This document shows positions 1-64,000 of a stretch of DNA of 64,000 nt, piece after piece. Source of the stretch: an uncultured virus (IMG/VR IMGVR_UViG_3300032288_005130). Taxonomy: Duplodnaviria > Heunggongvirae > Uroviricota > Caudoviricetes. Made by a program: the position numbers and the translations under genes. The DNA is taken from IMG/VR virus record IMGVR_UViG_3300032288_005130. One strand, 5' to 3'. Under the pieces are notes generated by a model. The model was not told where the DNA came from and did no database searches. It saw nothing but the letters and a program-made list of their open reading frames with translations. How positions within the stretch are numbered: the stretch's first letter is position 1; the number at the start of each line of letters is the position of its first letter.

Positions 1-1
1 T

Positions 2-271
2 ATGAAAAAAGGAGAAATTAAAGTGGATGGAAAATTCTACCAACTGATTACAGGTGAAATTAAAGAGGGTGACATTGTGTCAAAAAAGCTTGGCCCAGAA
101 GACAAAAATAAAACTGTGATACTAAAAGTAGAAAAGGTTTTTAAGAAACACGGAATAGATTTTTTTAAGTTCCATACCTTAGAAGATAAATTTTTTGGTG
201 AAGAAACTGTAAAAGCAACTAATCAACTCGGTTACACAAAATTGGCACTTCAAGTGGTCAGAAATTCATGA
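2..271 (+). CDS. hypothetical protein
   Basis: 89-aa ORF at the window edge; no recognisable motif. Confidence 0.6.
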   Translation: MKKGEIKVDGKFYQLITGEIKEGDIVSKKLGPEDKNKTVILKVEKVFKKHGIDFFKFHTLEDKFFGEETVKATNQLGYTKLALQVVRNS

Positions 272-279
272 AAAAAAAT

Positions 280-288
280 TAATATATA
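280..288 (+). promoter_or_regulatory. putative late promoter motif TAATATATA
   Basis: Same 9-mer recurs upstream of N-leader genes across the window. Confidence 0.5.
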
Positions 289-312
289 TAATTAAAATTA
301 AAATGAAAAAAA

Positions 313-534
313 ATGAAACTAAAAAGATTTAATGACTCCGAAGAAAACGCTGTCCCAAAACCGATATCTAAACTAATTTATAAGAAGTTGAATGGTGAAG
401 AATTAACAGATAAGGAATTTCTTCAACTCCATAATTGGATGATTGAAAATGATTCAGATTATGCAAAATCTGTTGATTTACAAATGAAAAAAGATTTGAA
501 GAAACTAATCCCAAAAGGTGCTAAAATTAAATAA
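313..534 (+). CDS. hypothetical protein with N-leader-like start (MKLKRFNDSEE)
   Basis: ORF track; downstream of TAATATATA. Confidence 0.65.
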   Translation: MKLKRFNDSEENAVPKPISKLIYKKLNGEELTDKEFLQLHNWMIENDSDYAKSVDLQMKKDLKKLIPKGAKIK

Positions 535-552
535 TGAAAGCCTGTTTAGACA

Positions 553-729
553 ATGAAAATTGTAAAAACTAAATTTGCCTTTATTCCTATTAAAATAGAA
601 AAAAAGTGGATTTGGTTTAAAAAATATGAATGCTACTACAAGAATGTAGAATGTAAAGATGTAGATGGAATGGGTACTTTTTATTATAATAAATTAGTTT
701 TAATAGATAAAAAAGAAATAAGAATATGA
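553..729 (+). CDS. small hypothetical protein (58 aa, MKIVKTKFAFIPIKIEKKWIWF...), absent from ORF track
   Basis: Translated by hand; its stop overlaps the next start (ATGA) and it fills the intergenic gap. Confidence 0.6.
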   Translation: MKIVKTKFAFIPIKIEKKWIWFKKYECYYKNVECKDVDGMGTFYYNKLVLIDKKEIRI

Positions 730-1016
730 AAAGTGAAAATCAATTAAAGTCATTCAATGAACATGTACAATCTATCATAGAGAGTAAAAAATACATTTAT
801 AAGTACAATCACAATGGCAAAGACCTTTTCTACTATGTAGATGAGGTAGATGGAGATTTACTTGTATCTGATCCAAATGATGCTAAAATATTCACAGGTA
901 AACAAATAAAATCATTTGATATAGATTCCTCATTTAGTATAGGTGATGAAATATTCTGCGATGAAACAGGAGATTACATAACATTACAATCTAAACCCAT
1001 TAGAGTTGAGATTTAA
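726..1016 (+). CDS. hypothetical protein with N-leader-like start (QLKSFNEH)
   Basis: ORF track. Confidence 0.65.
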   Translation: MKSENQLKSFNEHVQSIIESKKYIYKYNHNGKDLFYYVDEVDGDLLVSDPNDAKIFTGKQIKSFDIDSSFSIGDEIFCDETGDYITLQSKPIRVEI

Positions 1017-1033
1017 CAACTAATCACTCTATA

Positions 1034-1579
1034 TTAATCCATTAAGTCATAGACATCTTCTGCTTCAAACTCAGGATCAGTAATTCTTAAATCATAATCT
1101 TTGAAGTCTTTAAAATCAATTTCATCAGCATCTAATCTTCTTGTAATAGAATCATTCTTATCTTGTCTCCTCAATATTCTTGATTCTCTTGTATCTCTAT
1201 CAATATCTAAATAAACAACAAAACATCCTTTTCTTAACTCTGGATTTATATTAGAAAATTCACCAGGTGTCATTATGAATACTTGTGCTCTTTGAAACTC
1301 TTCATTAGTTACTCCATAATACCAAGTTTCAGGATCTTTACCTTCAGGTGTTACTTCAAATGTTTGATAAGCTAAAAACTCATTATTATTAATTGATTGT
1401 GTGAATTTTGATTCATTAACAAAGTTATAAGTTATACCTTGTTGTTCAAACTTTCTTGGAGGCCTTGTAGTCCATTTAAGACAAGGTATTAAACCTTTTT
1501 CAACAAGTTTCCTCTCTATATATGTTTTACCAGACCCAGCCTTTCCTAGTAAAATTAGTCTTTCATTTTTAATATTCAT
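1034..1579 (-). CDS. gmk: guanylate kinase-like nucleoside monophosphate kinase
   Basis: P-loop GKAGSGKT, TTRPPR, YNFV and YYG motifs typical of guanylate kinases. Confidence 0.85.
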   Translation of the reverse strand: MNIKNERLILLGKAGSGKTYIERKLVEKGLIPCLKWTTRPPRKFEQQGITYNFVNESKFTQSINNNEFLAYQTFEVTPEGKDPETWYYGVTNEEFQRAQVFIMTPGEFSNINPELRKGCFVVYLDIDRDTRESRILRRQDKNDSITRRLDADEIDFKDFKDYDLRITDPEFEAEDVYDLMD

Positions 1580-2742
1580 TACATTTTATATTTTTTATAG
1601 AACTCTTCCTCAGTTAATCTATTTTTCTTTGAGTTTATTCCCCTTTTTGTTATACAAAGATTTTCAATACTTGCTATTTCATAAAATGGAATATTATTCT
1701 TGAATCCGCTATATATGGATATTTTATGATCGATTGTGGGAAAGTTTACATTTAAGTGGTTTAAATTTAAATTATCTTTAATATACTCACCATCATAGTA
1801 ATCATATCCATCCCATTTTTCAAAAAGCTCATCTTTTATCATTTTTGTTTTATTTTCAATACTATTTTCATAATTTTCAAAATATCCTCTATCTTCATCT
1901 GATATCCATGATTTATTCTCAACTCTACTGATCTTTATTTTACTTTTAACTAAATCTGATTGGGCGACGTTTTCATAACCATATTTAAGTAAATTGGTTT
2001 CTTTTATCTTATCCTTAACGTCTTCATTTTGACTAGCATACTCTGTTCCATATTTAATTAGATTGGTCTCTTTTATTCTATTTTTAATATTTTCTGATTG
2101 GAAAACATTTTCATAACCATATTTTTCTAAATTAGTTTCCTTTATCTTATCTTTAATTAAATCTGATTGTAGGTGTGACTCAAATCCATACCTAATTAGA
2201 TTAGTTTCTTTAGTTTTTTCTTTAATATCTTCTCTTTGTGAGTTATATTCAAATCCATATTTTTCTAAATTTGTTTCTTTTATCTTATTTTTAATTGTTT
2301 CAGATTGGAAAACATTTTCAACTCCATACTTTTTCATATTAGTTTTCTTTGACTTTTCTAAATACTCTTCGGTTTGTGTATAACTCTTTACTCCATACTT
2401 TTTCATATTAGTTTTCGTTGACTTTTCTAAATACTCTTCGGTCTGTGTATAACTCTCTACTCCATACTTTTTCATATTAGTTTTTCTTGACTTATCACCC
2501 TTACATTTGGAGCAGGAATAATATCCACCATTATCAAAACTATTATAGTATGTTTCATTACAAATTGACTTATTATCTTTACATACTTCACAACTAACTA
2601 AAATTTTAACTGATGAGTTTCTTGCTATATCTCTAATATTTATTTCAATTATTTCACCAACTTTACAAATATATCCTAGTTCTCTGTATCTTGATATGTG
2701 TTTACCGTTCATTTTTATTAAAACACTTTCTGTGATTATCAT
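1579..2742 (-). CDS. putative HNH-like homing endonuclease with tandem 23-aa K-x-TN-x-x-KYG repeats
   Basis: N-terminal CxxC pairs, about 8 KETNLEKYG-type repeats, C-terminal TIDHKIS...NL...INSKKN resembling HNH. Confidence 0.65.
   Translation of the reverse strand: MIITESVLIKMNGKHISRYRELGYICKVGEIIEINIRDIARNSSVKILVSCEVCKDNKSICNETYYNSFDNGGYYSCSKCKGDKSRKTNMKKYGVESYTQTEEYLEKSTKTNMKKYGVKSYTQTEEYLEKSKKTNMKKYGVENVFQSETIKNKIKETNLEKYGFEYNSQREDIKEKTKETNLIRYGFESHLQSDLIKDKIKETNLEKYGYENVFQSENIKNRIKETNLIKYGTEYASQNEDVKDKIKETNLLKYGYENVAQSDLVKSKIKISRVENKSWISDEDRGYFENYENSIENKTKMIKDELFEKWDGYDYYDGEYIKDNLNLNHLNVNFPTIDHKISIYSGFKNNIPFYEIASIENLCITKRGINSKKNRLTEEEFYKKYKM
2320..2487. repeat. 69-bp tandem repeat (about 2.4 near-identical copies) within the HNH-like gene
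   Basis: actccatactttttcatattagtttt recurs with a 69-bp period. Confidence 0.85.
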
Positions 2743-2819
2743 AATATTCTTTTATTTTTATATATAAAATAACCACATCTCCCTATTAAGATTATCTTCT
2801 CTACTATCCAAAAAAATAA

Positions 2820-3083
2820 TTATTTTCTCTTAATTGGAGTATAGTTAGGCATTGATCCTATGAAGTTTGTATTACCTTTCATAGTTTCTTCATATTCAGC
2901 TTTAACAGCCGCATCATATTCAGGATCATTTTTTTCTTCTTCTTTGCAAGTCATGCAGATAACATCTTCATTAAAGATAGACATTGTAGTAGTTCCACCA
3001 GTAGATTGACCACATCTATCACATTTGTCTCTATACATAGATTCATTTGTTAGATAGTTTTTATATGTTTTTAAGTGTTTCAT
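2820..3083 (-). CDS. N-leader protein with Zn-finger (CDRC...CMTC)
   Basis: Starts MKHLKTYKNYLTNES; two CxxC pairs. Confidence 0.8.
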   Translation of the reverse strand: MKHLKTYKNYLTNESMYRDKCDRCGQSTGGTTTMSIFNEDVICMTCKEEEKNDPEYDAAVKAEYEETMKGNTNFIGSMPNYTPIKRK

Positions 3084-3086
3084 TTA

Positions 3087-3629
3087 TTATTTTTTAACTT
3101 TAGTTATATCATCTTTTTTGAAATCATCAAAATTCATTACTTTCTTACCTTTTTCTTGACCAGCCATAAAGTCTGCTCTTTTTGTGAAAATATCTTTAAG
3201 AGATTTCATACTAATCTTCTTCTTTCTTGTTTTCTTACCAGTCATAGCACCATGATTCTTACCCATTTCAACATCTTGAAATACTCTATTAGCACCACTT
3301 GGGTTATAAGGAGTTGCAATCGATCCGGCTGGTTGTTGATAAGCAATTCCAACAGATTTAGCACTTGGATCACCTGACCCAACTTTACCACCATATGATG
3401 ACCAATTTGTACCAATAGTTGCACCTGCTAATCCAGATGGTTGTGCATTAACAACGGCACCCATACCACCAACTGATGGTCCACCCGTTGCACTAGTATC
3501 TTCAAGTATCATTTTTTCTTTAATACTGATAGCTTGTAGAACATCATTCATTAATTTTTCATCATGATTACCTTCTTTAATCAATTTATTCTTGATTATT
3601 AAAAGTTCTATGATTGATAGTTTTTCCAT
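3087..3629 (-). CDS. hypothetical Gly/Ala-rich protein, putative late gene
   Basis: TAATATATA on the minus strand (3634-3642) lies 4 nt upstream of the ATG. Confidence 0.75.
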   Translation of the reverse strand: MEKLSIIELLIIKNKLIKEGNHDEKLMNDVLQAISIKEKMILEDTSATGGPSVGGMGAVVNAQPSGLAGATIGTNWSSYGGKVGSGDPSAKSVGIAYQQPAGSIATPYNPSGANRVFQDVEMGKNHGAMTGKKTRKKKISMKSLKDIFTKRADFMAGQEKGKKVMNFDDFKKDDITKVKK

Positions 3630-3645
3630 ATTTTATATATTAAAT

Positions 3646-3957
3646 TTAAAAAGTATGATGTAGTTTTATAACACATCTATTATCACTAAGCCACTTAGTA
3701 GCTATTGACAAATCATCTCCTTTACCGAATGGTAAGTTTAATTCATTCTCATCAATACCAGAAACAGATATGCTAAATATTTTCTTTTTAATAGGAGTGT
3801 AATAGATTTGGATCTCAAAGTCTTTAGACTTTCTAAAGAATGTAGGCTTAGTTTTCCCATCAGCAATGATTCTATTCATTAACTTTCTCATTTTTGGATC
3901 CATATCAAAATCTGAAAATCTTTTTATTTTTCTTTCTCCATTCATAATTAAAAACAA
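3646..3957 (-). CDS. hypothetical protein (KIKRFSDF leader-like); start may be the second Met
   Basis: ORF track. Confidence 0.65.
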   Translation of the reverse strand: MFLIMNGERKIKRFSDFDMDPKMRKLMNRIIADGKTKPTFFRKSKDFEIQIYYTPIKKKIFSISVSGIDENELNLPFGKGDDLSIATKWLSDNRCVIKLHHTF

Positions 3958-4004
3958 ACAAATGCTTTAATTATATATAAATTATCAAATATAGAAATGC
4001 CTAA

Positions 4005-4667
4005 ATGGACAAAATAAAACAGCTGGAAAACAAAAAGTTATTAAAAGAACTAGAATTTGTTGAAACCGACTTTGAATATAAGACCGAAATTATAAGTGAG
4101 GCTGACACCAACTTCATAAAGAATATAAATGAGTTCTTATCAAGACATCCTGAATTAAAAAGTATGATTGATAAAAGAATGAATGAGAAGATTGATAGAA
4201 TGGTCAGAGAAAAAGAAAGAGCTGATAATGAATCTCAAAAAGAAAAAGAACAAGCTATCAATGACGAACCTAAGGAAGAAAATCAGAATGTTGAGGAAAA
4301 AGAGGATGAGGAAGTTAATGATAATAAGGTTGTTCGATCTGAAAAAATAAAAAAACTTTACAGAGAAATTGTTAAAATAACACATCCTGATAAAGTCAAT
4401 GATGAAAAGTTAAATGATCTTTATATAAAATCTACTAAGAGCTATGATGAGAATGACTTGATTTCAATCTATGCTATTTGTAGTGAATTAAATATTGAAT
4501 ATGAATCTGATGAAACAGATAATATTTTCATCGCTGATAGGATTACGGTATTAAAAGAAAGAATAAACTTTATGGAATCTACTTTTACTTGGAAGTGGTA
4601 TACTGCAGATGACAATAGACAAAAAGATGATGTTCTTATGAGTTATATAAGAGCTCAGTTAATGTAA
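4005..4667 (+). CDS. J-domain (DnaJ-like) protein
   Basis: IKKLYREIVKITHPDK helix-II/HPD motif. Confidence 0.7.
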   Translation: MDKIKQLENKKLLKELEFVETDFEYKTEIISEADTNFIKNINEFLSRHPELKSMIDKRMNEKIDRMVREKERADNESQKEKEQAINDEPKEENQNVEEKEDEEVNDNKVVRSEKIKKLYREIVKITHPDKVNDEKLNDLYIKSTKSYDENDLISIYAICSELNIEYESDETDNIFIADRITVLKERINFMESTFTWKWYTADDNRQKDDVLMSYIRAQLM

Positions 4668-5300
4668 TTAAACTATTGAAATTTTAACATTTCTTTCTGA
4701 AAGTAATTTCTCTAACTCTTCTTTTCTTAGTGACTTTTTGTAGGTATCCGTTTCTTTATCTTCATCTTTTAGTAACCAATCATTACCATTTGATGTAACA
4801 TAAATATACTTTTCATCACCATCAATAACTTCAATTTCTTTAGATGATAGTTTATCATAGAACTTTTTAACATTCTCATTTACTTTATATAACTTAACAT
4901 CAGACCATTTCTTTTGAGTTTCATTCCAAACTTGAAACAAAATATAAATAGGGTTTTCTAACTCATTGCTTTCAATACCGTAGATAAACATAAATTTACA
5001 AGGCTTATTAACAAAGCTTTCAATTGTATCTGTGTTTTGTAATTCAGACTTTTTTAGTCTTAAACTAGTTAGCGCATTTACAAACTCAACACTATCTTGA
5101 AGAAATTCAATATCTAAATTATTGATAAACTCTTCTTTTGGTAGGAATAAAGTATCAAATAAATCAACTTCTTCAGCACCGATAGATGATAATAAAGTAT
5201 CATGCCAAATATTTAATGATTCTTTTAAATCAATATCTTGAAATTGTAAGTCTATTAATAAAGACTCTTTAAATTTTTTATATGGTTTTAAATGTTTCAT
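4668..5300 (-). CDS. N-leader protein (MKHLKPYKKFKES)
   Basis: Shared N-terminal leader. Confidence 0.8.
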   Translation of the reverse strand: MKHLKPYKKFKESLLIDLQFQDIDLKESLNIWHDTLLSSIGAEEVDLFDTLFLPKEEFINNLDIEFLQDSVEFVNALTSLRLKKSELQNTDTIESFVNKPCKFMFIYGIESNELENPIYILFQVWNETQKKWSDVKLYKVNENVKKFYDKLSSKEIEVIDGDEKYIYVTSNGNDWLLKDEDKETDTYKKSLRKEELEKLLSERNVKISIV

Positions 5301-5920
5301 AGTCCTGTTATTTTGTGAATTATTTCAATTTGTGTAATCTTATCTCTTGGGTTTATATCTGGAAAGTTATAATCTCTACCGTGTAAAAATGATTTTATCT
5401 TTCTAATAATTCCATGTTTAGGTTTATTAGTTGGATCAATAGTATAACCAGTCATAATATCACCGGTATGTGAACTACTTATAATAGATGGGTGTTTCAT
5501 ATCTCTTACAAATGAGTTGACATAGTTAGTTCCTGCAGTTTCAACATATATTCTAGTATATATATTTTCAATATTAACATTAGCTATCTTACTGAATCTA
5601 TATTCATCATTTTTAAGATTTTGTTTTAGATATTCATATATTTCTCTAAGAGTAGATTCATTATTGTATTTGGAATTCCACTTATCTTTTCCTTCTATCG
5701 TAATTATTAACTCACTTGTTCCAAAAGAGGTGCCTAACTCATCAATCTTCTTCTTCATCTCATCCATATCATTTATATCAACATCAAATGTATCAACATA
5801 TATAAACGCATTTATATCAGATAACTCCATAAAACAATCAGCATATTTCTCTATTATATCTAATTGTCTCTTTTCATCTAAATAAACTTTGGATTCATTA
5901 TATGGTTTTAAATGTTTCAT
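5297..5920 (-). CDS. N-leader protein (MKHLKPYNES)
   Basis: Shared N-terminal leader; ATGA overlap with the next gene. Confidence 0.8.
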   Translation of the reverse strand: MKHLKPYNESKVYLDEKRQLDIIEKYADCFMELSDINAFIYVDTFDVDINDMDEMKKKIDELGTSFGTSELIITIEGKDKWNSKYNNESTLREIYEYLKQNLKNDEYRFSKIANVNIENIYTRIYVETAGTNYVNSFVRDMKHPSIISSSHTGDIMTGYTIDPTNKPKHGIIRKIKSFLHGRDYNFPDINPRDKITQIEIIHKITGL

Positions 5921-5922
5921 TT

Positions 5923-6654
5923 TTATCTTTTAACTAGTTTTAATACTACTTGATTATCACCACCACTTAGAGAAAACTTAAGACCATCTTCCCATGCTTC
6001 ATTTCTAATAGTAATAAGTTCTCTATCATTAACATCTGTAGTATTATCAAGTGTTAATACTCCATCACCAACTTTTCTTAATTTATCACTAACATAATAA
6101 TCATAACCCATTGTGGGTGCTCCTTTTTTAGTAAATCTCATATCTAACCAGTTACCACTTATGGTTTGTTTTTTATGACCTTTCTTTTTTATCCACTCCT
6201 TAACTCTTTGTAAGTATCCATCAATCTTTGTAGCTTGACTTTCTTCAGCCTTAGGAACATCACCTAATGTTATAAACTTAACTTCTAGTCCAGAGTAATC
6301 AGTATTAATAGAGTAATTAACATCTTCACCTGAAATAGCATAAAATCTTTCAATATCACTTAATAAATTCTGTAGAACTTCAAGATTAGTCAGACACTTA
6401 CCCATTCCTTTAGTAGATATACCATCAGCATCACAAACATCTAAGGTAATTAACTTAGCTCTTCTATATTTAGAAGGATCTTTCATATAAGTTGTGTCAG
6501 TGATAAATTGACCATCATAAACTAAACCATTTTCAATTGTTAAAGAGGCTGGTCTATCATCTGTATAATCAGTAAAAAACATTCTAATATCTTCATCAGT
6601 ATTCTTGAATGATTTAACTTCAGTTGTTTCGTTAAATTTTTTTAAGTGTTTCAT
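5923..6654 (-). CDS. N-leader protein (MKHLKKFNET)
   Basis: Shared N-terminal leader. Confidence 0.8.
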   Translation of the reverse strand: MKHLKKFNETTEVKSFKNTDEDIRMFFTDYTDDRPASLTIENGLVYDGQFITDTTYMKDPSKYRRAKLITLDVCDADGISTKGMGKCLTNLEVLQNLLSDIERFYAISGEDVNYSINTDYSGLEVKFITLGDVPKAEESQATKIDGYLQRVKEWIKKKGHKKQTISGNWLDMRFTKKGAPTMGYDYYVSDKLRKVGDGVLTLDNTTDVNDRELITIRNEAWEDGLKFSLSGGDNQVVLKLVKR

Positions 6655-6672
6655 TAAATGAGTTAAATATTT

Positions 6673-6684
6673 TAATATATATTA
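6673..6684. promoter_or_regulatory. palindromic TAATATATATTA, putative bidirectional late promoter
   Basis: Perfect palindrome containing TAATATATA on both strands, between two divergent N-leader genes. Confidence 0.55.
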
Positions 6685-6706
6685 AAATTGAATTGTCAAA
6701 ATAGAA

Positions 6707-8089
6707 ATGAGATACTTAAGAAATTATAAATTATTTAAAGAGGCTAAGAGTGAGAACTATTCTAATAAGAATATAATACATGAAATATGTGTTAGTATGG
6801 TACTTCTAAATAATGAGTTCTTAGATAATATATTAGATAGAGGTCTTAAAGCAAGATACTCTGAAAACTCTGAGGTTTTCTTAACCGATCTTAAAAACCT
6901 ATTACTTTCTAAAAACAGATTACACCTTGGTAAATTTGTAGATAATAAATGTGTACCAGATGATGAAGTTTCTAAAGTAAATGGTTTATTTGACTCAGTT
7001 GATTTTAGTATAGAAGAAGATTGGGATAAATTAGTTAATGCTAGAATAACAGCAAGAAATATAATTGATAAGCTTATTCCTGATGAGAAATTAGATTCAG
7101 AAAGAATCAAAGCTATCTATTGGATAGGACCTAACAAAGATAAGGAATATGGTGAAGATATAGTTCTTGAAACATTAGATGGTAAGCAATTTTCATTCTA
7201 CTTAAATAAGAATTTATCTTCTCAAAAATCTGCTTCTTTTAACTTATTTGCTGATGACCTTATCGGAACTGATATTGATAAGTTATACAAAGAAGAATAT
7301 TTACCTAAGTGGGATAAATTAACTCAAGAATGGATTAGAATTTTATATGAGAACTCAAATAAGAATATTCAACAACATATTGAGAAGTTTATAGACACTA
7401 AAAGGATTGATTCTATAGGTTATTTTGAATATTATGATATAAGACATAAGGACCCAAGATTCAAACATCTTGGTGAGTTTATAAAAGAATTTAATAAAAA
7501 CATTTTGAAATTCTCTGATTTAATGTCCGAGATATGGAAAATGAAAGATAATTGTTTTATGGATGCTCAAAGAGTTACTAAAGAGTGGATGGAAACTAAA
7601 ATTGTTATCTTAAACTCTAAAATTCTTGAGAATCTACTAACAACTTCACTTAAAACAAATCACCCTGAAGACATTCAGAAATTAGATGATGAGTGGAAGT
7701 TATCTGGTGGTACTGTTAAGATGAAGCTATTCAAAACATTAGTTGAGAAAATGGGTTGTTTAGAAAGACCTGTTTATTTCTTAGGTAATAATGGTAACAT
7801 ATTTAATATGGTTCCTTCAAGAGAATTCTTTAGAAAGAATTATGATGATTTAAATATTAAATTTGATTATCATGTTAATTTTAATGTTAATGAAGAAGAT
7901 GAAGAGATGAATGATTTTAATATCAAATTAAAACTTGAGATGGATGATTCTACTTTAATTGATATGAATATTTTAGTTAAGTTTTCTAGTGGTGAAATGT
8001 CTGGAAAGCTTTCAGCTAAATACAAATTTGACTTAGCTGATAACTTTAATTACTTAATTTCTAAGAAAGAATTGGGTTCGGAGGAATAA
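6707..8089 (+). CDS. N-leader protein (MRYLRNYKLFKEA), 460 aa, function unknown
   Basis: Long ORF with the shared leader. Confidence 0.85.
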   Translation: MRYLRNYKLFKEAKSENYSNKNIIHEICVSMVLLNNEFLDNILDRGLKARYSENSEVFLTDLKNLLLSKNRLHLGKFVDNKCVPDDEVSKVNGLFDSVDFSIEEDWDKLVNARITARNIIDKLIPDEKLDSERIKAIYWIGPNKDKEYGEDIVLETLDGKQFSFYLNKNLSSQKSASFNLFADDLIGTDIDKLYKEEYLPKWDKLTQEWIRILYENSNKNIQQHIEKFIDTKRIDSIGYFEYYDIRHKDPRFKHLGEFIKEFNKNILKFSDLMSEIWKMKDNCFMDAQRVTKEWMETKIVILNSKILENLLTTSLKTNHPEDIQKLDDEWKLSGGTVKMKLFKTLVEKMGCLERPVYFLGNNGNIFNMVPSREFFRKNYDDLNIKFDYHVNFNVNEEDEEMNDFNIKLKLEMDDSTLIDMNILVKFSSGEMSGKLSAKYKFDLADNFNYLISKKELGSEE

Positions 8090-8128
8090 CCTATATCCGA
8101 ATATATACCTTAAAATTTCTAAAATTTA

Positions 8129-11100
8129 ATGGGTTATATTTTTTATCCAAGTGGTGGTAAGTTTCATGTTTCTTTAGCATTACCAGGTCAAGATAGTGTT
8201 ATTCTTAAAGGTATAGGCAAAGAGGGTAAAACTAACTTTTTAGTACCAAATATTGAATACTTAATACAATGTGCTATTCAAGGTGAATTAGGAATTGCTG
8301 ACTCAATTAGAAAAGCAAAGGCTGTTCAAAATCTAAATAAATGTAAAAGTCCAGAAACTCTTAAATTTTTAGCTAAATCATTAGGTGTTACTATTGATGG
8401 TGATCCTGAAAAATTTAGAAAAACTAATGGTTATGCGATTCCATCAAGTGCTGTTTTCTTAAATAATAGTATGAGTCCAGTGGCTAAAGCTGACTTAGGT
8501 TCGGTTGTTAGTTCATTTCAAAATCAGGGTGGTGAAACACCACATGTTGAAATACCAAAATCAATGGAAGATATTGGATTAAAAGCACTCGAAAAAGCAG
8601 CAATAAAAGCATCATTAGAACAATATAAACCTTGGATAGAAATTGCAAAATTACTAATTCAACATTTAGCACAAATAGAAGATGTTATTGCTAGAGTTAT
8701 GGCTGTTGGTTTACCATCAAAGATACCAAAGGGCAATGCGGGAACTACTTCTAGACCTAAAGCTATTGGATATGGGAATGCGGCTGAGATAAAATCTGGT
8801 ATTGGTAAAGTAGATTCACTAAATAGAAAGATGGCTGCTAAGAGAGCTAAGAGATACGGAACTGGAACTCAATCTGGTTTAACTGCCTCTATAAGTCCTA
8901 CAGCTTCAAACTCTAATGGATATGGAACAGATAGTTCTGTATTACCTAGTGGATTTGAATATCAAATATTATCAACTATATACTCAACTGGTAAATTTGA
9001 TCCTTATGTTGATTATAAATTTACTTACATAGATATTGATGATGATGAGTTAGGTCAATTGGATGAAGACTTTAACGGATTAGATTTTGATGATAATGAT
9101 CCTTATAAAGATAAAAGACCAGGATCTATAATATTCGGCCTTTATGATAGTAAAGGAAATCAAATAGACCCATCATCCAATATAAGATCATATATAAAAC
9201 AACCTAATGGTAATTTAGATTACCAAGGTGAGATAGACGTTGATGCGGCAGCTGGTACTCAAGGTGTTAAAAAAGCGGATTGGATAGAAAGACAAAGAGG
9301 TGTAAGATGGTTTGGTAATTTTTCTACAAGAGGGGCTACTTATAAGTGGGAAGGATATGGAGACTCACCAACTAATCCAAGTGGAGGCGACCCATTTAAA
9401 GAATATAAGCAATTATTCTATGATGGTACAAATAGAGATGCTCAAACTACAAACCCAACAACTGATGGTGAACCAAACTCACCAGTTCTTTCATTCTCTC
9501 AAGATGAGAAAAATGAGTATGTTGAGTTATTAATGACTACGGTTGATTATAAGTTTAATAAATTACAACCAGGTGAGTTAACACCAGAAGAGAAGACAAG
9601 TTATAGACAAAAGATAAATGATGAAGCAACTCAAAATGTTCAAGCAATACTTGAAGGAATGACTCTATATGGTTTTGTTAAAAGTATGAGAAACTATGGT
9701 GTTAAAAATCCAGATGGTACAAATGCTTCTGTTCCAATAAATTTAATAAATTCATATAGGCCTAAAAAAGTAACTATATCCAATGGTGAACAAATATGGA
9801 TAGATCCTGAAACTGATTATGATATGAAGTTAATCAGAATAGATCCTATTACTAAAATTAAGTACCAATTACCAGGTAGTGCAACAGAAAGAGAAGCCGA
9901 GATATTAAGATTTGTTAAAAATACGGTTGAGATATCAATAAATGATTCATCTAATTTTAATATTGATATTATTAGAAATATGCCAGATTCTAACAATAGT
10001 AGTATATTAAGATGGGAACCATTTGTAGCATTTACTACACAAGTTGCTGGTAGATATGAGAATATAAATAAGTTTACATTAGATAACTGGAACTATAGAA
10101 CCGGTTCAGTAGAATTATATAAAGTTACTCCTGATGTTAAATTAAATACATCACCTAGAACACTTATTAGAATTTGGAGTCAAACTGCTCCAAAATACTG
10201 GAGTACAACTTCTGAATTTAGTTGGAAAAGTGGATCTAATAATTATATATTTAAAAAATTAACTGGTGGTAATTGGAAAATCGGAAAATATGAAGAAGTT
10301 ATAAATAATAATAATGAACTTAAAAATAATTGGGGTAATAAATTAACCACATATTATATAGATGATGATATCATAAAAGGCGTTAGAGTAAGAGATTCTT
10401 ATTCATATGGTGGACAAGAAAGATATTACTATGATAACATATATGAGTGGTATTATAAACAATCAAATGGATTTTTAGGTTGGACATCAAGTGTACCACC
10501 ACTTATTGTTTGGACTGCGAATCAAAGAGAAACTACTGTAGTTAAAAAATCAGGAACTCCTAAAGAGGTAAATGATCCAAATGATATTTTAATAACAGAA
10601 ACTACTAAATATAAAATAAGTATTGAAAATAATAAGTACGATATATCTGCTACTCAATCAACTTTACAATATAAATTTTCCGTTAGGTACACAAAAATTA
10701 CACAAACCTATAAATCACTAACTGATGATTATATTGAAACAGATTCTAAAGCCGGTTTATTTAACGGTGTGAATCAAAACTTAAAATTAGGAAATAAGAT
10801 TGAAATACCACTAGGTAATAGTAAATCTACATATGCTTATTTTAATCAGAATAATATTTTAACAAATTGGGAATACCTATTCTTTGATACAGGTGATACC
10901 GGGACAACCTTGGATAATTTTTTACCTAATGATACTGGTAAAAAAATTACATGGACTTTGAATGCTAATCAGATCGGACAACCAGCTTTAGCATACTTAC
11001 CATTCAGCAATTCTGGTTCACCACAAGATGCTAATGCAACAAGTAAGCTATTCACCGTGCAAACTACTGCTATACCACCAAATCAAATAAGATTAAAAGA

Positions 11101-13267
11101 ACCTAACAATCCTTTTGGTGCTCTATTAGATCCAAGAAATATTGTTAATAGACAATTATATGAGGAAAATCCACTAGTTAATAAGTATTCAAGTGATATC
11201 TATGGTCAGAGCTCTGAGGGAGATCCAACTAAAATAGCTATAGTTTATAGATATATGAAATCTGAGTTTGATACTGAAACATATTACCTAATAGAAGGAT
11301 TGCTTCCAATTCTAAATACTGGTGGTGATGGTGCTAGTAATCAAGGAGGCGGTAATAACTCTGGTGGTGGAGGTGGTGGTGGATACTATAAGAAGAAAGA
11401 TTTCTTGGGTGCTATAAAAGTATTTATATCTGTACTTTCTGATATATTCTCAAAATTAATACCAGCAATTAAAAAGCTAATATCTTTATTCAAAAATCCT
11501 GCAAATTTCATAGTTGAAATTATTAAAGAGAAATTGGGAGAGTCCATGAAGGTATTTTCACCAGAGTTTTTAAATGATTATCAACAAATGATTGCTTTAC
11601 CTAAATTAGATCCAAATACTGGTGACAATGTTAGAAAGGAGTTTGTAAAGAATTCTTCTCTAAATGAATATGTTTTTGTTTCACCTACTGGTGATTACAA
11701 AGTTTTATTCGATGGAGCTGCTCTTAAAAAATTAGAAATACTCGGTCTTACTTTAATATTTGGAATAGAAGTTAATCATAAAAAATCCGTTCCTATAAAA
11801 CTAATATTTAAAGTAGATTTAAAATCAGCAACTGAAAATAGTTTACAATCTATCTTAGATGGTAGTGCTAAGGATCAAAATCTTGGTGGTGTTGGTAATA
11901 CTCAACAGGGAACTGGAACACCAAACTCAAATGGTAATAATCCAGCAGCTGGATCAATTGACCAAGTGTTAAATGGTGAATCGGTTTCAATAGTTTATTC
12001 AACTGGTAAATACATAGAGGGGATTAATTATAAATATATTTATGTTACTGAATATGTTTCTAGGTTAGTAAATGAAGCGAATCAATTAGCTCAGTCTGAT
12101 GATGTAGACCAATTAAATGAAGCTATGAGAAAGTATGATGAGGCTTTACAAGCTGACCCATCTAATACTTTTATTTTAGATAAGTTGAAAGAATTAATGA
12201 AGAAGATTCCAAACTATATGTCAAGTTTAATGGAGTTACTTCTTGCTTTAATTACAGCTCCTCTTAAATTGGTTACTCAAGTAGTTGAATATATTATTGG
12301 AGTATTTACAAACTTAAGTTTTGGTTCATTTATACCTAAGATAGTAGAGTTTTTATCATTTACTTGGTTAGTAACATCTGGTCCAAAAATATTTGGACCT
12401 GCTAACTTATTTAAAGTTTTTGGTTTAGAAACCCTACCACTTGTTCTACCACCGCCATTCACTGATGCTGGTTGGTCACAAGCTGCTGCTTTAATGGCAC
12501 TATATAAGGCTGGTATAGTACCACCGACTTCTAATATAAAACCAAAATATAATCCATATCCAACTGATAGAACTACATCTGGTATAGACTTTAATAAAGT
12601 TTTAAGTTTCACATTTGGTCCTTTTGCTAAAAAACCATCTATAGAAAAGAGTATTTCACCAGTTGGTATGGCGTCTATGTCAAAGGAACATATATTAACA
12701 ATATTTAAGAAATCACCAAATATAGAGTATGATAAGTTTAGTTTGAAAGTTGGAGTACCTCCTATTATGGAGTTAATTTCTCAATTTATTTGTTTGATAG
12801 AAGCTTTTATAAATGCTATAATAGATTTATTTTGGGCCATACTTGGTTTAGAATTAGTTATACCACCAGAAAAAGTGCATTTGAAATTGTGTAAAAAGTT
12901 TAGTGAACCTGGTCTAACTCCTGAGGAAGCCAATAGTATATTAAATCCACCAAGTGGTGGAAGTGCAACAGCTTCTGCAGCTAGTCTTGGATTACAAAAT
13001 GATGGATATAGTTTTATTTATACAGTTACAACAAAAGATGGGGTTGTTAAAGACCTAAATGATCAACAATTACAAGAATGGATATCTGAACACTCGGAAT
13101 ATCAGTATGAATATCAATATAACAATAATGCAGAAGTTAAACCAACTCCACCAGAGCCAATTAATAATGATCCTGGTAATGTGTACAATAGACTAGGTAG
13201 TCTTGGATTAAATACAAATCCTGATTCTATTCCACAAAATAAAATGTGGGATATAAATAAGATTTAA
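8129..13267 (+). CDS. large 1712-aa protein, probably virion/structural
   Basis: Size, Gly/Asn/Thr-rich linkers, internal repeat (IYSTGKF...YKFTYI / VYSTGKY...YKYIYV), GAATATATA late-like motif upstream; function is inferred. Confidence 0.6.
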   Translation: MGYIFYPSGGKFHVSLALPGQDSVILKGIGKEGKTNFLVPNIEYLIQCAIQGELGIADSIRKAKAVQNLNKCKSPETLKFLAKSLGVTIDGDPEKFRKTNGYAIPSSAVFLNNSMSPVAKADLGSVVSSFQNQGGETPHVEIPKSMEDIGLKALEKAAIKASLEQYKPWIEIAKLLIQHLAQIEDVIARVMAVGLPSKIPKGNAGTTSRPKAIGYGNAAEIKSGIGKVDSLNRKMAAKRAKRYGTGTQSGLTASISPTASNSNGYGTDSSVLPSGFEYQILSTIYSTGKFDPYVDYKFTYIDIDDDELGQLDEDFNGLDFDDNDPYKDKRPGSIIFGLYDSKGNQIDPSSNIRSYIKQPNGNLDYQGEIDVDAAAGTQGVKKADWIERQRGVRWFGNFSTRGATYKWEGYGDSPTNPSGGDPFKEYKQLFYDGTNRDAQTTNPTTDGEPNSPVLSFSQDEKNEYVELLMTTVDYKFNKLQPGELTPEEKTSYRQKINDEATQNVQAILEGMTLYGFVKSMRNYGVKNPDGTNASVPINLINSYRPKKVTISNGEQIWIDPETDYDMKLIRIDPITKIKYQLPGSATEREAEILRFVKNTVEISINDSSNFNIDIIRNMPDSNNSSILRWEPFVAFTTQVAGRYENINKFTLDNWNYRTGSVELYKVTPDVKLNTSPRTLIRIWSQTAPKYWSTTSEFSWKSGSNNYIFKKLTGGNWKIGKYEEVINNNNELKNNWGNKLTTYYIDDDIIKGVRVRDSYSYGGQERYYYDNIYEWYYKQSNGFLGWTSSVPPLIVWTANQRETTVVKKSGTPKEVNDPNDILITETTKYKISIENNKYDISATQSTLQYKFSVRYTKITQTYKSLTDDYIETDSKAGLFNGVNQNLKLGNKIEIPLGNSKSTYAYFNQNNILTNWEYLFFDTGDTGTTLDNFLPNDTGKKITWTLNANQIGQPALAYLPFSNSGSPQDANATSKLFTVQTTAIPPNQIRLKEPNNPFGALLDPRNIVNRQLYEENPLVNKYSSDIYGQSSEGDPTKIAIVYRYMKSEFDTETYYLIEGLLPILNTGGDGASNQGGGNNSGGGGGGGYYKKKDFLGAIKVFISVLSDIFSKLIPAIKKLISLFKNPANFIVEIIKEKLGESMKVFSPEFLNDYQQMIALPKLDPNTGDNVRKEFVKNSSLNEYVFVSPTGDYKVLFDGAALKKLEILGLTLIFGIEVNHKKSVPIKLIFKVDLKSATENSLQSILDGSAKDQNLGGVGNTQQGTGTPNSNGNNPAAGSIDQVLNGESVSIVYSTGKYIEGINYKYIYVTEYVSRLVNEANQLAQSDDVDQLNEAMRKYDEALQADPSNTFILDKLKELMKKIPNYMSSLMELLLALITAPLKLVTQVVEYIIGVFTNLSFGSFIPKIVEFLSFTWLVTSGPKIFGPANLFKVFGLETLPLVLPPPFTDAGWSQAAALMALYKAGIVPPTSNIKPKYNPYPTDRTTSGIDFNKVLSFTFGPFAKKPSIEKSISPVGMASMSKEHILTIFKKSPNIEYDKFSLKVGVPPIMELISQFICLIEAFINAIIDLFWAILGLELVIPPEKVHLKLCKKFSEPGLTPEEANSILNPPSGGSATASAASLGLQNDGYSFIYTVTTKDGVVKDLNDQQLQEWISEHSEYQYEYQYNNNAEVKPTPPEPINNDPGNVYNRLGSLGLNTNPDSIPQNKMWDINKI

Positions 13268-13309
13268 ACTTTTACAACTGGTTTCATATAAATAAAAAAT
13301 ATAATTATT

Positions 13310-13522
13310 ATGGGAAATAGCAGACATAGAAAAGGACACAAAGAAAAGCTTCAAGCAAGAAAAAACAAATTACAACAAGACAAGAACAGAGCTCAAAAGA
13401 TGCAGAAAGAATTCATTATGAATTTAATTAAACAAGAGCAAGAAAAGGGTATGTTTGAAAACAATCCAATTATACCATCTGCGATTACAGATGCAACTAT
13501 AATTGAAGGACCTTCTATTTAA
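13310..13522 (+). CDS. small basic hypothetical protein
   Basis: ORF track; Lys/Arg-rich N-terminus. Confidence 0.7.
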   Translation: MGNSRHRKGHKEKLQARKNKLQQDKNRAQKMQKEFIMNLIKQEQEKGMFENNPIIPSAITDATIIEGPSI

Positions 13523-13707
13523 TTTAAGATAAGATTGAAAATTGAAACCGGTTTTGTTAATTCAGTTCTTTGACTTAACACTGAACTAACTTTATTAACT
13601 AAGTATTTTCTAGCTAGTTCTGTTTTACTACAAGACGGGTTTTCAATTTTTAATTTTGTGAAATACCAATTGGCTAAAAGAATAGAGTCAATATCTGTTT
13701 TATTCAT
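13519..13707 (-). CDS. hypothetical protein
   Basis: 62-aa ORF filling a gap. Confidence 0.45.
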   Translation of the reverse strand: MNKTDIDSILLANWYFTKLKIENPSCSKTELARKYLVNKVSSVLSQRTELTKPVSIFNLILN

Positions 13708-13782
13708 ATAGATGAAACTTTTTTCATAGCATATATATAAAATAAAAAAATCATTTTTTTAAAATATTAAAAAAAAAATAAC

Positions 13783-14844
13783 ATGAAATCTAAAATAAAT
13801 TTAAATATAAATAAAGATGATTATAATATCAATGATTTTCTTCAATGCTGGGATGAGTTTGATTCAAGACCAAACAAAATAGTTCTTTATAATCAATACT
13901 CAACAAAGTTATTTAATGAGTTAATTATTGGTAAATCAGAGAATAGATTTACTGAAATTATACCATCAGATGATTTCAATATAGTTAATGAAAAAGTTTT
14001 TGTTAAGATAAGTGATGATATATTTATATCTTATCTAACAATGGATAAGGATTGTGATAATTCAACAATAAATGAAATAGCTTTCTTTTATAAAGACTAT
14101 GATAGTAATTTTGAAAAGATTCAAGAGGTTATCGAACAACTTAATTCTTGCCTTATTGAGATTACAGAAGAAAATGAAAGATATAAATTAAATACAATAT
14201 CATTATCACAGAATGGTCTAGAAATAGAACCTGTTGAAATGACTTCTGTTGATATTGAAAACTTTGATTTTTATTACTCTGATAAAACAATGAAGAGTTT
14301 AGACAAAGCTATAAAGTCTATCAAAAAGTCAAATAAAGGTCTTACAATATTATACGGTGAAAGAGGAACTGGTAAAACATCAACTATCAACTATATCACA
14401 ACTAAATTGGAAAGTATTGTAATTTTTATACCAAATAATATGGTTGAAAACACTATAAATAATCCAGAGTTTAGAAAGTTTCTTAAAAAATATTCTAAAC
14501 CAGTTATAGTAATTGATGATTGTGAAATGTTTTTTAATGAGGCATTTGCTAAGTCAAATATCTTTGTTAATAACTTATTACAAATGGTTGATGGTTTCTT
14601 ATCAGATTCAATGGAAGTAAATGTTATAACCATCTTTAATGTTGAAGATGAAGATGAGATAGACCATTCATTAATTGATTGTAATAATTTAACTGATATA
14701 ATTAAATTTGATTACTTATCAGAAGAAGAGTCTAATGAATTATCTAAGCACTTAGGTCAAGATAAGAAATATAAAAACAAAAGCAGACTTGTTGATATAA
14801 TAAAGAAAAGGAAAAACAAGGCTTCTAAAGAGATAGGCTTTTAA
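13783..14844 (+). CDS. AAA+ ATPase domain protein
   Basis: Walker A GERGTGKT, Walker B-like IVIDDCE, LLQMVDG, C-terminal IGF. Confidence 0.8.
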   Translation: MKSKINLNINKDDYNINDFLQCWDEFDSRPNKIVLYNQYSTKLFNELIIGKSENRFTEIIPSDDFNIVNEKVFVKISDDIFISYLTMDKDCDNSTINEIAFFYKDYDSNFEKIQEVIEQLNSCLIEITEENERYKLNTISLSQNGLEIEPVEMTSVDIENFDFYYSDKTMKSLDKAIKSIKKSNKGLTILYGERGTGKTSTINYITTKLESIVIFIPNNMVENTINNPEFRKFLKKYSKPVIVIDDCEMFFNEAFAKSNIFVNNLLQMVDGFLSDSMEVNVITIFNVEDEDEIDHSLIDCNNLTDIIKFDYLSEEESNELSKHLGQDKKYKNKSRLVDIIKKRKNKASKEIGF

Positions 14845-14863
14845 AAAATAAATATATAGTCAC

Positions 14864-15193
14864 ATGATATCTGAATTAAGAGATGAAGAAATATTAGAAT
14901 TTCTAATGACTTCGGAATTTGAAGGAGATTACTCACCAGAAGAGTTAAAGTATTTACTTATAAAATGGAGATACTTTTACAGACTTGCAAATGGTAGAAT
15001 AGAAAGGGTAACAACTGATAGTGAAGGAGCAATTAGAAAGTTAAACGCTGATATAGATATGTTAAATAATAAGATTAATAATATATCAACAGAGTGTGCT
15101 AATAAAGATAACTTAATTAACTCTTTAAAAAGTAGAAAACTTACTTGGAAAGAGAGATTATCAGGAAAAATTAATAATGAAAATGAAAATTAA
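14864..15193 (+). CDS. coiled-coil hypothetical protein
   Basis: ORF track; AAATATATA motif just upstream. Confidence 0.7.
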   Translation: MISELRDEEILEFLMTSEFEGDYSPEELKYLLIKWRYFYRLANGRIERVTTDSEGAIRKLNADIDMLNNKINNISTECANKDNLINSLKSRKLTWKERLSGKINNENEN

Positions 15194-16307
15194 TGAATTC
15201 AAACAACTTGAAGACAAGATAAACAACCAAAACTTTAATAAAGGTTATAAAACAATTAATATTGTTATGACCTTTTTATCTTATTTTGGACATGTTGCTT
15301 CTATCTTTTTAGCTTATTTTATCTTATCTAAAGTTCTATCAGGTGCTATGACTAATAACCCAGTTGCTGTTTTTATAGCTTCTATTGTTATTCTATCAGG
15401 ATTAGAATTATTAAAAAGAGATATTTTTGATAAGTTCTCTATTCAATACTTAAAAGCTAAAGCATTTACAAAAGATGTTATGCCTCTATTCTTGTTAAGT
15501 CTTACAATTATATCAATTTCTTTTTATGCTTCAATTAGTGGTGCTAAAGAGTTCTCATCTAAAAGTCAAGAGATTGAAGTTGAAACTAAACAAACAATAA
15601 CAAATTACAAAGATAGTTTAACTATTGTTTATGGTGATAAGGTTAAAGTAGTTGAAGATGAAATTAAAACTACTAAATCTAAAATAGAATCTAAAGATAA
15701 AGAACAAACAGACTTAGAAGCTATTCAACCACCAACTCGTTCAGCTAAACAAAGAATTAAAGATTTAAAAGAAGAAAAAACAACTTTAAGATCTGATGTT
15801 GCTAAATTAGAAGGAGATGTTGTTAAACTAAAAGATGAGTTAGCTACCGTTATTAAACAAAAAGAAACTGAAGTAGGCTCTGAGTCAGAAAGTAAAAAAG
15901 AAAGTAATAGCTCTAACTCATTAGCATTTATTTTAATCTCAACTTTAATTGAAATTACAATCTTAGCTGGTGTTTACTTCAATGAATATTATAAATTCCG
16001 CTCATATAGAGAATTTAGAGATAAGATTGAGAAAGATCCTAACTATCAAAAGTGGATGCTTTATGACCATGTTTTAACTATTGTTTATACAGAAGATACT
16101 AAGATGAATCAAAAGTTACCTTCTAATAAGGCTATCATTGATATGTGTAAGGTAAATGATATTATTGTAATGCCTAAAGATGTTATAGACTTCTTAAAAG
16201 TAATGAATGGTCTTGGTATCATAAAAACAAGTGGTGCTACTAGATATATTAATAAACAAAGAGATTTAGCATTTGAGGTTTTAAGAAAGAACTTCAACAT
16301 TGAATAA
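15177..16307 (+). CDS. membrane protein with a long coiled coil
   Basis: Three N-terminal hydrophobic helices, a K/E-rich coiled coil and a fourth hydrophobic helix. Confidence 0.75.
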   Translation: MKMKINEFKQLEDKINNQNFNKGYKTINIVMTFLSYFGHVASIFLAYFILSKVLSGAMTNNPVAVFIASIVILSGLELLKRDIFDKFSIQYLKAKAFTKDVMPLFLLSLTIISISFYASISGAKEFSSKSQEIEVETKQTITNYKDSLTIVYGDKVKVVEDEIKTTKSKIESKDKEQTDLEAIQPPTRSAKQRIKDLKEEKTTLRSDVAKLEGDVVKLKDELATVIKQKETEVGSESESKKESNSSNSLAFILISTLIEITILAGVYFNEYYKFRSYREFRDKIEKDPNYQKWMLYDHVLTIVYTEDTKMNQKLPSNKAIIDMCKVNDIIVMPKDVIDFLKVMNGLGIIKTSGATRYINKQRDLAFEVLRKNFNIE

Positions 16308-16535
16308 ATGGAATCTGGCGATGTTTTAATTTATTTAGGAGGAGATACCTTTTTAGATGATAAATTAACTATTGGTGATAAGTATACCATTAATAAATTG
16401 ATAATTTTAGATCAAATAAGTTATGTTACATTTAATGAAATGAACTATGCTTCTTACCAATATACAATAGATAAACATTTTAAAAATATATCTAAAGAAA
16501 GAGAAATAAAGTTAAACTCCTTACTTAGTCAATAA
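16308..16535 (+). CDS. small LT-x-G-x-x-Y family protein with C-tag variant (EREIKLNSLL)
   Basis: LTIGDKYTI motif and C-terminal tag. Confidence 0.7.
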   Translation: MESGDVLIYLGGDTFLDDKLTIGDKYTINKLIILDQISYVTFNEMNYASYQYTIDKHFKNISKEREIKLNSLLSQ

Positions 16536-17338
16536 TGATAGAAACTCCTTTTAACTATACTGGAAGCAAATTCCGTCTACTAGAACAAATACTTCCCCAG
16601 TTTGATTACACTAAACCTTACTTTGTAGATTTATTTACAGGTGGTGGTTCTGTTTATACCAATGTTGTTGATAAGTATGAAAAGATAATAGTAAATGATA
16701 TCATAAGTGATTTAGTAGGTATTCACAGAGAATTGCTAAATAGTGATGATGTTATTAATCTAACAAAATCAATATGTCCTGATAAGACAGATGCTGATGC
16801 TTATGGTAGACTAAGAGATGACTATAATTTAAATCCAACACCAGACAAGTTGTGGGCTCTAATGCTTTCTTGTACTTCAAATATGATGAGGTTTAATCAA
16901 AAGTTTAAATTCAATCAAACATTTGGTAAAAGAACTTGGAATAGTTCAACTCAGAATAAAGTAGATTTATTTACAAAACATATTAGACAATATAAAGATA
17001 AGATTAGATTCACTTCAACTACATTTAGCGAAGTAGATATTTCAAGTGATAAGGTAATGGTTTATGCAGATCCACCATATTCCAATACAGAAGCTGGATA
17101 TAATGCTTATTGGAAAAAAGATGATGATGATAAACTTTATAATTATCTATTAGATATAGATAGAAAAGGATCATCATTTATGATATCTGGTGTGCTAAAT
17201 CATAATGGAGAAACTTGTAAGTTATTAACTAATTTGATATCGGATAAGTTTAATCATAAGATTCTTAAATTTGATTATAATAAAGTATCCAGAGTTGGTA
17301 AGAAAGAAACTGATGAAGTTATAATTATGAACTATTAA
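16535..17338 (+). CDS. dam: DNA adenine methyltransferase (Dam/D12 class)
   Basis: FNYTGSK, DLFTGGGSV and catalytic ADPPY motifs. Confidence 0.9.
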   Translation: MIETPFNYTGSKFRLLEQILPQFDYTKPYFVDLFTGGGSVYTNVVDKYEKIIVNDIISDLVGIHRELLNSDDVINLTKSICPDKTDADAYGRLRDDYNLNPTPDKLWALMLSCTSNMMRFNQKFKFNQTFGKRTWNSSTQNKVDLFTKHIRQYKDKIRFTSTTFSEVDISSDKVMVYADPPYSNTEAGYNAYWKKDDDDKLYNYLLDIDRKGSSFMISGVLNHNGETCKLLTNLISDKFNHKILKFDYNKVSRVGKKETDEVIIMNY

Positions 17339-17387
17339 TAGGAGGTTTATTTTTTAATATATAACCTACTAAAAAATAAAAATAATT

Positions 17388-17603
17388 ATGGAATACTTAG
17401 ACAAATATGACGCTTTAGTTAAACTACTAACTGAAGAGTTTGAGATCGAGGGAAAGAAATTTAATCTAAAAGATGATTTTGAAAAGTTCTTCGTCAAAGG
17501 TAATAAAACAGCAGGGACCAGAATTAGAAAGGTTATGCAAGAAGTGAAAAAACTATCACAGGAAATCAGAACAGATGTTCAAGAATACAAAGAAAAAATC
17601 TAA
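17388..17603 (+). CDS. histone H1-like (Hc1-type) nucleoid protein
   Basis: KGNKTAGTRIRKVMQEVKKLSQEIR matches the KGNKAAGTRARK motif; TAATATATA at 17355-17363. Confidence 0.75.
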   Translation: MEYLDKYDALVKLLTEEFEIEGKKFNLKDDFEKFFVKGNKTAGTRIRKVMQEVKKLSQEIRTDVQEYKEKI

Positions 17604-17606
17604 AAG

Positions 17607-17632
17607 AAAACCACTCAAAAGAGTGGTTTTTT
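17607..17632 (+). terminator. intrinsic terminator
   Basis: AAAACCACTC-AAAA-GAGTGGTTTTTT hairpin with U-tract. Confidence 0.85.
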
Positions 17633-17669
17633 GTTTATAACTTTTGTCTAAAAAAATCATATAATTTAT

Positions 17670-18956
17670 ATGACAATAACAATTATAGGCGGTGGTGTTT
17701 CTGGTACACTTTTAGCAATCAATCTTATTAAGAATCACAAATCTGGTGATTTAGAAATCAACATTATTGAAAAAGATAAAGATAAATTTAATTTAGGTAT
17801 AGCCTATCATACCAGTGAGATAACACACTTATTAAATGTAAGAGCAATTGGTATGTCTATTTTCAAAGATGAACCAGAGCACTTTATTAACTGGTTAAAT
17901 AACAATGGTTATAGTTACACTAAAACCGATTTTGTCCCAAGGTCTATTTTTGGTAAGTATGTTCAATATTACTATAATCAATATGCTAGTAAAACTGATG
18001 TTAAGGTAAATGTTATCTTTGATGAGGTTGTTAATCTACATCAAAGTGATAAATGGTTTGTTGAATTAACAACACAATCATTAGTATCTGATAAAGTTGT
18101 ATTGGCTTTAGGTCATATTTCAATTGCTGAAATGGATATGTTTAAATATACAAACATATCTAAATACTTTAGAACACCTTGGGTAAATAATATATTTGAT
18201 AGTATTAAACCAACAGATGATGTTCTAATGATTGGTTCTGGATTAACATCTGATGATATTATCTTATCACTAAAAAGTCGTAATCACACAGGTAAGATTT
18301 ATTGTATATCAAGAAGAGGTTTACAACCTTTTAATCATGAAATATTTGAACCTTATCCAAGTTTTTATTCAGAGATTGAAGGTAAAGATATCAATACAAT
18401 CTTTTCAATAGTTAAATCACATCTAAAAGTTGCAAAGAATCCAAGAGCAGTTATTGATTCATTAAGGCCACATACACAAACAATTTGGAAGTCACTTAGT
18501 ATATCTGATAAATCAAGATTTTTAAGGCATGTAAATGCTTTATGGAATGTTATTCGTCACAGAATGCCGGAGTCAACATTTGACACATTGTCTCAAATGG
18601 AATCTGATGGTCAATTAAAATTCTTAACAGGTAGAATTAATTCAATTAAGGAAAATGATAGAATATCAATCAATTATTATAATAGATTAAATAGTAACAA
18701 TGTTATTGTAGATGTTATTATTAATTGTATTGGACCTGAATCTAATTATAAAAGAATTAAAATGCCTTTGATATCTAATTTATTAGAAAGTGGTATTGTT
18801 GAGAATAATGATAATGGTATTACAATCAAAGTAGATAACTATAAAATTAAAGATAATCTTTATGTTATTGGGCCTCTATTAAAAGGTGAGTTATTTGAAG
18901 CAACTGCAGTTCCAGAAATTAGGATACAAGCTGAAGAGTTATCAAAGATGTTATAA
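17670..18956 (+). CDS. FAD/NAD(P)-binding oxidoreductase (YdhS-like)
   Basis: IIGGGVSG, GIAY, LLNVRA-x-MS, VPRSIFGKY, IGSGLT, TAVPEIRIQA. Confidence 0.85.
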   Translation: MTITIIGGGVSGTLLAINLIKNHKSGDLEINIIEKDKDKFNLGIAYHTSEITHLLNVRAIGMSIFKDEPEHFINWLNNNGYSYTKTDFVPRSIFGKYVQYYYNQYASKTDVKVNVIFDEVVNLHQSDKWFVELTTQSLVSDKVVLALGHISIAEMDMFKYTNISKYFRTPWVNNIFDSIKPTDDVLMIGSGLTSDDIILSLKSRNHTGKIYCISRRGLQPFNHEIFEPYPSFYSEIEGKDINTIFSIVKSHLKVAKNPRAVIDSLRPHTQTIWKSLSISDKSRFLRHVNALWNVIRHRMPESTFDTLSQMESDGQLKFLTGRINSIKENDRISINYYNRLNSNNVIVDVIINCIGPESNYKRIKMPLISNLLESGIVENNDNGITIKVDNYKIKDNLYVIGPLLKGELFEATAVPEIRIQAEELSKML

Positions 18957-19007
18957 GAAAAAAGGATTCATATTTTTAATATATAATAAACAAATTAACA
19001 TTAAAAT

Positions 19008-19595
19008 ATGAAAAAATTTAGTAATATAACAAATCAGAAAGTTGGTCAAGAACCAAAGATAGAAGTAAAATTAAATGAAGAAGATCTTTTCAAGGTAAAG
19101 ATTTTGAATTTAATGGATCAATTATTGACTATAAGAACTTATGGTCCAGTTGATAAACATCAAAGAGCTGGTTTAATTAAAATTGCTGGGAAAGAAATGT
19201 TTTTAGAAGCATTACTTGGCTTATTTAGTGATAAAACATTAAAAGAACAAGCTAAGTTATTAGAAAGTCTTAAATCTGAAGTAAGAGACTGGGAAATGAT
19301 TGATGTTAAGATTAATGATGTTAATACTAAAATTTCTGAATCAAAAGAGAAAAATGAATTATTGTCTCAAAAAAGAAATTTAATTAGTTTATATAACAAA
19401 TATAGCGATGATGAAGAATTATTAATTCAAATGGTTGAGAAAGCATGTGATAAGATTAAATCATCAGAAACCGCTCATAAAAGAGCCCTAACAGCCGATC
19501 TAATAGCGAATGAGGGAAAGTATTCAAAAGAGATTTTTATCAAAATTTCAGAAAAATTTCACACTAAAGCACAACAATTAGGTTATAATGGATAG
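19008..19595 (+). CDS. hypothetical protein, putative late gene
   Basis: TAATATATA at 18977-18985; starts MKKFSNI. Confidence 0.75.
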   Translation: MKKFSNITNQKVGQEPKIEVKLNEEDLFKVKILNLMDQLLTIRTYGPVDKHQRAGLIKIAGKEMFLEALLGLFSDKTLKEQAKLLESLKSEVRDWEMIDVKINDVNTKISESKEKNELLSQKRNLISLYNKYSDDEELLIQMVEKACDKIKSSETAHKRALTADLIANEGKYSKEIFIKISEKFHTKAQQLGYNG

Positions 19596-19603
19596 AATCC
19601 TAT

Positions 19604-20218
19604 ATGGAAACTATTAATATAAACACAAACACTATAAACTCATCAATTATTGGTGAGATTTCTCAAAATATTATATTAGTAGACTCTAATCCAACTAGAA
19701 TAGAATCAGTTGAGACCGTAAAGGTAAAATCTCAAATAAAGCAGATTAAGACTCATATGATTTATGAGTTAGTTAGTAGATATGTAAATGCTAAATTTGA
19801 TATATCTGATTCATTAACACTTGACTTGATATTTCAATTAAAATCTAAAGAGTCAACAGATATTAAATATTTCAATAGAGGGTTGATTAAGAACCTATTA
19901 GGTAGAAATCCACAAATCATATTAGATAATTTAACTAATTGTGATTGGATAATAACTTCTAGTAAGATTTTAGATGAATTGTCTAAATTAGATAATTTTA
20001 AATTAATAGATAAAAGTATATCTGGTATTCTAGCATCAGGTAAGATAAACAATATAAGTTTCTATATCACTAATCAAATAAATGAAAATGATATTATCAT
20101 AGGTAACTCTGAATCAATTACTGCAATAATTAATAAAAATATAGTATTTGATGGTGATCTAGTATCTATTGAATTTCTATTTATAGATAAAGGAGTTAGA
20201 AGACTAACATTAAAATGA
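19604..20218 (+). CDS. hypothetical protein (weak resemblance to part of T4 gp23-like capsid proteins)
   Basis: WIITSSKILDEL...GKINNISFY...IIIG; resemblance judged by eye only. Confidence 0.55.
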   Translation: METININTNTINSSIIGEISQNIILVDSNPTRIESVETVKVKSQIKQIKTHMIYELVSRYVNAKFDISDSLTLDLIFQLKSKESTDIKYFNRGLIKNLLGRNPQIILDNLTNCDWIITSSKILDELSKLDNFKLIDKSISGILASGKINNISFYITNQINENDIIIGNSESITAIINKNIVFDGDLVSIEFLFIDKGVRRLTLK

Positions 20219-20484
20219 GTGACTTCACTAATAAACAAATTGAGATGTTATATGAGATGTCTGAAATACATTTTCAGTGGTTTCAAAAATACACACCAGA
20301 AACAGGAATTTCATTTGAAGAAGTTCTAAAACTAAATCATCAAAAGATGATGGATATAGCTGATTCTTGTTTTGATTGTTCGGAAGATATGATAGACTTT
20401 ATATTTGAGGCGATAATTCGAGATTATAAAGAAATGTTAGAAGGTTATAACTTTGATGAAGGTGACTTTGAAGATTTAGACTAG
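20215..20484 (+). CDS. acidic hypothetical protein
   Basis: ORF track; ATGA-coupled. Confidence 0.7.
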   Translation: MSDFTNKQIEMLYEMSEIHFQWFQKYTPETGISFEEVLKLNHQKMMDIADSCFDCSEDMIDFIFEAIIRDYKEMLEGYNFDEGDFEDLD

Positions 20485-20847
20485 GTTATCTAAATTCTTT
20501 CTTCTACGGTATTTCTGCTTTGATTTCTCTACTTCATCTTTAATTATATCCTCATAACCACCCATATAATTTCCATAATAGAGAAGTGTTGCGTCTTGTA
20601 CATTTTCTTTAATACAATCATCACAGATGGCAATAATAAATTGGTCACCATCATGAGTTGATCCGTAACCAGCATCAATGATATGAATAATACCATTATT
20701 TATCATACCATTATTAACAGTACTGAGAGTGCCATCTCGTAACTTTTCCTTTTTCCAAACTAAATCTTCTTCAGATTTAGTTTCTTCATTAACACCGCGT
20801 GGATCAAGAGGAGTCACATTATCTTTCTTACAACAAATACAATACAT
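20476..20847 (-). CDS. Zn-binding protein with C-tag variant (RRRKNLDNLV)
   Basis: CICC and CDDC motifs; AGYGSTHDG. Confidence 0.75.
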   Translation of the reverse strand: MYCICCKKDNVTPLDPRGVNEETKSEEDLVWKKEKLRDGTLSTVNNGMINNGIIHIIDAGYGSTHDGDQFIIAICDDCIKENVQDATLLYYGNYMGGYEDIIKDEVEKSKQKYRRRKNLDNLV

Positions 20848-20981
20848 TATAGACTAAATATTTTTTTAATTTTACTCATTCTCTTCACCTTTCTATCATG
20901 ATACTCTTGAAAACTTTGATAATCATCAAAAGTAATTTTATATAGAGACTCTGATATCATTTTCATTTCTTTATTCATCAT
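20847..20981 (-). CDS. 44-aa protein ending KRMSKIKKIFSL, absent from ORF track
   Basis: Translated by hand; ATGA and TAATG overlaps on both sides. Confidence 0.65.
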   Translation of the reverse strand: MMNKEMKMISESLYKITFDDYQSFQEYHDRKVKRMSKIKKIFSL

Positions 20982-21229
20982 AATCCAAATATCTTTTTAA
21001 TTTTATTCATTCTCCTCATTTTCCTCATTGATAGTCTATTCATAGCAAATGTGAATGTTGATGGATAAAGAGAAGCAAAATCAAAATTAACACTAACACC
21101 ACCACTTATATTGTAATAAGAAGAGCTTTTAACACGTTGTGTTGCTGTCCAAGTTACCTCTTTTCTTAACTCTCTTCTTGATTCAATAAGCTCCTTATAC
21201 ATTTCTTCTAATTTTTCTTCGTCATTCAT
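20978..21229 (-). CDS. small protein carrying a family-B polymerase motif A-like peptide (DFASLYPS) and a C-tag variant
   Basis: VNFDFASLYPSTF; ends RRMNKIKKIFGL. Confidence 0.7.
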   Translation of the reverse strand: MNDEEKLEEMYKELIESRRELRKEVTWTATQRVKSSSYYNISGGVSVNFDFASLYPSTFTFAMNRLSMRKMRRMNKIKKIFGL

Positions 21230-21350
21230 TTATAAATATTTTTAATATTTTTGCTTTTCTTTGAGACTTTCTTATTCTATTTCTTATCCTTTTGATAAAT
21301 CTAGCATAATAAGTTTCAGGTATCTCTATACCACTTCCAAATGGTTTCAT
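21222..21350 (-). CDS. 42-aa basic protein ending QRKAKILKIFINE, absent from ORF track
   Basis: Translated by hand; overlaps both neighbours. Confidence 0.6.
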   Translation of the reverse strand: MKPFGSGIEIPETYYARFIKRIRNRIRKSQRKAKILKIFINE

Positions 21351-21961
21351 TTACTTGCTACTTTTCTAAACTCAGTTAAGACTTGATTATGTAATGAACC
21401 AAACTCTTTATCTAATTCATCCCAGGTCCATTCCTTTGACTTAATCTTATCCCATACAAAGTTAGCACAAGAGAAATCAGTTATTGTTCCTTCACTTGCT
21501 ATTTGTGTAGCAAACATAGGTATTCTAATTGAATGGTATAAACTTTTTATACCTTGGTAGTAATCACCTTGTCCTAATTTCTTTTTTGATTTAACCCAAC
21601 TATTAGAACTGATGTGAGAAGTTGCATGTCTTAGTTTAGCACTATCAAACTTTAGTTTCCACTTTCTATCTTCTTTTAGTTTAGCCCAATCAGGAGCAAA
21701 GATACATTCTAAATTGTTTATACGGTGCCAATCTAAATCTTCTTGAAATTTATTTAGAGTGTAAACATGTATATTGTAAATACCTCTTTTAAGCCCGGAT
21801 AGTTCAGTTGCTTCAACTGAGTTGTTAGCAACCATAATAATATCCCAATCAGATTTTTCATTTGATGTTCCATAGACACGGCTACCAAAAATATAGATGC
21901 AGAATACTCTACTTGGATGAAATCCTGATGCACTTATTATATCCTCAGCTGTTGGTATCAT
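21347..21961 (-). CDS. nucleotidyltransferase (Pol-beta superfamily)
   Basis: FGSRVYG...SDWD catalytic motif. Confidence 0.85.
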   Translation of the reverse strand: MIPTAEDIISASGFHPSRVFCIYIFGSRVYGTSNEKSDWDIIMVANNSVEATELSGLKRGIYNIHVYTLNKFQEDLDWHRINNLECIFAPDWAKLKEDRKWKLKFDSAKLRHATSHISSNSWVKSKKKLGQGDYYQGIKSLYHSIRIPMFATQIASEGTITDFSCANFVWDKIKSKEWTWDELDKEFGSLHNQVLTEFRKVASK

Positions 21962-22209
21962 TATAATATCTTATTTATCTTTCTATCTCTTACTGCGGTT
22001 GAGTCTAAACTATCTAAAATTCCTTCAATACAATCTTGACATAAGTTAGATGTTCCACCTCCGAGTAAGTGTAAACAAGCACATCTTACATCATGTCTAT
22101 CACAACCATCACAAATCCTGTTATTATTCTCACTAACATACATTAAAGTTGTTTTAAGAACATGTGGTCTGTCATCAAACTTAGATTTATGTATTAGTCT
22201 TTCCGTCAT
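21961..22209 (-). CDS. Zn-finger protein with C-tag (VRDRKINKIL)
   Basis: CDGC and CQDC motifs; tag. Confidence 0.75.
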   Translation of the reverse strand: MTERLIHKSKFDDRPHVLKTTLMYVSENNNRICDGCDRHDVRCACLHLLGGGTSNLCQDCIEGILDSLDSTAVRDRKINKIL

Positions 22210-22630
22210 CTAATATACTAATTATTTTCTTATCTCTTTCAATACTTTTTAAAATTAAATCAATATTATCATGATCAAATGTTTGTTCTGATATATCATT
22301 TATACTTCCTCTAAATATTCTTTTACAAGGATAGTAACCATCTTCATTTATTCCTTGACCGAATGGATTGTCAGGATCTGGTATCTTTTGAAATCCTTTC
22401 CATATCTCAAATATCTTTTTATCTTTATCATAAAAGTAAGCCCATTCACAAAATAGTGAATCTCTAATAAATCCAATCTCATCTTCTTCAATTGGATATA
22501 GTGAGAATTCATCTTTACTACAAGCTAAATAAAATCCGGCTCCTAATCCCTCTGGATAAGAATCATGACTATTGTAATTAGCAGTGTATTTTTCTTCTTG
22601 TATAAATCCGTAAAGTCCTCTTGTTCCCAT
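22187..22630 (-). CDS. hypothetical phage protein (MGTRG...HDSYPEGLG...CEWAY) with C-tag (ERDKKIISIL)
   Basis: ORF track; tag near the C-terminus. Confidence 0.75.
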   Translation of the reverse strand: MGTRGLYGFIQEEKYTANYNSHDSYPEGLGAGFYLACSKDEFSLYPIEEDEIGFIRDSLFCEWAYFYDKDKKIFEIWKGFQKIPDPDNPFGQGINEDGYYPCKRIFRGSINDISEQTFDHDNIDLILKSIERDKKIISILDDGKTNT

Positions 22631-22929
22631 TATTTAAATTTTAAGTATTCTTCTTCTGTTAAAATATATTTGTTTATAAAACCGGTAATGTAACCCCAAG
22701 CTTCTTTAATATCTGATCTTAATATAGCACTTTCTATCCCATTGAGTTTGGTTATATTACCCCATTCATCTAAATATGGAGCTTTTGCTCCCCATTTGTG
22801 TACTTCCCAAAGAGCTTTCCACACTGGCATTAGTTTATTCCAATCTTCGTGGTAGTTTAATTCAGGTGACCACTCCACTTTCATAAAGTAGGCAAGTATT
22901 TTATTTCCCTTTTCTTGTGTTTCTGTCAT
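22630..22929 (-). CDS. hypothetical phage protein (YHEDWNKLMPV)
   Basis: ORF track; coupled to neighbours. Confidence 0.7.
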   Translation of the reverse strand: MTETQEKGNKILAYFMKVEWSPELNYHEDWNKLMPVWKALWEVHKWGAKAPYLDEWGNITKLNGIESAILRSDIKEAWGYITGFINKYILTEEEYLKFK

Positions 22930-23282
22930 AGTAATTTACCGTAATGTTTTATAAATGTTTCTTTATCATATCCTCTGATAAACCATTCTTCTTCTGGGCA
23001 ACCCCATTTATTAAGTGGATTGCTATCTAAAACTATATAATCACCTACTTCATGGTATGAGTTAGATGTAGATCCTTCGCTTAGATACTCAGTGGATATA
23101 AACATAGTATCACTATCATTTTTATCTGTTTTCTCATTATAGCATCTACCTACACTGATTTTTAAATCATCATAAGTATTTAGTTTAATTAGAAATTCTT
23201 TTCTAATTGACTCTAATGTTTCATCATTGTTGTTCCAAACAACAAACTTTATATCTTGCTTTCTTTTTATTGTTTCTATCAT
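22926..23282 (-). CDS. hypothetical protein
   Basis: ORF track. Confidence 0.7.
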   Translation of the reverse strand: MIETIKRKQDIKFVVWNNNDETLESIRKEFLIKLNTYDDLKISVGRCYNEKTDKNDSDTMFISTEYLSEGSTSNSYHEVGDYIVLDSNPLNKWGCPEEEWFIRGYDKETFIKHYGKLL

Positions 23283-23303
23283 ATTAAAGTATTTTTTATT
23301 ATC

Positions 23304-23783
23304 TTAACATCCAAAGATACTATTATAATCACCAAATGTTTTATCCCTATCTTCAATTATATTCTTCATAATTTCCTCTGGGATAAAAACCATTGTATCT
23401 CTTAAAGGATCAACTCCATCAGGGAATATAGATTTTTTTGGTATGTCTTTATTATAAAACTCCATGTGACCACTTGTGATATAATGTAAAAGTAGTGTTC
23501 TGTGACTAATGAAAGCTTTTCGCTTGGAATCACCTTGAGCAGTACCACTAACTTCCGCAATAATATAATTCCAAGGAAAAAGTGAACAACATATATCAAT
23601 ATCAGAATAAAGATTAATTGTTTCAATTAACGAACCCGGTCTTCTACTGATTTCTCCCCAGTTTTGAACAACTTCTTCTTTAGTATAAAAATGCAACTCT
23701 CTTTGAGGTATTCCCCAACCATTGTTAATGCGTAGGATTCTTTTATCCCTACTTATTTCTTTTAACCAATCTGTAAATTTCAT
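23304..23783 (-). CDS. hypothetical protein
   Basis: ORF track. Confidence 0.7.
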   Translation of the reverse strand: MKFTDWLKEISRDKRILRINNGWGIPQRELHFYTKEEVVQNWGEISRRPGSLIETINLYSDIDICCSLFPWNYIIAEVSGTAQGDSKRKAFISHRTLLLHYITSGHMEFYNKDIPKKSIFPDGVDPLRDTMVFIPEEIMKNIIEDRDKTFGDYNSIFGC

Positions 23784-23794
23784 AATTTATTATA

Positions 23795-24292
23795 TTAAAA
23801 TCCTTCCCAAAAGTCCTCTCCTTCAACATGTTGTATAATGTTAGGAGATGGTTTAAGTATATTTGGATCAATCTTATTATATTTATCCATCTTTTTCTTA
23901 AACTCGGCCTTCTTTATATCCATTAATTTAGATATGTGACCAACAACATCATCATAAGCACTACCTAAAAACTCTCCTTTATCACTTATCTTATCTATTC
24001 TTCCCTTATGGAATGATATTTCATAATCTTCATTCAAAAGCTCTCCCAACTTTATATCTCTTTTTGAAGATTCAGATGCATTCTCTTTTAAAAGATCATC
24101 CATTGTTTTTCTCTCAATGTAATCTAAATCTATACCAAGCTTAGTAATAGCTGCTGGTAAAGATTTATATTTTTTTGCTTCAAACCAATTTTGAGAATAG
24201 TTATCACATAACTTATTTTTATAACCAACATAGTAGCCACATTGTTCTATTCCATATGATTTAAATCTTTCTCTGTAAACTATATACCACAT
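23795..24292 (-). CDS. hypothetical protein with internal tag (KRDIKLGELL)
   Basis: Tag motif lies mid-protein. Confidence 0.7.
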   Translation of the reverse strand: MWYIVYRERFKSYGIEQCGYYVGYKNKLCDNYSQNWFEAKKYKSLPAAITKLGIDLDYIERKTMDDLLKENASESSKRDIKLGELLNEDYEISFHKGRIDKISDKGEFLGSAYDDVVGHISKLMDIKKAEFKKKMDKYNKIDPNILKPSPNIIQHVEGEDFWEGF

Positions 24293-24303
24293 AATACTCT
24301 TTT

Positions 24304-24591
24304 TTATATTCCTAATTCTTTTAATTTATTATCTCTGTCTAATTCAATAGACATACTTTCTAACTTCTTAGATAAAAACCACATTAAACCAGAGTCACCA
24401 AAATGATCTGGTCTTTCTGGCCAAGGATCTCTACCTTCAGAGTTCATCTGTCTTGCTTCCTCACACCACTCTTCGGGTATTAACTCCGAAATTTCTTTAT
24501 CTAAATCATTACAAACATGATTATCAAATCGATCTTTAGCTAATATCAGCATTTTTGATGACAACTCTAATAATAATTTCACATCTCTCAT
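24304..24591 (-). CDS. C-tag protein (RDNKLKELGI)
   Basis: Shared C-terminal tag. Confidence 0.8.
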   Translation of the reverse strand: MRDVKLLLELSSKMLILAKDRFDNHVCNDLDKEISELIPEEWCEEARQMNSEGRDPWPERPDHFGDSGLMWFLSKKLESMSIELDRDNKLKELGI

Positions 24592-24812
24592 ATTCCTAAT
24601 TTTTCTAATTTATCATTGCGATATTTATCCAAGGTAATAAATCTACCAGAGTGATAACTTCCTCTATTACCAATATCATTGATTATATTAAATACCCAAT
24701 CATTATGACTAACATTGTCTCCTAATGCCTCATAAGTCTTACCAACTGTTAGATTAACCCAATCATTTGTGGCTTTATCCATTTCACCATTATTAATACA
24801 AACTACTTTCAT
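24588..24812 (-). CDS. C-tag protein, MKVVC/LTVGKTY family (start corrected to 24812)
   Basis: ATGA overlap with the upstream stop; ends RNDKLEKLGI. Confidence 0.8.
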   Translation of the reverse strand: MKVVCINNGEMDKATNDWVNLTVGKTYEALGDNVSHNDWVFNIINDIGNRGSYHSGRFITLDKYRNDKLEKLGI

Positions 24813-25090
24813 ATTCCTAATTCCTTTAATTTCCAACTTCTTAAATATTCTTTAACTAAACAAAAATGAGTGCAATATTTATTACTATCCACCTCTTTAA
24901 TGTAAGAATAAGCTATAACTCCATTTTGTAATTTAGAACCTAAAAATAAATCAAACTCGTTCTTATCAAAATTTAAACCTTTATCACTTAATTTTTCTCT
25001 AATTACGCCACCACTCACAAATTTATCTCCGATAATATCTATCAACCAAGTTTCCTCTTGATGATATCCAAATCTTTGTCCTCTACTCAT
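24809..25090 (-). CDS. C-tag protein (RSWKLKELGI)
   Basis: Tag; coupled. Confidence 0.8.
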   Translation of the reverse strand: MSRGQRFGYHQEETWLIDIIGDKFVSGGVIREKLSDKGLNFDKNEFDLFLGSKLQNGVIAYSYIKEVDSNKYCTHFCLVKEYLRSWKLKELGI

Positions 25091-25305
25091 ATTCCCAATT
25101 CTTTTAACTTATCTTCTCTTAACTTACTAAGTAACTCAAACTTATGACTGATGAATCTTGTTTCACATATTGTATTACCATCATCATCTTTTAAGTCTAA
25201 ACCTCTCATACCATCATTACCAGTAATGATGAATTGATGCCCTTTCTTATATAATTTTCCATTAAATTCAAAGTCTTCTAAGAAAACTACTCTTTGTCCT
25301 ATCAT
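25087..25305 (-). CDS. C-tag protein (REDKLKELGI)
   Basis: Tag; coupled. Confidence 0.8.
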   Translation of the reverse strand: MIGQRVVFLEDFEFNGKLYKKGHQFIITGNDGMRGLDLKDDDGNTICETRFISHKFELLSKLREDKLKELGI

Positions 25306-25568
25306 ATTCCTAAATCACTTAATGTATTATCTAATTTCAAATCTTTATTCCATTCTTCTAACTCTTTCAAATAATATTCACGACTAATCCATTTACCTCC
25401 ATATCCAAGACTATCATATACAGCATTATCCATACCATACCAAACGGTTGCTCTTGCTCTCTCAAAGTCAACATATAAACCATTAAAAGTGGTTTCTATA
25501 CTAACTAAAATACCCCTACCATCTTTAGTATTTACTTCCTGAAATATTCTTAAAAAACTTGGTTTCAT
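25302..25568 (-). CDS. C-tag protein (LDNTLSDLGI)
   Basis: Tag variant; coupled. Confidence 0.8.
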   Translation of the reverse strand: MKPSFLRIFQEVNTKDGRGILVSIETTFNGLYVDFERARATVWYGMDNAVYDSLGYGGKWISREYYLKELEEWNKDLKLDNTLSDLGI

Positions 25569-25849
25569 TTAAATATAATTTCTTTACCCTCAATAGTTGT
25601 GTCCAAATCACTATTATCTGATTGGATAGTTGGATATGTTATTGTCAATTCTTTTGCGCCAAAATGTTTCTGAGCTTCTTTAATAACCCAAAGAAAGTCT
25701 GAACCATTACAAGAACTACCATTAAACTCATAACACTTATGTTTATCTTCTGATAAATCATAAACAATGATATCATTTATCTTACAAATGATTTCCTTCT
25801 CCATTCTTAGAGTATAAACTCTACCGCTTTTACTTAATCTTCCTTTCAT
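25565..25849 (-). CDS. hypothetical protein, no tag
   Basis: Coupled within the array. Confidence 0.7.
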   Translation of the reverse strand: MKGRLSKSGRVYTLRMEKEIICKINDIIVYDLSEDKHKCYEFNGSSCNGSDFLWVIKEAQKHFGAKELTITYPTIQSDNSDLDTTIEGKEIIFK

Positions 25850-26166
25850 ATTCCTAGTTGCTCTAATTTATTACTCCTTGTAACTGACAATCTAAATCGT
25901 TCAATACAAGCACTCACCTCTTTATAATAATCACTTTTATTATCGTCAATATTATGTGACCACTCTTTCCAATCCTTACTAGTATCTTTAGTCCTAACAA
26001 GCATAATGGATATATTATCCACACTCAAACGGATACCATTAACCCTCAAATCTTTCTTCATATCATAAGAAATTGCACTCCAATACTTAAAAATAATAGA
26101 CTTGATATCTTCAAAGAATTCCTCTCTGAATACATCATCTCTTGCTATATAATAAAAATCATTCAT
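25846..26166 (-). CDS. C-tag protein (RSNKLEQLGI)
   Basis: Tag; coupled. Confidence 0.8.
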   Translation of the reverse strand: MNDFYYIARDDVFREEFFEDIKSIIFKYWSAISYDMKKDLRVNGIRLSVDNISIMLVRTKDTSKDWKEWSHNIDDNKSDYYKEVSACIERFRLSVTRSNKLEQLGI

Positions 26167-26381
26167 ATTCCTAATTGACTTAATCTCATATCTCTTACTT
26201 CTCTAACTAACTCACTACCTTTCATCCTGCCTAATTTACCTTTATAAGTAGCCGCACAAGATTTGCCACAACACAATCCCCAACCTCGATTAACATTTCT
26301 TTTATCTGGTGTAAATTCTTTACCACAATTGTGACAATTCTTAGTTACTTTTACCGACTTTGCTTTATCAAATAATGTCAT
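26163..26381 (-). CDS. Zn-finger C-tag protein (RDMRLSQLGI)
   Basis: CHNC...CCGKSC; tag. Confidence 0.8.
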   Translation of the reverse strand: MTLFDKAKSVKVTKNCHNCGKEFTPDKRNVNRGWGLCCGKSCAATYKGKLGRMKGSELVREVRDMRLSQLGI

Positions 26382-26638
26382 ACTCCTAATTCTTTTAAAT
26401 TTTTATCTCTTCTAAATGCCGTTATCAATTGGGTGCATTCTCTTATTGATGCTCTTTTACCATTTATTTCAAACTCCATATGATATTTTTTTCCATCAGA
26501 AGTTATATGTGGAAAGTAGGAGTAGTTTGAATTATATGGTGTTAGATGAATTCTTTTCTCAATGATATCATCACCATATAAAAATCGCATATGTGTTCCA
26601 TAGGGAGCTATATAATCAATAAATTCTTGTTCTGTCAT
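26378..26638 (-). CDS. C-tag protein (RDKNLKELGV)
   Basis: Tag; coupled. Confidence 0.8.
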   Translation of the reverse strand: MTEQEFIDYIAPYGTHMRFLYGDDIIEKRIHLTPYNSNYSYFPHITSDGKKYHMEFEINGKRASIRECTQLITAFRRDKNLKELGV

Positions 26639-26991
26639 TGCTTTATATTTACTGGCATTAATATCATACTATTTCCCTTACAAACTAAATCAATATAAGT
26701 TTCACACTCTTCAATATCATCAGCGACAAATTCAACTCTAACACCACCATTCTCACTCAAAGGATAAATTACAAGTTTCTTTTTCATTGGCTTATAAAGA
26801 CCAACATATTGACCCCATCCACTTTCATCTGTTTTCTTTAGAGCAACCGTGTAGTGTAATTTGATATTAGTTTCTTCATCACCTAAAACTTGATTAATTC
26901 TATTATCTCTTAGTTCTTGTTTACTTACTTCCCAACCATGTTCATTAGTCATTTCCCAACGGTATTTACCTTTCTCATAAAAACTCCTCAT
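26635..26991 (-). CDS. protein with internal tag (LRDNRINQVLG)
   Basis: Tag near the N-terminus. Confidence 0.75.
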   Translation of the reverse strand: MRSFYEKGKYRWEMTNEHGWEVSKQELRDNRINQVLGDEETNIKLHYTVALKKTDESGWGQYVGLYKPMKKKLVIYPLSENGGVRVEFVADDIEECETYIDLVCKGNSMILMPVNIKQ

Positions 26992-27173
26992 ATTCCTAAT
27001 TCTTTTAGTTTTTTATCTCTTATAATATCTTCATAATAAACAGGTTTCCATATCTGTGGATAGTTGCTAAACTCACCTGATGTATAAGGTTCAAATGAAC
27101 CAATTGGTCTTCTATTACCAGGGTAATCCATAACTAACTGATAACCCTTTATCTCTGGATGTTTTCTACTCAT
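26988..27173 (-). CDS. C-tag protein (RDKKLKELGI)
   Basis: Tag; coupled. Confidence 0.8.
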   Translation of the reverse strand: MSRKHPEIKGYQLVMDYPGNRRPIGSFEPYTSGEFSNYPQIWKPVYYEDIIRDKKLKELGI

Positions 27174-27676
27174 ATTCCTAATTTATTTAATATTTTATTT
27201 CTAATATTTGATTTAGTTTCCCAATAATTCTTTGTATCTAAATAATATAAATTCATATCTCCTTTTGACTGGTCTAAAAATCTTATCTTCCAATCACCAT
27301 CTGTTTCTTCTACATTTAGAATAACTAACTCAGTTCCTTTGGGAATACACCACCAATTTGGTTTTTGACTTGGATCAGTTGTATTGATGAACTTTCTAAA
27401 TGAACCATCATAGTAAAAATCTTTCTGAACAATTACAATCTCACCAGTCTGGGGAACATCATACTTACTTCTATCAAATTTTACTCTACCATCTATAATA
27501 AAAACTCTTGAAATAGTAATAAAACATAATATAGATATCATTATTGTTCCAAAGATTAAGTTTCCAAATTGAAGACTACCAAATCCAAGTAAAATATACA
27601 CAATCAGTAAAATGAACTTCAATGTTTCTCTTTTATCCAACCAACGGTTGAATCTATAAATTTTATTTTTTAACAT
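27170..27676 (-). CDS. membrane-anchored C-tag protein (RNKILNKLGI)
   Basis: Two N-terminal hydrophobic helices; tag. Confidence 0.8.
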   Translation of the reverse strand: MLKNKIYRFNRWLDKRETLKFILLIVYILLGFGSLQFGNLIFGTIMISILCFITISRVFIIDGRVKFDRSKYDVPQTGEIVIVQKDFYYDGSFRKFINTTDPSQKPNWWCIPKGTELVILNVEETDGDWKIRFLDQSKGDMNLYYLDTKNYWETKSNIRNKILNKLGI

Positions 27677-28020
27677 GCTAATATAAGTGTTTCATATCCG
27701 TAATACTCATCTCCTCTAAGAATATCATCAATTAATTTGGATCTAGTGTGTTTAATCATAAGTTGTTTAATTCCTTCATAATATTCTAAATGTAATTGCC
27801 ACCTTGCTAAACTTCTCCATTTACCTTTTTCTACTAACAAATTATCAATTTCATCTTTAACAGATTGTAGATTTAATATGTCAATTCCATTCCAATCTTT
27901 TCTAAGATAGAATATATCATTATCATAATTGACAATAAATTCAACTTCTTCTCTACCGAATGGATTAACAAACTCTTCAAGTATGTAATAAGTCCTACCG
28001 TTTATAATTTTTAATTTCAT
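27670..28020 (-). CDS. hypothetical protein with tag-like RSKLIDDIL
   Basis: ORF track. Confidence 0.7.
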   Translation of the reverse strand: MKLKIINGRTYYILEEFVNPFGREEVEFIVNYDNDIFYLRKDWNGIDILNLQSVKDEIDNLLVEKGKWRSLARWQLHLEYYEGIKQLMIKHTRSKLIDDILRGDEYYGYETLILAC

Positions 28021-28053
28021 CCTAATAAATCTTAATTAAATCATAATTTATCT

Positions 28054-28353
28054 TCATATCTTTTTGATTAGACTTTTAATTGAATTATCAACTTCTTCAA
28101 AGTTAGGAATCAATATACCATTGTAGATAATAGCAATAGTTTTTCTTTCAACTTTTAATTTTCTAGCAACTTCTCTCATTAATCTTTTGATTCTATTTCT
28201 ATCAACTGCTCTTGGAAAATTTTTAGAAGAAACAGCGAATAAGAATTCAGTAGATTCAGACTCTAAAAACTTAAGCAGGAATTTACCATTTGATACGGAT
28301 TTTCCTTTATCAAATAGGATTTCTATTTCTTTTTTAGATTTTAGAGTATTCAT
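28054..28353 (-). CDS. rnpA: ribonuclease P protein component
   Basis: LKSKKEIEILFDKGKS and the RNR motif AVDRNRIKRLMRE. Confidence 0.85.
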   Translation of the reverse strand: MNTLKSKKEIEILFDKGKSVSNGKFLLKFLESESTEFLFAVSSKNFPRAVDRNRIKRLMREVARKLKVERKTIAIIYNGILIPNFEEVDNSIKSLIKKI

Positions 28354-28357
28354 TAGA

Positions 28358-28398
28358 CAAATATAAGAAAAAAATTCTAATATATAAAATAATATATA
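28358..28398. promoter_or_regulatory. back-to-back promoter module: host-type TATATTTG (minus, 28358-28365) and late-type TAATATATA (plus, 28378-28386 and 28390-28398)
   Basis: TATATTTG is 4 nt from the rnpA ATG; the second TAATATATA is 5 nt from the ATG at 28404. Confidence 0.7.
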
Positions 28399-28403
28399 AC
28401 ATT

Positions 28404-28946
28404 ATGAAATACTTAAAATTATTTGAAGACTTAGAAGACAATTCTAAATATCTTATTCAACTATCATCTGCTAATTCAGGAGGTATTATGAATATGACCA
28501 ATCCATCAGAATCAATTAAAAAAGATGCTGAAGAATGGTGGTCACTTAGTGTTGATGATATTGTTAAATTGGAAATACAAAGTAAATATCAGAACTTACC
28601 GAATGATATTTTAACTCAACTGGTTGGATGTAGAAGTGATGTTTATAAATTTGGTCCTGGATATTTAAAATCTATTGGTGATTTATCAGAACAAGATGTA
28701 AAAAGATTCAGATGTACCGGAAGTTTTGATAAAAAATGTGAAGATGCTTATAAGATGTTATCCAGAGTGGTGAAGAAGTTTAAGAGAATGGACATAGAAC
28801 AAAAAATGTCTTATTTTGGCGAATTAGAAAGTGATGAGTTTTTAGTTATAAGAAACTCTTATATTTATAAAGTATTAGATGGTAAGGATCTAATGGATGA
28901 AGTGATGTCTATATCAAGTAAATTAGATATTATATCTCAAAAATAA
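28404..28946 (+). CDS. N-leader protein (MKYLKLFED)
   Basis: Shared leader; late motif upstream. Confidence 0.8.
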   Translation: MKYLKLFEDLEDNSKYLIQLSSANSGGIMNMTNPSESIKKDAEEWWSLSVDDIVKLEIQSKYQNLPNDILTQLVGCRSDVYKFGPGYLKSIGDLSEQDVKRFRCTGSFDKKCEDAYKMLSRVVKKFKRMDIEQKMSYFGELESDEFLVIRNSYIYKVLDGKDLMDEVMSISSKLDIISQK

Positions 28947-28954
28947 AATAAAGT

Positions 28955-29164
28955 ATGAAGAAGTTTTTTATAGTATTATTATTCACATTTATATCTATAA
29001 TTTCAAATGCTCAATCATTATTTGATTTTAATTACTATGAATATAATAGGTTTAAAGTATCTGGACAAGCTCTTTGTGGAACAGGAAATGCTTATTGTAT
29101 GGTAACAAGAAGTCAGTATCAAAATCAATTTGGTAATTACACATATCTATTTTTATATCTCTAA
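28955..29164 (+). pseudogene. 5' half of a secreted protein gene, apparently interrupted near 29146
   Basis: Signal peptide MKKFFIVLLFTFISIISNAQ; the frame runs into unrelated sequence; candidate 3' half at 32911-33126. Confidence 0.55.
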
Positions 29165-29169
29165 CAATG

Positions 29170-29295
29170 TCAATCATTTATTAAGTTTTTCATTTTCCAA
29201 GCTTCATAAGTATTTAGTATTAGACCTGATATGGTCATTGGTCCTACTCCACCAGGAACTGGTGTTATCCATTTTGTATATTTTCTTACTATGTG
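29170..29295 (-). pseudogene. folD: 3' remnant of folD (methylenetetrahydrofolate dehydrogenase/cyclohydrolase)
   Basis: Hand translation gives [39 protein letters not shown] is the FolD signature; no 5' portion is present. Confidence 0.8.
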
Positions 29296-29296
29296 A

Positions 29297-29467
29297 TTAT
29301 TTTAACTCAATTTTTACTTCGTTTATATAGTCAAAATCGGAATCCTCAAAAGAGGCTGTATATCCGACTAAGCTCCATGGGTTTGGTATGTTTTTATGAT
29401 ATCGAGCTATAGTAAACTCTCCTCTATGTTTAACCCAATAATATCCTTCTTGTCTCATTTTTATCAT
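29297..29467 (-). CDS. 56-aa protein ([18 protein letters not shown]...), absent from ORF track
   Basis: Translated by hand; TATATTTG 4 nt upstream (29472-29479). Confidence 0.7.
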
Positions 29468-29525
29468 AATACAAATATAGGTATTTTATATAAGAAATAC
29501 AAAAATCCGCTACGTTTTTTTGTAT
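29458..29525. repeat. about 68-bp direct repeat, copy 1 (promoter plus start-codon module)
   Basis: ttttatcataatacaaa[t/g]ataggtattttat[a/t]taagaaatacaaaaatccgctacgtttttttgtat. Confidence 0.9.
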
Positions 29526-29556
29526 TTTATTTAACTAATGAAGTGAGAGATGTTAT

Positions 29557-29856
29557 TTAGTTCGAATATGTATTTAATTCATCATCCCAATGTCTAATAT
29601 CATATTGACGGAAATCAAAATTGATATTAAGTAAAGAAAGGTTAAAAGTAATACCGTGATGATGGCATCTACGGGTAATATCAAGGTCAATCTTAATTAG
29701 ATATAAATCTAAATAGAATTGAAAGTAGTTATGTTCGGTGAGGGCGCGGATATTAAAATCTAATCCGCTAAAATACATAGCACATAGATAGAATTGTATC
29801 TCAAGTGTTTTTAATGAACTAAGTTCATACATTCTCCAAAAAAAGGTTTTTATCAT
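29557..29856 (-). CDS. hypothetical protein
   Basis: TATCTTTG 4 nt upstream (29861-29868). Confidence 0.7.
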   Translation of the reverse strand: MIKTFFWRMYELSSLKTLEIQFYLCAMYFSGLDFNIRALTEHNYFQFYLDLYLIKIDLDITRRCHHHGITFNLSLLNINFDFRQYDIRHWDDELNTYSN

Positions 29857-29914
29857 AATACAAAGATAGGTATTTTATTTAAGAAATACAAAAATCCGCT
29901 ACGTTTTTTTGTAT
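29847..29914. repeat. about 68-bp direct repeat, copy 2
   Basis: Near-identical to 29458-29525; partial inverted third copy at about 30380-30410. Confidence 0.9.
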
Positions 29915-29921
29915 ATTTTTT

Positions 29922-30324
29922 TCATTGGTTTTTAACTACTTCTATTAATTTATCTAAGCACTCATTTTCAGCTTCTTCGTATTTGCCATTAAATCTTAAT
30001 GGTTCATTACCAAGCTTTGTATCTCCTTTTTTATCATATATTTGATATGAAAACTCTCGTGTGCCAATCTCAACCAAACCGGTTAATTCATACTTATCTC
30101 TAAAAAACTTAAAGGCTTGTGAGTAGGATGGAATTGCAACCCAACCTGAATATAAATCTGAATTTCTTGGATAATCTCCTTCATCAGTTCTTTCAGCATT
30201 TATTGTATGATATCACTCATTGCCATTTTTAAACAAGGTTCATCAAACCCTAACTCTTTAAGGGATAAAGCCTGTTCGATTCATTAAATTCCTTAAAGTT
30301 TTTGATATAACTTATCTTTTTCAT
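29922..30324 (-). pseudogene. chimeric, frameshifted remnant: N-leader fragment (MKKISYIKNFKEFNES) joined to a broken LKELGFDEPC...YSQAFKFFRDKY...YEEAENECLDKLIE gene
   Basis: Hand translation shows frame breaks; TAATATATA on the minus strand at 30347-30355. Confidence 0.6.
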
Positions 30325-30422
30325 TTTTTCGTTTATTTTTATAATGTATATATTATTCTGTAAATTAGATATTGCAAATTTTTATTTCTTAAATAAAATA
30401 CTTATCTTTGCTTTGAAATAAT

Positions 30423-31172
30423 ATGGAAATCACCAAACAAAAATTAACGGATCAAGAAAAAGAAATAAGAGACCTAAAAAGACTCTTAGACGAAAAAGAA
30501 TACAAACTTCACTTAGATAAAGAAAAATGGACTCTAAGTAAATTGAATGACCAAAATTCTAAGTTTGAACTCTTAAAAGATAATGTTGATAGGGTATATC
30601 TTACAGACACTCAAAAATCACTATTTGATAATTTTAAGTATGAATCTCCAGTGATATGGGAATCCGCTCTTAATTTCGAAGAAGGCGGATGGTCTAGACA
30701 CCACGGTTATTCACACTATAATGTTATTATAGAGGTTTGTAAAAAGGTAATTGAATTAGAAAATGTACATGTCACTCCACATCATCGATTTCAATTTGAT
30801 ACTGAAAATAAAAAAGTTATTTGTAGAACATCAAAGCAGTGGAGAGATAAAGCACAGGAAGATGATATGAAATTGTTTTCAGATTTTATTCGGGTCTGTG
30901 CTGAACAGGGAAAAGAATCAATGGGAGTTAGAGAAGTTGCTACTAAAAATTCAATAAGAGATTTAGAAGCAAAGGCAACTATGAGGAGAATGACTATTTC
31001 ACCAGATTACAAAGGGGAAGAGTTAATCCAAATTCTTTTCGATTTGGTGAAGAGAGAAATTGATAACTACGATGAATTTATTATCTATTCTATGTATATA
31101 GAAAATAAGATTGGATCTGATAACAATAGCGGATCTATTTTTTTGTTTAGATGGGCTGGAGTTAAAAACTAA
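30423..31172 (+). CDS. hypothetical protein (249 aa)
   Basis: ORF track; TATCTTTG at 30403-30410. Confidence 0.75.
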   Translation: MEITKQKLTDQEKEIRDLKRLLDEKEYKLHLDKEKWTLSKLNDQNSKFELLKDNVDRVYLTDTQKSLFDNFKYESPVIWESALNFEEGGWSRHHGYSHYNVIIEVCKKVIELENVHVTPHHRFQFDTENKKVICRTSKQWRDKAQEDDMKLFSDFIRVCAEQGKESMGVREVATKNSIRDLEAKATMRRMTISPDYKGEELIQILFDLVKREIDNYDEFIIYSMYIENKIGSDNNSGSIFLFRWAGVKN

Positions 31173-31394
31173 AAAATGAAATTCAAAATAGGTGATAAAG
31201 TAATAATTAGTAATTTGCATAATTCCAAGGGAAATTACAAAGGAGTTATTATTGATATTAAATAAGACCTGCCTCAGGAATTTGGTTTTACTTAGTAGAA
31301 TCACCATATAACCGGTTCGGGTGGTTTAGTGATGGATATTTAACTATAGATATACAGCAAAATTAAATCAAATAGGGGGTATATGAAGAGAAAC
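31133..31394 (+). pseudogene. degenerate, internally deleted copy of 32417-32740
   Basis: Shares ...gagttaaaaactaaaaaatgaaattcaaaataggtgataaagtaataatta... and ...aaattaaatcaaatagggggtatatgaagagaaac, with a premature stop. Confidence 0.8.
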
Positions 31395-31442
31395 TTTGCT
31401 TTGAAATGAAATTTATTCCTTATATTTATAAAAAATAATAAT

Positions 31443-31826
31443 ATGAAAACCGTACTTAAAAACATTTTAGACCAAGTTAAAAAAATTAATGGTGATGAAG
31501 ATTATTCACAGGCAATATATTCACTTATGTGTGGTATCGGAAATTCTGGTGAATATAAGAAATTACTAGATAAATTTTTTGTTGATCCAACTAGTATCTT
31601 TTCTAAATTGGAGGATGTTGAAAACGTATGTGTATATAAAATATCTAATATAGAATTTAGAGTATTAGCATTCTCGGATAGTTACGATGGGTATCTTTTT
31701 ACATTTGGTGTAGAAGGTAGTAAACTTAAAGAATTAAAATGTAAAAAGATATTAGACGAAGACGATTCTATCTATGAGAAGGATGAACTCAGTGATTCGG
31801 AAGTTGAAGAAATTCTGAAATATTAA
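31443..31826 (+). CDS. hypothetical protein
   Basis: ORF track. Confidence 0.7.
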   Translation: MKTVLKNILDQVKKINGDEDYSQAIYSLMCGIGNSGEYKKLLDKFFVDPTSIFSKLEDVENVCVYKISNIEFRVLAFSDSYDGYLFTFGVEGSKLKELKCKKILDEDDSIYEKDELSDSEVEEILKY

Positions 31827-31858
31827 AAAATAATGGTAATATTAAAAATTAAACAAAA

Positions 31859-32410
31859 ATGAAAGATAATAAAAAAATAAAGACCTTTGAGCAACATCAA
31901 GAAAAAATGAATAAAAAAGAGCTTAGAAAGCTAGATAAATACCAAAACGAGATTAATTTAGCTAATGACCGAATTATTTCTGCGGGGTTTACCATTTACG
32001 GTGATCTCTACATCAATTGTGAAAAATCCTTTAGCGAAGACGACTGCGAGATTATTATTAAATTCAAAGATGAAAAAAACCGACACTTTCATGCAATAAG
32101 ATATAAAACGGGTTGGGCTATTCAAATAGAAAAATCTTGTAGATACGCGAATGGTGCTAATAACTTTGACAAATTTGTTTTTTCAGATAAAGTGTATTAT
32201 GCGTTTCCTGGTGGTTACGGGGGAAGCGATACTTTTAAAAAGGCATCTTTTGATACAGCGTTCAATTTGTTTCTATCTAAATTTGAAGAAGCTTACCAAA
32301 AGATTTTAACTGAAGTGTTAACTGTAAAGTGGACAAAGGGGATTGGTAACCATAGCCACACTTATCCTAGCGGAGAAGGAACTTTTTACGTTAATGCAAT
32401 AGTCAAGTAG
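31859..32410 (+). CDS. hypothetical protein with leader-like start (KKIKTFEQH)
   Basis: ORF track. Confidence 0.7.
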   Translation: MKDNKKIKTFEQHQEKMNKKELRKLDKYQNEINLANDRIISAGFTIYGDLYINCEKSFSEDDCEIIIKFKDEKNRHFHAIRYKTGWAIQIEKSCRYANGANNFDKFVFSDKVYYAFPGGYGGSDTFKKASFDTAFNLFLSKFEEAYQKILTEVLTVKWTKGIGNHSHTYPSGEGTFYVNAIVK

Positions 32411-32456
32411 TACTAAATCTATTTTGTTTAGATGGGATGGAGTTAAAAACTAAAAA

Positions 32457-32732
32457 ATGAAATTCAAAATAGGTGATAAAGTAATAATTAATTCAAAAAT
32501 CAAAAATTACAAAGGAGTTATTATTGATATTAAAACCCATAGCTCTCTTTGGTTTTACTTATTGGAATCATATGATGATCCAATCAACGAAGCAGTTGAA
32601 GGTATTGTAAATGGCATCTTTTTTAATCAAGGGCATGTCGGGAATAATAGGTGGTTTAGTGAGGGAGATTATTTAACCCTAGATATACAGCAAATTAGAA
32701 TTGATAAATTAAATCAAATAGGGGGTATATGA
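32457..32732 (+). CDS. KFKIGDKV (SH3/KOW-like) protein with C-tag variant (RIDKLNQIGGI)
   Basis: Motif; tag; ATGA coupling. Confidence 0.75.
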   Translation: MKFKIGDKVIINSKIKNYKGVIIDIKTHSSLWFYLLESYDDPINEAVEGIVNGIFFNQGHVGNNRWFSEGDYLTLDIQQIRIDKLNQIGGI

Positions 32733-32965
32733 AGAGAAACATTTATTATAAGTTTAATATAGGTGATATAGTCAAACACAAGTATTATGATGATATATAT
32801 GGTGAGATAATAGAAAGAGGTAATAACCCAGCCACAAACTATTACCGTATTAAGACTTGGAATGGATTTACCGCTAGATACGATGAGAAATCTCTATTTA
32901 TAGATATCCCTCAAATTCATATTTTGGTAACTGTACCCCATCAAGAACTTATATTCCAAATATAG
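32729..32965 (+). pseudogene. KFNIGDIV-type gene, probably truncated near 32910 before its tag
   Basis: Parallels the 32457 gene up to ...IDI, then reads into unrelated sequence. Confidence 0.5.
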
Positions 32966-33126
32966 AGGTAATGTATTTAGAAGGAAATAAATGGTATTAC
33001 CCACAGAACTATTATAGTTTTTGGATAACAGTAGGTCAAACTCAGTTAGTTTATACACTCTACCACCCATATCCAAATTTACAGATAAAAATAAGAACAG
33101 GTTTTATGGAACCTACAATTTATTAA
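32911..33126 (+). pseudogene. 71-codon frame with no start at its 5' end (SNSYFGNCTPSRTYIPNIEVMY...), candidate 3' half of the 28955 gene
   Basis: Open frame ending 1 nt before the 33128 ATG; Tyr/Asn/Cys composition matches the 28955 product. Confidence 0.5.
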
Positions 33127-33127
33127 T

Positions 33128-33499
33128 ATGGCAAAATTAAGAGAAAATGAAGTTCAAGTAGGTCAAAGAAAGATAGGACCTGATACCGTTATACAAATGA
33201 ATCTTAAAACATTATTTATTGTTTTAGGTTTTGTATTAAGTGGTTTAACTACAGCTTGGGTTTCATTAAGTATGAAAATATCTGATTCATCTAATAAAAA
33301 TTCAGAAAGTATAGAGGCTCTTGCTAAAGATATTAAATCTATGAAAGAAGAGGATTTAAAGGAGTTGAGTAGAAAAGTTTATGAAATAGATGGTAAAGTT
33401 CAAGTAATATTTATTGATATGCAGAGTGGTCTTAGTAATAAAAATACTAATGTTGTTAACCAACCAGTTAGTAATATCAAGCCACAAATGCCCCATTAA
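33128..33499 (+). CDS. single-TM coiled-coil protein (holin/spanin-like architecture, unproven)
   Basis: LFIVLGFVLSGLTTAWVSL followed by a coiled coil. Confidence 0.65.
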   Translation: MAKLRENEVQVGQRKIGPDTVIQMNLKTLFIVLGFVLSGLTTAWVSLSMKISDSSNKNSESIEALAKDIKSMKEEDLKELSRKVYEIDGKVQVIFIDMQSGLSNKNTNVVNQPVSNIKPQMPH

Positions 33500-33762
33500 A
33501 TCTCGTAAGCCATTCCTGAAAAAACTGGTGATCTCTTTAATATCTCACGTATCATTTCCTTTCCGATATCTTGTAGAGCAATTTTAAATGTTCTACCCTC
33601 AACTACCTTAGTTAGAATATCACCTGATGTAATTTGTCTCATATCCACACTAGATAATGGGAAATCATACTTTTCATGTTCAGATACAACATATCTGATA
33701 AATCCTCTTTTACATACACTTGTAAATGTTCCTTCTGTTAGTGAAATTCTTATTTCTTCCAT
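33496..33762 (-). CDS. hypothetical protein
   Basis: ORF track. Confidence 0.7.
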   Translation of the reverse strand: MEEIRISLTEGTFTSVCKRGFIRYVVSEHEKYDFPLSSVDMRQITSGDILTKVVEGRTFKIALQDIGKEMIREILKRSPVFSGMAYEI

Positions 33763-33766
33763 ATCT

Positions 33767-33955
33767 TTATTTATTATTATTTAATGCCCCTATACATATA
33801 TTATTTTGATCAATATTTGTTTTTAATCCCCAAACATCTTTCTCAATCATATGACATGCATGTTTTTTATTCATCTTCTTTGAGTATTCTCTGAATTTTA
33901 GGGAATGTGGATTATTATTTTTCCACGGACACTCCTTACAACAGTTTCTTTTCAT
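33767..33955 (-). CDS. small Cys/His protein (CKECPW...ACH...CIG)
   Basis: Metal-binding pattern. Confidence 0.7.
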   Translation of the reverse strand: MKRNCCKECPWKNNNPHSLKFREYSKKMNKKHACHMIEKDVWGLKTNIDQNNICIGALNNNK

Positions 33956-34190
33956 TTAAAATATTATTTATTTTTTCCTTTCTTTTGATTCTTCTATTTC
34001 TTTTTCTTTGTGCTGATTTAATTCTATAAACTGATATAGTATCACTTTCAGTTGTAGTGAATCCGTTCTTACATCCATTACAATAGTAAACTAGAATTTT
34101 ACAAACACCTTGATAGTCTTGTTCTTCTAATATAGCAGTTCCAGAACAAAAAGAGCATGGGTGACTATTAGGTAAATTTTGAGCTAACAT
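33936..34190 (-). CDS. Zn-ribbon protein with C-tag variant (RKEKINNIL)
   Basis: CSFC and CNGC motifs; TATATTTG 5 nt upstream (34196-34203). Confidence 0.75.
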   Translation of the reverse strand: MLAQNLPNSHPCSFCSGTAILEEQDYQGVCKILVYYCNGCKNGFTTTESDTISVYRIKSAQRKRNRRIKRKEKINNILNEKKLL

Positions 34191-34327
34191 ATTTCCAAAT
34201 ATAATAAAATTAAGGTGAAAAAAAAATTAATTATTTTCTATTTTAACTAAACTTTTTAAAACTTAAGTTATTTCAAGGACTATAAAAGACATACGATGAA
34301 AATCGTAAAAAAAATAAATATGATAAA

Positions 34328-34600
34328 ATGAATAAAGCAGAATTAGTAAGCGAAATCGCTAGCGGAGCTGGATTAACAAAGACTAAAGCAACTGAAGTTG
34401 TTGATTCTATTGTTTCTACAATTACTGAAGCTCTTAAAAAGGGTGATAAAGTAACTTTAGTAGGTTTCGGAACATTCTCTACTTCCAAGAGAGAGCCTCG
34501 TAAAGGTAGAAACCCTAAGACTGGTGCAGTTCTTAACATCCCTGGAAAAACTGTTGCTAAGTTTAAAGCTGGTAGCGAACTTTCTAAAAGTGTTAATTAA
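34328..34600 (+). CDS. hup: HU DNA-binding protein
   Basis: MNKAELV...VTLVGFGTF...GRNPKTG...KFKAG. Confidence 0.95.
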   Translation: MNKAELVSEIASGAGLTKTKATEVVDSIVSTITEALKKGDKVTLVGFGTFSTSKREPRKGRNPKTGAVLNIPGKTVAKFKAGSELSKSVN

Positions 34601-34618
34601 TCTACACTTGTGAGAAAT

Positions 34619-34649
34619 AAAAACCCTTGAGTTAGTTCAGGGGTTTTTT
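34619..34649 (+). terminator. intrinsic terminator, probably bidirectional
   Basis: AAAAACCCTTGA-GTTAGT-TCAGGGGTTTTTT between convergent genes. Confidence 0.8.
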
Positions 34650-35611
34650 ATTGTAAAGAAACTATCTATATCACTCATAACCTCAGAATTATTCAGTATA
34701 TCCGAATTTGATTTTTCTATAAAATACTTTATTGTCTCTGGTCTTGAATCCGACATATCTATCTTTTTAGAATCATCTATAACCAATTGAATTCTTAAGT
34801 GTTTTTTCAATAACTCATTGCACTCATAAACTGTAGCATTTGAAGTTGCCTGCATCATCACATTTGTTATAGGTTTTACCCAATTTAATAAGCCCCAAGA
34901 TGATGTATCTTTTCTACTCAATTCGGCTGGGTATGTTCCAGTTCCTAAAGAAAAAACTTCTATATCCTCCAGTTTTAAGCCACTAACACTTCTTAGTGCA
35001 TCTGAAACAGCTCCCATAGATGGATTATTAATATAAACTCCTCCATCAATTAGAATTCTATCCTTTCCAGAAAAAGACATTTTATAGGAAGGTAGATATG
35101 TTGGAGCAGCAGAGGTTGCTCTACAAACATCTTTTAATAAAGCATTGTACCCATTCTCATCACATTTTCTAGTTTTAAACATTACAACTTCATTATTTTT
35201 AATATCATAAGAAGTGACTATAATTGGTTTAAGAGTGTTGCTTAATTTTAAGTCTCCAAAATATTGTCTTAATAAATCATCTAATCCATTTGGTGAAAAC
35301 TTAGGATTGAATAGTGAATTAATACCAGTTCCTATTCTTTGAAAGATATTTCTCTTCCAAGGAAATATAGATTCAGCTTTAGTGGTGTATAAATCAATAA
35401 GCTGGTCTATTGTTAGATAAGGTGTTTTACCATCTTTTGTGGCAATAAGACCACAAGTTATAATACCACCAGTTGATGTGCCTGTTATAAGGTCAAATAA
35501 TTCATATATTTTTTTACCAGTTTTATTTTCAATCTCTTTAAGTATAAGAAGTGGAACTATTCCTCTAAGTCCACCACCATCTATTGATAAAATTCTAAAC
35601 TTTCTCTTCAT
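34637..35611 (-). CDS. patatin-like phospholipase
   Basis: LSIDGGGLRG, GTSTG nucleophile elbow, ATSAAPTY, DGG. Confidence 0.92.
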   Translation of the reverse strand: MKRKFRILSIDGGGLRGIVPLLILKEIENKTGKKIYELFDLITGTSTGGIITCGLIATKDGKTPYLTIDQLIDLYTTKAESIFPWKRNIFQRIGTGINSLFNPKFSPNGLDDLLRQYFGDLKLSNTLKPIIVTSYDIKNNEVVMFKTRKCDENGYNALLKDVCRATSAAPTYLPSYKMSFSGKDRILIDGGVYINNPSMGAVSDALRSVSGLKLEDIEVFSLGTGTYPAELSRKDTSSWGLLNWVKPITNVMMQATSNATVYECNELLKKHLRIQLVIDDSKKIDMSDSRPETIKYFIEKSNSDILNNSEVMSDIDSFFTIKNP

Positions 35612-35648
35612 AATTATATTATATATTTGAATATATTATTCTTTTTAT

Positions 35649-35657
35649 TAATATATA
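35649..35657 (+). promoter_or_regulatory. putative late promoter TAATATATA
   Basis: 4 nt upstream of the GTG at 35662. Confidence 0.65.
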
Positions 35658-35661
35658 CTTT

Positions 35662-36069
35662 GTGAAACATTTAAAAGAATATAAAATATTTGAAAGAAAA
35701 AATAGTAGATACTATTCTTATGAGATAAATGATATATTAACTGAATTAAATGATATAGGTTTTTTCATAGACGTAAAGTTAATATCACTTAATGTTATTA
35801 ATATAGTTATAACAAAGAATCAAGTTAGTGATCCATCTGGTAGAAAAACATTTAACTATAGTGAGGTTAATGATGTTATACTTAGATTACTGTACTTTAT
35901 TGAAATGTTCAAAAATGATTTACACATAATTGAATCAACAGCTAGATTGATGATAAATACTTTCAGGTCATCATCCTTTCTCCCAATAAATTTATCAAAC
36001 AACGAACTATCTAATACGGATTTACCTATTGAAAGGTTACATATACAAGTTTATTGTTCTAAAGCATAA
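35662..36069 (+). CDS. N-leader protein, DILxELxDxG family
   Basis: MKHLKEYKIFER; INDILTELNDIGF. Confidence 0.8.
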   Translation: MKHLKEYKIFERKNSRYYSYEINDILTELNDIGFFIDVKLISLNVINIVITKNQVSDPSGRKTFNYSEVNDVILRLLYFIEMFKNDLHIIESTARLMINTFRSSSFLPINLSNNELSNTDLPIERLHIQVYCSKA

Positions 36070-36080
36070 AAAATAGAAAT

Positions 36081-36497
36081 ATGAAACACTTAAAAGAATA
36101 TAAACTATTTGAATCTAGACAGAGAATTGTCCAATACCCCACTATTAATAAAGTGGAAGATATAAAAGATATGTTATTAGAATTGGAAGATATTGGTCTT
36201 ATATGTAATACTATAATTGGTCACAACAGAATAGAAATTAGAATAAGTAATGGAAGTCCATCTGGGTTTTACACTTTTGGATTCTATAGAATACAGGATA
36301 TTTATCTTAGGATGGTTAGGTATTTAGGAGATGGTTGGCAACCAAGACTGATTAAAGTAATTGATGGTTCCTCAAGATTAAAATCATTAGATGAATTATC
36401 ATTTGATAATATCAAAAATATGATTGATACTGATAAGGAGGATATAAGTAAGGGAGAACACTCAAATGAATTTAGAATAATATTTACTAAACTATGA
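36081..36497 (+). CDS. N-leader protein, DILxELxDxG family
   Basis: MKHLKEYKLFES; IKDMLLELEDIGL. Confidence 0.8.
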   Translation: MKHLKEYKLFESRQRIVQYPTINKVEDIKDMLLELEDIGLICNTIIGHNRIEIRISNGSPSGFYTFGFYRIQDIYLRMVRYLGDGWQPRLIKVIDGSSRLKSLDELSFDNIKNMIDTDKEDISKGEHSNEFRIIFTKL

Positions 36498-36895
36498 AAC
36501 ATTTAAAGACATATAAATCACATAGTAAATATCTTAACATCAGTGATGATGTTAGGGATATGTTACTTGAATTAGAAGATGAAGGATATGAAACGAAAGT
36601 AGATGATGATATGAATTACCGTATACTGATATCGATTAATAAAAAATCATCACCAATTATTAATAGTAGGAAAGATTTTGAATTGATAAATGGTGTAATA
36701 TCCAGAATAAAGAATTACATGAAAGATTATTATCCTGATTGGTCACTAAGAATTGATGACTTATCAGACATGGGTATTACTGAGATATTCGATAAAGATA
36801 GAGATATATTTCAACAAAAAAGGTTCTCAAAAGATAGAGATATTATCAAAATTTTCAATCAAGCACCAATTAAAATAAGATATGAGAAAAGATGA
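36494..36895 (+). CDS. N-leader protein, DILxELxDxG family
   Basis: MKHLKTYKS; VRDMLLELEDEGY. Confidence 0.8.
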   Translation: MKHLKTYKSHSKYLNISDDVRDMLLELEDEGYETKVDDDMNYRILISINKKSSPIINSRKDFELINGVISRIKNYMKDYYPDWSLRIDDLSDMGITEIFDKDRDIFQQKRFSKDRDIIKIFNQAPIKIRYEKR

Positions 36896-37335
36896 AATAC
36901 CTAAAGACATATAAAATATTTGAGTCCAATGAATCTAACTTAGATGTAAAAAGATATGTAGAAGATTTACTTTTAGAAGTAAATGATGAAAATTTATCAA
37001 CAGATGTTGTTTCTGTATCCACCACAAATCATTATGTATTAACATACACTATTAATAAGAATATTGAAGATGAAGATGGTTTTACAATTGAATTACCATT
37101 TGAACCTGAATTGATTATTAATGCAGTTGAGTCAGTACACTCCTATTTAACATCAATTGGATATATTTTAAATGTAGCGAATGTAGTTGATAATACATTT
37201 ATTCCACAAGAACCTAATCTGAGACAAGGTGTGTTTACTCAGTCTAAAAACTTTAGAGATTTTATTAAAACAATAAAAGGTGATGTTGATCAAATGATTG
37301 AAGTATCAACGGCTTATAGTAAGTTAAAGTCCTAA
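36892..37335 (+). CDS. N-leader protein, DILxELxDxG family
   Basis: MKYLKTYKIFES; VEDLLLEVNDE. Confidence 0.8.
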   Translation: MKYLKTYKIFESNESNLDVKRYVEDLLLEVNDENLSTDVVSVSTTNHYVLTYTINKNIEDEDGFTIELPFEPELIINAVESVHSYLTSIGYILNVANVVDNTFIPQEPNLRQGVFTQSKNFRDFIKTIKGDVDQMIEVSTAYSKLKS

Positions 37336-37602
37336 CTCTCTCAACTTATCATCTCTTTTTTTAGAAAGAAACTCATCTTTAGGCATAAAATATTTACAGG
37401 GTAAAAGTTTCTTTAAGCCTCTTCTATCTTCATCAATCATGATTTTAGGCCACTCATCACCTTTGTATAAAGAATGATTTTGATAGTGTTTACCCCAATA
37501 TTCTAAAACGGTATATTCCTTACCAAGAGTAGTTATTGGATTACTAGCAGTGGTGCAAATAACAGGTGATCCTTTACTAAAACCCCTTCTAATTCTTCCC
37601 AT
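37324..37602 (-). CDS. C-tag protein (RDDKLRELGL), TLGKEY family
   Basis: Tag. Confidence 0.8.
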   Translation of the reverse strand: MGRIRRGFSKGSPVICTTASNPITTLGKEYTVLEYWGKHYQNHSLYKGDEWPKIMIDEDRRGLKKLLPCKYFMPKDEFLSKKRDDKLRELGL

Positions 37603-37801
37603 AATTATTTAAGAAGTTCTTTTCATGTATTGATAAACTATCAATTCCATTTTTAGATACCTTATCTAAAATATCATCCATTTTCTTTTGTTTCTTAGAC
37701 CTAATCTCATTGAACTCATCATCTGTTAAAGGTCTACCTGGAATACCAGGAACTATTTTTCTTTTCTCTTTGATGAAAATTGATTTTAAAAACTTAATCA
37801 T
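37589..37801 (-). CDS. hypothetical protein (MDDILDKVSKNGIDSLS, DUF6576-like tail)
   Basis: D-x-ILDK-x-S-x-x-G-x-x-SL motif recognised by eye. Confidence 0.6.
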   Translation of the reverse strand: MIKFLKSIFIKEKRKIVPGIPGRPLTDDEFNEIRSKKQKKMDDILDKVSKNGIDSLSIHEKNFLNNYGKN

Positions 37802-37986
37802 TTGTTTATTTTATTATATTTCCAAGGACAATTTGTACAAGAAGATTTACAACAAGATGGTCTAATCATCAATAAGTATTCTTTAGTGAATACTCTTACT
37901 TTGACACCATCAATTTCTTCCCAATAGAAGTCAACTCCTTCAATTAAATCTTCTATATGAAATCTTTTATTATCACACATAATCAA
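37798..37986 (-). CDS. small Cys-rich protein (DUF5522-like, CCKSSCTNCPW)
   Basis: VFTKEYLL-x-x-R-x-x-CC-x-x-x-C-x-x-CPW. Confidence 0.7.
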   Translation of the reverse strand: MIMCDNKRFHIEDLIEGVDFYWEEIDGVKVRVFTKEYLLMIRPSCCKSSCTNCPWKYNKINK

Positions 37987-39143
37987 AGTTTATTTTTAAA
38001 TAAATCTATTCTCTCAACAGAGGAGAGAGCTCCTTCTACCCAACCTTGATTTTGGGCAACTACCTCACCAACTACCCATATATTATCCTTTGGGTGTTGA
38101 GCTTCTTTTATAAATTCTTTTCTACTCTTATATTTAATTGGTAACGGTTTATAGTAATGTGTTCCTTCTTCCCAGAAAAACTTCTTTACATTATTAATTC
38201 TTATATCTTTATTAAAGTGGGTAGATAATAATTCTTCAAAATAAGTATTACTTTTTGATTTTATAGATTGAGCTTCTTTATTATCCGAAAAAGCAATTGT
38301 ATAAACATCATCTTTAATTGGTATAACTTTTCTTAACTCAGAATCAACAACAGTATAATTTTCTATATCTAAATCCTTTGATTTTGCGAAGACCTTTATA
38401 AAACTCTGAGATTCAATTTGATTGTAAATTTTATTATCTAAAAGCTTTCTCAATGAGTTTATAGTAACTCCTATTATAACTCCATCACACTCATATTTGG
38501 AGTTTACTAAAAAAGTACCATTCTTTTCCTTTATTGATTTAACTTCTGTATTTAATACAATATTCTCTTTTCCTATAAAATTAATTAATTTGTCTATAAG
38601 TTTACTCCAATCAAGATTTATAACTTTATATCCAGGTTCATTATCTTCTAATCCATAGTTAAATAAAGTATCATTTATATCAGCATTTTCAAAATCAGTA
38701 TAACCCATCATATTAATAAAGTTATCATAATCTTTACCTAAAACACCTTTAGCAAATTCTTTGAATTTTATTTTACTTCTATCATATTCAGGTAATGATT
38801 TTTTTAACTTTCTTATTAATTTATCTACATCTGATTCTTCAAAAGTATAATCTATATTTAATATGTGGGGATCTAAACTTATATCAAGATCCTTTAATAA
38901 TTTGATTAATATTTTATCCTTATTAACTCTAGTAAAATAAGCTCCTGTTGCTAGTTTAACATCTCCTATATTTGACATTTTAACTCTTCCACCACATTCA
39001 TCTGACTTTTCTATTATAGTGTATTTGACTTTTGGATAATTCTTCTTTAGAAGATAGGCTGAATAAAGAGATGATATACCACCTCCTATTATAACTATGT
39101 TATTTATTTCATTAAAATTTTCAAATAGCTTTATCCACTTCAT
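37983..39143 (-). CDS. FAD-dependent amine oxidase-like enzyme with N-leader (MKWIKLFENFNE)
   Basis: IIGGGISSL, EKSDECGGR, VGE...QGWVEGAL; TAATATATA 4 nt upstream (39148-39156). Confidence 0.85.
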   Translation of the reverse strand: MKWIKLFENFNEINNIVIIGGGISSLYSAYLLKKNYPKVKYTIIEKSDECGGRVKMSNIGDVKLATGAYFTRVNKDKILIKLLKDLDISLDPHILNIDYTFEESDVDKLIRKLKKSLPEYDRSKIKFKEFAKGVLGKDYDNFINMMGYTDFENADINDTLFNYGLEDNEPGYKVINLDWSKLIDKLINFIGKENIVLNTEVKSIKEKNGTFLVNSKYECDGVIIGVTINSLRKLLDNKIYNQIESQSFIKVFAKSKDLDIENYTVVDSELRKVIPIKDDVYTIAFSDNKEAQSIKSKSNTYFEELLSTHFNKDIRINNVKKFFWEEGTHYYKPLPIKYKSRKEFIKEAQHPKDNIWVVGEVVAQNQGWVEGALSSVERIDLFKNKL

Positions 39144-39153
39144 TGTTTATATA

Positions 39154-39756
39154 TTAATTTACAATCTTTAGATCTTTCAAAGCCAAATAGGTAAATAAAA
39201 GTGAAAACAAAATAGTAAAGTAACTCAATGTGATTATAGAGTAAATAAGTAATAAAATACTTAATACCAATGAAACAATGGCACTTATTGTTATTGATTT
39301 ATCTTTATTCTTTGTAAAGATAGTTAAGTAACTTCTAAGTAACCTACCACCATCCATAGGATAAATAGGTAATATATTAAATATAAATATTAATAAATTA
39401 ACAATTGCCATTTTTTGTAAAAAATCATTTGGTCCAAAAATAGAAATAGAAATTAGTGATAATAAATATAACATAACATTACTTAAAGGTCCCACTGATA
39501 TAATTCTAACAGAATCTCTGTCATTTATATTGTTTATATCCATCATAGCAGCACCATTAAAAATATCAATATAAACTTCGGATACCTCATAACCTAATTT
39601 AATAGCAGCATAAGCATGAGCTAATTCATGTATTAATATAGATATAAATATTGTTAAGACAAACATAGGTGATACCATAGCAAAAAGTAAGAGGAACCAT
39701 ACTTTCAGATTAACTGGTACTCCGTAAAAGTTGAATAATTTAAATGATAGTTTCAT
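39154..39756 (-). CDS. site-2 protease (M50 family)
   Basis: HELAH, GPLSN, FNILPIYPMDGG; multiple TM helices. Confidence 0.92.
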   Translation of the reverse strand: MKLSFKLFNFYGVPVNLKVWFLLLFAMVSPMFVLTIFISILIHELAHAYAAIKLGYEVSEVYIDIFNGAAMMDINNINDRDSVRIISVGPLSNVMLYLLSLISISIFGPNDFLQKMAIVNLLIFIFNILPIYPMDGGRLLRSYLTIFTKNKDKSITISAIVSLVLSILLLIYSIITLSYFTILFSLLFTYLALKDLKIVN

Positions 39757-39758
39757 AG

Positions 39759-40667
39759 TTATATGTTTATTAGTTTGTTAATTTTTAAATCTCTATTATT
39801 AGTTATTGTATTTTCTATTTGTTTCCAACCCCTATCAATTAGTTTATGTATTCTATAACTTACTCTTTTTCCTGAATACATCTTAGCACTTTTATTAACA
39901 GAGAATACTTTACTCTGACAATGAACAATAGCATTTGGATAATCTTCATGTAATTTTTCACCATCATAACTGACACCACAGGAACTGATATCAACATTAG
40001 ATATTAAATCATTGAAACCTTGTCTATAAATAGATTCATCAGAGATATTAAGACCAAGTGATGGTCTTATTAACTGAACTATTTTTTTACCTTTAATCCA
40101 AGTATGTGGTTCATTTATGATGTGAATTTCTGAATACATTTCTTGAAGGTCTTTACCATTCAACATTTCCATATATTGATAACCATTCTGTTCAAGAATC
40201 ATTTCAATATATCTTATTGCCTTAGCACCACAAAGTATATCAACATCATGGATAGGTTGGTCAGCAATGATATCACGGATAGCACCACCAAAAATCCTAA
40301 CTATATTAAATTTACTTCTAAAAAGTTCATCTGAGTTAAATTCTAAATACTCAGATAGTGATTTTCTAATCTTATCTTCGGGTGTTATTGACAATTCTAT
40401 TAATTTTTCTTCTCTCATATATTGTAAGTATTCTAACATGCTAATATTTATTGTGTACGGTTTTTTATATTCTGAATCGTGATTATTATGTTTCCAAATA
40501 ATATAAAAATTAACAATAATAAATTGTTCCTCTATTCCTCTACTTTGTGAGCAATGTTCTATATTTTTAATAGTAATATCAGATAGGATGAAATCCTTAT
40601 TTACAACTAATCCAGTAAAGTCGGTTACCTCAAAAACTATTTTTCTAACTACATTATTATCTATCAT
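39759..40667 (-). CDS. CCA/poly(A)-polymerase-like nucleotidyltransferase head fused to an upstream tagged module
   Basis: FGGAIRDII...DVDI; internal MREEKLIELSI and terminal NRDLKINKLI. Confidence 0.75.
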   Translation of the reverse strand: MIDNNVVRKIVFEVTDFTGLVVNKDFILSDITIKNIEHCSQSRGIEEQFIIVNFYIIWKHNNHDSEYKKPYTINISMLEYLQYMREEKLIELSITPEDKIRKSLSEYLEFNSDELFRSKFNIVRIFGGAIRDIIADQPIHDVDILCGAKAIRYIEMILEQNGYQYMEMLNGKDLQEMYSEIHIINEPHTWIKGKKIVQLIRPSLGLNISDESIYRQGFNDLISNVDISSCGVSYDGEKLHEDYPNAIVHCQSKVFSVNKSAKMYSGKRVSYRIHKLIDRGWKQIENTITNNRDLKINKLINI

Positions 40668-40978
40668 TTTAATTTATTCAACCAATCTGTTCTAATTTCT
40701 TTTTGAAAGTCGGATATCATTTCATGAGCAGGTTTTGAAAAAAGAAAAGCCGGATTTTCTATACCATAACACTTTAAGAGATAGTCTGTAATATGACTCT
40801 CTGATAGTTTATCTACTCTAAGGAATATACCAGGATGAGCATATTGAGCATCATTGTCTTTATGATTGAACCAAATGTTAAAGTTATCTACATTAAAGAT
40901 AATTTCTTGGAGTGGTATAACTTTATTTGTTTTTTCATTTTTTTCTCTACCTAAAATAGAATTTAATAAATTTCTCAT
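40664..40978 (-). CDS. hypothetical protein (start corrected to MRNLL at 40978)
   Basis: TATATTTG 4 nt upstream. Confidence 0.7.
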   Translation of the reverse strand: MRNLLNSILGREKNEKTNKVIPLQEIIFNVDNFNIWFNHKDNDAQYAHPGIFLRVDKLSESHITDYLLKCYGIENPAFLFSKPAHEMISDFQKEIRTDWLNKLK

Positions 40979-40982
40979 AAAA

Positions 40983-41039
40983 CAAATATACTCAAAAAAT
41001 ATTAAAAAATACATTTTGGGTAAAAATATTTAATATATA
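40983..41039. promoter_or_regulatory. back-to-back promoter module (TATATTTG minus 40983-40990; TAATATATA plus 41031-41039)
   Basis: 4 and 5 nt from the respective start codons. Confidence 0.7.
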
Positions 41040-41044
41040 CTTAT

Positions 41045-42703
41045 ATGAAATGGATATTAGACAGAAACCGATTTTTAAATGAAGCAAAGCTTCGTGATGT
41101 TATATTCCCAAAACAAGCCAAAGAGGTTATTAGAACTTGGGGAGAGAAATACTTAGACTATGAGGAAATTACACCTACTGATAAGATAAAACAAGGTAAG
41201 TGGAAGTTATCTGAGGAAGATAAACTAAATGTATTAGGTCATTTCTTTGATTGTGATATGAATAATATTTTAAAAACATTTACAGATTTACCTGATAGAT
41301 TTGCAAGTGTTTTATCTCAATCAATTAATACAGAATTAACAAGTGATAAAGTTAAATATTCAAGAGTTCTTAGAGATTTTAATGTTAAGAAACCTTCTAT
41401 TGACCAAATAGTTGCTATGTATGATAATGTTTTCAGAAAGTTAAATATTACTGAAACTATGGCTACTGAAATGATTCAAAAAGATGAAAATGGTAGACCT
41501 GTTAGAGGTGAAGATGGTCAAATGATGAAAACTACTAAAGCTGCTGGTGATCCAATATTCACAAACAATCTTATTAGTATCAGTCAGTTTGTAGATGATT
41601 ATAATAGATGTTTCCCTGATGAAAAAGCAGATGCTAGTTCATTAAGAAATGAAGATATACAAAGTTTAAGAAACTTAGCAAAAGAAGATTGTAATGGTAA
41701 ATTAAAAGTTGATTTTGAAATATTCAATAGAGATCTTTATTTAGCTATTTCACATAATCCAAAAGACATATTAAATATGTCAATTTCTAAATTCTATAAC
41801 TCTTGTCAAAATCTTTATGATGGTGGGTATAGAACACAATTATTAGGTAATGTATTTGATCCAAATAGTATTCCTGCTTTCTTAGTATTTGAAACTCCTA
41901 TTTTCTGGGATGACGAAAAGATTGCTGAGCAATTACCACTTTCAAGAATGGTAATTAGAAATATAGAGACATTTGATAATAAAGAAACTAAAACATTCTA
42001 TGATAGAGCTTATCCAGATAGAATGAAAGAGGTATTTGATGAGATTGTTACTAAATATAGTGGTAATGAAGATACTGCTAAAGACCAAAGAGGTGTTAAA
42101 TATGTTTATACTCCAGATATTGAATTTGGTGATACAGGTATTAAAGATCCTTATATGGATAGATTAGATTTAGAAAAAATGCCTTATATCGGTGTTAATA
42201 CAAAAACTTTATATTTAAGTAGATTAACAAGTTGGAAAGATGTAAAGATTGCACCAAATGCTAAGATTAAAGAATTAGTAATTGAAACAACTGATGTTCC
42301 TTCTAACTTTATGGATATTAAATTAGATTTAAATTGGGTTAAATTCAAATACTTAACTATTAATGACTTATCTGTATTTAGTAATATCAAATCTAATTCA
42401 ATAGCCTTTGATAAATGTAAGTTTAATGGTTCTATTCTAAAAGAAATAAGTGATATTAAGAAGTTACAAATTGTTGCTTCAGATGTTAAAAATTTAGACC
42501 TTTCATCATTTGAAAAATTAGATGAATTACACTTATTATATACATTAGAAAACGGAGAAGAACTAGTAAGAACTCTTGGTGATTTAAAAGTAGGTAAATT
42601 AGTAATATCAGGTGATTTATCTTCTTCAAAAGAAGATAAATTATTTATTAACTCCTTAAAACAAAAAGGTGTTAAAGTAGAAATTCAAGGTCCAGTTATA
42701 TAA
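41045..42703 (+). CDS. N-leader-like protein (MKWILDRNRFLNEA) with an LRR-like C-terminus
   Basis: 552 aa; LxxLxxLxL-type repeats near the C-terminus. Confidence 0.75.
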   Translation: MKWILDRNRFLNEAKLRDVIFPKQAKEVIRTWGEKYLDYEEITPTDKIKQGKWKLSEEDKLNVLGHFFDCDMNNILKTFTDLPDRFASVLSQSINTELTSDKVKYSRVLRDFNVKKPSIDQIVAMYDNVFRKLNITETMATEMIQKDENGRPVRGEDGQMMKTTKAAGDPIFTNNLISISQFVDDYNRCFPDEKADASSLRNEDIQSLRNLAKEDCNGKLKVDFEIFNRDLYLAISHNPKDILNMSISKFYNSCQNLYDGGYRTQLLGNVFDPNSIPAFLVFETPIFWDDEKIAEQLPLSRMVIRNIETFDNKETKTFYDRAYPDRMKEVFDEIVTKYSGNEDTAKDQRGVKYVYTPDIEFGDTGIKDPYMDRLDLEKMPYIGVNTKTLYLSRLTSWKDVKIAPNAKIKELVIETTDVPSNFMDIKLDLNWVKFKYLTINDLSVFSNIKSNSIAFDKCKFNGSILKEISDIKKLQIVASDVKNLDLSSFEKLDELHLLYTLENGEELVRTLGDLKVGKLVISGDLSSSKEDKLFINSLKQKGVKVEIQGPVI

Positions 42704-42705
42704 TT

Positions 42706-44349
42706 ATGAAATACATAAAACTATACGAAGCATTTGAATCAGAGAAACTATCTAAAACTCTTGGATTCATAAAAGAAAAACAGGATAGAAATAAATTACT
42801 TGATGATATCAAAAAGATATGTAATCAAATTGATTATCCTTATTCAAAATTAAGTGATGATAACTTTCAATACTTACCTTATAAAGCAGCCTTAAATGTA
42901 AATGCTATTGTAACCGACATACCTTGTGATGCAACAAGTGAAAAAGCTTTCCCTGAGTATGCTGTAGCTGGTGAAGTTTGTAAAGGTGGTAAAATGGTTA
43001 GAATGTGGGGTACAAGAAGAAGAGAGGTAGTTTGTCCTATTTGTAATGGAACAGGTGTTAAGAAAACTAGACCTGAATTAAAATGGATTAAGTTTTGGTT
43101 TTCAGCTGAAGGGAAATATATTGCTACTACGGCTGTTGATGGTCAAATTAGAAAAGGATCAGGAAGAAGAAATGGTGCTACATACACAGGTACACTTGAT
43201 TTAAGAGATTATGATGATGTAGGTGTAGTTAGATTAGGTGATCTTAAAAATGGAGACGTTGCTTTAATAACAATAAACAGAACACCTACGGTTTGTTACA
43301 TAATTGTAGATAATGGTAGTCAATTTGCTATTCAAAATATGCACTCGGGATCAAGTCCAAATAATATATCAAGAGATGCATGGCAACAATATGGTTCAAG
43401 ATCTTGGGCTTTAGGTTCAGGTGATTATCAAGGTCAAATTAAATTATTAAGACCAAAAGGTAATAATTCAGAAGAAAAAGTTGAAATTGAACCAGATCCA
43501 ATAACTTGGAATGTTGTTCTATCACTTAGTAGATATGGATTTGATCTTTCATCAAAAGATGTTGAAGATACAATAAAAGATGCTCACTTTGCAATTGTAA
43601 TGGATTTCGGTAAGATTAAAACATCTGGATTCAAAACTAAATCACTAATTAAAAGTGAAAGAGATGAATCAAGAGAAGGAGCTGTAGCTCTTATGAAAGA
43701 TGATGATATTAGAAAAGAAAATCTTAAGAGATATATTGATAAAATTTCTAAGTCTGTAGATTTAAGTAAAGGATTCTCTGATATAACTAAAATACTTCCA
43801 AGAATATTTGGTGGTAGATTAGCTTTAATCTATACTTTTAGAGGTAGAAATTTTGATGATCTTAATTATATCATTGATGATATATTTAAATTCATGAAAT
43901 CAACTAATGATAGTGATAAACTAAGATGGTCTAATGAAGCAACTAGTGCATTAAATGATGTTTACAAGTCAAATATATCTAATAATAAGAGATATAATAA
44001 TCACTTAGAATTTACTAGAAAAGAAATTGAAAGAAATAATAAGCCAGAATATAATAGATTACTTGATAAGTTAATGGAATTAAGTAGTAAAATTAATACA
44101 TCTATTTTACAAAAACCAGTAGAATCATTAGAAGACTTAGAACTTGCTTATAGAAAATTAAGATCAATAAAGGATATACTAAGATCTGATAGATATTTAC
44201 TTAGAAGATTAGATTCTTTCTTTGATAGATTTGGGAGTGATTCAACTGAAAGAACATATAGATATTTAGTAGAATATGTTGATGAAGAAGATATTGATAA
44301 GTTTATAAATGATATAGATACTTTGATTAAAATTGTAGAGAAGTTATAA
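42706..44349 (+). CDS. N-leader protein (MKYIKLYEAFES) with a DnaJ-type Zn-finger motif
   Basis: CKGG...CPICNGTG. Confidence 0.75.
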   Translation: MKYIKLYEAFESEKLSKTLGFIKEKQDRNKLLDDIKKICNQIDYPYSKLSDDNFQYLPYKAALNVNAIVTDIPCDATSEKAFPEYAVAGEVCKGGKMVRMWGTRRREVVCPICNGTGVKKTRPELKWIKFWFSAEGKYIATTAVDGQIRKGSGRRNGATYTGTLDLRDYDDVGVVRLGDLKNGDVALITINRTPTVCYIIVDNGSQFAIQNMHSGSSPNNISRDAWQQYGSRSWALGSGDYQGQIKLLRPKGNNSEEKVEIEPDPITWNVVLSLSRYGFDLSSKDVEDTIKDAHFAIVMDFGKIKTSGFKTKSLIKSERDESREGAVALMKDDDIRKENLKRYIDKISKSVDLSKGFSDITKILPRIFGGRLALIYTFRGRNFDDLNYIIDDIFKFMKSTNDSDKLRWSNEATSALNDVYKSNISNNKRYNNHLEFTRKEIERNNKPEYNRLLDKLMELSSKINTSILQKPVESLEDLELAYRKLRSIKDILRSDRYLLRRLDSFFDRFGSDSTERTYRYLVEYVDEEDIDKFINDIDTLIKIVEKL

Positions 44350-44381
44350 AAAAAGACCCACTTAATTAAGTGGGTCTTTTT
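44350..44381. terminator. bidirectional intrinsic terminator
   Basis: AAAAAGACCCACTTAATTAAGTGGGTCTTTTT palindrome between convergent genes. Confidence 0.85.
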
Positions 44382-44562
44382 ACTTCTTGAGAATATCCCT
44401 TATCAAACTCTCTATACAAGACTTAACAGTCTCACCATCTAACTTAGATTTCAACTCCTCAATCAACTCTCTGCTCAATTGAACATTTATATTTAGTTTA
44501 TTATAATTTTTCGTATATAACTTTGTTGACTCGTATTCACTTTTTTTCTTTTTTTCCTTCAT
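44380..44562 (-). CDS. small putative ribbon-helix-helix regulator
   Basis: INVQLSRELIEELK...IESLIRD pattern; divergent from the GIY-YIG gene. Confidence 0.5.
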   Translation of the reverse strand: MKEKKKKSEYESTKLYTKNYNKLNINVQLSRELIEELKSKLDGETVKSCIESLIRDILKK

Positions 44563-44616
44563 AAGGGAAGTAGGTATTTTTTATATATACTTTATATAAA
44601 AACAAATTGAAAAGTT

Positions 44617-45684
44617 ATGGAAAATGAAGATAATTGCAGAATAACATACATATACGGTTTATATGAGGTTGGTAAAGAAGATGAGATAAGATATATTGGT
44701 AAAACATTTAGTCCTAAAGAAAGATTTCGATCACATATTAGAAATTTCAAATCTAATAAAGAAAAATCAGAATGGATTAAAAATATACTACTTATCGGTA
44801 GTCAAATTAAAATGATTGTTTTAGAAGAATGTTATGATGATTGGTCAGAAAGAGAGAAATATTGGGTAAATAAATATGGTTTATCGAATCTAACAAACGT
44901 GAGAGATGGTGGACAAAACGGTAAATACTATGAATTAACATATGTCGATTTTAAAAAATGGGTTGAGGATAATTTACCAAACATAAAGACTTTAAAGGAG
45001 TGGATAGAGTGTATAAAAGGAGGAATAATACCTGATAATATTCCAAAGTATCCATATAGAGTTTATCCAGAGATGAAAAATTGGGGAGAAGTTTTCAGAA
45101 CAGGTAAAATACATAATGTAGAGAAAACTAAAGAATATCTTAGTTATGATAATGCAAAAAAGCATATTAAAGACTTTAAATTTAAAAGTGGAAAGGACTG
45201 GTTTAAAAGATATAGCGAAGTCGATGAATCTTTATTTCCAAAAAAACCAAATAGATATTATAAAAATAGAGGATGGATTAGTTGGGGTGATTTTTTAGGA
45301 ACTGGTAATATTAGAGGTTGTGATAAATTATTTATTAGTTATGATGATTGCAAGAAGTATGCTAATTATAATAATATTAAATCACAGAAAGAATGGTTTA
45401 ATCATGTAAAAATTAATAAACCGATTGGTGTACCATCATCACCATCATCAACTTATAAAGAAAGTTGGACATCATGGATGAGCTTTTTTGATAGAGTTGA
45501 GAAAAATATAAGATATGATTACTTATCATATAATGATGCTAAAGAATTATTAAAGGAAAATAAATTGAATAAATTTATAGATTTTAAAAAATTCATAAAA
45601 GGAAAATCAAAAGAATATAGAATACCATCCCACCCAGAAAGCCACTATATTGAATGGTCTGGGTGGGGTGACTTCTTAAATTAA
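44617..45684 (+). CDS. GIY-YIG homing endonuclease with C-terminal helical repeats
   Basis: YIYGL...RYIGKT...RFRSH...EREKYW...LTN; four repeats ending W-x-x-WGDFL. Confidence 0.8.
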   Translation: MENEDNCRITYIYGLYEVGKEDEIRYIGKTFSPKERFRSHIRNFKSNKEKSEWIKNILLIGSQIKMIVLEECYDDWSEREKYWVNKYGLSNLTNVRDGGQNGKYYELTYVDFKKWVEDNLPNIKTLKEWIECIKGGIIPDNIPKYPYRVYPEMKNWGEVFRTGKIHNVEKTKEYLSYDNAKKHIKDFKFKSGKDWFKRYSEVDESLFPKKPNRYYKNRGWISWGDFLGTGNIRGCDKLFISYDDCKKYANYNNIKSQKEWFNHVKINKPIGVPSSPSSTYKESWTSWMSFFDRVEKNIRYDYLSYNDAKELLKENKLNKFIDFKKFIKGKSKEYRIPSHPESHYIEWSGWGDFLN

Positions 45685-46434
45685 TTATTTTTGCTTATTT
45701 AATAAATTTTGATAATGTTCATCAAATCCAACAAGCATATTAGATATATTATTATCATCACTTACTCCTATTATTTCATCAACTAATCCAAATTTAATAG
45801 CCTGATCTGAATTAAACCACTTATCACGAGGTGATATTTCGTACATCTCATCAAATGTTTTTCCACAATTTTTAGCCAACATCTTAAATAAGATATAATT
45901 ATATTTCTCAGCCTCCATTTGACTTATTCGATTATCATCAACATGTCCAGATGTACCAGAACTCACCTGGTGAACCATAACCTTAGAATTAATAAGAGCT
46001 GATCTTTTGCCTTTCTTCCCGGAACTTAATATCACACTCATCATACTAGCACACATTCCTAAGTTAATTGTGGCTATATCACAAGACACATAGTTCATAA
46101 CATCAACCATTGAGAGTCCTTCTAATACACTACCACCACCTGAATTCAAATTAAGTGTTATATCAGCCTTTTTATCAATAGAATCCAAGAATAATAGTTG
46201 AGCATTAACAACAGAACTCATTCTAGCATCCACTGTTCCATATAAAAAAAGTTGACGATCTTTCATTAAACGATCGAAGACACTCATGGATATTACATTC
46301 ATTTGCCTTTCTTCAATGATCATTGGGGTCATTGATGATTCTATTTGATGTCCTATAACATCATCTGTTGTTAAACTATTTAATCCAATATGTTTTGAAG
46401 CATATTTCTTAAATTCTTTTCCTAAGTTTTCCAT
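45685..46434 (-). CDS. clpP: ATP-dependent Clp protease proteolytic subunit
   Basis: SVFDRLMKDR, AQLLFL, NSGGGSV, GMCASM (catalytic Ser), MVHQ (His), RDKWF (Asp). Confidence 0.93.
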   Translation of the reverse strand: MENLGKEFKKYASKHIGLNSLTTDDVIGHQIESSMTPMIIEERQMNVISMSVFDRLMKDRQLFLYGTVDARMSSVVNAQLLFLDSIDKKADITLNLNSGGGSVLEGLSMVDVMNYVSCDIATINLGMCASMMSVILSSGKKGKRSALINSKVMVHQVSSGTSGHVDDNRISQMEAEKYNYILFKMLAKNCGKTFDEMYEISPRDKWFNSDQAIKFGLVDEIIGVSDDNNISNMLVGFDEHYQNLLNKQK

Positions 46435-46453
46435 ATTTATTTTATTTATTGTT

Positions 46454-46741
46454 TTAGTTTATAGTTAAAATCTTATCAATTGTTTCGTCTCTTACTTGAT
46501 CTAAAGTTTTAAATAGATAATAGGGATAAAAGTCTTGTTTACCTTCATCATCAACAATCATTATATCCAAATCAAATGGACCTGCTAATTTTTTTGGATC
46601 CTTAAATGGATTTGAGTCATCACTTATATTCATTCCATCATATGTTTTACCTTTAGTTAGGTATACCAATTTTTTACCAAAGAAATCTCTATCCCAGTCT
46701 CTTAAATCTTCTATATTATCTGTTATGCAAACTATTTTCAT
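46454..46741 (-). CDS. MKIVC/LTKGKTY family protein with tag variant (RDETIDKIL)
   Basis: Family motif; tag. Confidence 0.8.
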   Translation of the reverse strand: MKIVCITDNIEDLRDWDRDFFGKKLVYLTKGKTYDGMNISDDSNPFKDPKKLAGPFDLDIMIVDDEGKQDFYPYYLFKTLDQVRDETIDKILTIN

Positions 46742-47016
46742 ATTCCTAATTTATTTAATTTTTCCTCTCTTAGTATTTGTTCTATATAGAAATGTTTTGA
46801 AAAAGCATCAGTTGTAAAATAATGAGGGTCACGTTCATAAAACCAAATAACCCACAAAATTATGTCTGTCTCATTATGTATAGCCTTCTTATAAGAATAA
46901 GATTTACCTGTATTAAAAACATTAAAGTCATTTTTACAAGTAACTTCACGGAAATCATCGTGTAAAAAAGTAAAAAAGGTTGGATTATCATCCAAAGGAT
47001 ATATTCTATCATCCAT
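46738..47016 (-). CDS. C-tag protein (REEKLNKLGI)
   Basis: Tag; coupled. Confidence 0.8.
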   Translation of the reverse strand: MDDRIYPLDDNPTFFTFLHDDFREVTCKNDFNVFNTGKSYSYKKAIHNETDIILWVIWFYERDPHYFTTDAFSKHFYIEQILREEKLNKLGI

Positions 47017-47279
47017 TATATTCCTATTTTATTCAATTGTATTTCTCTAAATCTCTCTAATGGAACAAATCTATCAATTAGATAATCATTCCTTTTACCT
47101 TTATCATTAATTACACTGACATACCTTCTACCATCAACATTATAAAGATAATCGGTCATTATATGATATTCTCTACCCCAAGTTAATTCTTTAACACCAT
47201 TACCGAAATTGAGTGCATCTGTTTCATCATCTATACAAACTAATTTACACCCTCTTTCAATTGTTTCTATATTAATCAT
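47016..47279 (-). CDS. C-tag protein, LTWGREY family (REIQLNKIGI)
   Basis: Tag; coupled. Confidence 0.8.
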   Translation of the reverse strand: MINIETIERGCKLVCIDDETDALNFGNGVKELTWGREYHIMTDYLYNVDGRRYVSVINDKGKRNDYLIDRFVPLERFREIQLNKIGI

Positions 47280-47491
47280 ATTCCTAATTTATTTAGTTGT
47301 TTTTCTCTCCATTCATCAAGTGGTATAAAGCAAGTCTTAGGATACTCTTGAGATTCGCCATTACCAATATCTATAGCAATCATTCTATATTGGTCTTTAA
47401 ATTCACCATCCGTGATATCATATACTTTACCAACTTCTATATTAGTTTGATTATATATTTCCGGTCCGGTTGAAACACAATATAACTTCAT
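47276..47491 (-). CDS. C-tag protein, VGKVY family (REKQLNKLGI)
   Basis: Tag; coupled. Confidence 0.8.
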   Translation of the reverse strand: MKLYCVSTGPEIYNQTNIEVGKVYDITDGEFKDQYRMIAIDIGNGESQEYPKTCFIPLDEWREKQLNKLGI

Positions 47492-47835
47492 ATTCCTAAT
47501 TTATTTAATTTTTCTTCTCTCATTAACTCTTTGTATAAAGAATCTAATTTATCCCAACCAACATCACCTTGATAAAGGTATCTTGTTCCACTTGATTTAT
47601 CTTCTTTAAGATTTTTTATATACTTCCCGTATGTGTTTATCTCCTCATATCTAATTGCATAAGATGGTTTTTGAGAAACAACACCATAGTTATTAACATT
47701 CTGTAGTCCATATTGAATCCAGAAAACTTGAGTTAAATAATTCATATCACGAATACTTCTAACTAAATCATTTAGATTTTCTTTAATATGTTCGGGTAAA
47801 TCTCTGACCCATAATTCAGATATTTTATTTGTCAT
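47488..47835 (-). CDS. C-tag protein (REEKLNKLGI)
   Basis: Tag; coupled. Confidence 0.8.
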   Translation of the reverse strand: MTNKISELWVRDLPEHIKENLNDLVRSIRDMNYLTQVFWIQYGLQNVNNYGVVSQKPSYAIRYEEINTYGKYIKNLKEDKSSGTRYLYQGDVGWDKLDSLYKELMREEKLNKLGI

Positions 47836-48064
47836 GACAATCTTTGTGGTGTCTAAAATCTTTTATACCAATGTAAAGTGTTGCTAATCCAATAACACCC
47901 CATATAACGCCGAGTATTGGACTATGTAGAATAGAATCTTCTGGAAGTATTGAATTACTCACTAATAAAATAGATTGTATAAATTGTAATATGTGTAGAA
48001 CTGCGTGGATTAAATTGATTGATCCAAGTGATATTAATATCAATGATTTATTTTTAGTATTCAT
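47825..48064 (-). CDS. small two-TM membrane protein, no tag
   Basis: Two hydrophobic helices with His residues. Confidence 0.75.
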   Translation of the reverse strand: MNTKNKSLILISLGSINLIHAVLHILQFIQSILLVSNSILPEDSILHSPILGVIWGVIGLATLYIGIKDFRHHKDCHDK

Positions 48065-48384
48065 ATTCCTAATTCTTTTAATTTAAAATCTCTTTCTAAT
48101 ATTTTATAATTACTTACAATTTCAATAACTTTCTCAGGTGAAATGTGTTCACCATTACAACGAGTCCATTCAACTTGATGTGACTCTGCTTGACCCCAAT
48201 CATCATCATCTTCTATTATTTTTGAATAACCAACACTATATTGATTACCAGCAATTGTAAATACTAAATCTTCACCACTTTCACTGTAATAATCATCACC
48301 ATATGATATATCAACAACTTCTACATCTAACCCGTTTTTTAATGCACTTTTAAGTTGTTTGTATAATTCATCCCATTTATTCAT
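48061..48384 (-). CDS. C-tag protein (RDFKLKELGI)
   Basis: Tag; first gene after a TATATTTG motif. Confidence 0.8.
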   Translation of the reverse strand: MNKWDELYKQLKSALKNGLDVEVVDISYGDDYYSESGEDLVFTIAGNQYSVGYSKIIEDDDDWGQAESHQVEWTRCNGEHISPEKVIEIVSNYKILERDFKLKELGI

Positions 48385-48388
48385 ATTA

Positions 48389-48423
48389 CAAATATAATTA
48401 AAATATTATTAATTTAATATATA
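48389..48423. promoter_or_regulatory. back-to-back promoter module (TATATTTG minus 48389-48396; TAATATATA plus 48415-48423)
   Basis: Each motif is 4 nt from a start codon. Confidence 0.7.
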
Positions 48424-48427
48424 CAAT

Positions 48428-48853
48428 ATGAAATATTTAAAAAGATATAATGAATCTGTTTCATTAGATATAATAGAAAATGTAAAAGATATCTTGTTAG
48501 AACTAAATGATATAGGATTCCAATCAAGAGTTGATGTGATATCTAAATCTTTTTTAAATTCTCCAAATAAAGATACTTTACTTATATCTATCTATAAATA
48601 TGATTTATTTAATAGTGAAGTTGGGGATAATGGATATATGAGATATAAAGTATCAGATGTTAAATATATTATTTTAAGATTAAATAGTTATTTATCTGAA
48701 GTAGGATATCCTTTATATTCATTATATATTGATAGTAGATATAACATCAATAAAAGGCTTACTAGTGGATCAACTAAGATTGGAATTGATGATTTGGATG
48801 AAATGTCTGATTATATAATAATTGATACTACATTAGAATTCTGTAAAGATTAG
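48428..48853 (+). CDS. N-leader protein, DILxELxDxG family
   Basis: MKYLKRYNES; VKDILLELNDIGF. Confidence 0.8.
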   Translation: MKYLKRYNESVSLDIIENVKDILLELNDIGFQSRVDVISKSFLNSPNKDTLLISIYKYDLFNSEVGDNGYMRYKVSDVKYIILRLNSYLSEVGYPLYSLYIDSRYNINKRLTSGSTKIGIDDLDEMSDYIIIDTTLEFCKD

Positions 48854-49314
48854 ATTCCTAGTTCAGCTAATTTCTCTTCTCTTAATTCCGGTAGAAATCC
48901 ACCAGGATAAAATTGAATAATAAATCTATAACCTTGATTGGTCATATAATCAACTCTACCATTTTCAAATTTAGTTTCACCAGAGTTGGATCCAGACCTT
49001 GGCATAAATTCTTCTCCGGGATTCCAAAACATTTTAGTAAATACATCTTCTAATTCCTTATGCCATTTTTCTTTAGAAGCATCAATATATGGGTTAGTTA
49101 TATTAGAGTATATAGATTGGTGATTACCAGGAATGATATTATCTTCAAAATTAAAATTTACTTTATAACACCACTCAATCTCAGGATATCCTGTATACCA
49201 AGCCTCCATTCTATATAAATTAACCGACTCTACTTTGCGTGTATATCCTCTAACTGAAATAGATTCAATTATTTCTTTCCATTTATCTGTTAATTGTTTA
49301 GCTACTTGTTCCAT
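48850..49314 (-). CDS. C-tag protein (REEKLAELGI)
   Basis: Tag. Confidence 0.8.
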   Translation of the reverse strand: MEQVAKQLTDKWKEIIESISVRGYTRKVESVNLYRMEAWYTGYPEIEWCYKVNFNFEDNIIPGNHQSIYSNITNPYIDASKEKWHKELEDVFTKMFWNPGEEFMPRSGSNSGETKFENGRVDYMTNQGYRFIIQFYPGGFLPELREEKLAELGI

Positions 49315-49544
49315 TATATTCCTAATTGATTTAATTTTTCTTCTCTATATAATTTAATACCCCATTCCTTATCATAGTTAGATTCTATCACCCATTCTGA
49401 AACTGGTAATAAACATCCTTCTTTAAGACATCTATACTTAGTTATAATGACATGAGTTGATGTTCCTCTTTTGGCATAAACATGATTCCAATCACTACCA
49501 AATTCTTTAGCGTCTAATTCAATTCCTTTTCCATCCAAGTCCAT
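49314..49544 (-). CDS. C-tag protein (REEKLNQLGI)
   Basis: Tag; TAATG coupling. Confidence 0.8.
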   Translation of the reverse strand: MDLDGKGIELDAKEFGSDWNHVYAKRGTSTHVIITKYRCLKEGCLLPVSEWVIESNYDKEWGIKLYREEKLNQLGI

Positions 49545-49942
49545 TATATTCCTAATTTTCCTAATTTTCTATCTCTATACTTAGCAATCATTTTAGGCTT
49601 ATCTTTCATTGATTCTAATCTTAATACTCTTATCTTAGTTAATACTCCATTCGTCTTACATATAGATTCTTCAATCTCAGTAGATAGTAATAAAATATCT
49701 TCACAAAAATCTCTTTCTATACCAGTTGGTATCATTATTTCTTCAGAATCCTTATTAAAATAGAAATTGAAATACCAAACAGCTTTAGGGTCACTTGGAT
49801 TATCATTATAAGTAAAGACCATAAACTCACATCCTTTTATTTTCTCAATAAAGATTCTTGAGAATTTAGATTTAGATTCTACATTTATTTTATACCCTAC
49901 AAATACATCTCCTAATATTTCTAATATTTCCTTCTTAGTCAT
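49544..49942 (-). CDS. C-tag protein (RDRKLGKLGI)
   Basis: Tag. Confidence 0.8.
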   Translation of the reverse strand: MTKKEILEILGDVFVGYKINVESKSKFSRIFIEKIKGCEFMVFTYNDNPSDPKAVWYFNFYFNKDSEEIMIPTGIERDFCEDILLLSTEIEESICKTNGVLTKIRVLRLESMKDKPKMIAKYRDRKLGKLGI

Positions 49943-50198
49943 TTAATATCTCTTTTAATTTATTATCTCTCATATAAGGTATCAAACTCTCATTGTATAT
50001 GGTAGCAGTTATATTCTTCATATATGGGAAAACATTACCATTTTTATCCTTAAAGAAAACACTATAATTAACTTTAACATAATCACTTCCTTTATGAGTT
50101 CCAACTTCATTATTATCAATAACAACAAAGGGTGTTGTTTCTTTGTTAGGCCAAATCATACCATCTTCTAAATAACCTTTTATTATTTTACAATCCAT
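49935..50198 (-). CDS. C-tag protein (RDNKLKEIL)
   Basis: Tag. Confidence 0.8.
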   Translation of the reverse strand: MDCKIIKGYLEDGMIWPNKETTPFVVIDNNEVGTHKGSDYVKVNYSVFFKDKNGNVFPYMKNITATIYNESLIPYMRDNKLKEILND

Positions 50199-50199
50199 T

Positions 50200-50496
50200 T
50201 TAAATTCCTAATTCATCTAATTTATTATTTCTCTTTACATTTTTAGTAATATCATCCATATACCCATTCATTATTGATGATGCGATAGATAATTGTTGAT
50301 AATTCTTTTTATCCCAATCAATAGTGAAAACTGGTTTTTGAATAATCCATCCATTAATATTTAAAGACACTCCTAAATTTTCATCCATTATTACTTCAAT
50401 AACATCATCTATCTTAAATTTATGATAATATCCAACATCAGAATCTGCTAAAATACTAACATTATCTTTAACTATTTGTAAATAGTACTTACTCAT
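50200..50496 (-). CDS. C-tag protein (RNNKLDELGI)
   Basis: Tag. Confidence 0.8.
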   Translation of the reverse strand: MSKYYLQIVKDNVSILADSDVGYYHKFKIDDVIEVIMDENLGVSLNINGWIIQKPVFTIDWDKKNYQQLSIASSIMNGYMDDITKNVKRNNKLDELGI

Positions 50497-50744
50497 ATTC
50501 CCAATTGTTCTAATTTATTATCTCTTAATCTTTCTAAGTCTTCAGTTCTTATATAAATAATAAAATCTTTACCAGTGTTATTCCACTCATCCAATCCATA
50601 ACTATTTATATCTAATCCAACATGATATTGAAATGCGTTTAATATCCATTCAGTCCCGAATCCAGGTATAGCAGATGCTTCTTCATCAGTTAAATCCTTT
50701 TGAATAACAATTTGTTCCTTATGTTTAACTATTAAACTATACAT
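50493..50744 (-). CDS. C-tag protein (RDNKLEQLGI)
   Basis: Tag. Confidence 0.8.
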   Translation of the reverse strand: MYSLIVKHKEQIVIQKDLTDEEASAIPGFGTEWILNAFQYHVGLDINSYGLDEWNNTGKDFIIYIRTEDLERLRDNKLEQLGI

Positions 50745-50773
50745 TATATTCCTAAATCATTATATATTTTTTA

Positions 50774-50814
50774 CAAATATAATAAACAAATCTGAATAAA
50801 AATTTTAATATATA
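50774..50814. promoter_or_regulatory. back-to-back promoter module (TATATTTG minus 50774-50781; TAATATATA plus 50806-50814)
   Basis: Same arrangement as the other modules. Confidence 0.65.
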
Positions 50815-50832
50815 ATAAAAAATATAGGATAT

Positions 50833-51033
50833 ATGATAATAAATGATGAAATAAAAAAAAGAGCTCAGACCATTGGTTTAGATTTGACAAAAAATAAAAA
50901 TGATGAGATAACGAGTGGATATATTCATTTTGAAGAAAATAACTATAAATATGAAGAAAATAGTAAATTTGAAGCCTATAATAAAGGTAATTATATCGAA
51001 ACAAAATTTTCCGGATTTAATAAAGGAATATAA
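50833..51033 (+). CDS. small ORF overlapping the retropepsin gene (possibly its frameshifted 5' part)
   Basis: First ATG after the late motif; overlaps the 50951 frame. Confidence 0.4.
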   Translation: MIINDEIKKRAQTIGLDLTKNKNDEITSGYIHFEENNYKYEENSKFEAYNKGNYIETKFSGFNKGI

Positions 51034-51331
51034 TGCTTTAATTGACACAGGTGCTGTTAAAACATTTATTTCAGAAAAGGTTAAAAATGATATCCAATTA
51101 GTTAAAACCGGTAGTGGTCAAATGAATGATGCTAGTAACAATAGTAAGAATACTGAATTGGTAAATTGCAATATTCTTTTAGAAGATCATAATTCTAGTG
51201 CTCATATAGAAGTTGCTATTTTTCCGGGAAGACCAGAATGTGATGTTATAATTGGGATGGATTTGATATCATGTGGTGAACTATTAATTAAGAATGATTC
51301 ATTTCTATTTACAATAGAAAAAGTAAAATAA
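50951..51331 (+). CDS. retropepsin-like aspartic protease (start uncertain)
   Basis: ALIDTGA catalytic motif and VIIGMDLI. Confidence 0.85.
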   Translation: MKKIVNLKPIIKVIISKQNFPDLIKEYNALIDTGAVKTFISEKVKNDIQLVKTGSGQMNDASNNSKNTELVNCNILLEDHNSSAHIEVAIFPGRPECDVIIGMDLISCGELLIKNDSFLFTIEKVK

Positions 51332-51348
51332 TCTTTATATCCTATACA

Positions 51349-51696
51349 TTATATTCCTAAATCATTTAATTTATTATGTCTATCAATTGCAACCTTATTA
51401 ACCAATTCACAAGCTATTTGATGTCCACTTTCAGCTTCATCCCAAGTGCAATATCTTTCTTGATATTGGTCATACTCTCCACCAAATATCATAGTTTCAA
51501 ATAGGACAGGAGTTCCACCACTAAATGAATGATCTATACCTAAAAATACGGTAGAAACACTAACATCACCAAATTGGTCTCTACCAACGGTTTTATCTTC
51601 TTTAGATTGTGATCCCCATTTAGTAATATCAAAACAAGGAATAGGCGTTTTCCCATCTAATATGTAAAGTCCGTTTGTTTCTGCATTAAATTTCAT
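51349..51696 (-). CDS. C-tag phage protein (VSTVFLGIDHSF...LFETMIFGG; RHNKLNDLGI)
   Basis: Recurrent phage motif; tag. Confidence 0.8.
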   Translation of the reverse strand: MKFNAETNGLYILDGKTPIPCFDITKWGSQSKEDKTVGRDQFGDVSVSTVFLGIDHSFSGGTPVLFETMIFGGEYDQYQERYCTWDEAESGHQIACELVNKVAIDRHNKLNDLGI

Positions 51697-51890
51697 ATTC
51701 CTAATTCATTTAGTTTTTGTTCTCTTTCACAAGTTAAGCAAATAGTTCTTTTTTCCAAAAAGTCTTTTTTACACATAGGACATTCTTTAATTGTAGAGGA
51801 AATGCCAAGATTTGATAGTCTACTAAGAAAAGCAGATATCTCTTTTATTAAATGTTCTCTATATCTTTCTAATTCTTCTTTACTTAACAT
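51693..51890 (-). CDS. Zn-finger C-tag protein (REQKLNELGI)
   Basis: CPMC and CLTC motifs; tag. Confidence 0.8.
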   Translation of the reverse strand: MLSKEELERYREHLIKEISAFLSRLSNLGISSTIKECPMCKKDFLEKRTICLTCEREQKLNELGI

Positions 51891-52135
51891 ATTCCTAAAT
51901 CTCTTAATTTTTCATCTCTTTTAATATGTAAGGGTTTAATCTCTATTTCTTCATTTTTATACATCGCGCCATTTGTTGATACAATATTTAAGGGTCCACC
52001 AACCTTACCAATAATACCCTCTATTAAACTACCACTATACTTTGATTTATAATAAAAAGTCATTCCTACTTCAGGAATTGTTCCACATTTACAAGGGACT
52101 GGTGGATCACTACTTGAATAACTCACTACACTCAT
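51884..52135 (-). CDS. C-tag protein (RDEKLRDLGIC)
   Basis: Tag. Confidence 0.8.
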   Translation of the reverse strand: MSVVSYSSSDPPVPCKCGTIPEVGMTFYYKSKYSGSLIEGIIGKVGGPLNIVSTNGAMYKNEEIEIKPLHIKRDEKLRDLGIC

Positions 52136-52536
52136 TTTAATATCTCTTTAATTTCCTTATATTCATCTTCGGTTAATCCTAACCAAGATCTACACTTTAC
52201 TACATTATTTATATGTGGTTGGATATCAGATGTTTTATCATCTATAATAACCCAATTATCACACTGATTCTTATCTAACCAAGCTTTTATTTCTAAACCT
52301 CTATCAGATTGATCAATATGAGGTGTGTAATCATGAATAATGACTTCTATTCCTTGTTCAATAAATATCTTTTGTAATTGGTCAATTGTGTGATTTAATC
52401 TCCAAGTTGATGTAATAACTGGTTTTAAATCATATTCTTTACAGATTCTATTATATATGGCAATAGCAGACTTACTCCACTTTGTTCTCCAATGTGGATT
52501 CAGAACTCCATCAACATCTGTAAAAATCACTCTCAT
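52132..52536 (-). CDS. HAD-superfamily phosphatase (Swiss-army-knife RNA-repair-like HAD domain)
   Basis: DVDGVL, ITSTWR, RGLEI, WVIIDD. Confidence 0.85.
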   Translation of the reverse strand: MRVIFTDVDGVLNPHWRTKWSKSAIAIYNRICKEYDLKPVITSTWRLNHTIDQLQKIFIEQGIEVIIHDYTPHIDQSDRGLEIKAWLDKNQCDNWVIIDDKTSDIQPHINNVVKCRSWLGLTEDEYKEIKEILK

Positions 52537-52569
52537 ATTCTTCTTTTCTTAATTTGTAAATATAAGAAA

Positions 52570-52905
52570 TTAATCCAATATTCCGGAAATTAAAACATCT
52601 CTCTTAACTGGAACCATATTTGTATTTGAAAAATCTACTAAAATCCACCAAGTTTCAAATTCTCTCCAAAGAACACTAAATCCAGAATCCTTAACTCTAT
52701 CTATATCCATTCCCCAAACTTTTATGTTTTTAGAATTGAATTCAGTTTGAGCCTCAAATGATTGTGGATATAACTCACCTAACTCTCTATTTAACTCAGT
52801 CAATGAAAGAGCTGATTTTAAATTCTCAACAGACTTCACTGATTGAAATAACTCCATTGGGTTTGAAGTAAATTTTGATTCAACACTAACTAAATATAAA
52901 CTCAT
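52570..52905 (-). CDS. protein with tag variant (KRDVLISGILD)
   Basis: ORF track. Confidence 0.75.
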   Translation of the reverse strand: MSLYLVSVESKFTSNPMELFQSVKSVENLKSALSLTELNRELGELYPQSFEAQTEFNSKNIKVWGMDIDRVKDSGFSVLWREFETWWILVDFSNTNMVPVKRDVLISGILD

Positions 52906-53147
52906 ATTCCTAATTCTTTTAATTTTTGATCTCTGTAATAAGACTTATCAAAGTCTATATAAAAAAAATCGGTTAATGTATTTGGATTACCATCTATAAT
53001 AACATGACCATCACCAACATTACATACTTCAATATCGGTAATAACACCTCCTATATGTTCCGGGTGTGTTACAATTCCCGAAAAAACAACAACATCTCCT
53101 ATCTTAAAGGTTTTTCCAGATGATGTCCAGCACTTAACAATCTTCAT
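52902..53147 (-). CDS. C-tag protein (RDQKLKELGI)
   Basis: FKIGDVV; tag. Confidence 0.8.
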   Translation of the reverse strand: MKIVKCWTSSGKTFKIGDVVVFSGIVTHPEHIGGVITDIEVCNVGDGHVIIDGNPNTLTDFFYIDFDKSYYRDQKLKELGI

Positions 53148-53356
53148 ATTCCTATTTTATTTAATTTTTGCTCTCTTACTTCATCTAAACATTGAAATAT
53201 ATCACCTTCAACTCCGTGTGAATACCCAATATCATTAACTATATAATAACTAAATAGTGGTGATTCCTTGTATAAAGTAACATCATATATCTTACCTTCT
53301 GTTAAATGATATCCACTGCTTCTTAAACAAACTACTTTCATATTCCTATTTTATTT
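53143..53356. repeat. exact 20-bp direct repeat ttcatattcctattttattt (53143-53162, 53337-53356)
   Basis: The second copy is an orphan tag not ending any gene. Confidence 0.8.
53144..53341 (-). CDS. C-tag protein, MKVVC/LTEGKIY family (REQKLNKIGI)
   Basis: Tag; flanked by an identical 20-bp repeat. Confidence 0.8.
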   Translation of the reverse strand: MKVVCLRSSGYHLTEGKIYDVTLYKESPLFSYYIVNDIGYSHGVEGDIFQCLDEVREQKLNKIGI

Positions 53357-53371
53357 CCGGTATCTACTATC

Positions 53372-53785
53372 TTAATCTAATTTAAATAAATTATCAAATT
53401 CATTAGTTAATATCTCATTTAATTTAAACTCTCTTTCTCGTTGTTGAAATGTTTGTATTAAATTAAACTCAACATACTCAACTTCTAAATAACTTCTCAT
53501 TGTGCATCGACCATAATCATCATATTCACTTGGTGTCCAACGGAGAACCGCCTTAAATTCATATTCACCATCACAATCGAGGTTACCTATACCAAATTCA
53601 GAAAGAGCTTCAATGATATGTTCATCATCACCTCTGCCAATTATTCGCCAAAAGTTATCAGATTTTAAATCCTTATACATTTTAATTGGGAAGCTATTAT
53701 CGGCTACAACATCAGCTATACCGGCAACAACTACAAATTTCTTATCAATCTCTAAAACATCTTCCAGTATTTGTTTATAGTCCAT
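53372..53785 (-). CDS. protein with sub-terminal tag (EREFKLNEIL); start corrected to MDYKQ
   Basis: The longer ORF start reads through the upstream tag out of frame. Confidence 0.75.
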   Translation of the reverse strand: MDYKQILEDVLEIDKKFVVVAGIADVVADNSFPIKMYKDLKSDNFWRIIGRGDDEHIIEALSEFGIGNLDCDGEYEFKAVLRWTPSEYDDYGRCTMRSYLEVEYVEFNLIQTFQQREREFKLNEILTNEFDNLFKLD

Positions 53786-53787
53786 AT

Positions 53788-54027
53788 TTATATTCCTAAT
53801 TCTTTTAATTTTAGTTCTCTCCATTGTTCAAGTGAAACAAAGGCATGTAGTGGATAAATGTATTCAGAGTTTATATCATCTTTCCAAACCATCACTCTTG
53901 GATTATTTTCCACAAGACCGGTCTTAGATGGTAAGATAGAAACAGTATATGTTTTTCCGATAGTTAGGTTAGAACTTTTACCACCGACAACATTTAGCCT
54001 TTTTATACACACCATTTTTTCCATCAT
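53788..54027 (-). CDS. C-tag protein, LTIGKTY family (RELKLKELGI)
   Basis: Tag. Confidence 0.8.
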   Translation of the reverse strand: MMEKMVCIKRLNVVGGKSSNLTIGKTYTVSILPSKTGLVENNPRVMVWKDDINSEYIYPLHAFVSLEQWRELKLKELGI

Positions 54028-54266
54028 ATTCCTAATTCTTTTAATTTTAAATCTCTTTTTTCATCTAATGTTAAATCTCTGAATCTATTTGACTCAATCC
54101 ACTTTTCTTCTTCATTATCACACTTCACTTTATAAAATGGGCCACTTGCATCATCATATCTTGATGGTGAGAATGGTATGTTCATTTTTTCTATAACATT
54201 ATACATTTTACCAATAGTTAGAGGTAATCTATCCCATCTTTTATTACTTAAGCAAATTACTATCAT
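54024..54266 (-). CDS. C-tag protein, LTIGKMY family (RDLKLKELGI)
   Basis: Tag. Confidence 0.8.
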   Translation of the reverse strand: MIVICLSNKRWDRLPLTIGKMYNVIEKMNIPFSPSRYDDASGPFYKVKCDNEEEKWIESNRFRDLTLDEKRDLKLKELGI

Positions 54267-54517
54267 ATTCCTAATTCCTCTAATTTATAATCTCTCATAT
54301 GGGGTTTAAACCATTCCATGATTACATCATAATCCTTAGATCCTTTCCATATAATTGTTGGTTTCTTATCAAGATATCTTTTATATTTAACAAAAAACAT
54401 TTCATCATCAAGCTCAATAGCTGATATATTTCTAAACTGAGTCCTGTTCATTAACCCACCGAGGTAGCTAAACAAATTGTCTGCCAATTCCGTTGTTAAA
54501 TCTAATTTAAATCTCAT
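54263..54517 (-). CDS. C-tag protein (RDYKLEELGI)
   Basis: Tag. Confidence 0.8.
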   Translation of the reverse strand: MRFKLDLTTELADNLFSYLGGLMNRTQFRNISAIELDDEMFFVKYKRYLDKKPTIIWKGSKDYDVIMEWFKPHMRDYKLEELGI

Positions 54518-54921
54518 ATTCCTAATTCTTCTAATTTTTTATCTCTTAACCATTCAGTATAAAGTATATTAAACGCCGCATAATCATATTGAAAACCAAC
54601 CGTATAAACATCATCACCTCCATACCATTTAGACCAAACACTGTAAAACAATCCCCAACTTTTAAATATCCCTTCTAATCTCTCAGCTTCTTTTCTAGTT
54701 GTGAATAATTTAAACCCAGTATCAGATAAGTAAAGGTCTAAAACATCTAATTTAATTTCACCATGCCACCAGTTATTAAGATACCACTCACCTCTTACAG
54801 ATATAATCTGTCTTTTAATTTCCTCAGTATAATCAGAGCAAACTCCTCTTGTGATTATCTCATAAAGATCAATAGGTCTTAATGATTTCATTAATTTATA
54901 TGTACTTACATTCCAATTCAT
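54514..54921 (-). CDS. C-tag protein (RDKKLEELGI)
   Basis: Tag. Confidence 0.8.
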   Translation of the reverse strand: MNWNVSTYKLMKSLRPIDLYEIITRGVCSDYTEEIKRQIISVRGEWYLNNWWHGEIKLDVLDLYLSDTGFKLFTTRKEAERLEGIFKSWGLFYSVWSKWYGGDDVYTVGFQYDYAAFNILYTEWLRDKKLEELGI

Positions 54922-55262
54922 ATTCCTAATTGACTTAATTTTCTATCTCTAATTACTTGTTTTGTTATATCTGTTATAACTACTTGATGAAATGCACAAA
55001 AACACTCCTTGTTTGGATTAAAATCTGGATGTGAATTATTACAATCATCATATCCTGTTGAAGTCCAACCTTGTTTAGTTATCTTTTTTAATTTAAGTTG
55101 AATTGGATAAAACTTCATATTAAATGATCCATTTACATAAGTAATCATATCACCATAAATATCATTAAACTCTGTAGTTATGGTATCACCTTCTCTTAAC
55201 TCATATCTTGAATTACCATTCAATAAACACCAACCATCAGTCATTATTCTATACAATCTCAT
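54918..55262 (-). CDS. C-tag protein (RDRKLSQLGI)
   Basis: Tag. Confidence 0.8.
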   Translation of the reverse strand: MRLYRIMTDGWCLLNGNSRYELREGDTITTEFNDIYGDMITYVNGSFNMKFYPIQLKLKKITKQGWTSTGYDDCNNSHPDFNPNKECFCAFHQVVITDITKQVIRDRKLSQLGI

Positions 55263-55645
55263 ATTCCTAAATCATTTAACTTTTGATCTCTTAATTCTAT
55301 CTTCTTTAACTCATACCAATCATTTAACATATCTCTACTCTCAACGCCACTATTAATATAAACACCTTCTCTTATATTTTTTATAACTGATTCTGGTTTA
55401 TCTAACTCAAACCAACTAAGTGGAAAGTTTTTAGAAAATGACTTTTTTGTTTCCCAGTTTCTCATCACAATTCTTATATAACCACCATTTATAGCTTTAT
55501 TACCAGGAATATGTTTATAGATAGTGAATATCATAGTCATATGATCATCTTCATATTGTCTTTCATCATCATCACCTGGGTTTAATATAACCATCCTCAT
55601 TTGATTGACAAAATGATTATCTAATATGTCAAAAAACTTACTCAA
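55259..55645 (-). CDS. C-tag protein (RDQKLNDLGI)
   Basis: Tag. Confidence 0.8.
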   Translation of the reverse strand: MSKFFDILDNHFVNQMRMVILNPGDDDERQYEDDHMTMIFTIYKHIPGNKAINGGYIRIVMRNWETKKSFSKNFPLSWFELDKPESVIKNIREGVYINSGVESRDMLNDWYELKKIELRDQKLNDLGI

Positions 55646-55844
55646 TTCCTAAATTCTTTAATCTTTTTTCTCTAAATTCTTCTAATGTAATAAACAATCT
55701 TGTGTCAAATAACACCTTATCACCTAAATCATCTTCAATGTAATAATTGAGTTGACTTAATATCACATTAATATTTATAGTATCATAAGTCTTACCAACT
55801 GTTACTCTATTATTTCTATCAGACTTTATACAAATCACTTTCAT
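55638..55844 (-). CDS. C-tag protein, MKVIC/VTVGKTY family (REKRLKNLGIE)
   Basis: Tag. Confidence 0.8.
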   Translation of the reverse strand: MKVICIKSDRNNRVTVGKTYDTININVILSQLNYYIEDDLGDKVLFDTRLFITLEEFREKRLKNLGIE

Positions 55845-55871
55845 ACTTTTTAATTTATTAAAAAGAGTCTT

Positions 55872-56156
55872 TTAGACTATTCCTAAATCATTTAGCTTTT
55901 GATCTCTTTCGGTTGATTTCAAAAATGGACATTGTTGAGGTGTTTTCTCATCAGTTAAAACAAATAAAAAGAAGGGATATCCTGTACTATTAGTGTCTAC
56001 TTCTTTACCATACATATCTAACTTCTTACAAACACTTTCATATTCTGGATTCATTCCAGATTTAAGCATTCGGTATTCATAATATTTACAAAACATACAA
56101 GACCAATATCTTTGTTCGGGTATTACTACTTGTTGAGGTCCTTCATTTAATTCCAT
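55872..56156 (-). CDS. Cys-containing C-tag protein (RDQKLNDLGIV)
   Basis: CMFC...C...CP; tag. Confidence 0.8.
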   Translation of the reverse strand: MELNEGPQQVVIPEQRYWSCMFCKYYEYRMLKSGMNPEYESVCKKLDMYGKEVDTNSTGYPFFLFVLTDEKTPQQCPFLKSTERDQKLNDLGIV

Positions 56157-56160
56157 CTAA

Positions 56161-56203
56161 CAAATATAACAATTTTATTTCTGAAATCAAAAATTAATAT
56201 ATA
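56161..56203. promoter_or_regulatory. back-to-back promoter module (TATATTTG minus 56161-56168; TAATATATA plus 56195-56203)
   Basis: Each motif is 4 nt from a start codon. Confidence 0.7.
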
Positions 56204-56207
56204 CTAA

Positions 56208-56675
56208 ATGAGATACTTAAAAATATTTGAGGATTTTAACAATAATATATTATTGGATGTCAATGATATTCTTCTTGAATTGGAAGATATTGGATTCACT
56301 ACTAATATAATAACTCAAGATTATAAAGGTAGTCCTAATAAAATAGTTATTACTATTAGTAAGGAAAAAAATATTATAGAAGATGAGGGTGGTGAAGATG
56401 AACATATAGTAACTGAGCAATCTGATTTTAATTTATCCGAAATTGAAGATGTTGTATTAAGACTTCGTAGTTTCTTAGAAACATCAGGATTTAACCTATT
56501 TCATTGTGATTATTATACAATGATTGATGGAAAAAATGGATTTTTTTCTATAAAAAAAGAAAATTTTATTATACCAAACTTAATAGCTGATGAATTCAGA
56601 ATAAGTTTTGTTAAAGATGTTAGTATACTCTTAAAACAGGCGCTTGGTTCTAATGCTAACAATATTCATACCTGA
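56208..56675 (+). CDS. N-leader protein, DILxELxDxG family
   Basis: MRYLKIFEDF; VNDILLELEDIGF. Confidence 0.8.
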   Translation: MRYLKIFEDFNNNILLDVNDILLELEDIGFTTNIITQDYKGSPNKIVITISKEKNIIEDEGGEDEHIVTEQSDFNLSEIEDVVLRLRSFLETSGFNLFHCDYYTMIDGKNGFFSIKKENFIIPNLIADEFRISFVKDVSILLKQALGSNANNIHT

Positions 56676-56695
56676 TATAAATAACAAAATAATAT

Positions 56696-57100
56696 ATGAA
56701 ACATCTAAAATCATACAAAATATTTGAATCTATACCAAAGTCAAAATTAGAATCAGATGTCAGAGACATATTCCTTGAGTTGGATGATGAAGGTTTTGAT
56801 GTTGACGTTTCATTAAGCAATCCATGGACAATTGCGATATCTAAAAAAACCATATTTAAGTGGTCAGATGTTTCTGATGTTATTGAGAGAGCTAAAGAGG
56901 TAATTGAGAATACTGGAGATTGGAAAGCAAGTGAATATTGTGTTGCTTACCATCAGAGAAGTTCCGTAATAAAGGGAACAGAATATTTCGAAAACTATGA
57001 TGAGTTTATAGATTTTGTTTCAGATGATGTGATATACGGAATATATGAAATAGCTTTCATATTTGACTTAGTTAACTTTACAAAACGAAACTCTTACTAG
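56696..57100 (+). CDS. N-leader protein, DILxELxDxG family
   Basis: MKHLKSYKIFES; VRDIFLELDDEGF. Confidence 0.8.
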   Translation: MKHLKSYKIFESIPKSKLESDVRDIFLELDDEGFDVDVSLSNPWTIAISKKTIFKWSDVSDVIERAKEVIENTGDWKASEYCVAYHQRSSVIKGTEYFENYDEFIDFVSDDVIYGIYEIAFIFDLVNFTKRNSY

Positions 57101-57118
57101 AAAACCAATATATACAAA

Positions 57119-57676
57119 GTGAAACATCTAAAATCATATAAAATATTTGAATCCTCTGAAGATCTAAAGTATAGTGATAGAGATATCACTAATAAATATT
57201 ATTGTGCTTTAGGTTGGGTTAGATATACCGATGCTCATAAAGATTCTTATATTGATATTGAAAAGTATTTTGACATAGAATGGGACCATATAGGATGGAT
57301 ATTGGAAGATTTTGTTACTAAGTGTGATTTACTTTATAGTTGTTCAGTTCGTGATAGGAGAGGTATGTTTTTATCTCACGAAGATTCAGATGGTGTTGCT
57401 GATAGTATAACAATTGATTTTACACCTGAGAAATTTGATAGAGTTGGTGGTCATAAAGGTGTGAATTTTAGAAAGCATCTTAGTAGATTCACACATTTTC
57501 CACCAAGAAAAGGAGATGAGTTAATATCATTATTAAGAGGTATTGAAGATAAGTTGGAAGAGAGTTTTCCTTATTTAACAATAGTAGATGAGGAGAATGT
57601 TGAAGATGAAGGTTTAAATAAGTGGAATCTATTTATAACATCATCTCAGATAACATTAAAGATTAAAAGAAAATGA
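57119..57676 (+). CDS. N-leader protein (GTG start)
   Basis: MKHLKSYKIFES; CAATATATA 4 nt upstream. Confidence 0.8.
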   Translation: MKHLKSYKIFESSEDLKYSDRDITNKYYCALGWVRYTDAHKDSYIDIEKYFDIEWDHIGWILEDFVTKCDLLYSCSVRDRRGMFLSHEDSDGVADSITIDFTPEKFDRVGGHKGVNFRKHLSRFTHFPPRKGDELISLLRGIEDKLEESFPYLTIVDEENVEDEGLNKWNLFITSSQITLKIKRK

Positions 57677-58131
57677 AACATCTAAAATCATATAAAATAT
57701 TTGAATCTATTGATATTCTTAATGATATCAGAGATATTCTAAAAGAATTAGAAGATATAGGTTATTCTACTTATGTTCAATGGACACCACTGACAATTGC
57801 TGGATATCCAAGGAAAAAAGAAATAATGATTCAGATAAATAAAATGAAGAAGAAGTCATTTATAGTGAGTGAAGAAGATTTAGAAACAATAATATTAACA
57901 TTTGAACATTTAGATAGTTTTTTAAGTGATTCAAAATTTAAAATAAAAAGCTTCTTCTTTGATAATTCTTCATATAATCTTCTTACTAATTCAATCACTG
58001 AAGGTAAATCATTTAGAGAAATATTTACAAATTTTTATAAAGAATACAAAGATTCTCACAGCTATTTTATACTTCCAGAAAGTTTAGGTGATATAGGAGA
58101 TTACATACAATTAATATTAGTAGAAAAATGA
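57673..58131 (+). CDS. N-leader protein, DILxELxDxG family
   Basis: MKHLKSYKIFES; IRDILKELEDIGY. Confidence 0.8.
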   Translation: MKHLKSYKIFESIDILNDIRDILKELEDIGYSTYVQWTPLTIAGYPRKKEIMIQINKMKKKSFIVSEEDLETIILTFEHLDSFLSDSKFKIKSFFFDNSSYNLLTNSITEGKSFREIFTNFYKEYKDSHSYFILPESLGDIGDYIQLILVEK

Positions 58132-58583
58132 GATACTTAAAAACATATAAAATATTTGAATCTATCGAAGATGGCTTAGATAAAGAAGACACTAAAAATG
58201 TATTTGAGTCATATATCAATTGGAATATGATACATAATTTGAAAGATATAGCACTAGAGTATTTAGATAATGGTTTGACCCTAATTGTTAGAATTAGATA
58301 TAATGACGAGGCATATCATAAAGAAAAATACACAAATATTATTTATACCATATGTTTTAAGCATGAATGTGATGTTTCTACATTTTCTACTCCATCATTC
58401 AATATTTATAACTTAGAACCTATTGATAAGAGTCGTATTCAATATCACATTTTTATTGTTAATAAAGATGTTGATACTATGAAAAAAGAAACTTCTGAAG
58501 TTATTGAAATTTTAGGTGACATGTACCCTGAAATTAAAAATAATCTATTTCCAGTAATAAAACCAGAAACATTGAAGAAATGA
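58128..58583 (+). CDS. N-leader protein, divergent DILxELxDxG family
   Basis: MRYLKTYKIFES; LKDIALEYLDNGL. Confidence 0.8.
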   Translation: MRYLKTYKIFESIEDGLDKEDTKNVFESYINWNMIHNLKDIALEYLDNGLTLIVRIRYNDEAYHKEKYTNIIYTICFKHECDVSTFSTPSFNIYNLEPIDKSRIQYHIFIVNKDVDTMKKETSEVIEILGDMYPEIKNNLFPVIKPETLKK

Positions 58584-59353
58584 AACATATAAAACCATAT
58601 AAAATATTTGAATCAAACGACTTACTTTTAGATGTTGAAGATATTCTTTTAGAACTAAAAGATGAAGGATATAGAGTAGATGTAAGCATGACACCTCAAG
58701 GTGTTGATGCCTTTTATATAGAAGTATCAAATGATAATCTATTTCAATGGTCGGATGTTGAAGAATGTGTTACAAGATCAAAAGATTACACTTGTTCAAA
58801 CGGTTGGAAATTAGTAAAAATTAATCTCGGTTTCTATGGACCAGTTGTTAGAATTAAAGAGTTTATGACCTTTTCTGGTTCAAATTGGAATTACTTTATA
58901 CACTATATAACTCATCCAGAATTCATTAAGAATAATAAGATATATGAGATATCTTTAGTATTTGAATCAAATAAACATGTTATGAAGTTACCAAACTGGG
59001 CTAAAACATTTGAATCAAATGACAATTTCCTACTAGATTGTCAAGATATTCTTTTAGAACTAAAAGATAACGGATTTGATGTCCAATTTAGATTCTATCC
59101 TAATTATAATAATCCTGAGGCTGAACTACTAGCCGAAATAAACATCTCTAAAAGAGATGAATCTAATATGAATAAACCATATAACTTCGAAGAAATAAGC
59201 GAATCAATCTTTAGATTAAATGACTTTCTTAAATTAAATAACAAAAAAGCAACTATATATGAAAGTCCTCAATATAACGATCTAGATTATATAGTAAAAA
59301 CTTGGGGTAAATACTATAGACTAAAAAGATTAACTATCTACTTAGAGCAATAA
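58580..59353 (+). CDS. N-leader protein with two tandem DILxELxDxG domains
   Basis: MKHIKPYKIFES...DILLELKDEGY, then internal KTFES...DILLELKDNGF. Confidence 0.8.
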   Translation: MKHIKPYKIFESNDLLLDVEDILLELKDEGYRVDVSMTPQGVDAFYIEVSNDNLFQWSDVEECVTRSKDYTCSNGWKLVKINLGFYGPVVRIKEFMTFSGSNWNYFIHYITHPEFIKNNKIYEISLVFESNKHVMKLPNWAKTFESNDNFLLDCQDILLELKDNGFDVQFRFYPNYNNPEAELLAEINISKRDESNMNKPYNFEEISESIFRLNDFLKLNNKKATIYESPQYNDLDYIVKTWGKYYRLKRLTIYLEQ

Positions 59354-59731
59354 CTTTTCCAACTTCATATCTCTCAACTCTTCCTTAATAGGAAGGACAT
59401 TGAGAGCATGTCTATTATCAAATACATAACCCTCAGTCCGACCAGGATAACTAACAAAAATCTCATCATCACTCTTAATTCTAACCATATAATGACCCAT
59501 ATCACGAACATGTTCAATTATAGTCCAAATATCATCACCATAGGTATGAACATCATTTTCTGGGTAATTAGATCTAATATTAACCTTATGAACCTTCATA
59601 CCAATAGGATACCACTTCTTCAATAATTCCAATTGAAAATCAATAGGAGTATAATTAAACCTCTTTTTCTCCAACATAGTGTGATTAAAGTAATCCCACT
59701 TTTTTAAATATTTCTTACCAAAAGTACTCAT
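59342..59731 (-). CDS. C-tag protein (RDMKLEKLLL)
   Basis: Tag. Confidence 0.8.
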   Translation of the reverse strand: MSTFGKKYLKKWDYFNHTMLEKKRFNYTPIDFQLELLKKWYPIGMKVHKVNIRSNYPENDVHTYGDDIWTIIEHVRDMGHYMVRIKSDDEIFVSYPGRTEGYVFDNRHALNVLPIKEELRDMKLEKLLL

Positions 59732-59967
59732 TCTAATATCTTACCTAAATTATGATCTCTCATAACAACTTTTAATTCATCCAATATTAACTTAACATGT
59801 GAACCATTGCCACCTGAATAACCATTATAGTATTCAGGAACATTTATATCCCAGGTTTTAATAATATTCCATATCGCTTCAAACTGAGGAGAAGCCATTT
59901 CTTCAGGAGTTGGATTAGGCATCTCCTTTTTTAGGACATTCCAACCTAATCTACTAATTTTCGCCAT
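59728..59967 (-). CDS. C-tag protein (RDHNLGKILE)
   Basis: Tag variant. Confidence 0.8.
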   Translation of the reverse strand: MAKISRLGWNVLKKEMPNPTPEEMASPQFEAIWNIIKTWDINVPEYYNGYSGGNGSHVKLILDELKVVMRDHNLGKILE

Positions 59968-60187
59968 CTTCTAATATCTCATTTAATTGTTTTTCACGCC
60001 ATTCTTCCAATGTAACAAATCTACCGACTGAATAATCTCTAATAACACCATCATCACAAGTAATGGTATATTGGGCAGCGGGACCACCTGAAGTTTCATA
60101 AACTTTACCAATAGTAAGACCTAGTTTAATTGGGTCTATTAAATCACCTGATCTTTTTAAATTATTATCTATACAAACTATCTTCAT
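59954..60187 (-). CDS. C-tag protein, MKIVC/LTIGKVY family (REKQLNEIL)
   Basis: Tag. Confidence 0.8.
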   Translation of the reverse strand: MKIVCIDNNLKRSGDLIDPIKLGLTIGKVYETSGGPAAQYTITCDDGVIRDYSVGRFVTLEEWREKQLNEILEDGEN

Positions 60188-60495
60188 TATATTCCTAATT
60201 CTTTTAATTTTTTATCTCTTAGTTCTTGTTTTGTTAGTTGAAATTCTGACCAACCAGAATCATATCTTTTTAAATCATAACCTAAATTTTTATAATAAGT
60301 CATAGAATGAACAGGAATAAAATGAATATTATTGAGTTGTTTATAATAACACCTCGAACATATTCTAACATTCCTGAGTAATGTATTTTCAACACCATTT
60401 GGTGTCGATTTAGTTACACTACCAGAAATTATATAAGTAACATCCTCTACAGAATATTCCCACTTATGTCCAAATACCTTACACTTAAAACTCAT
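60187..60495 (-). CDS. C-tag protein, C-x-x-FGHKW...C-x-RC (DUF1660-like) family
   Basis: MSFKCKVFGHKW; RDKKLKELGI. Confidence 0.8.
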   Translation of the reverse strand: MSFKCKVFGHKWEYSVEDVTYIISGSVTKSTPNGVENTLLRNVRICSRCYYKQLNNIHFIPVHSMTYYKNLGYDLKRYDSGWSEFQLTKQELRDKKLKELGI

Positions 60496-60731
60496 ATTCC
60501 TAATTCCGCTAATTTCTTATTCCTTAACTCTTCTTGTGTGATAAAGAACTCAGAATCAAACTTTCTTAATTTACCATCATTACAAATAACAATATATGAT
60601 GGTGGTACAGGTAGATAAGTATTTGGATCATACATAGTAGGAGTTAAATCTCCTTCATACCAATTATTTAATGTTAGACATTCATCATTCTGCCAATAAT
60701 ACGGCATTGGTTTAATTAATAAAATTTTCAT
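60492..60731 (-). CDS. C-tag protein, LT-x-x-x-WY family (RNKKLAELGI)
   Basis: Tag. Confidence 0.8.
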   Translation of the reverse strand: MKILLIKPMPYYWQNDECLTLNNWYEGDLTPTMYDPNTYLPVPPSYIVICNDGKLRKFDSEFFITQEELRNKKLAELGI

Positions 60732-60991
60732 ATTCCTAATTCCGATAATTTCTTATCTCTTAACTCTTCTGTACTTAAAACATATTCACACCAGTCAGTT
60801 TTTTCTCTACCAGTATAATGGTCTCTTATCTGTTTATAATAACACCTACTACAAATTCTAAAATCTTTTTTATACATCACAGTAAATCCTGGTATAGACA
60901 TATGACTATTACTAGTGGCAGGTATCATATATGAAATATCTTCCTTATAAACATTCCACTTATGTCCAAATATCTTACACTTAAAACTCAT
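60728..60991 (-). CDS. C-tag protein, DUF1660-like family
   Basis: MSFKCKIFGHKW; RDKKLSELGI. Confidence 0.8.
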   Translation of the reverse strand: MSFKCKIFGHKWNVYKEDISYMIPATSNSHMSIPGFTVMYKKDFRICSRCYYKQIRDHYTGREKTDWCEYVLSTEELRDKKLSELGI

Positions 60992-61212
60992 ATTCCTAAA
61001 CTTATTAACTTTTCTTCTCTTACCGAAGATAAGGATTTAAAACATTGCTTTGGGTATTTAGTTAAATCATTATTATCATTAATTATTTGATATTCAGGTA
61101 GACTCAGATAAACATCCTCTCCTAATACCTCATACCATTTACCTATAGTTATAAACCCATAACTATGATTACTCATAGTTGGATCATTAACACTTATACA
61201 AATAATTTTCAT
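60988..61212 (-). CDS. C-tag protein, MKIIC/ITIGKWY family (REEKLISLGI)
   Basis: Tag. Confidence 0.8.
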   Translation of the reverse strand: MKIICISVNDPTMSNHSYGFITIGKWYEVLGEDVYLSLPEYQIINDNNDLTKYPKQCFKSLSSVREEKLISLGI

Positions 61213-61217
61213 TTCAA

Positions 61218-61442
61218 TTATATACCCAATTCCTCTAATTTAATATCTCTCCAATCTTCTAATGTGTAAAAACTAGAATCCTGATGCCAACATTCAGTAC
61301 CAAAATCATCTATTATTTGATATTCTATAGCAGGTTTTGTATCACCACCAGTTGACTCAACAAACCAAGCATTCCTAGTATTAATAACACTATATAACTT
61401 ACCTTGTGTTAAAAATAAAGCACCTTTACCAACCACTATCAT
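61218..61442 (-). CDS. C-tag protein, LTQGKLY family (RDIKLEELGI)
   Basis: Tag. Confidence 0.8.
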   Translation of the reverse strand: MIVVGKGALFLTQGKLYSVINTRNAWFVESTGGDTKPAIEYQIIDDFGTECWHQDSSFYTLEDWRDIKLEELGI

Positions 61443-61672
61443 ATACCCAATTGCTTTAACTTCCTATCCCTTAACTCTTCCTTTGATAACTTATCCCAAT
61501 CTGCCCAGCCATTACCATTATTATATCTTTGTTTCTTATGACAATTTTGACATATTCTAACATGTGTATTTATAGTAATTTTTGTACCAATACTACTTAT
61601 CCAATGGATATCTTCCTTACTCCAATCCCAATCATGTTGATTAAATAAACATTTAAAACTTGACCAATTCAT
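61439..61672 (-). CDS. C-tag protein, DUF1660-like family (RDRKLKQLGI)
   Basis: FKCLFNQHDW...CQNC; tag. Confidence 0.8.
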   Translation of the reverse strand: MNWSSFKCLFNQHDWDWSKEDIHWISSIGTKITINTHVRICQNCHKKQRYNNGNGWADWDKLSKEELRDRKLKQLGI

Positions 61673-62010
61673 ATACCTAACACCTTATTAATTTTCTTTT
61701 CCCTCCATAACGCCTTATCTATTACAACATCTTTCTTTATATCATTTACCCAATCCTCAAAACTAATAGAAAAAGATAAACTATAGAAATTTCTATACTT
61801 AACACTACTCCAATTAGAATATAAAGCTTCTTTTTGTTTTAATGTAACACAATCCCACCAATCTTTACCTACAATAAGGCAAATAGCTTCTGAAAATTTC
61901 TTTAATTCTCTTTCTCTTTCTCTTCTCCGCTTACGCTCAGAATCTGGTTGATCTAACTTATCAATCTGCTTATTCCAAGAATTAATTGTTCTTCTATCTT
62001 TATACTTCAT
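61669..62010 (-). CDS. C-tag protein (REKKINKVLGI)
   Basis: Tag. Confidence 0.8.
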   Translation of the reverse strand: MKYKDRRTINSWNKQIDKLDQPDSERKRRRERERELKKFSEAICLIVGKDWWDCVTLKQKEALYSNWSSVKYRNFYSLSFSISFEDWVNDIKKDVVIDKALWREKKINKVLGI

Positions 62011-62012
62011 AA

Positions 62013-62543
62013 CTAACTCAATAAGGATTTCAACGCAGCATCCCTTATCTCTGCCTTTAATCCACCAAGTGGAACATTTATATTAATACCTTCACCTTTA
62101 ATAATCATTTTTACCGTCTTTTTGGTATACTTACCAAAAATAGTTGCTTTATATAAATTACACTGAAAACCAGCAGTAATTAGATTAGTAGCAACTGATG
62201 AACTATCAGTAACAATCACAACATACTTATCACCATCTATATCGGATTTTAATTTACCACCACCATTTTTATACTCTCTTAGTAAGGTATTAATATTAGA
62301 AGTACTTCTAGATGTAATTGAATATTCACCTGAATCAAAACATGATTTTAATTCTTCTAACACATCCCAAGTAGAATATTCACCACATTTGACTACATTG
62401 ATAACCCCTTTTCTAAATCCAAGTGGATTAGTTTGCTGTGTGCTAAGATAAAGTTCTTTGGCTAAATTTGATATAAGTAACCAATCAGGACTTTCTTTAA
62501 GTAATTCAGTTGATATTATTTCTTTGCTCATATTCATTCCCAT
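62013..62543 (-). CDS. protein with tag variant (IRDAALKSLLS)
   Basis: ORF track. Confidence 0.75.
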   Translation of the reverse strand: MGMNMSKEIISTELLKESPDWLLISNLAKELYLSTQQTNPLGFRKGVINVVKCGEYSTWDVLEELKSCFDSGEYSITSRSTSNINTLLREYKNGGGKLKSDIDGDKYVVIVTDSSSVATNLITAGFQCNLYKATIFGKYTKKTVKMIIKGEGININVPLGGLKAEIRDAALKSLLS

Positions 62544-62749
62544 ATTTGTTCAATTTTTCTTGCTCTTTCCTCATCAATTGGATAAAACTTATCTTTAGTG
62601 TACCAAAAGTTTTGACCATTATCATTAATTATCCTATACCCAACATTGTCAATCTCAGTAACCCTATATGACTTATCTGGAGTTATACTCTTTGACATAA
62701 TAGATATGTTATCCAAGATATCATAATTTTTTTTACACCTAACTATCAT
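62534..62749 (-). CDS. MIVRC/ITPDKSY family protein with tag variant (ERARKIEQI)
   Basis: Family motif. Confidence 0.75.
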   Translation of the reverse strand: MIVRCKKNYDILDNISIMSKSITPDKSYRVTEIDNVGYRIINDNGQNFWYTKDKFYPIDEERARKIEQIWE

Positions 62750-63027
62750 ATTCCTAATTCTTTTAATTTCTTTTGCCTAACTAGTATCAAATATTCTGAC
62801 CAATCAATTACAACCGTAGCAGCTTTAATACTATTACTCTGATCACCAAACATAGTTAAATTATTCTTATACCTAACATCCCACATATCATAATAAACTA
62901 AAATATTGCCATCATCAGTATTAACACCTTTAATCTTAATATCATATACAATATCATCAAAAATATCATTTTGCTTAAACAAAACAATATCCCTAATCAA
63001 TTCCCAATCTAACTCTTTTAGATCCAT
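62746..63027 (-). CDS. C-tag protein (RQKKLKELGI); start corrected to MDLKEL
   Basis: TATATTTG 5 nt upstream. Confidence 0.8.
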   Translation of the reverse strand: MDLKELDWELIRDIVLFKQNDIFDDIVYDIKIKGVNTDDGNILVYYDMWDVRYKNNLTMFGDQSNSIKAATVVIDWSEYLILVRQKKLKELGI

Positions 63028-63032
63028 GTTTA

Positions 63033-63054
63033 CAAATATACAAAATAATATATA
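63033..63054. promoter_or_regulatory. back-to-back promoter module (TATATTTG minus 63033-63040; TAATATATA plus 63046-63054)
   Basis: Most compact copy; 5 and 4 nt from the start codons. Confidence 0.7.
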
Positions 63055-63058
63055 CATT

Positions 63059-63946
63059 ATGAAATATTTAAAACAATTTCAAATATTTGAAAGTAAATCC
63101 GATCTAATAGATACCTATCTATCAAAGTTAGGCACAACTAAACAAGATGTAATAGATATCTTCCAAGGAATTATTGACTTAGGATATGAACCTAAATTCA
63201 CTTTACAATATATTGATAAAGATGGTAGAAAAAGAGATGAGAAATCAACCTCACAAGAAACACCAATAGTAATTATCGACTTTGTATCAAATCATGAAAA
63301 GTATATCGGTGGATCAATCAAATTTAATAACCTAGATTATATAGAAAACCTTTATCATAACTTATCTATGTTTATGTCTATGTTTAAAGATAAATGCCAT
63401 ATTACATATGAATTAGATAATATGATTGAACTTAAACTTAAACTACAGTTTGAAACAGAATACGATCAATCTAAATTAAATATTTCTATAACTGATTTAC
63501 AATCAGCTTTAGAATCCAGTATGTCTTTGGTACCTAATGAATATTTAAGTGAAATAGTGGATGAATTATTATTAGTAATTAAACCACAATCTTCATTAGT
63601 AGGTAAAAGATTATTCAATGAAATAATCAAAACAAAAGAAGATAGAATTAGTAATAAAGATGAATTATATGAAATTTCAAAAAATATCAATCAATCAATC
63701 GCTAAAAAATTATCAGATAAATTTAAAAAAGATATTAGATATGAAGTAGTTAAGGGAAGTTACTTTGATAAAAAAGGAACAGGACTTTATTTATTTGAAG
63801 GTAATGAAAAAGAAATGATTTGTAGAATACAAAACCTTTTCAACGAACATAAAAAATACGATGGTAACATTAAAACAGGATTCTTGAAAACAAAAGAAGT
63901 AAGTGTAGATTTAGAATACTTAGAAATTAAATTATCAATGACATAA
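63059..63946 (+). CDS. N-leader protein (MKYLKQFQIFES); start corrected to 63059
   Basis: Leader with late motif upstream; VIDIFQGIIDLGY. Confidence 0.8.
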   Translation: MKYLKQFQIFESKSDLIDTYLSKLGTTKQDVIDIFQGIIDLGYEPKFTLQYIDKDGRKRDEKSTSQETPIVIIDFVSNHEKYIGGSIKFNNLDYIENLYHNLSMFMSMFKDKCHITYELDNMIELKLKLQFETEYDQSKLNISITDLQSALESSMSLVPNEYLSEIVDELLLVIKPQSSLVGKRLFNEIIKTKEDRISNKDELYEISKNINQSIAKKLSDKFKKDIRYEVVKGSYFDKKGTGLYLFEGNEKEMICRIQNLFNEHKKYDGNIKTGFLKTKEVSVDLEYLEIKLSMT

Positions 63947-64000
63947 TGAAATACTTAGAAAAATTTAAATCATTTGAGAAAATGAAATATTTAAAGTCAT
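63946..64000 (+). CDS. partial N-leader protein with a doubled leader (MKYLEKFKSFEK-MKYLKS...)
   Basis: Translated by hand; truncated by the window end. Confidence 0.7.
   Translation, partial: MKYLEKFKSFEKMKYLKS

Follow-up and report, generated by a model that had tools for sequence, protein, structure and literature searches.

A common ten-residue helical tag at the C-terminus of about fifty small proteins, mostly unrelated, from a giant uncultured phage

Short terminal peptides that act as address tags include the ssrA tag, peroxisomal and encapsulin signals, and viral F-box-like motifs. The ssrA tag, which is added by tmRNA and is not gene-encoded, and the C-terminal ClpX-binding tail of SspB are unstructured. 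Encapsulin cargo-loading peptides, microcompartment encapsulation peptides and the C-terminal capsid-targeting tail of the HK97 protease address unrelated cargo to one shell; the poxvirus ankyrin PRANC/F-box-like motifs and the SOCS-box/BC-box viral adaptors belong to eukaryotic ubiquitin systems; and the C-terminal tails of T4 gp43, gp33 and gp55 bind the sliding clamp, with E. coli Pol IV having the C-terminus QLVLGL. Ligands of the hydrophobic site of ClpP that are of the IGF type follow the consensus [LIV]-G-[FL], and class II PDZ ligands end in Φ-x-Φ-COOH. To our knowledge, no terminal address tag has been described for phage host-takeover genes. Here, we describe a ten-residue helical C-terminal tag that some fifty small proteins of a giant uncultured phage, most of them unrelated to one another, have in common, and that is carried by roughly one third of the genes in the window, i.e., the whole 64-kb stretch of DNA that was analysed.

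The canonical tag, R-x-x-x-[LI]-x-x-[LI]-G-[IVL] followed by no more than one further residue, was found by regular expression at the end of 40 ORFs in the window, and about 12 further ORFs carry degenerate forms (e.g., ...KLxxIL), such as RDNKLKEILND, REKQLNEILEDGEN and RDLKINKLINI. A broader expression gave 56 matches, two of which (4668-5300 and 6757-7110) were dropped as false, leaving 54 window proteins; the figure of more than 50 tagged proteins in the initial annotation is reached only when the degenerate tails are counted, but the three minus-strand arrays and the scattered genes that it reported to end in the motif were confirmed (Table 1). In the six-frame translation, the loose motif [KR][LI]..[LIV]G[IVL] occurred 42 times, and a stop lay no more than three residues away in 38 of these cases. 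The DNA pattern AARYTNNNNNNNYTNGGNATHTRR was matched 30 times, on the minus strand only, whereas 100 shuffled sequences gave 0.09 matches on average and never more than 2, indicating that chance does not explain the tag. Furthermore, a position-specific scoring matrix trained exclusively on the tags of other viral contigs placed the C-terminal 12-mer above the 99.99th percentile of 16,105 internal 12-mers in 36 of 136 gene calls, and in 39 when extra C-terminal residues were permitted, the three additions having one extra residue each. The canonical genes 53788-54027 and 62746-63057 are absent from the greedy gene list and are present in the regular-expression count. The final residue is Ile in 35 of 37 window tags, and the tag occupies the extreme C-terminus with a non-polar end, as in an ssrA-type degron; the hydrophobic last and third-last residues of L-G-I-COOH would also be compatible with a class II PDZ ligand, but some tails run one to several residues longer. 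A minority of tails overrun the motif or have no Gly (ILEDGEN, ILND, GIE, GIC and GIV), which indicates that an exact free C-terminus is not strictly needed.

Table 1. Positions of the tagged genes, tag remnants and associated features in the window.
Feature	Position	Strand	Remarks
Array 1	24304..27676	-	12 head-to-tail small genes; canonical tag on 9
Array 1 gene with partial tail	25302-25568	-	LSDLGI
Array 2	46454..56156	-	about 30 small genes, mostly tagged; interrupted by two short plus-strand ORFs
Array 2 tail variants			GIC, GIE, GIV; one residue longer, junction stop mutated
Array 2 IL-type degenerate tails	genes 46454, 49935, 52570, 53372	-	
Array 3	59342..63057	-	13 genes; 7 canonical by regular expression (60187-61672 and 62746-63057)
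Array 3 degenerate remainder			near-canonical 61669-62010 (...KINKVLGI); LLL, ILE, ILEDGEN, LLS and IWE tails
Isolated tagged gene	37324..37602	-	92 aa; ends ...RDDKLRELGL
302-aa protein	39759..40667	-	degenerate tail RDLKINKLINI; sub-threshold PolyA_pol head match
Gene with degenerate tail	32457..32732	+	RIDKLNQIGGI
Gene with degenerate tail	16308..16535	+	REIKLNSLLSQ; opens the interval of the initial annotation
Two genes with degenerate tails	21961..22630	-	RDRKINKIL and RDKKIISILDDGKTNT
Relic tag end	50744..50761	-	NDLGI-stop, no ORF; between TTATATTTG box and start of gene 50493-50744
Relic tag end	53338..53352	-	KIGI-stop, no ORF; overlaps start of gene 53144-53341
TTATATTTG box	56161..56169	-	immediately upstream of first gene of array 2
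Further copies of TTATATTTG box	48389-48397, 50774-50782, 28358-28366		
Phage ClpP	45685..46434	-	19 nt downstream of array 2, same strand
AAA+ ATPase	13783..14844	+	C-terminus ...KEIGF-COOH; Φ-G-Φ end kept in family

The tag peptide itself is under selection. Among 122 unique tags from viral contigs, both Y-T-N codons of the pattern encode Leu in 119, whereas a scan of 596 Gb of cellular genomes yielded 81 chance matches, of which 26 have Leu at both; six Leu codons are used in the viral tags, and Phe codons, which the search pattern allows, occur 3 and 0 times. This comparison of Leu with Phe is decisive in favour of the portable, peptide-level tag that had been proposed from the sequence alone. 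An excess of synonymous over non-synonymous change was likewise borne out, as pN/pS was 0.12 at conserved tag codons, 0.34 at x codons and 0.47 in the bodies of 27 pairs, with the caveat of ascertainment that both members were required to carry the tag. The DNA is constrained too, as is shown by the codon uniformity of the window, where Gly is GGA in 35 of 37 tags (34% in the background), Ile is ATA in 33 of 35 (45%), and the two Leu positions are TTA in 29 of 35 and 32 of 37 (58%). The free synonymous variation claimed by the initial annotation is thus seen across genomes only, and not within the window, in which there is hardly any departure from GGA and ATA. The probable reason is that the final codons of the tag run into the start of the next gene (ATATGA).

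That the tagged bodies could prove to be one homologous family had been set beforehand as a refuting outcome; instead, the 54 window bodies fell into 43 BLAST clusters, and the pooled 157 tagged proteins (54 from the window and 103 from viral contigs) into 111, including 94 singletons. The tag was not covered by any Pfam or PHROG family in these 54 and 103 proteins. The commonest tagged class is one SH3-like family, with about 15 of the 54 window proteins, and DUF6501, the Pfam model of this body, matches residues 3-55 of 70 and stops ahead of the helix. An AlphaFold2 model of 55638-55844 (pLDDT 90) shows an SH3-like barrel followed by a helix at residues 54-64 and an L-G-I-E coil; here, the last strand runs straight into the helix, which is modelled with high confidence and might simply be a structural element that packs on its own domain. 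A structure search with the SH3-like model returned weak Tudor, SH3 and YorP matches only (E ≥ 0.04). An ESM Atlas search with the tail alone was uninformative, a single helix matching anything. Other tagged bodies include Zn ribbons (DUF1660), all-helical proteins, and one putative membrane protein with two helices predicted by reading the sequence. In the Zn-ribbon protein encoded at 26163-26381, the tag is kept in 26 of 26 full-length relatives (67-86% identical), and a shorter 51-aa relative, P0161, has an internal deletion and still keeps the tag. The "nucleotidyltransferase" listed among the bodies in the initial annotation is likewise putative, as its PolyA_pol head match (E 3.3e-4, 21.4 bits) falls below the Pfam cut-off of 23 and its tail is degenerate. 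Tentative assignments of L073 as GIY-YIG-like and of L086:4615-5229 as polymerase-fragment-like had no support in Pfam (E ≤ 0.001).

The 634-kb and 642-kb genomes are related to a clade of huge phages that is marked by the tag. LR756502 contained 17 tag matches and LR745206 contained 7, compared with 0 in the control; records G001 to G004 contained 18, 17, 12 and 11, respectively, and five other large records contained 2-4 each. The tag was also present in G014, a phage genome of 30,983 bp with direct terminal repeats that is 100% complete by CheckV, in which a 92-aa protein carries the canonical tag and is the single strict match to the tag pattern. When an SH3-like tagged protein was searched by tblastn against 50,697 phage records, LR745206 was the sole match, and megablast of 20 kb of the window gave just two tiny matches. 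Host mimicry was not apparent, as tag matches were found in 2 of 401 genomes from the class of a Bacteroidales MAG, compared with 2 control hits; both matches are chance-like, one having an in-frame stop and the other KF instead of KL at the first Y-T-N codon. Host proteins ending in the tag motif were not found in the genomes searched, the matches in cellular genomes being chance-like by the Leu criterion given above. Searches of the literature with topic terms or tag peptide strings found no description of the tag; the main text of Al-Shayeb 2020 (PMC7162821) uses the term 'C-terminal' 0 times, and nothing on such a tag was found in Iyer 2021 (PMC7824862).

Taken together, these data are best accommodated if the tag is a docking handle that plugs the tagged proteins into one common partner, host-encoded being likelier than phage-encoded, and we give this reading an even chance of being correct. 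The tag would be a self-contained C-terminal helix of about 12-16 residues, often opening with an S/T-x-[DE]-E cap, continuing with the core Φ-R-[DE]-x-K-L-x-x-L, in which the conserved residues are all predicted to lie on one helix face, and closing with Gly-Ile at the very end. It has been joined to well over 100 small bodies without mutual relationship in a clade of AT-rich huge phages, and a few small-phage proteins carry it as well. The tagged proteins are probably transcribed early and by host polymerase, the promoter-like boxes being the one feature that points to early expression.

A link to Clp protease, with the tail acting as a degron, as the tether of an adaptor or as a ligand for the docking pockets of ClpP, such that tagged proteins would be cleared on schedule or bound host proteins delivered to the protease, is possible though unlikely, and is a lead only. 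The window encodes a ClpP directly beyond its largest array (Table 1), the Ser, His and Asp positions of which align with Streptococcus pneumoniae ClpP and which has extensions of about 33 N-terminal and 25 C-terminal residues; each of the four tag-rich records tested has phage ClpP. The C-terminus of the phage AAA+ ATPase is IGF, its seven orthologs end in EIGL, EFGL, DIGF, KVGF, DIGF, KVGF and KVGF, and an [ILVFM]-G-[FLIMV] end with at most one residue beyond it is present in 69 of 123 full-length representatives of the family. The Φ-G-Φ-COOH end of the tag (L-G-I) resembles the IGF loops of ClpX, which dock in hydrophobic sites between ClpP subunits, where one or two of the seven sites remain empty and where one ADEP molecule can displace ClpX (PMC9035409). 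However, the AAA+ tails prefer Phe or Leu at the last position, with IGI in just 2 of 69, and the tag fits the first two positions of the IGF-type consensus but has Ile at the third; the conserved R, D/E, K and L upstream would be superfluous for a pocket ligand; and the tag is predicted to be helical, not disordered. The AAA+ protein, moreover, has no aromatic pore loop and no arginine finger as judged by eye. Phage ClpP was embedded in the tag-rich region of G001, but lay 27-45 kb from the tags in G002 and G003 and a long way off in LR756502, and in view of these distances its adjacency to the array was set aside as a conserved linkage. There was no match to phage ClpP in the tagged records G006, G007, G008 and G010, and neither phage ClpP nor the AAA+ protein was matched in the tag-bearing records G014 (the complete small phage), G017, G019 and G020; where phage ClpP is absent, host ClpP is a possible partner. 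It is a highly doubtful extension of this link that the tagged genes form a phage library of adaptors, in which variable bodies would grip host proteins and the tail would dock on a Clp-type protease, either through the ClpP sites left empty by the six-on-seven mismatch or with the IGF-tailed AAA+ protein, so that many host targets would be degraded at once.

The gene junctions raise a further alternative, which we consider fairly improbable, namely that the 30-nt tag and its ATGA junction are the boundary of a recombination or translational-coupling cassette, on which a merely harmless, self-capping structural helix hitch-hikes. The tag stop overlaps the next start in 31 of 40 cases (ATATGA in 26 and TAATG in 5), the tag codons are far more uniform than the background, two relic tag ends persist as 5' leaders without an ORF, and L-x-x-L-G-I would be compatible with a glycine-based helix C-cap. 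Nonetheless, a comparison of genomes shows variable codons for Leu and Gly but conserved R, D/E and K residues, which share one face of the helix, and Phe is excluded though the DNA pattern permits it. The same ATGA overlap is also used by untagged genes of the same arrays and of plus-strand operons, and for six canonical tags the 12 nt that follow contain no start. GGA was rejected as a Shine-Dalgarno element, as the other genes are without such a signal; upstream of the 93 genes that do not follow a tag, no Shine-Dalgarno-like G-rich signal was present (G no more than 17% at each position from -15 to -1), and A was enriched at -3 and -6. In the favoured reading of the tag as a docking handle, its last three codons double as the stop/start junction of the next gene (TTA GGA ATA TGA), and this junction role fixes the codon choice and probably aids the spread of the module by recombination at gene boundaries.

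Self-association of the tagged set, through pairing or bundling of the helices into dimers or co-assemblies, is improbable. The amphipathic helix does have one conserved face with both charges and leucines, and the commonest tagged class is SH3-like, but a stable coiled coil would usually be longer than about 10-12 helical residues, and G014, the complete small phage, has a single strict match to the tag pattern. It is very improbable that the tag is a nascent-peptide signal, in which the last ten residues would slow termination from within the ribosome tunnel and so promote re-initiation at the overlapping start; its length fits the tunnel, the motif is anchored at the stop and most stops overlap a start, but conservation shows helical periodicity, some tails extend past the motif, other operons are coupled without a tag, and some tags have no downstream start. 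Lastly, one diverged paralogous family with the helix as an ordinary conserved part can hardly be correct, for while an alignment does unite about 15 of the 54 window proteins in the SH3-like family, with the helix right after the last strand, the Pfam model of that body stops short of the helix, the 157 tagged proteins are split as described above, and their bodies include Zn ribbons, all-helical proteins and the putative two-membrane-helix protein.

Recurring in many huge uncultured phages and at least one complete phage of small size, the tag offers a handle on hundreds of otherwise uninterpretable proteins, and it is a simple marker for finding such gene sets. The identity of the partner would name the host process that is the target of tag-bearing phages. 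A single DNA segment, moreover, clearly serves here as both protein motif and gene junction.

When compared to the ssrA tag and the SspB tail, the phage tag is likewise a short peptide at the extreme C-terminus with a non-polar end, by which unrelated proteins would be given a shared fate or docking site; however, it is a gene-encoded capped helix with conserved Arg, Asp/Glu and Lys, and its link to a protease is a lead only. Similar to the encapsulation peptides, which are terminal helices or peptides of about 10-20 residues, it is a terminal amphipathic helix on unrelated bodies, but one tagged protein is apparently membrane-anchored, the genes lie behind host-type promoter-like boxes and outside the structural module, and no shell gene adjoining the arrays was recognised by Pfam or PHROGs. 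The clamp-binding tails are also short hydrophobic C-termini by which different phage proteins reach one hub, and L-G-L-COOH is close to L-G-I-COOH; the spacing is off by one residue, however, and dozens of the tagged proteins are tiny and have no obvious clamp role. The Φ-G-Φ end, the ClpP gene beside the array and the IGF end of the AAA+ protein of the window also invite comparison with the IGF loops of ClpX and ClpA and with ADEP antibiotics, which bind the hydrophobic sites of ClpP (PMC9035409). The known motif, however, is placed internally, in a loop, and has Phe or Leu as its last residue. The phage tag ends in Ile, has seven more conserved positions, and is present in phages without phage ClpP. 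Finally, in the PRANC, SOCS-box and BC-box proteins, a single short C-terminal motif, common to numerous target-binding bodies that may be paralogous or unrelated, provides the docking to a degradation machine of the host; these systems are eukaryotic and have no known homology to the phage tag. If the tagged genes were an adaptor library, they would be a bacterial counterpart of the viral F-box/PRANC adaptor families.

Across ORFs of 40 aa or more in the window, which is AT-rich (G+C 26-32%) and densely coding, the C-terminal ending R-[DE]-x-K-L-x-x-L-G-I followed by a stop was recurrent. In six-frame translation, a loose form of this peptide motif occurred 42 times, and 38 of these occurrences lay no more than three residues from a stop. 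A degenerate DNA pattern covering the last seven codons and the stop matched 30 times compared to 0.09 expected, with a maximum of 2 in 100 shuffles. With a position matrix trained solely on tags of other viral contigs, the terminal 12-mer exceeded the 99.99th percentile of 16,105 internal 12-mers in 36 of the 136 gene calls, or in 39 when extra C-terminal residues were permitted, the three added cases carrying one extra residue each; two further canonical genes stand outside the greedy list of gene calls. By regular expression, 40 window ORFs carry a canonical tag, and about a dozen carry degenerate tags, many of the form ...[KQ]-L-x-x-I-L, some of them briefly extended. The occurrence of the tag across the window is confirmed; the count of more than 50 tagged proteins made in the initial annotation, however, is reached only when degenerate tails are included.

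That annotation had also described the bodies of the tagged proteins as unrelated, and this is mostly borne out: without their tags, 54 window proteins fell into 43 BLAST clusters, and 157 tagged proteins (the 54 plus 103 complete ORFs of related viral contigs) fell into 111, 94 of them singletons. The exception is a family of about 15 window proteins of the form MK[IV]VCI...GKxY...F..L.E.R, as seen in a multiple alignment. In the AlphaFold2 model of one member (pLDDT 90), an SH3-like barrel is succeeded by a helix spanning residues 54-64; a structure search with this model found weak Tudor, SH3 and YorP matches alone. The Pfam model of this body, DUF6501, stops before the helix, indicating that the helix is an addition even in the SH3-like family. 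Three window proteins are DUF1660 Zn ribbons, and direct reading of the sequences revealed differing Cys patterns in other tagged window proteins and two hydrophobic N-terminal segments in one; several more look all-helical. Pfam recognized 2 of the 103 tagged ORFs of the related contigs.

Within the window, the conserved tag codons are far more uniform than the background: Gly is GGA in 35 of 37 tags (background 34%), Ile is ATA in 33 of 35 (45%), and Leu is TTA in 29 of 35 and 32 of 37 (58%). This uniformity is probably due to overlap with the start of the next gene, whose ATG lies inside ATA-TGA in 26 of 40 tags and inside TAA-TG in five more. Where a gene is not preceded by a tag, its start has no G-rich ribosome-binding signal upstream, and A is over-represented at -3 and -6, the bases supplied by GGA and TTA of the tag; A at these positions aids initiation in Bacteroidota. 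When IMG/VR was scanned for a pattern permitting every Leu codon plus Phe, 119 loci and 122 unique tags were returned, in which six Leu codons (TTA, CTA, CTT, CTC, CTG and TTG) and four Gly codons (GGA 85, GGT 29, GGG 6 and GGC 2) are used, and in which Phe occupies the two Y-T-N positions (codons able to read Leu or Phe) three times and never, respectively. The argument from synonymous codons made in the initial annotation holds across genomes, but not inside the window.

The identical pattern gave 81 unique matches in 596 Gb of cellular genomes. Leu was present at both Y-T-N positions in 119/122 viral tags versus 26/81 cellular matches, polar or small residues at the variable x positions in 110/122 versus 13/81, and an ORF of at least 40 aa in 117/122 versus 21/81; the cellular matches behave like chance. 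The suggested comparison of substitution in tag and body came out on the side of the peptide: over 27 homologous pairs, pN/pS was 0.12 for the seven conserved tag codons (tag pS 0.32), 0.34 for the x codons and 0.47 for the bodies, with a downward bias in pN because the tag had served to find both members of every pair. In the Zn-ribbon protein at 26163-26381, the tag is kept in 26 of 26 full-length relatives, and a 51-aa relative (P0161) lacks ~20 mid-body residues and retains the complete tag. Across genomes, the peptide is clearly what is kept, and in the window the DNA is constrained as well.

Two classes of promoter-like boxes suggest two transcription programmes. The TTATATTTG pattern, which resembles the Bacteroidota -7 promoter element, matched 18 times in the entire window compared to 10 expected, and AATATATAC matched 8 times compared to 3 expected. 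Because promoter-like boxes precede the tagged units, expression of the tagged genes would be early and host-driven. Two relic tag ends resemble scars left at tag junctions when a gene was lost or a promoter inserted. One-residue tail extensions (GIC, GIE and GIV) end genes 51884-52135, 55638-55844 and 55872-56156 (all minus strand); in the first, TGT followed by TAA replaces the usual TGA and the next gene retains its overlapping ATG, and the gene after the second starts with TTG. Taken together, the relics and the GIC/GIE junction changes suggest gene gain, loss and rebuilding at these boundaries. Mobile elements are probably present as well, since genes of the DUF7487 and GIY-YIG classes stand among the conserved genes. 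The phospholipase, M50 peptidase and oxidoreductase are unusual phage cargo.

Coordinates of gene runs, promoter-like boxes, relic tag ends and other genes in the window
Feature	Position (nt)	Strand	Remark
Run of short head-to-tail genes	24304-27676	minus	Tag recurrent among the C-termini
Run of short head-to-tail genes	46454-56156	minus	Tag recurrent among the C-termini
Run of short head-to-tail genes	59342-63057	minus	Tag recurrent among the C-termini
TTATATTTG box	28358-28366, 48389-48397, 50774-50782, 56161-56169	minus	Just upstream of first genes of minus-strand units
AATATATAC box	8100, 35650, 41032, 48416, 56196, 57107, 63047	plus	Few bases before plus-strand operons
Relic tag end NDLGI-stop, no ORF	50744-50761	minus	In next gene's leader; just behind promoter-like box
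Relic tag end KIGI-stop, no ORF	53338-53352	minus	In next gene's leader
Homing-endonuclease-like gene (DUF7487)	1579-2742	minus	Among conserved genes
GIY-YIG-domain gene	44617-45684	plus	Among conserved genes
Patatin-like phospholipase	34637-35611	minus	
Small M50 (site-2 protease family) peptidase	39154-39756	minus	Adjoins tagged 302-aa protein
FAD/NAD-binding oxidoreductase	17670-18956	plus	

The 1712-aa protein encoded at 8129-13267 (+) shares 28-33% identity with proteins from the huge uncultured phage genomes LR756502 (642,428 bp) and LR745206 (634,780 bp), had no Pfam or PHROG matches, and could be a clade marker. Al-Shayeb et al. 2020 assigned their largest genomes to the Mahaphage clade and predicted Bacteroidetes hosts (PMC7162821). 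LR756502 carries 17 tag matches and LR745206 seven, with no control matches in either; four other viral records (G001-G004) carry 18, 17, 12 and 11, with at most one control match, and six other large records (G005-G010) carry 2-4 each, with one control match in G009 and none elsewhere. With 30 matches in 64 kb versus 2-18 in each of these records, the window is unusually tag-rich. The tag is not limited to huge phages: G014, a viral record of 30,983 bp with direct terminal repeats (100% complete by CheckV) that encodes terminase and portal, bears the canonical tag on one protein of 92 aa and a near-canonical version on another of 80 aa, and three contigs of ~26 kb, estimated to be 81-83% complete, are also tagged. 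A 209-aa protein of G014 (L211:4434-5060, minus strand) has protease-like PHROG matches and ends in ...DELFKDLGI, a partial tag without the Arg. The tag was not found in cultured phages by nucleotide search with 20 kb of the window DNA or by searching 50,697 phage records with an SH3-like tagged protein. Altogether, the tag is a real, portable peptide, of which the available text of the literature searched contains no description.

The conserved positions of the tag (a hydrophobic residue, Φ, at -11, Arg at -10, Lys at -7, and Leu at -6 and -3) fall on a single helix face, and Gly-Ile closes the helix. Such a one-faced helix on unrelated bodies would be explained most simply by one common partner. 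The tag could thus be the means by which these proteins dock on a shared partner, probably encoded by the host, a reading to which we give about an even chance; its reader may be host ClpP or ClpX, or any other host hub.

A specific link between the tag and Clp is unlikely. It would fit the position of a phage ClpP gene (45685-46434, minus strand; E 1e-41 to 1Y7O, with the Ser, His and Asp positions aligned) 19 nt downstream of the largest array and co-oriented with it, as well as the resemblance of the Φ-G-Φ tag end to the IGF loops through which ClpX docks on ClpP (PMC9035409). However, no phage ClpP match was found in four tagged records (G006, G007, G008 and G010), small tagged phages gave no match to either the phage ClpP or the window's AAA+ protein, and adjacency of ClpP and tag is inconsistent among phages. 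Furthermore, the tag favours Ile where the AAA+ tails favour Phe or Leu, and it holds conserved positions that a pocket ligand does not need. The phage ClpP itself has conserved extensions relative to bacterial ClpP (~33 residues at the N-terminus and ~25 at the C-terminus) and more than 4,000 database relatives at E up to 1e-20; among the matches listed, the closest 120 are 59-100% identical and come from contigs no longer than 607 kb.

Somewhat more doubtful again is that the tag is a structural helix carried along on the gene junction. The remaining rivals are less probable, and plain mimicry of a host tail is unlikely, as no host protein family has the motif as its C-terminus among 401 genomes from the class to which a Bacteroidales MAG belongs (2 matches, both chance-like, versus 2 control matches).

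A Φ-G-Φ ending is also conserved at the extreme C-terminus of a huge-phage AAA+ family, in which IGF is commonest and which is also present in phages without phage ClpP. The window member (13783-14844, plus strand) ends in ...KEIGF, and its model (pLDDT 91, with a floppy tail) resembles YjoB, Bcs1 and proteasomal Rpt subunits. Seven orthologs that are 50-60% identical end in EIGL, EFGL, DIGF, KVGF, DIGF, KVGF and KVGF, and in 69 of 123 full-length family representatives the C-terminus is [ILVFM]-G-[FLIMV], followed by no more than one residue. This tail is similar to the loop by which ClpX docks on ClpP, but its position is that of the docking tails at the C-termini of proteasomal ATPases and HslU.
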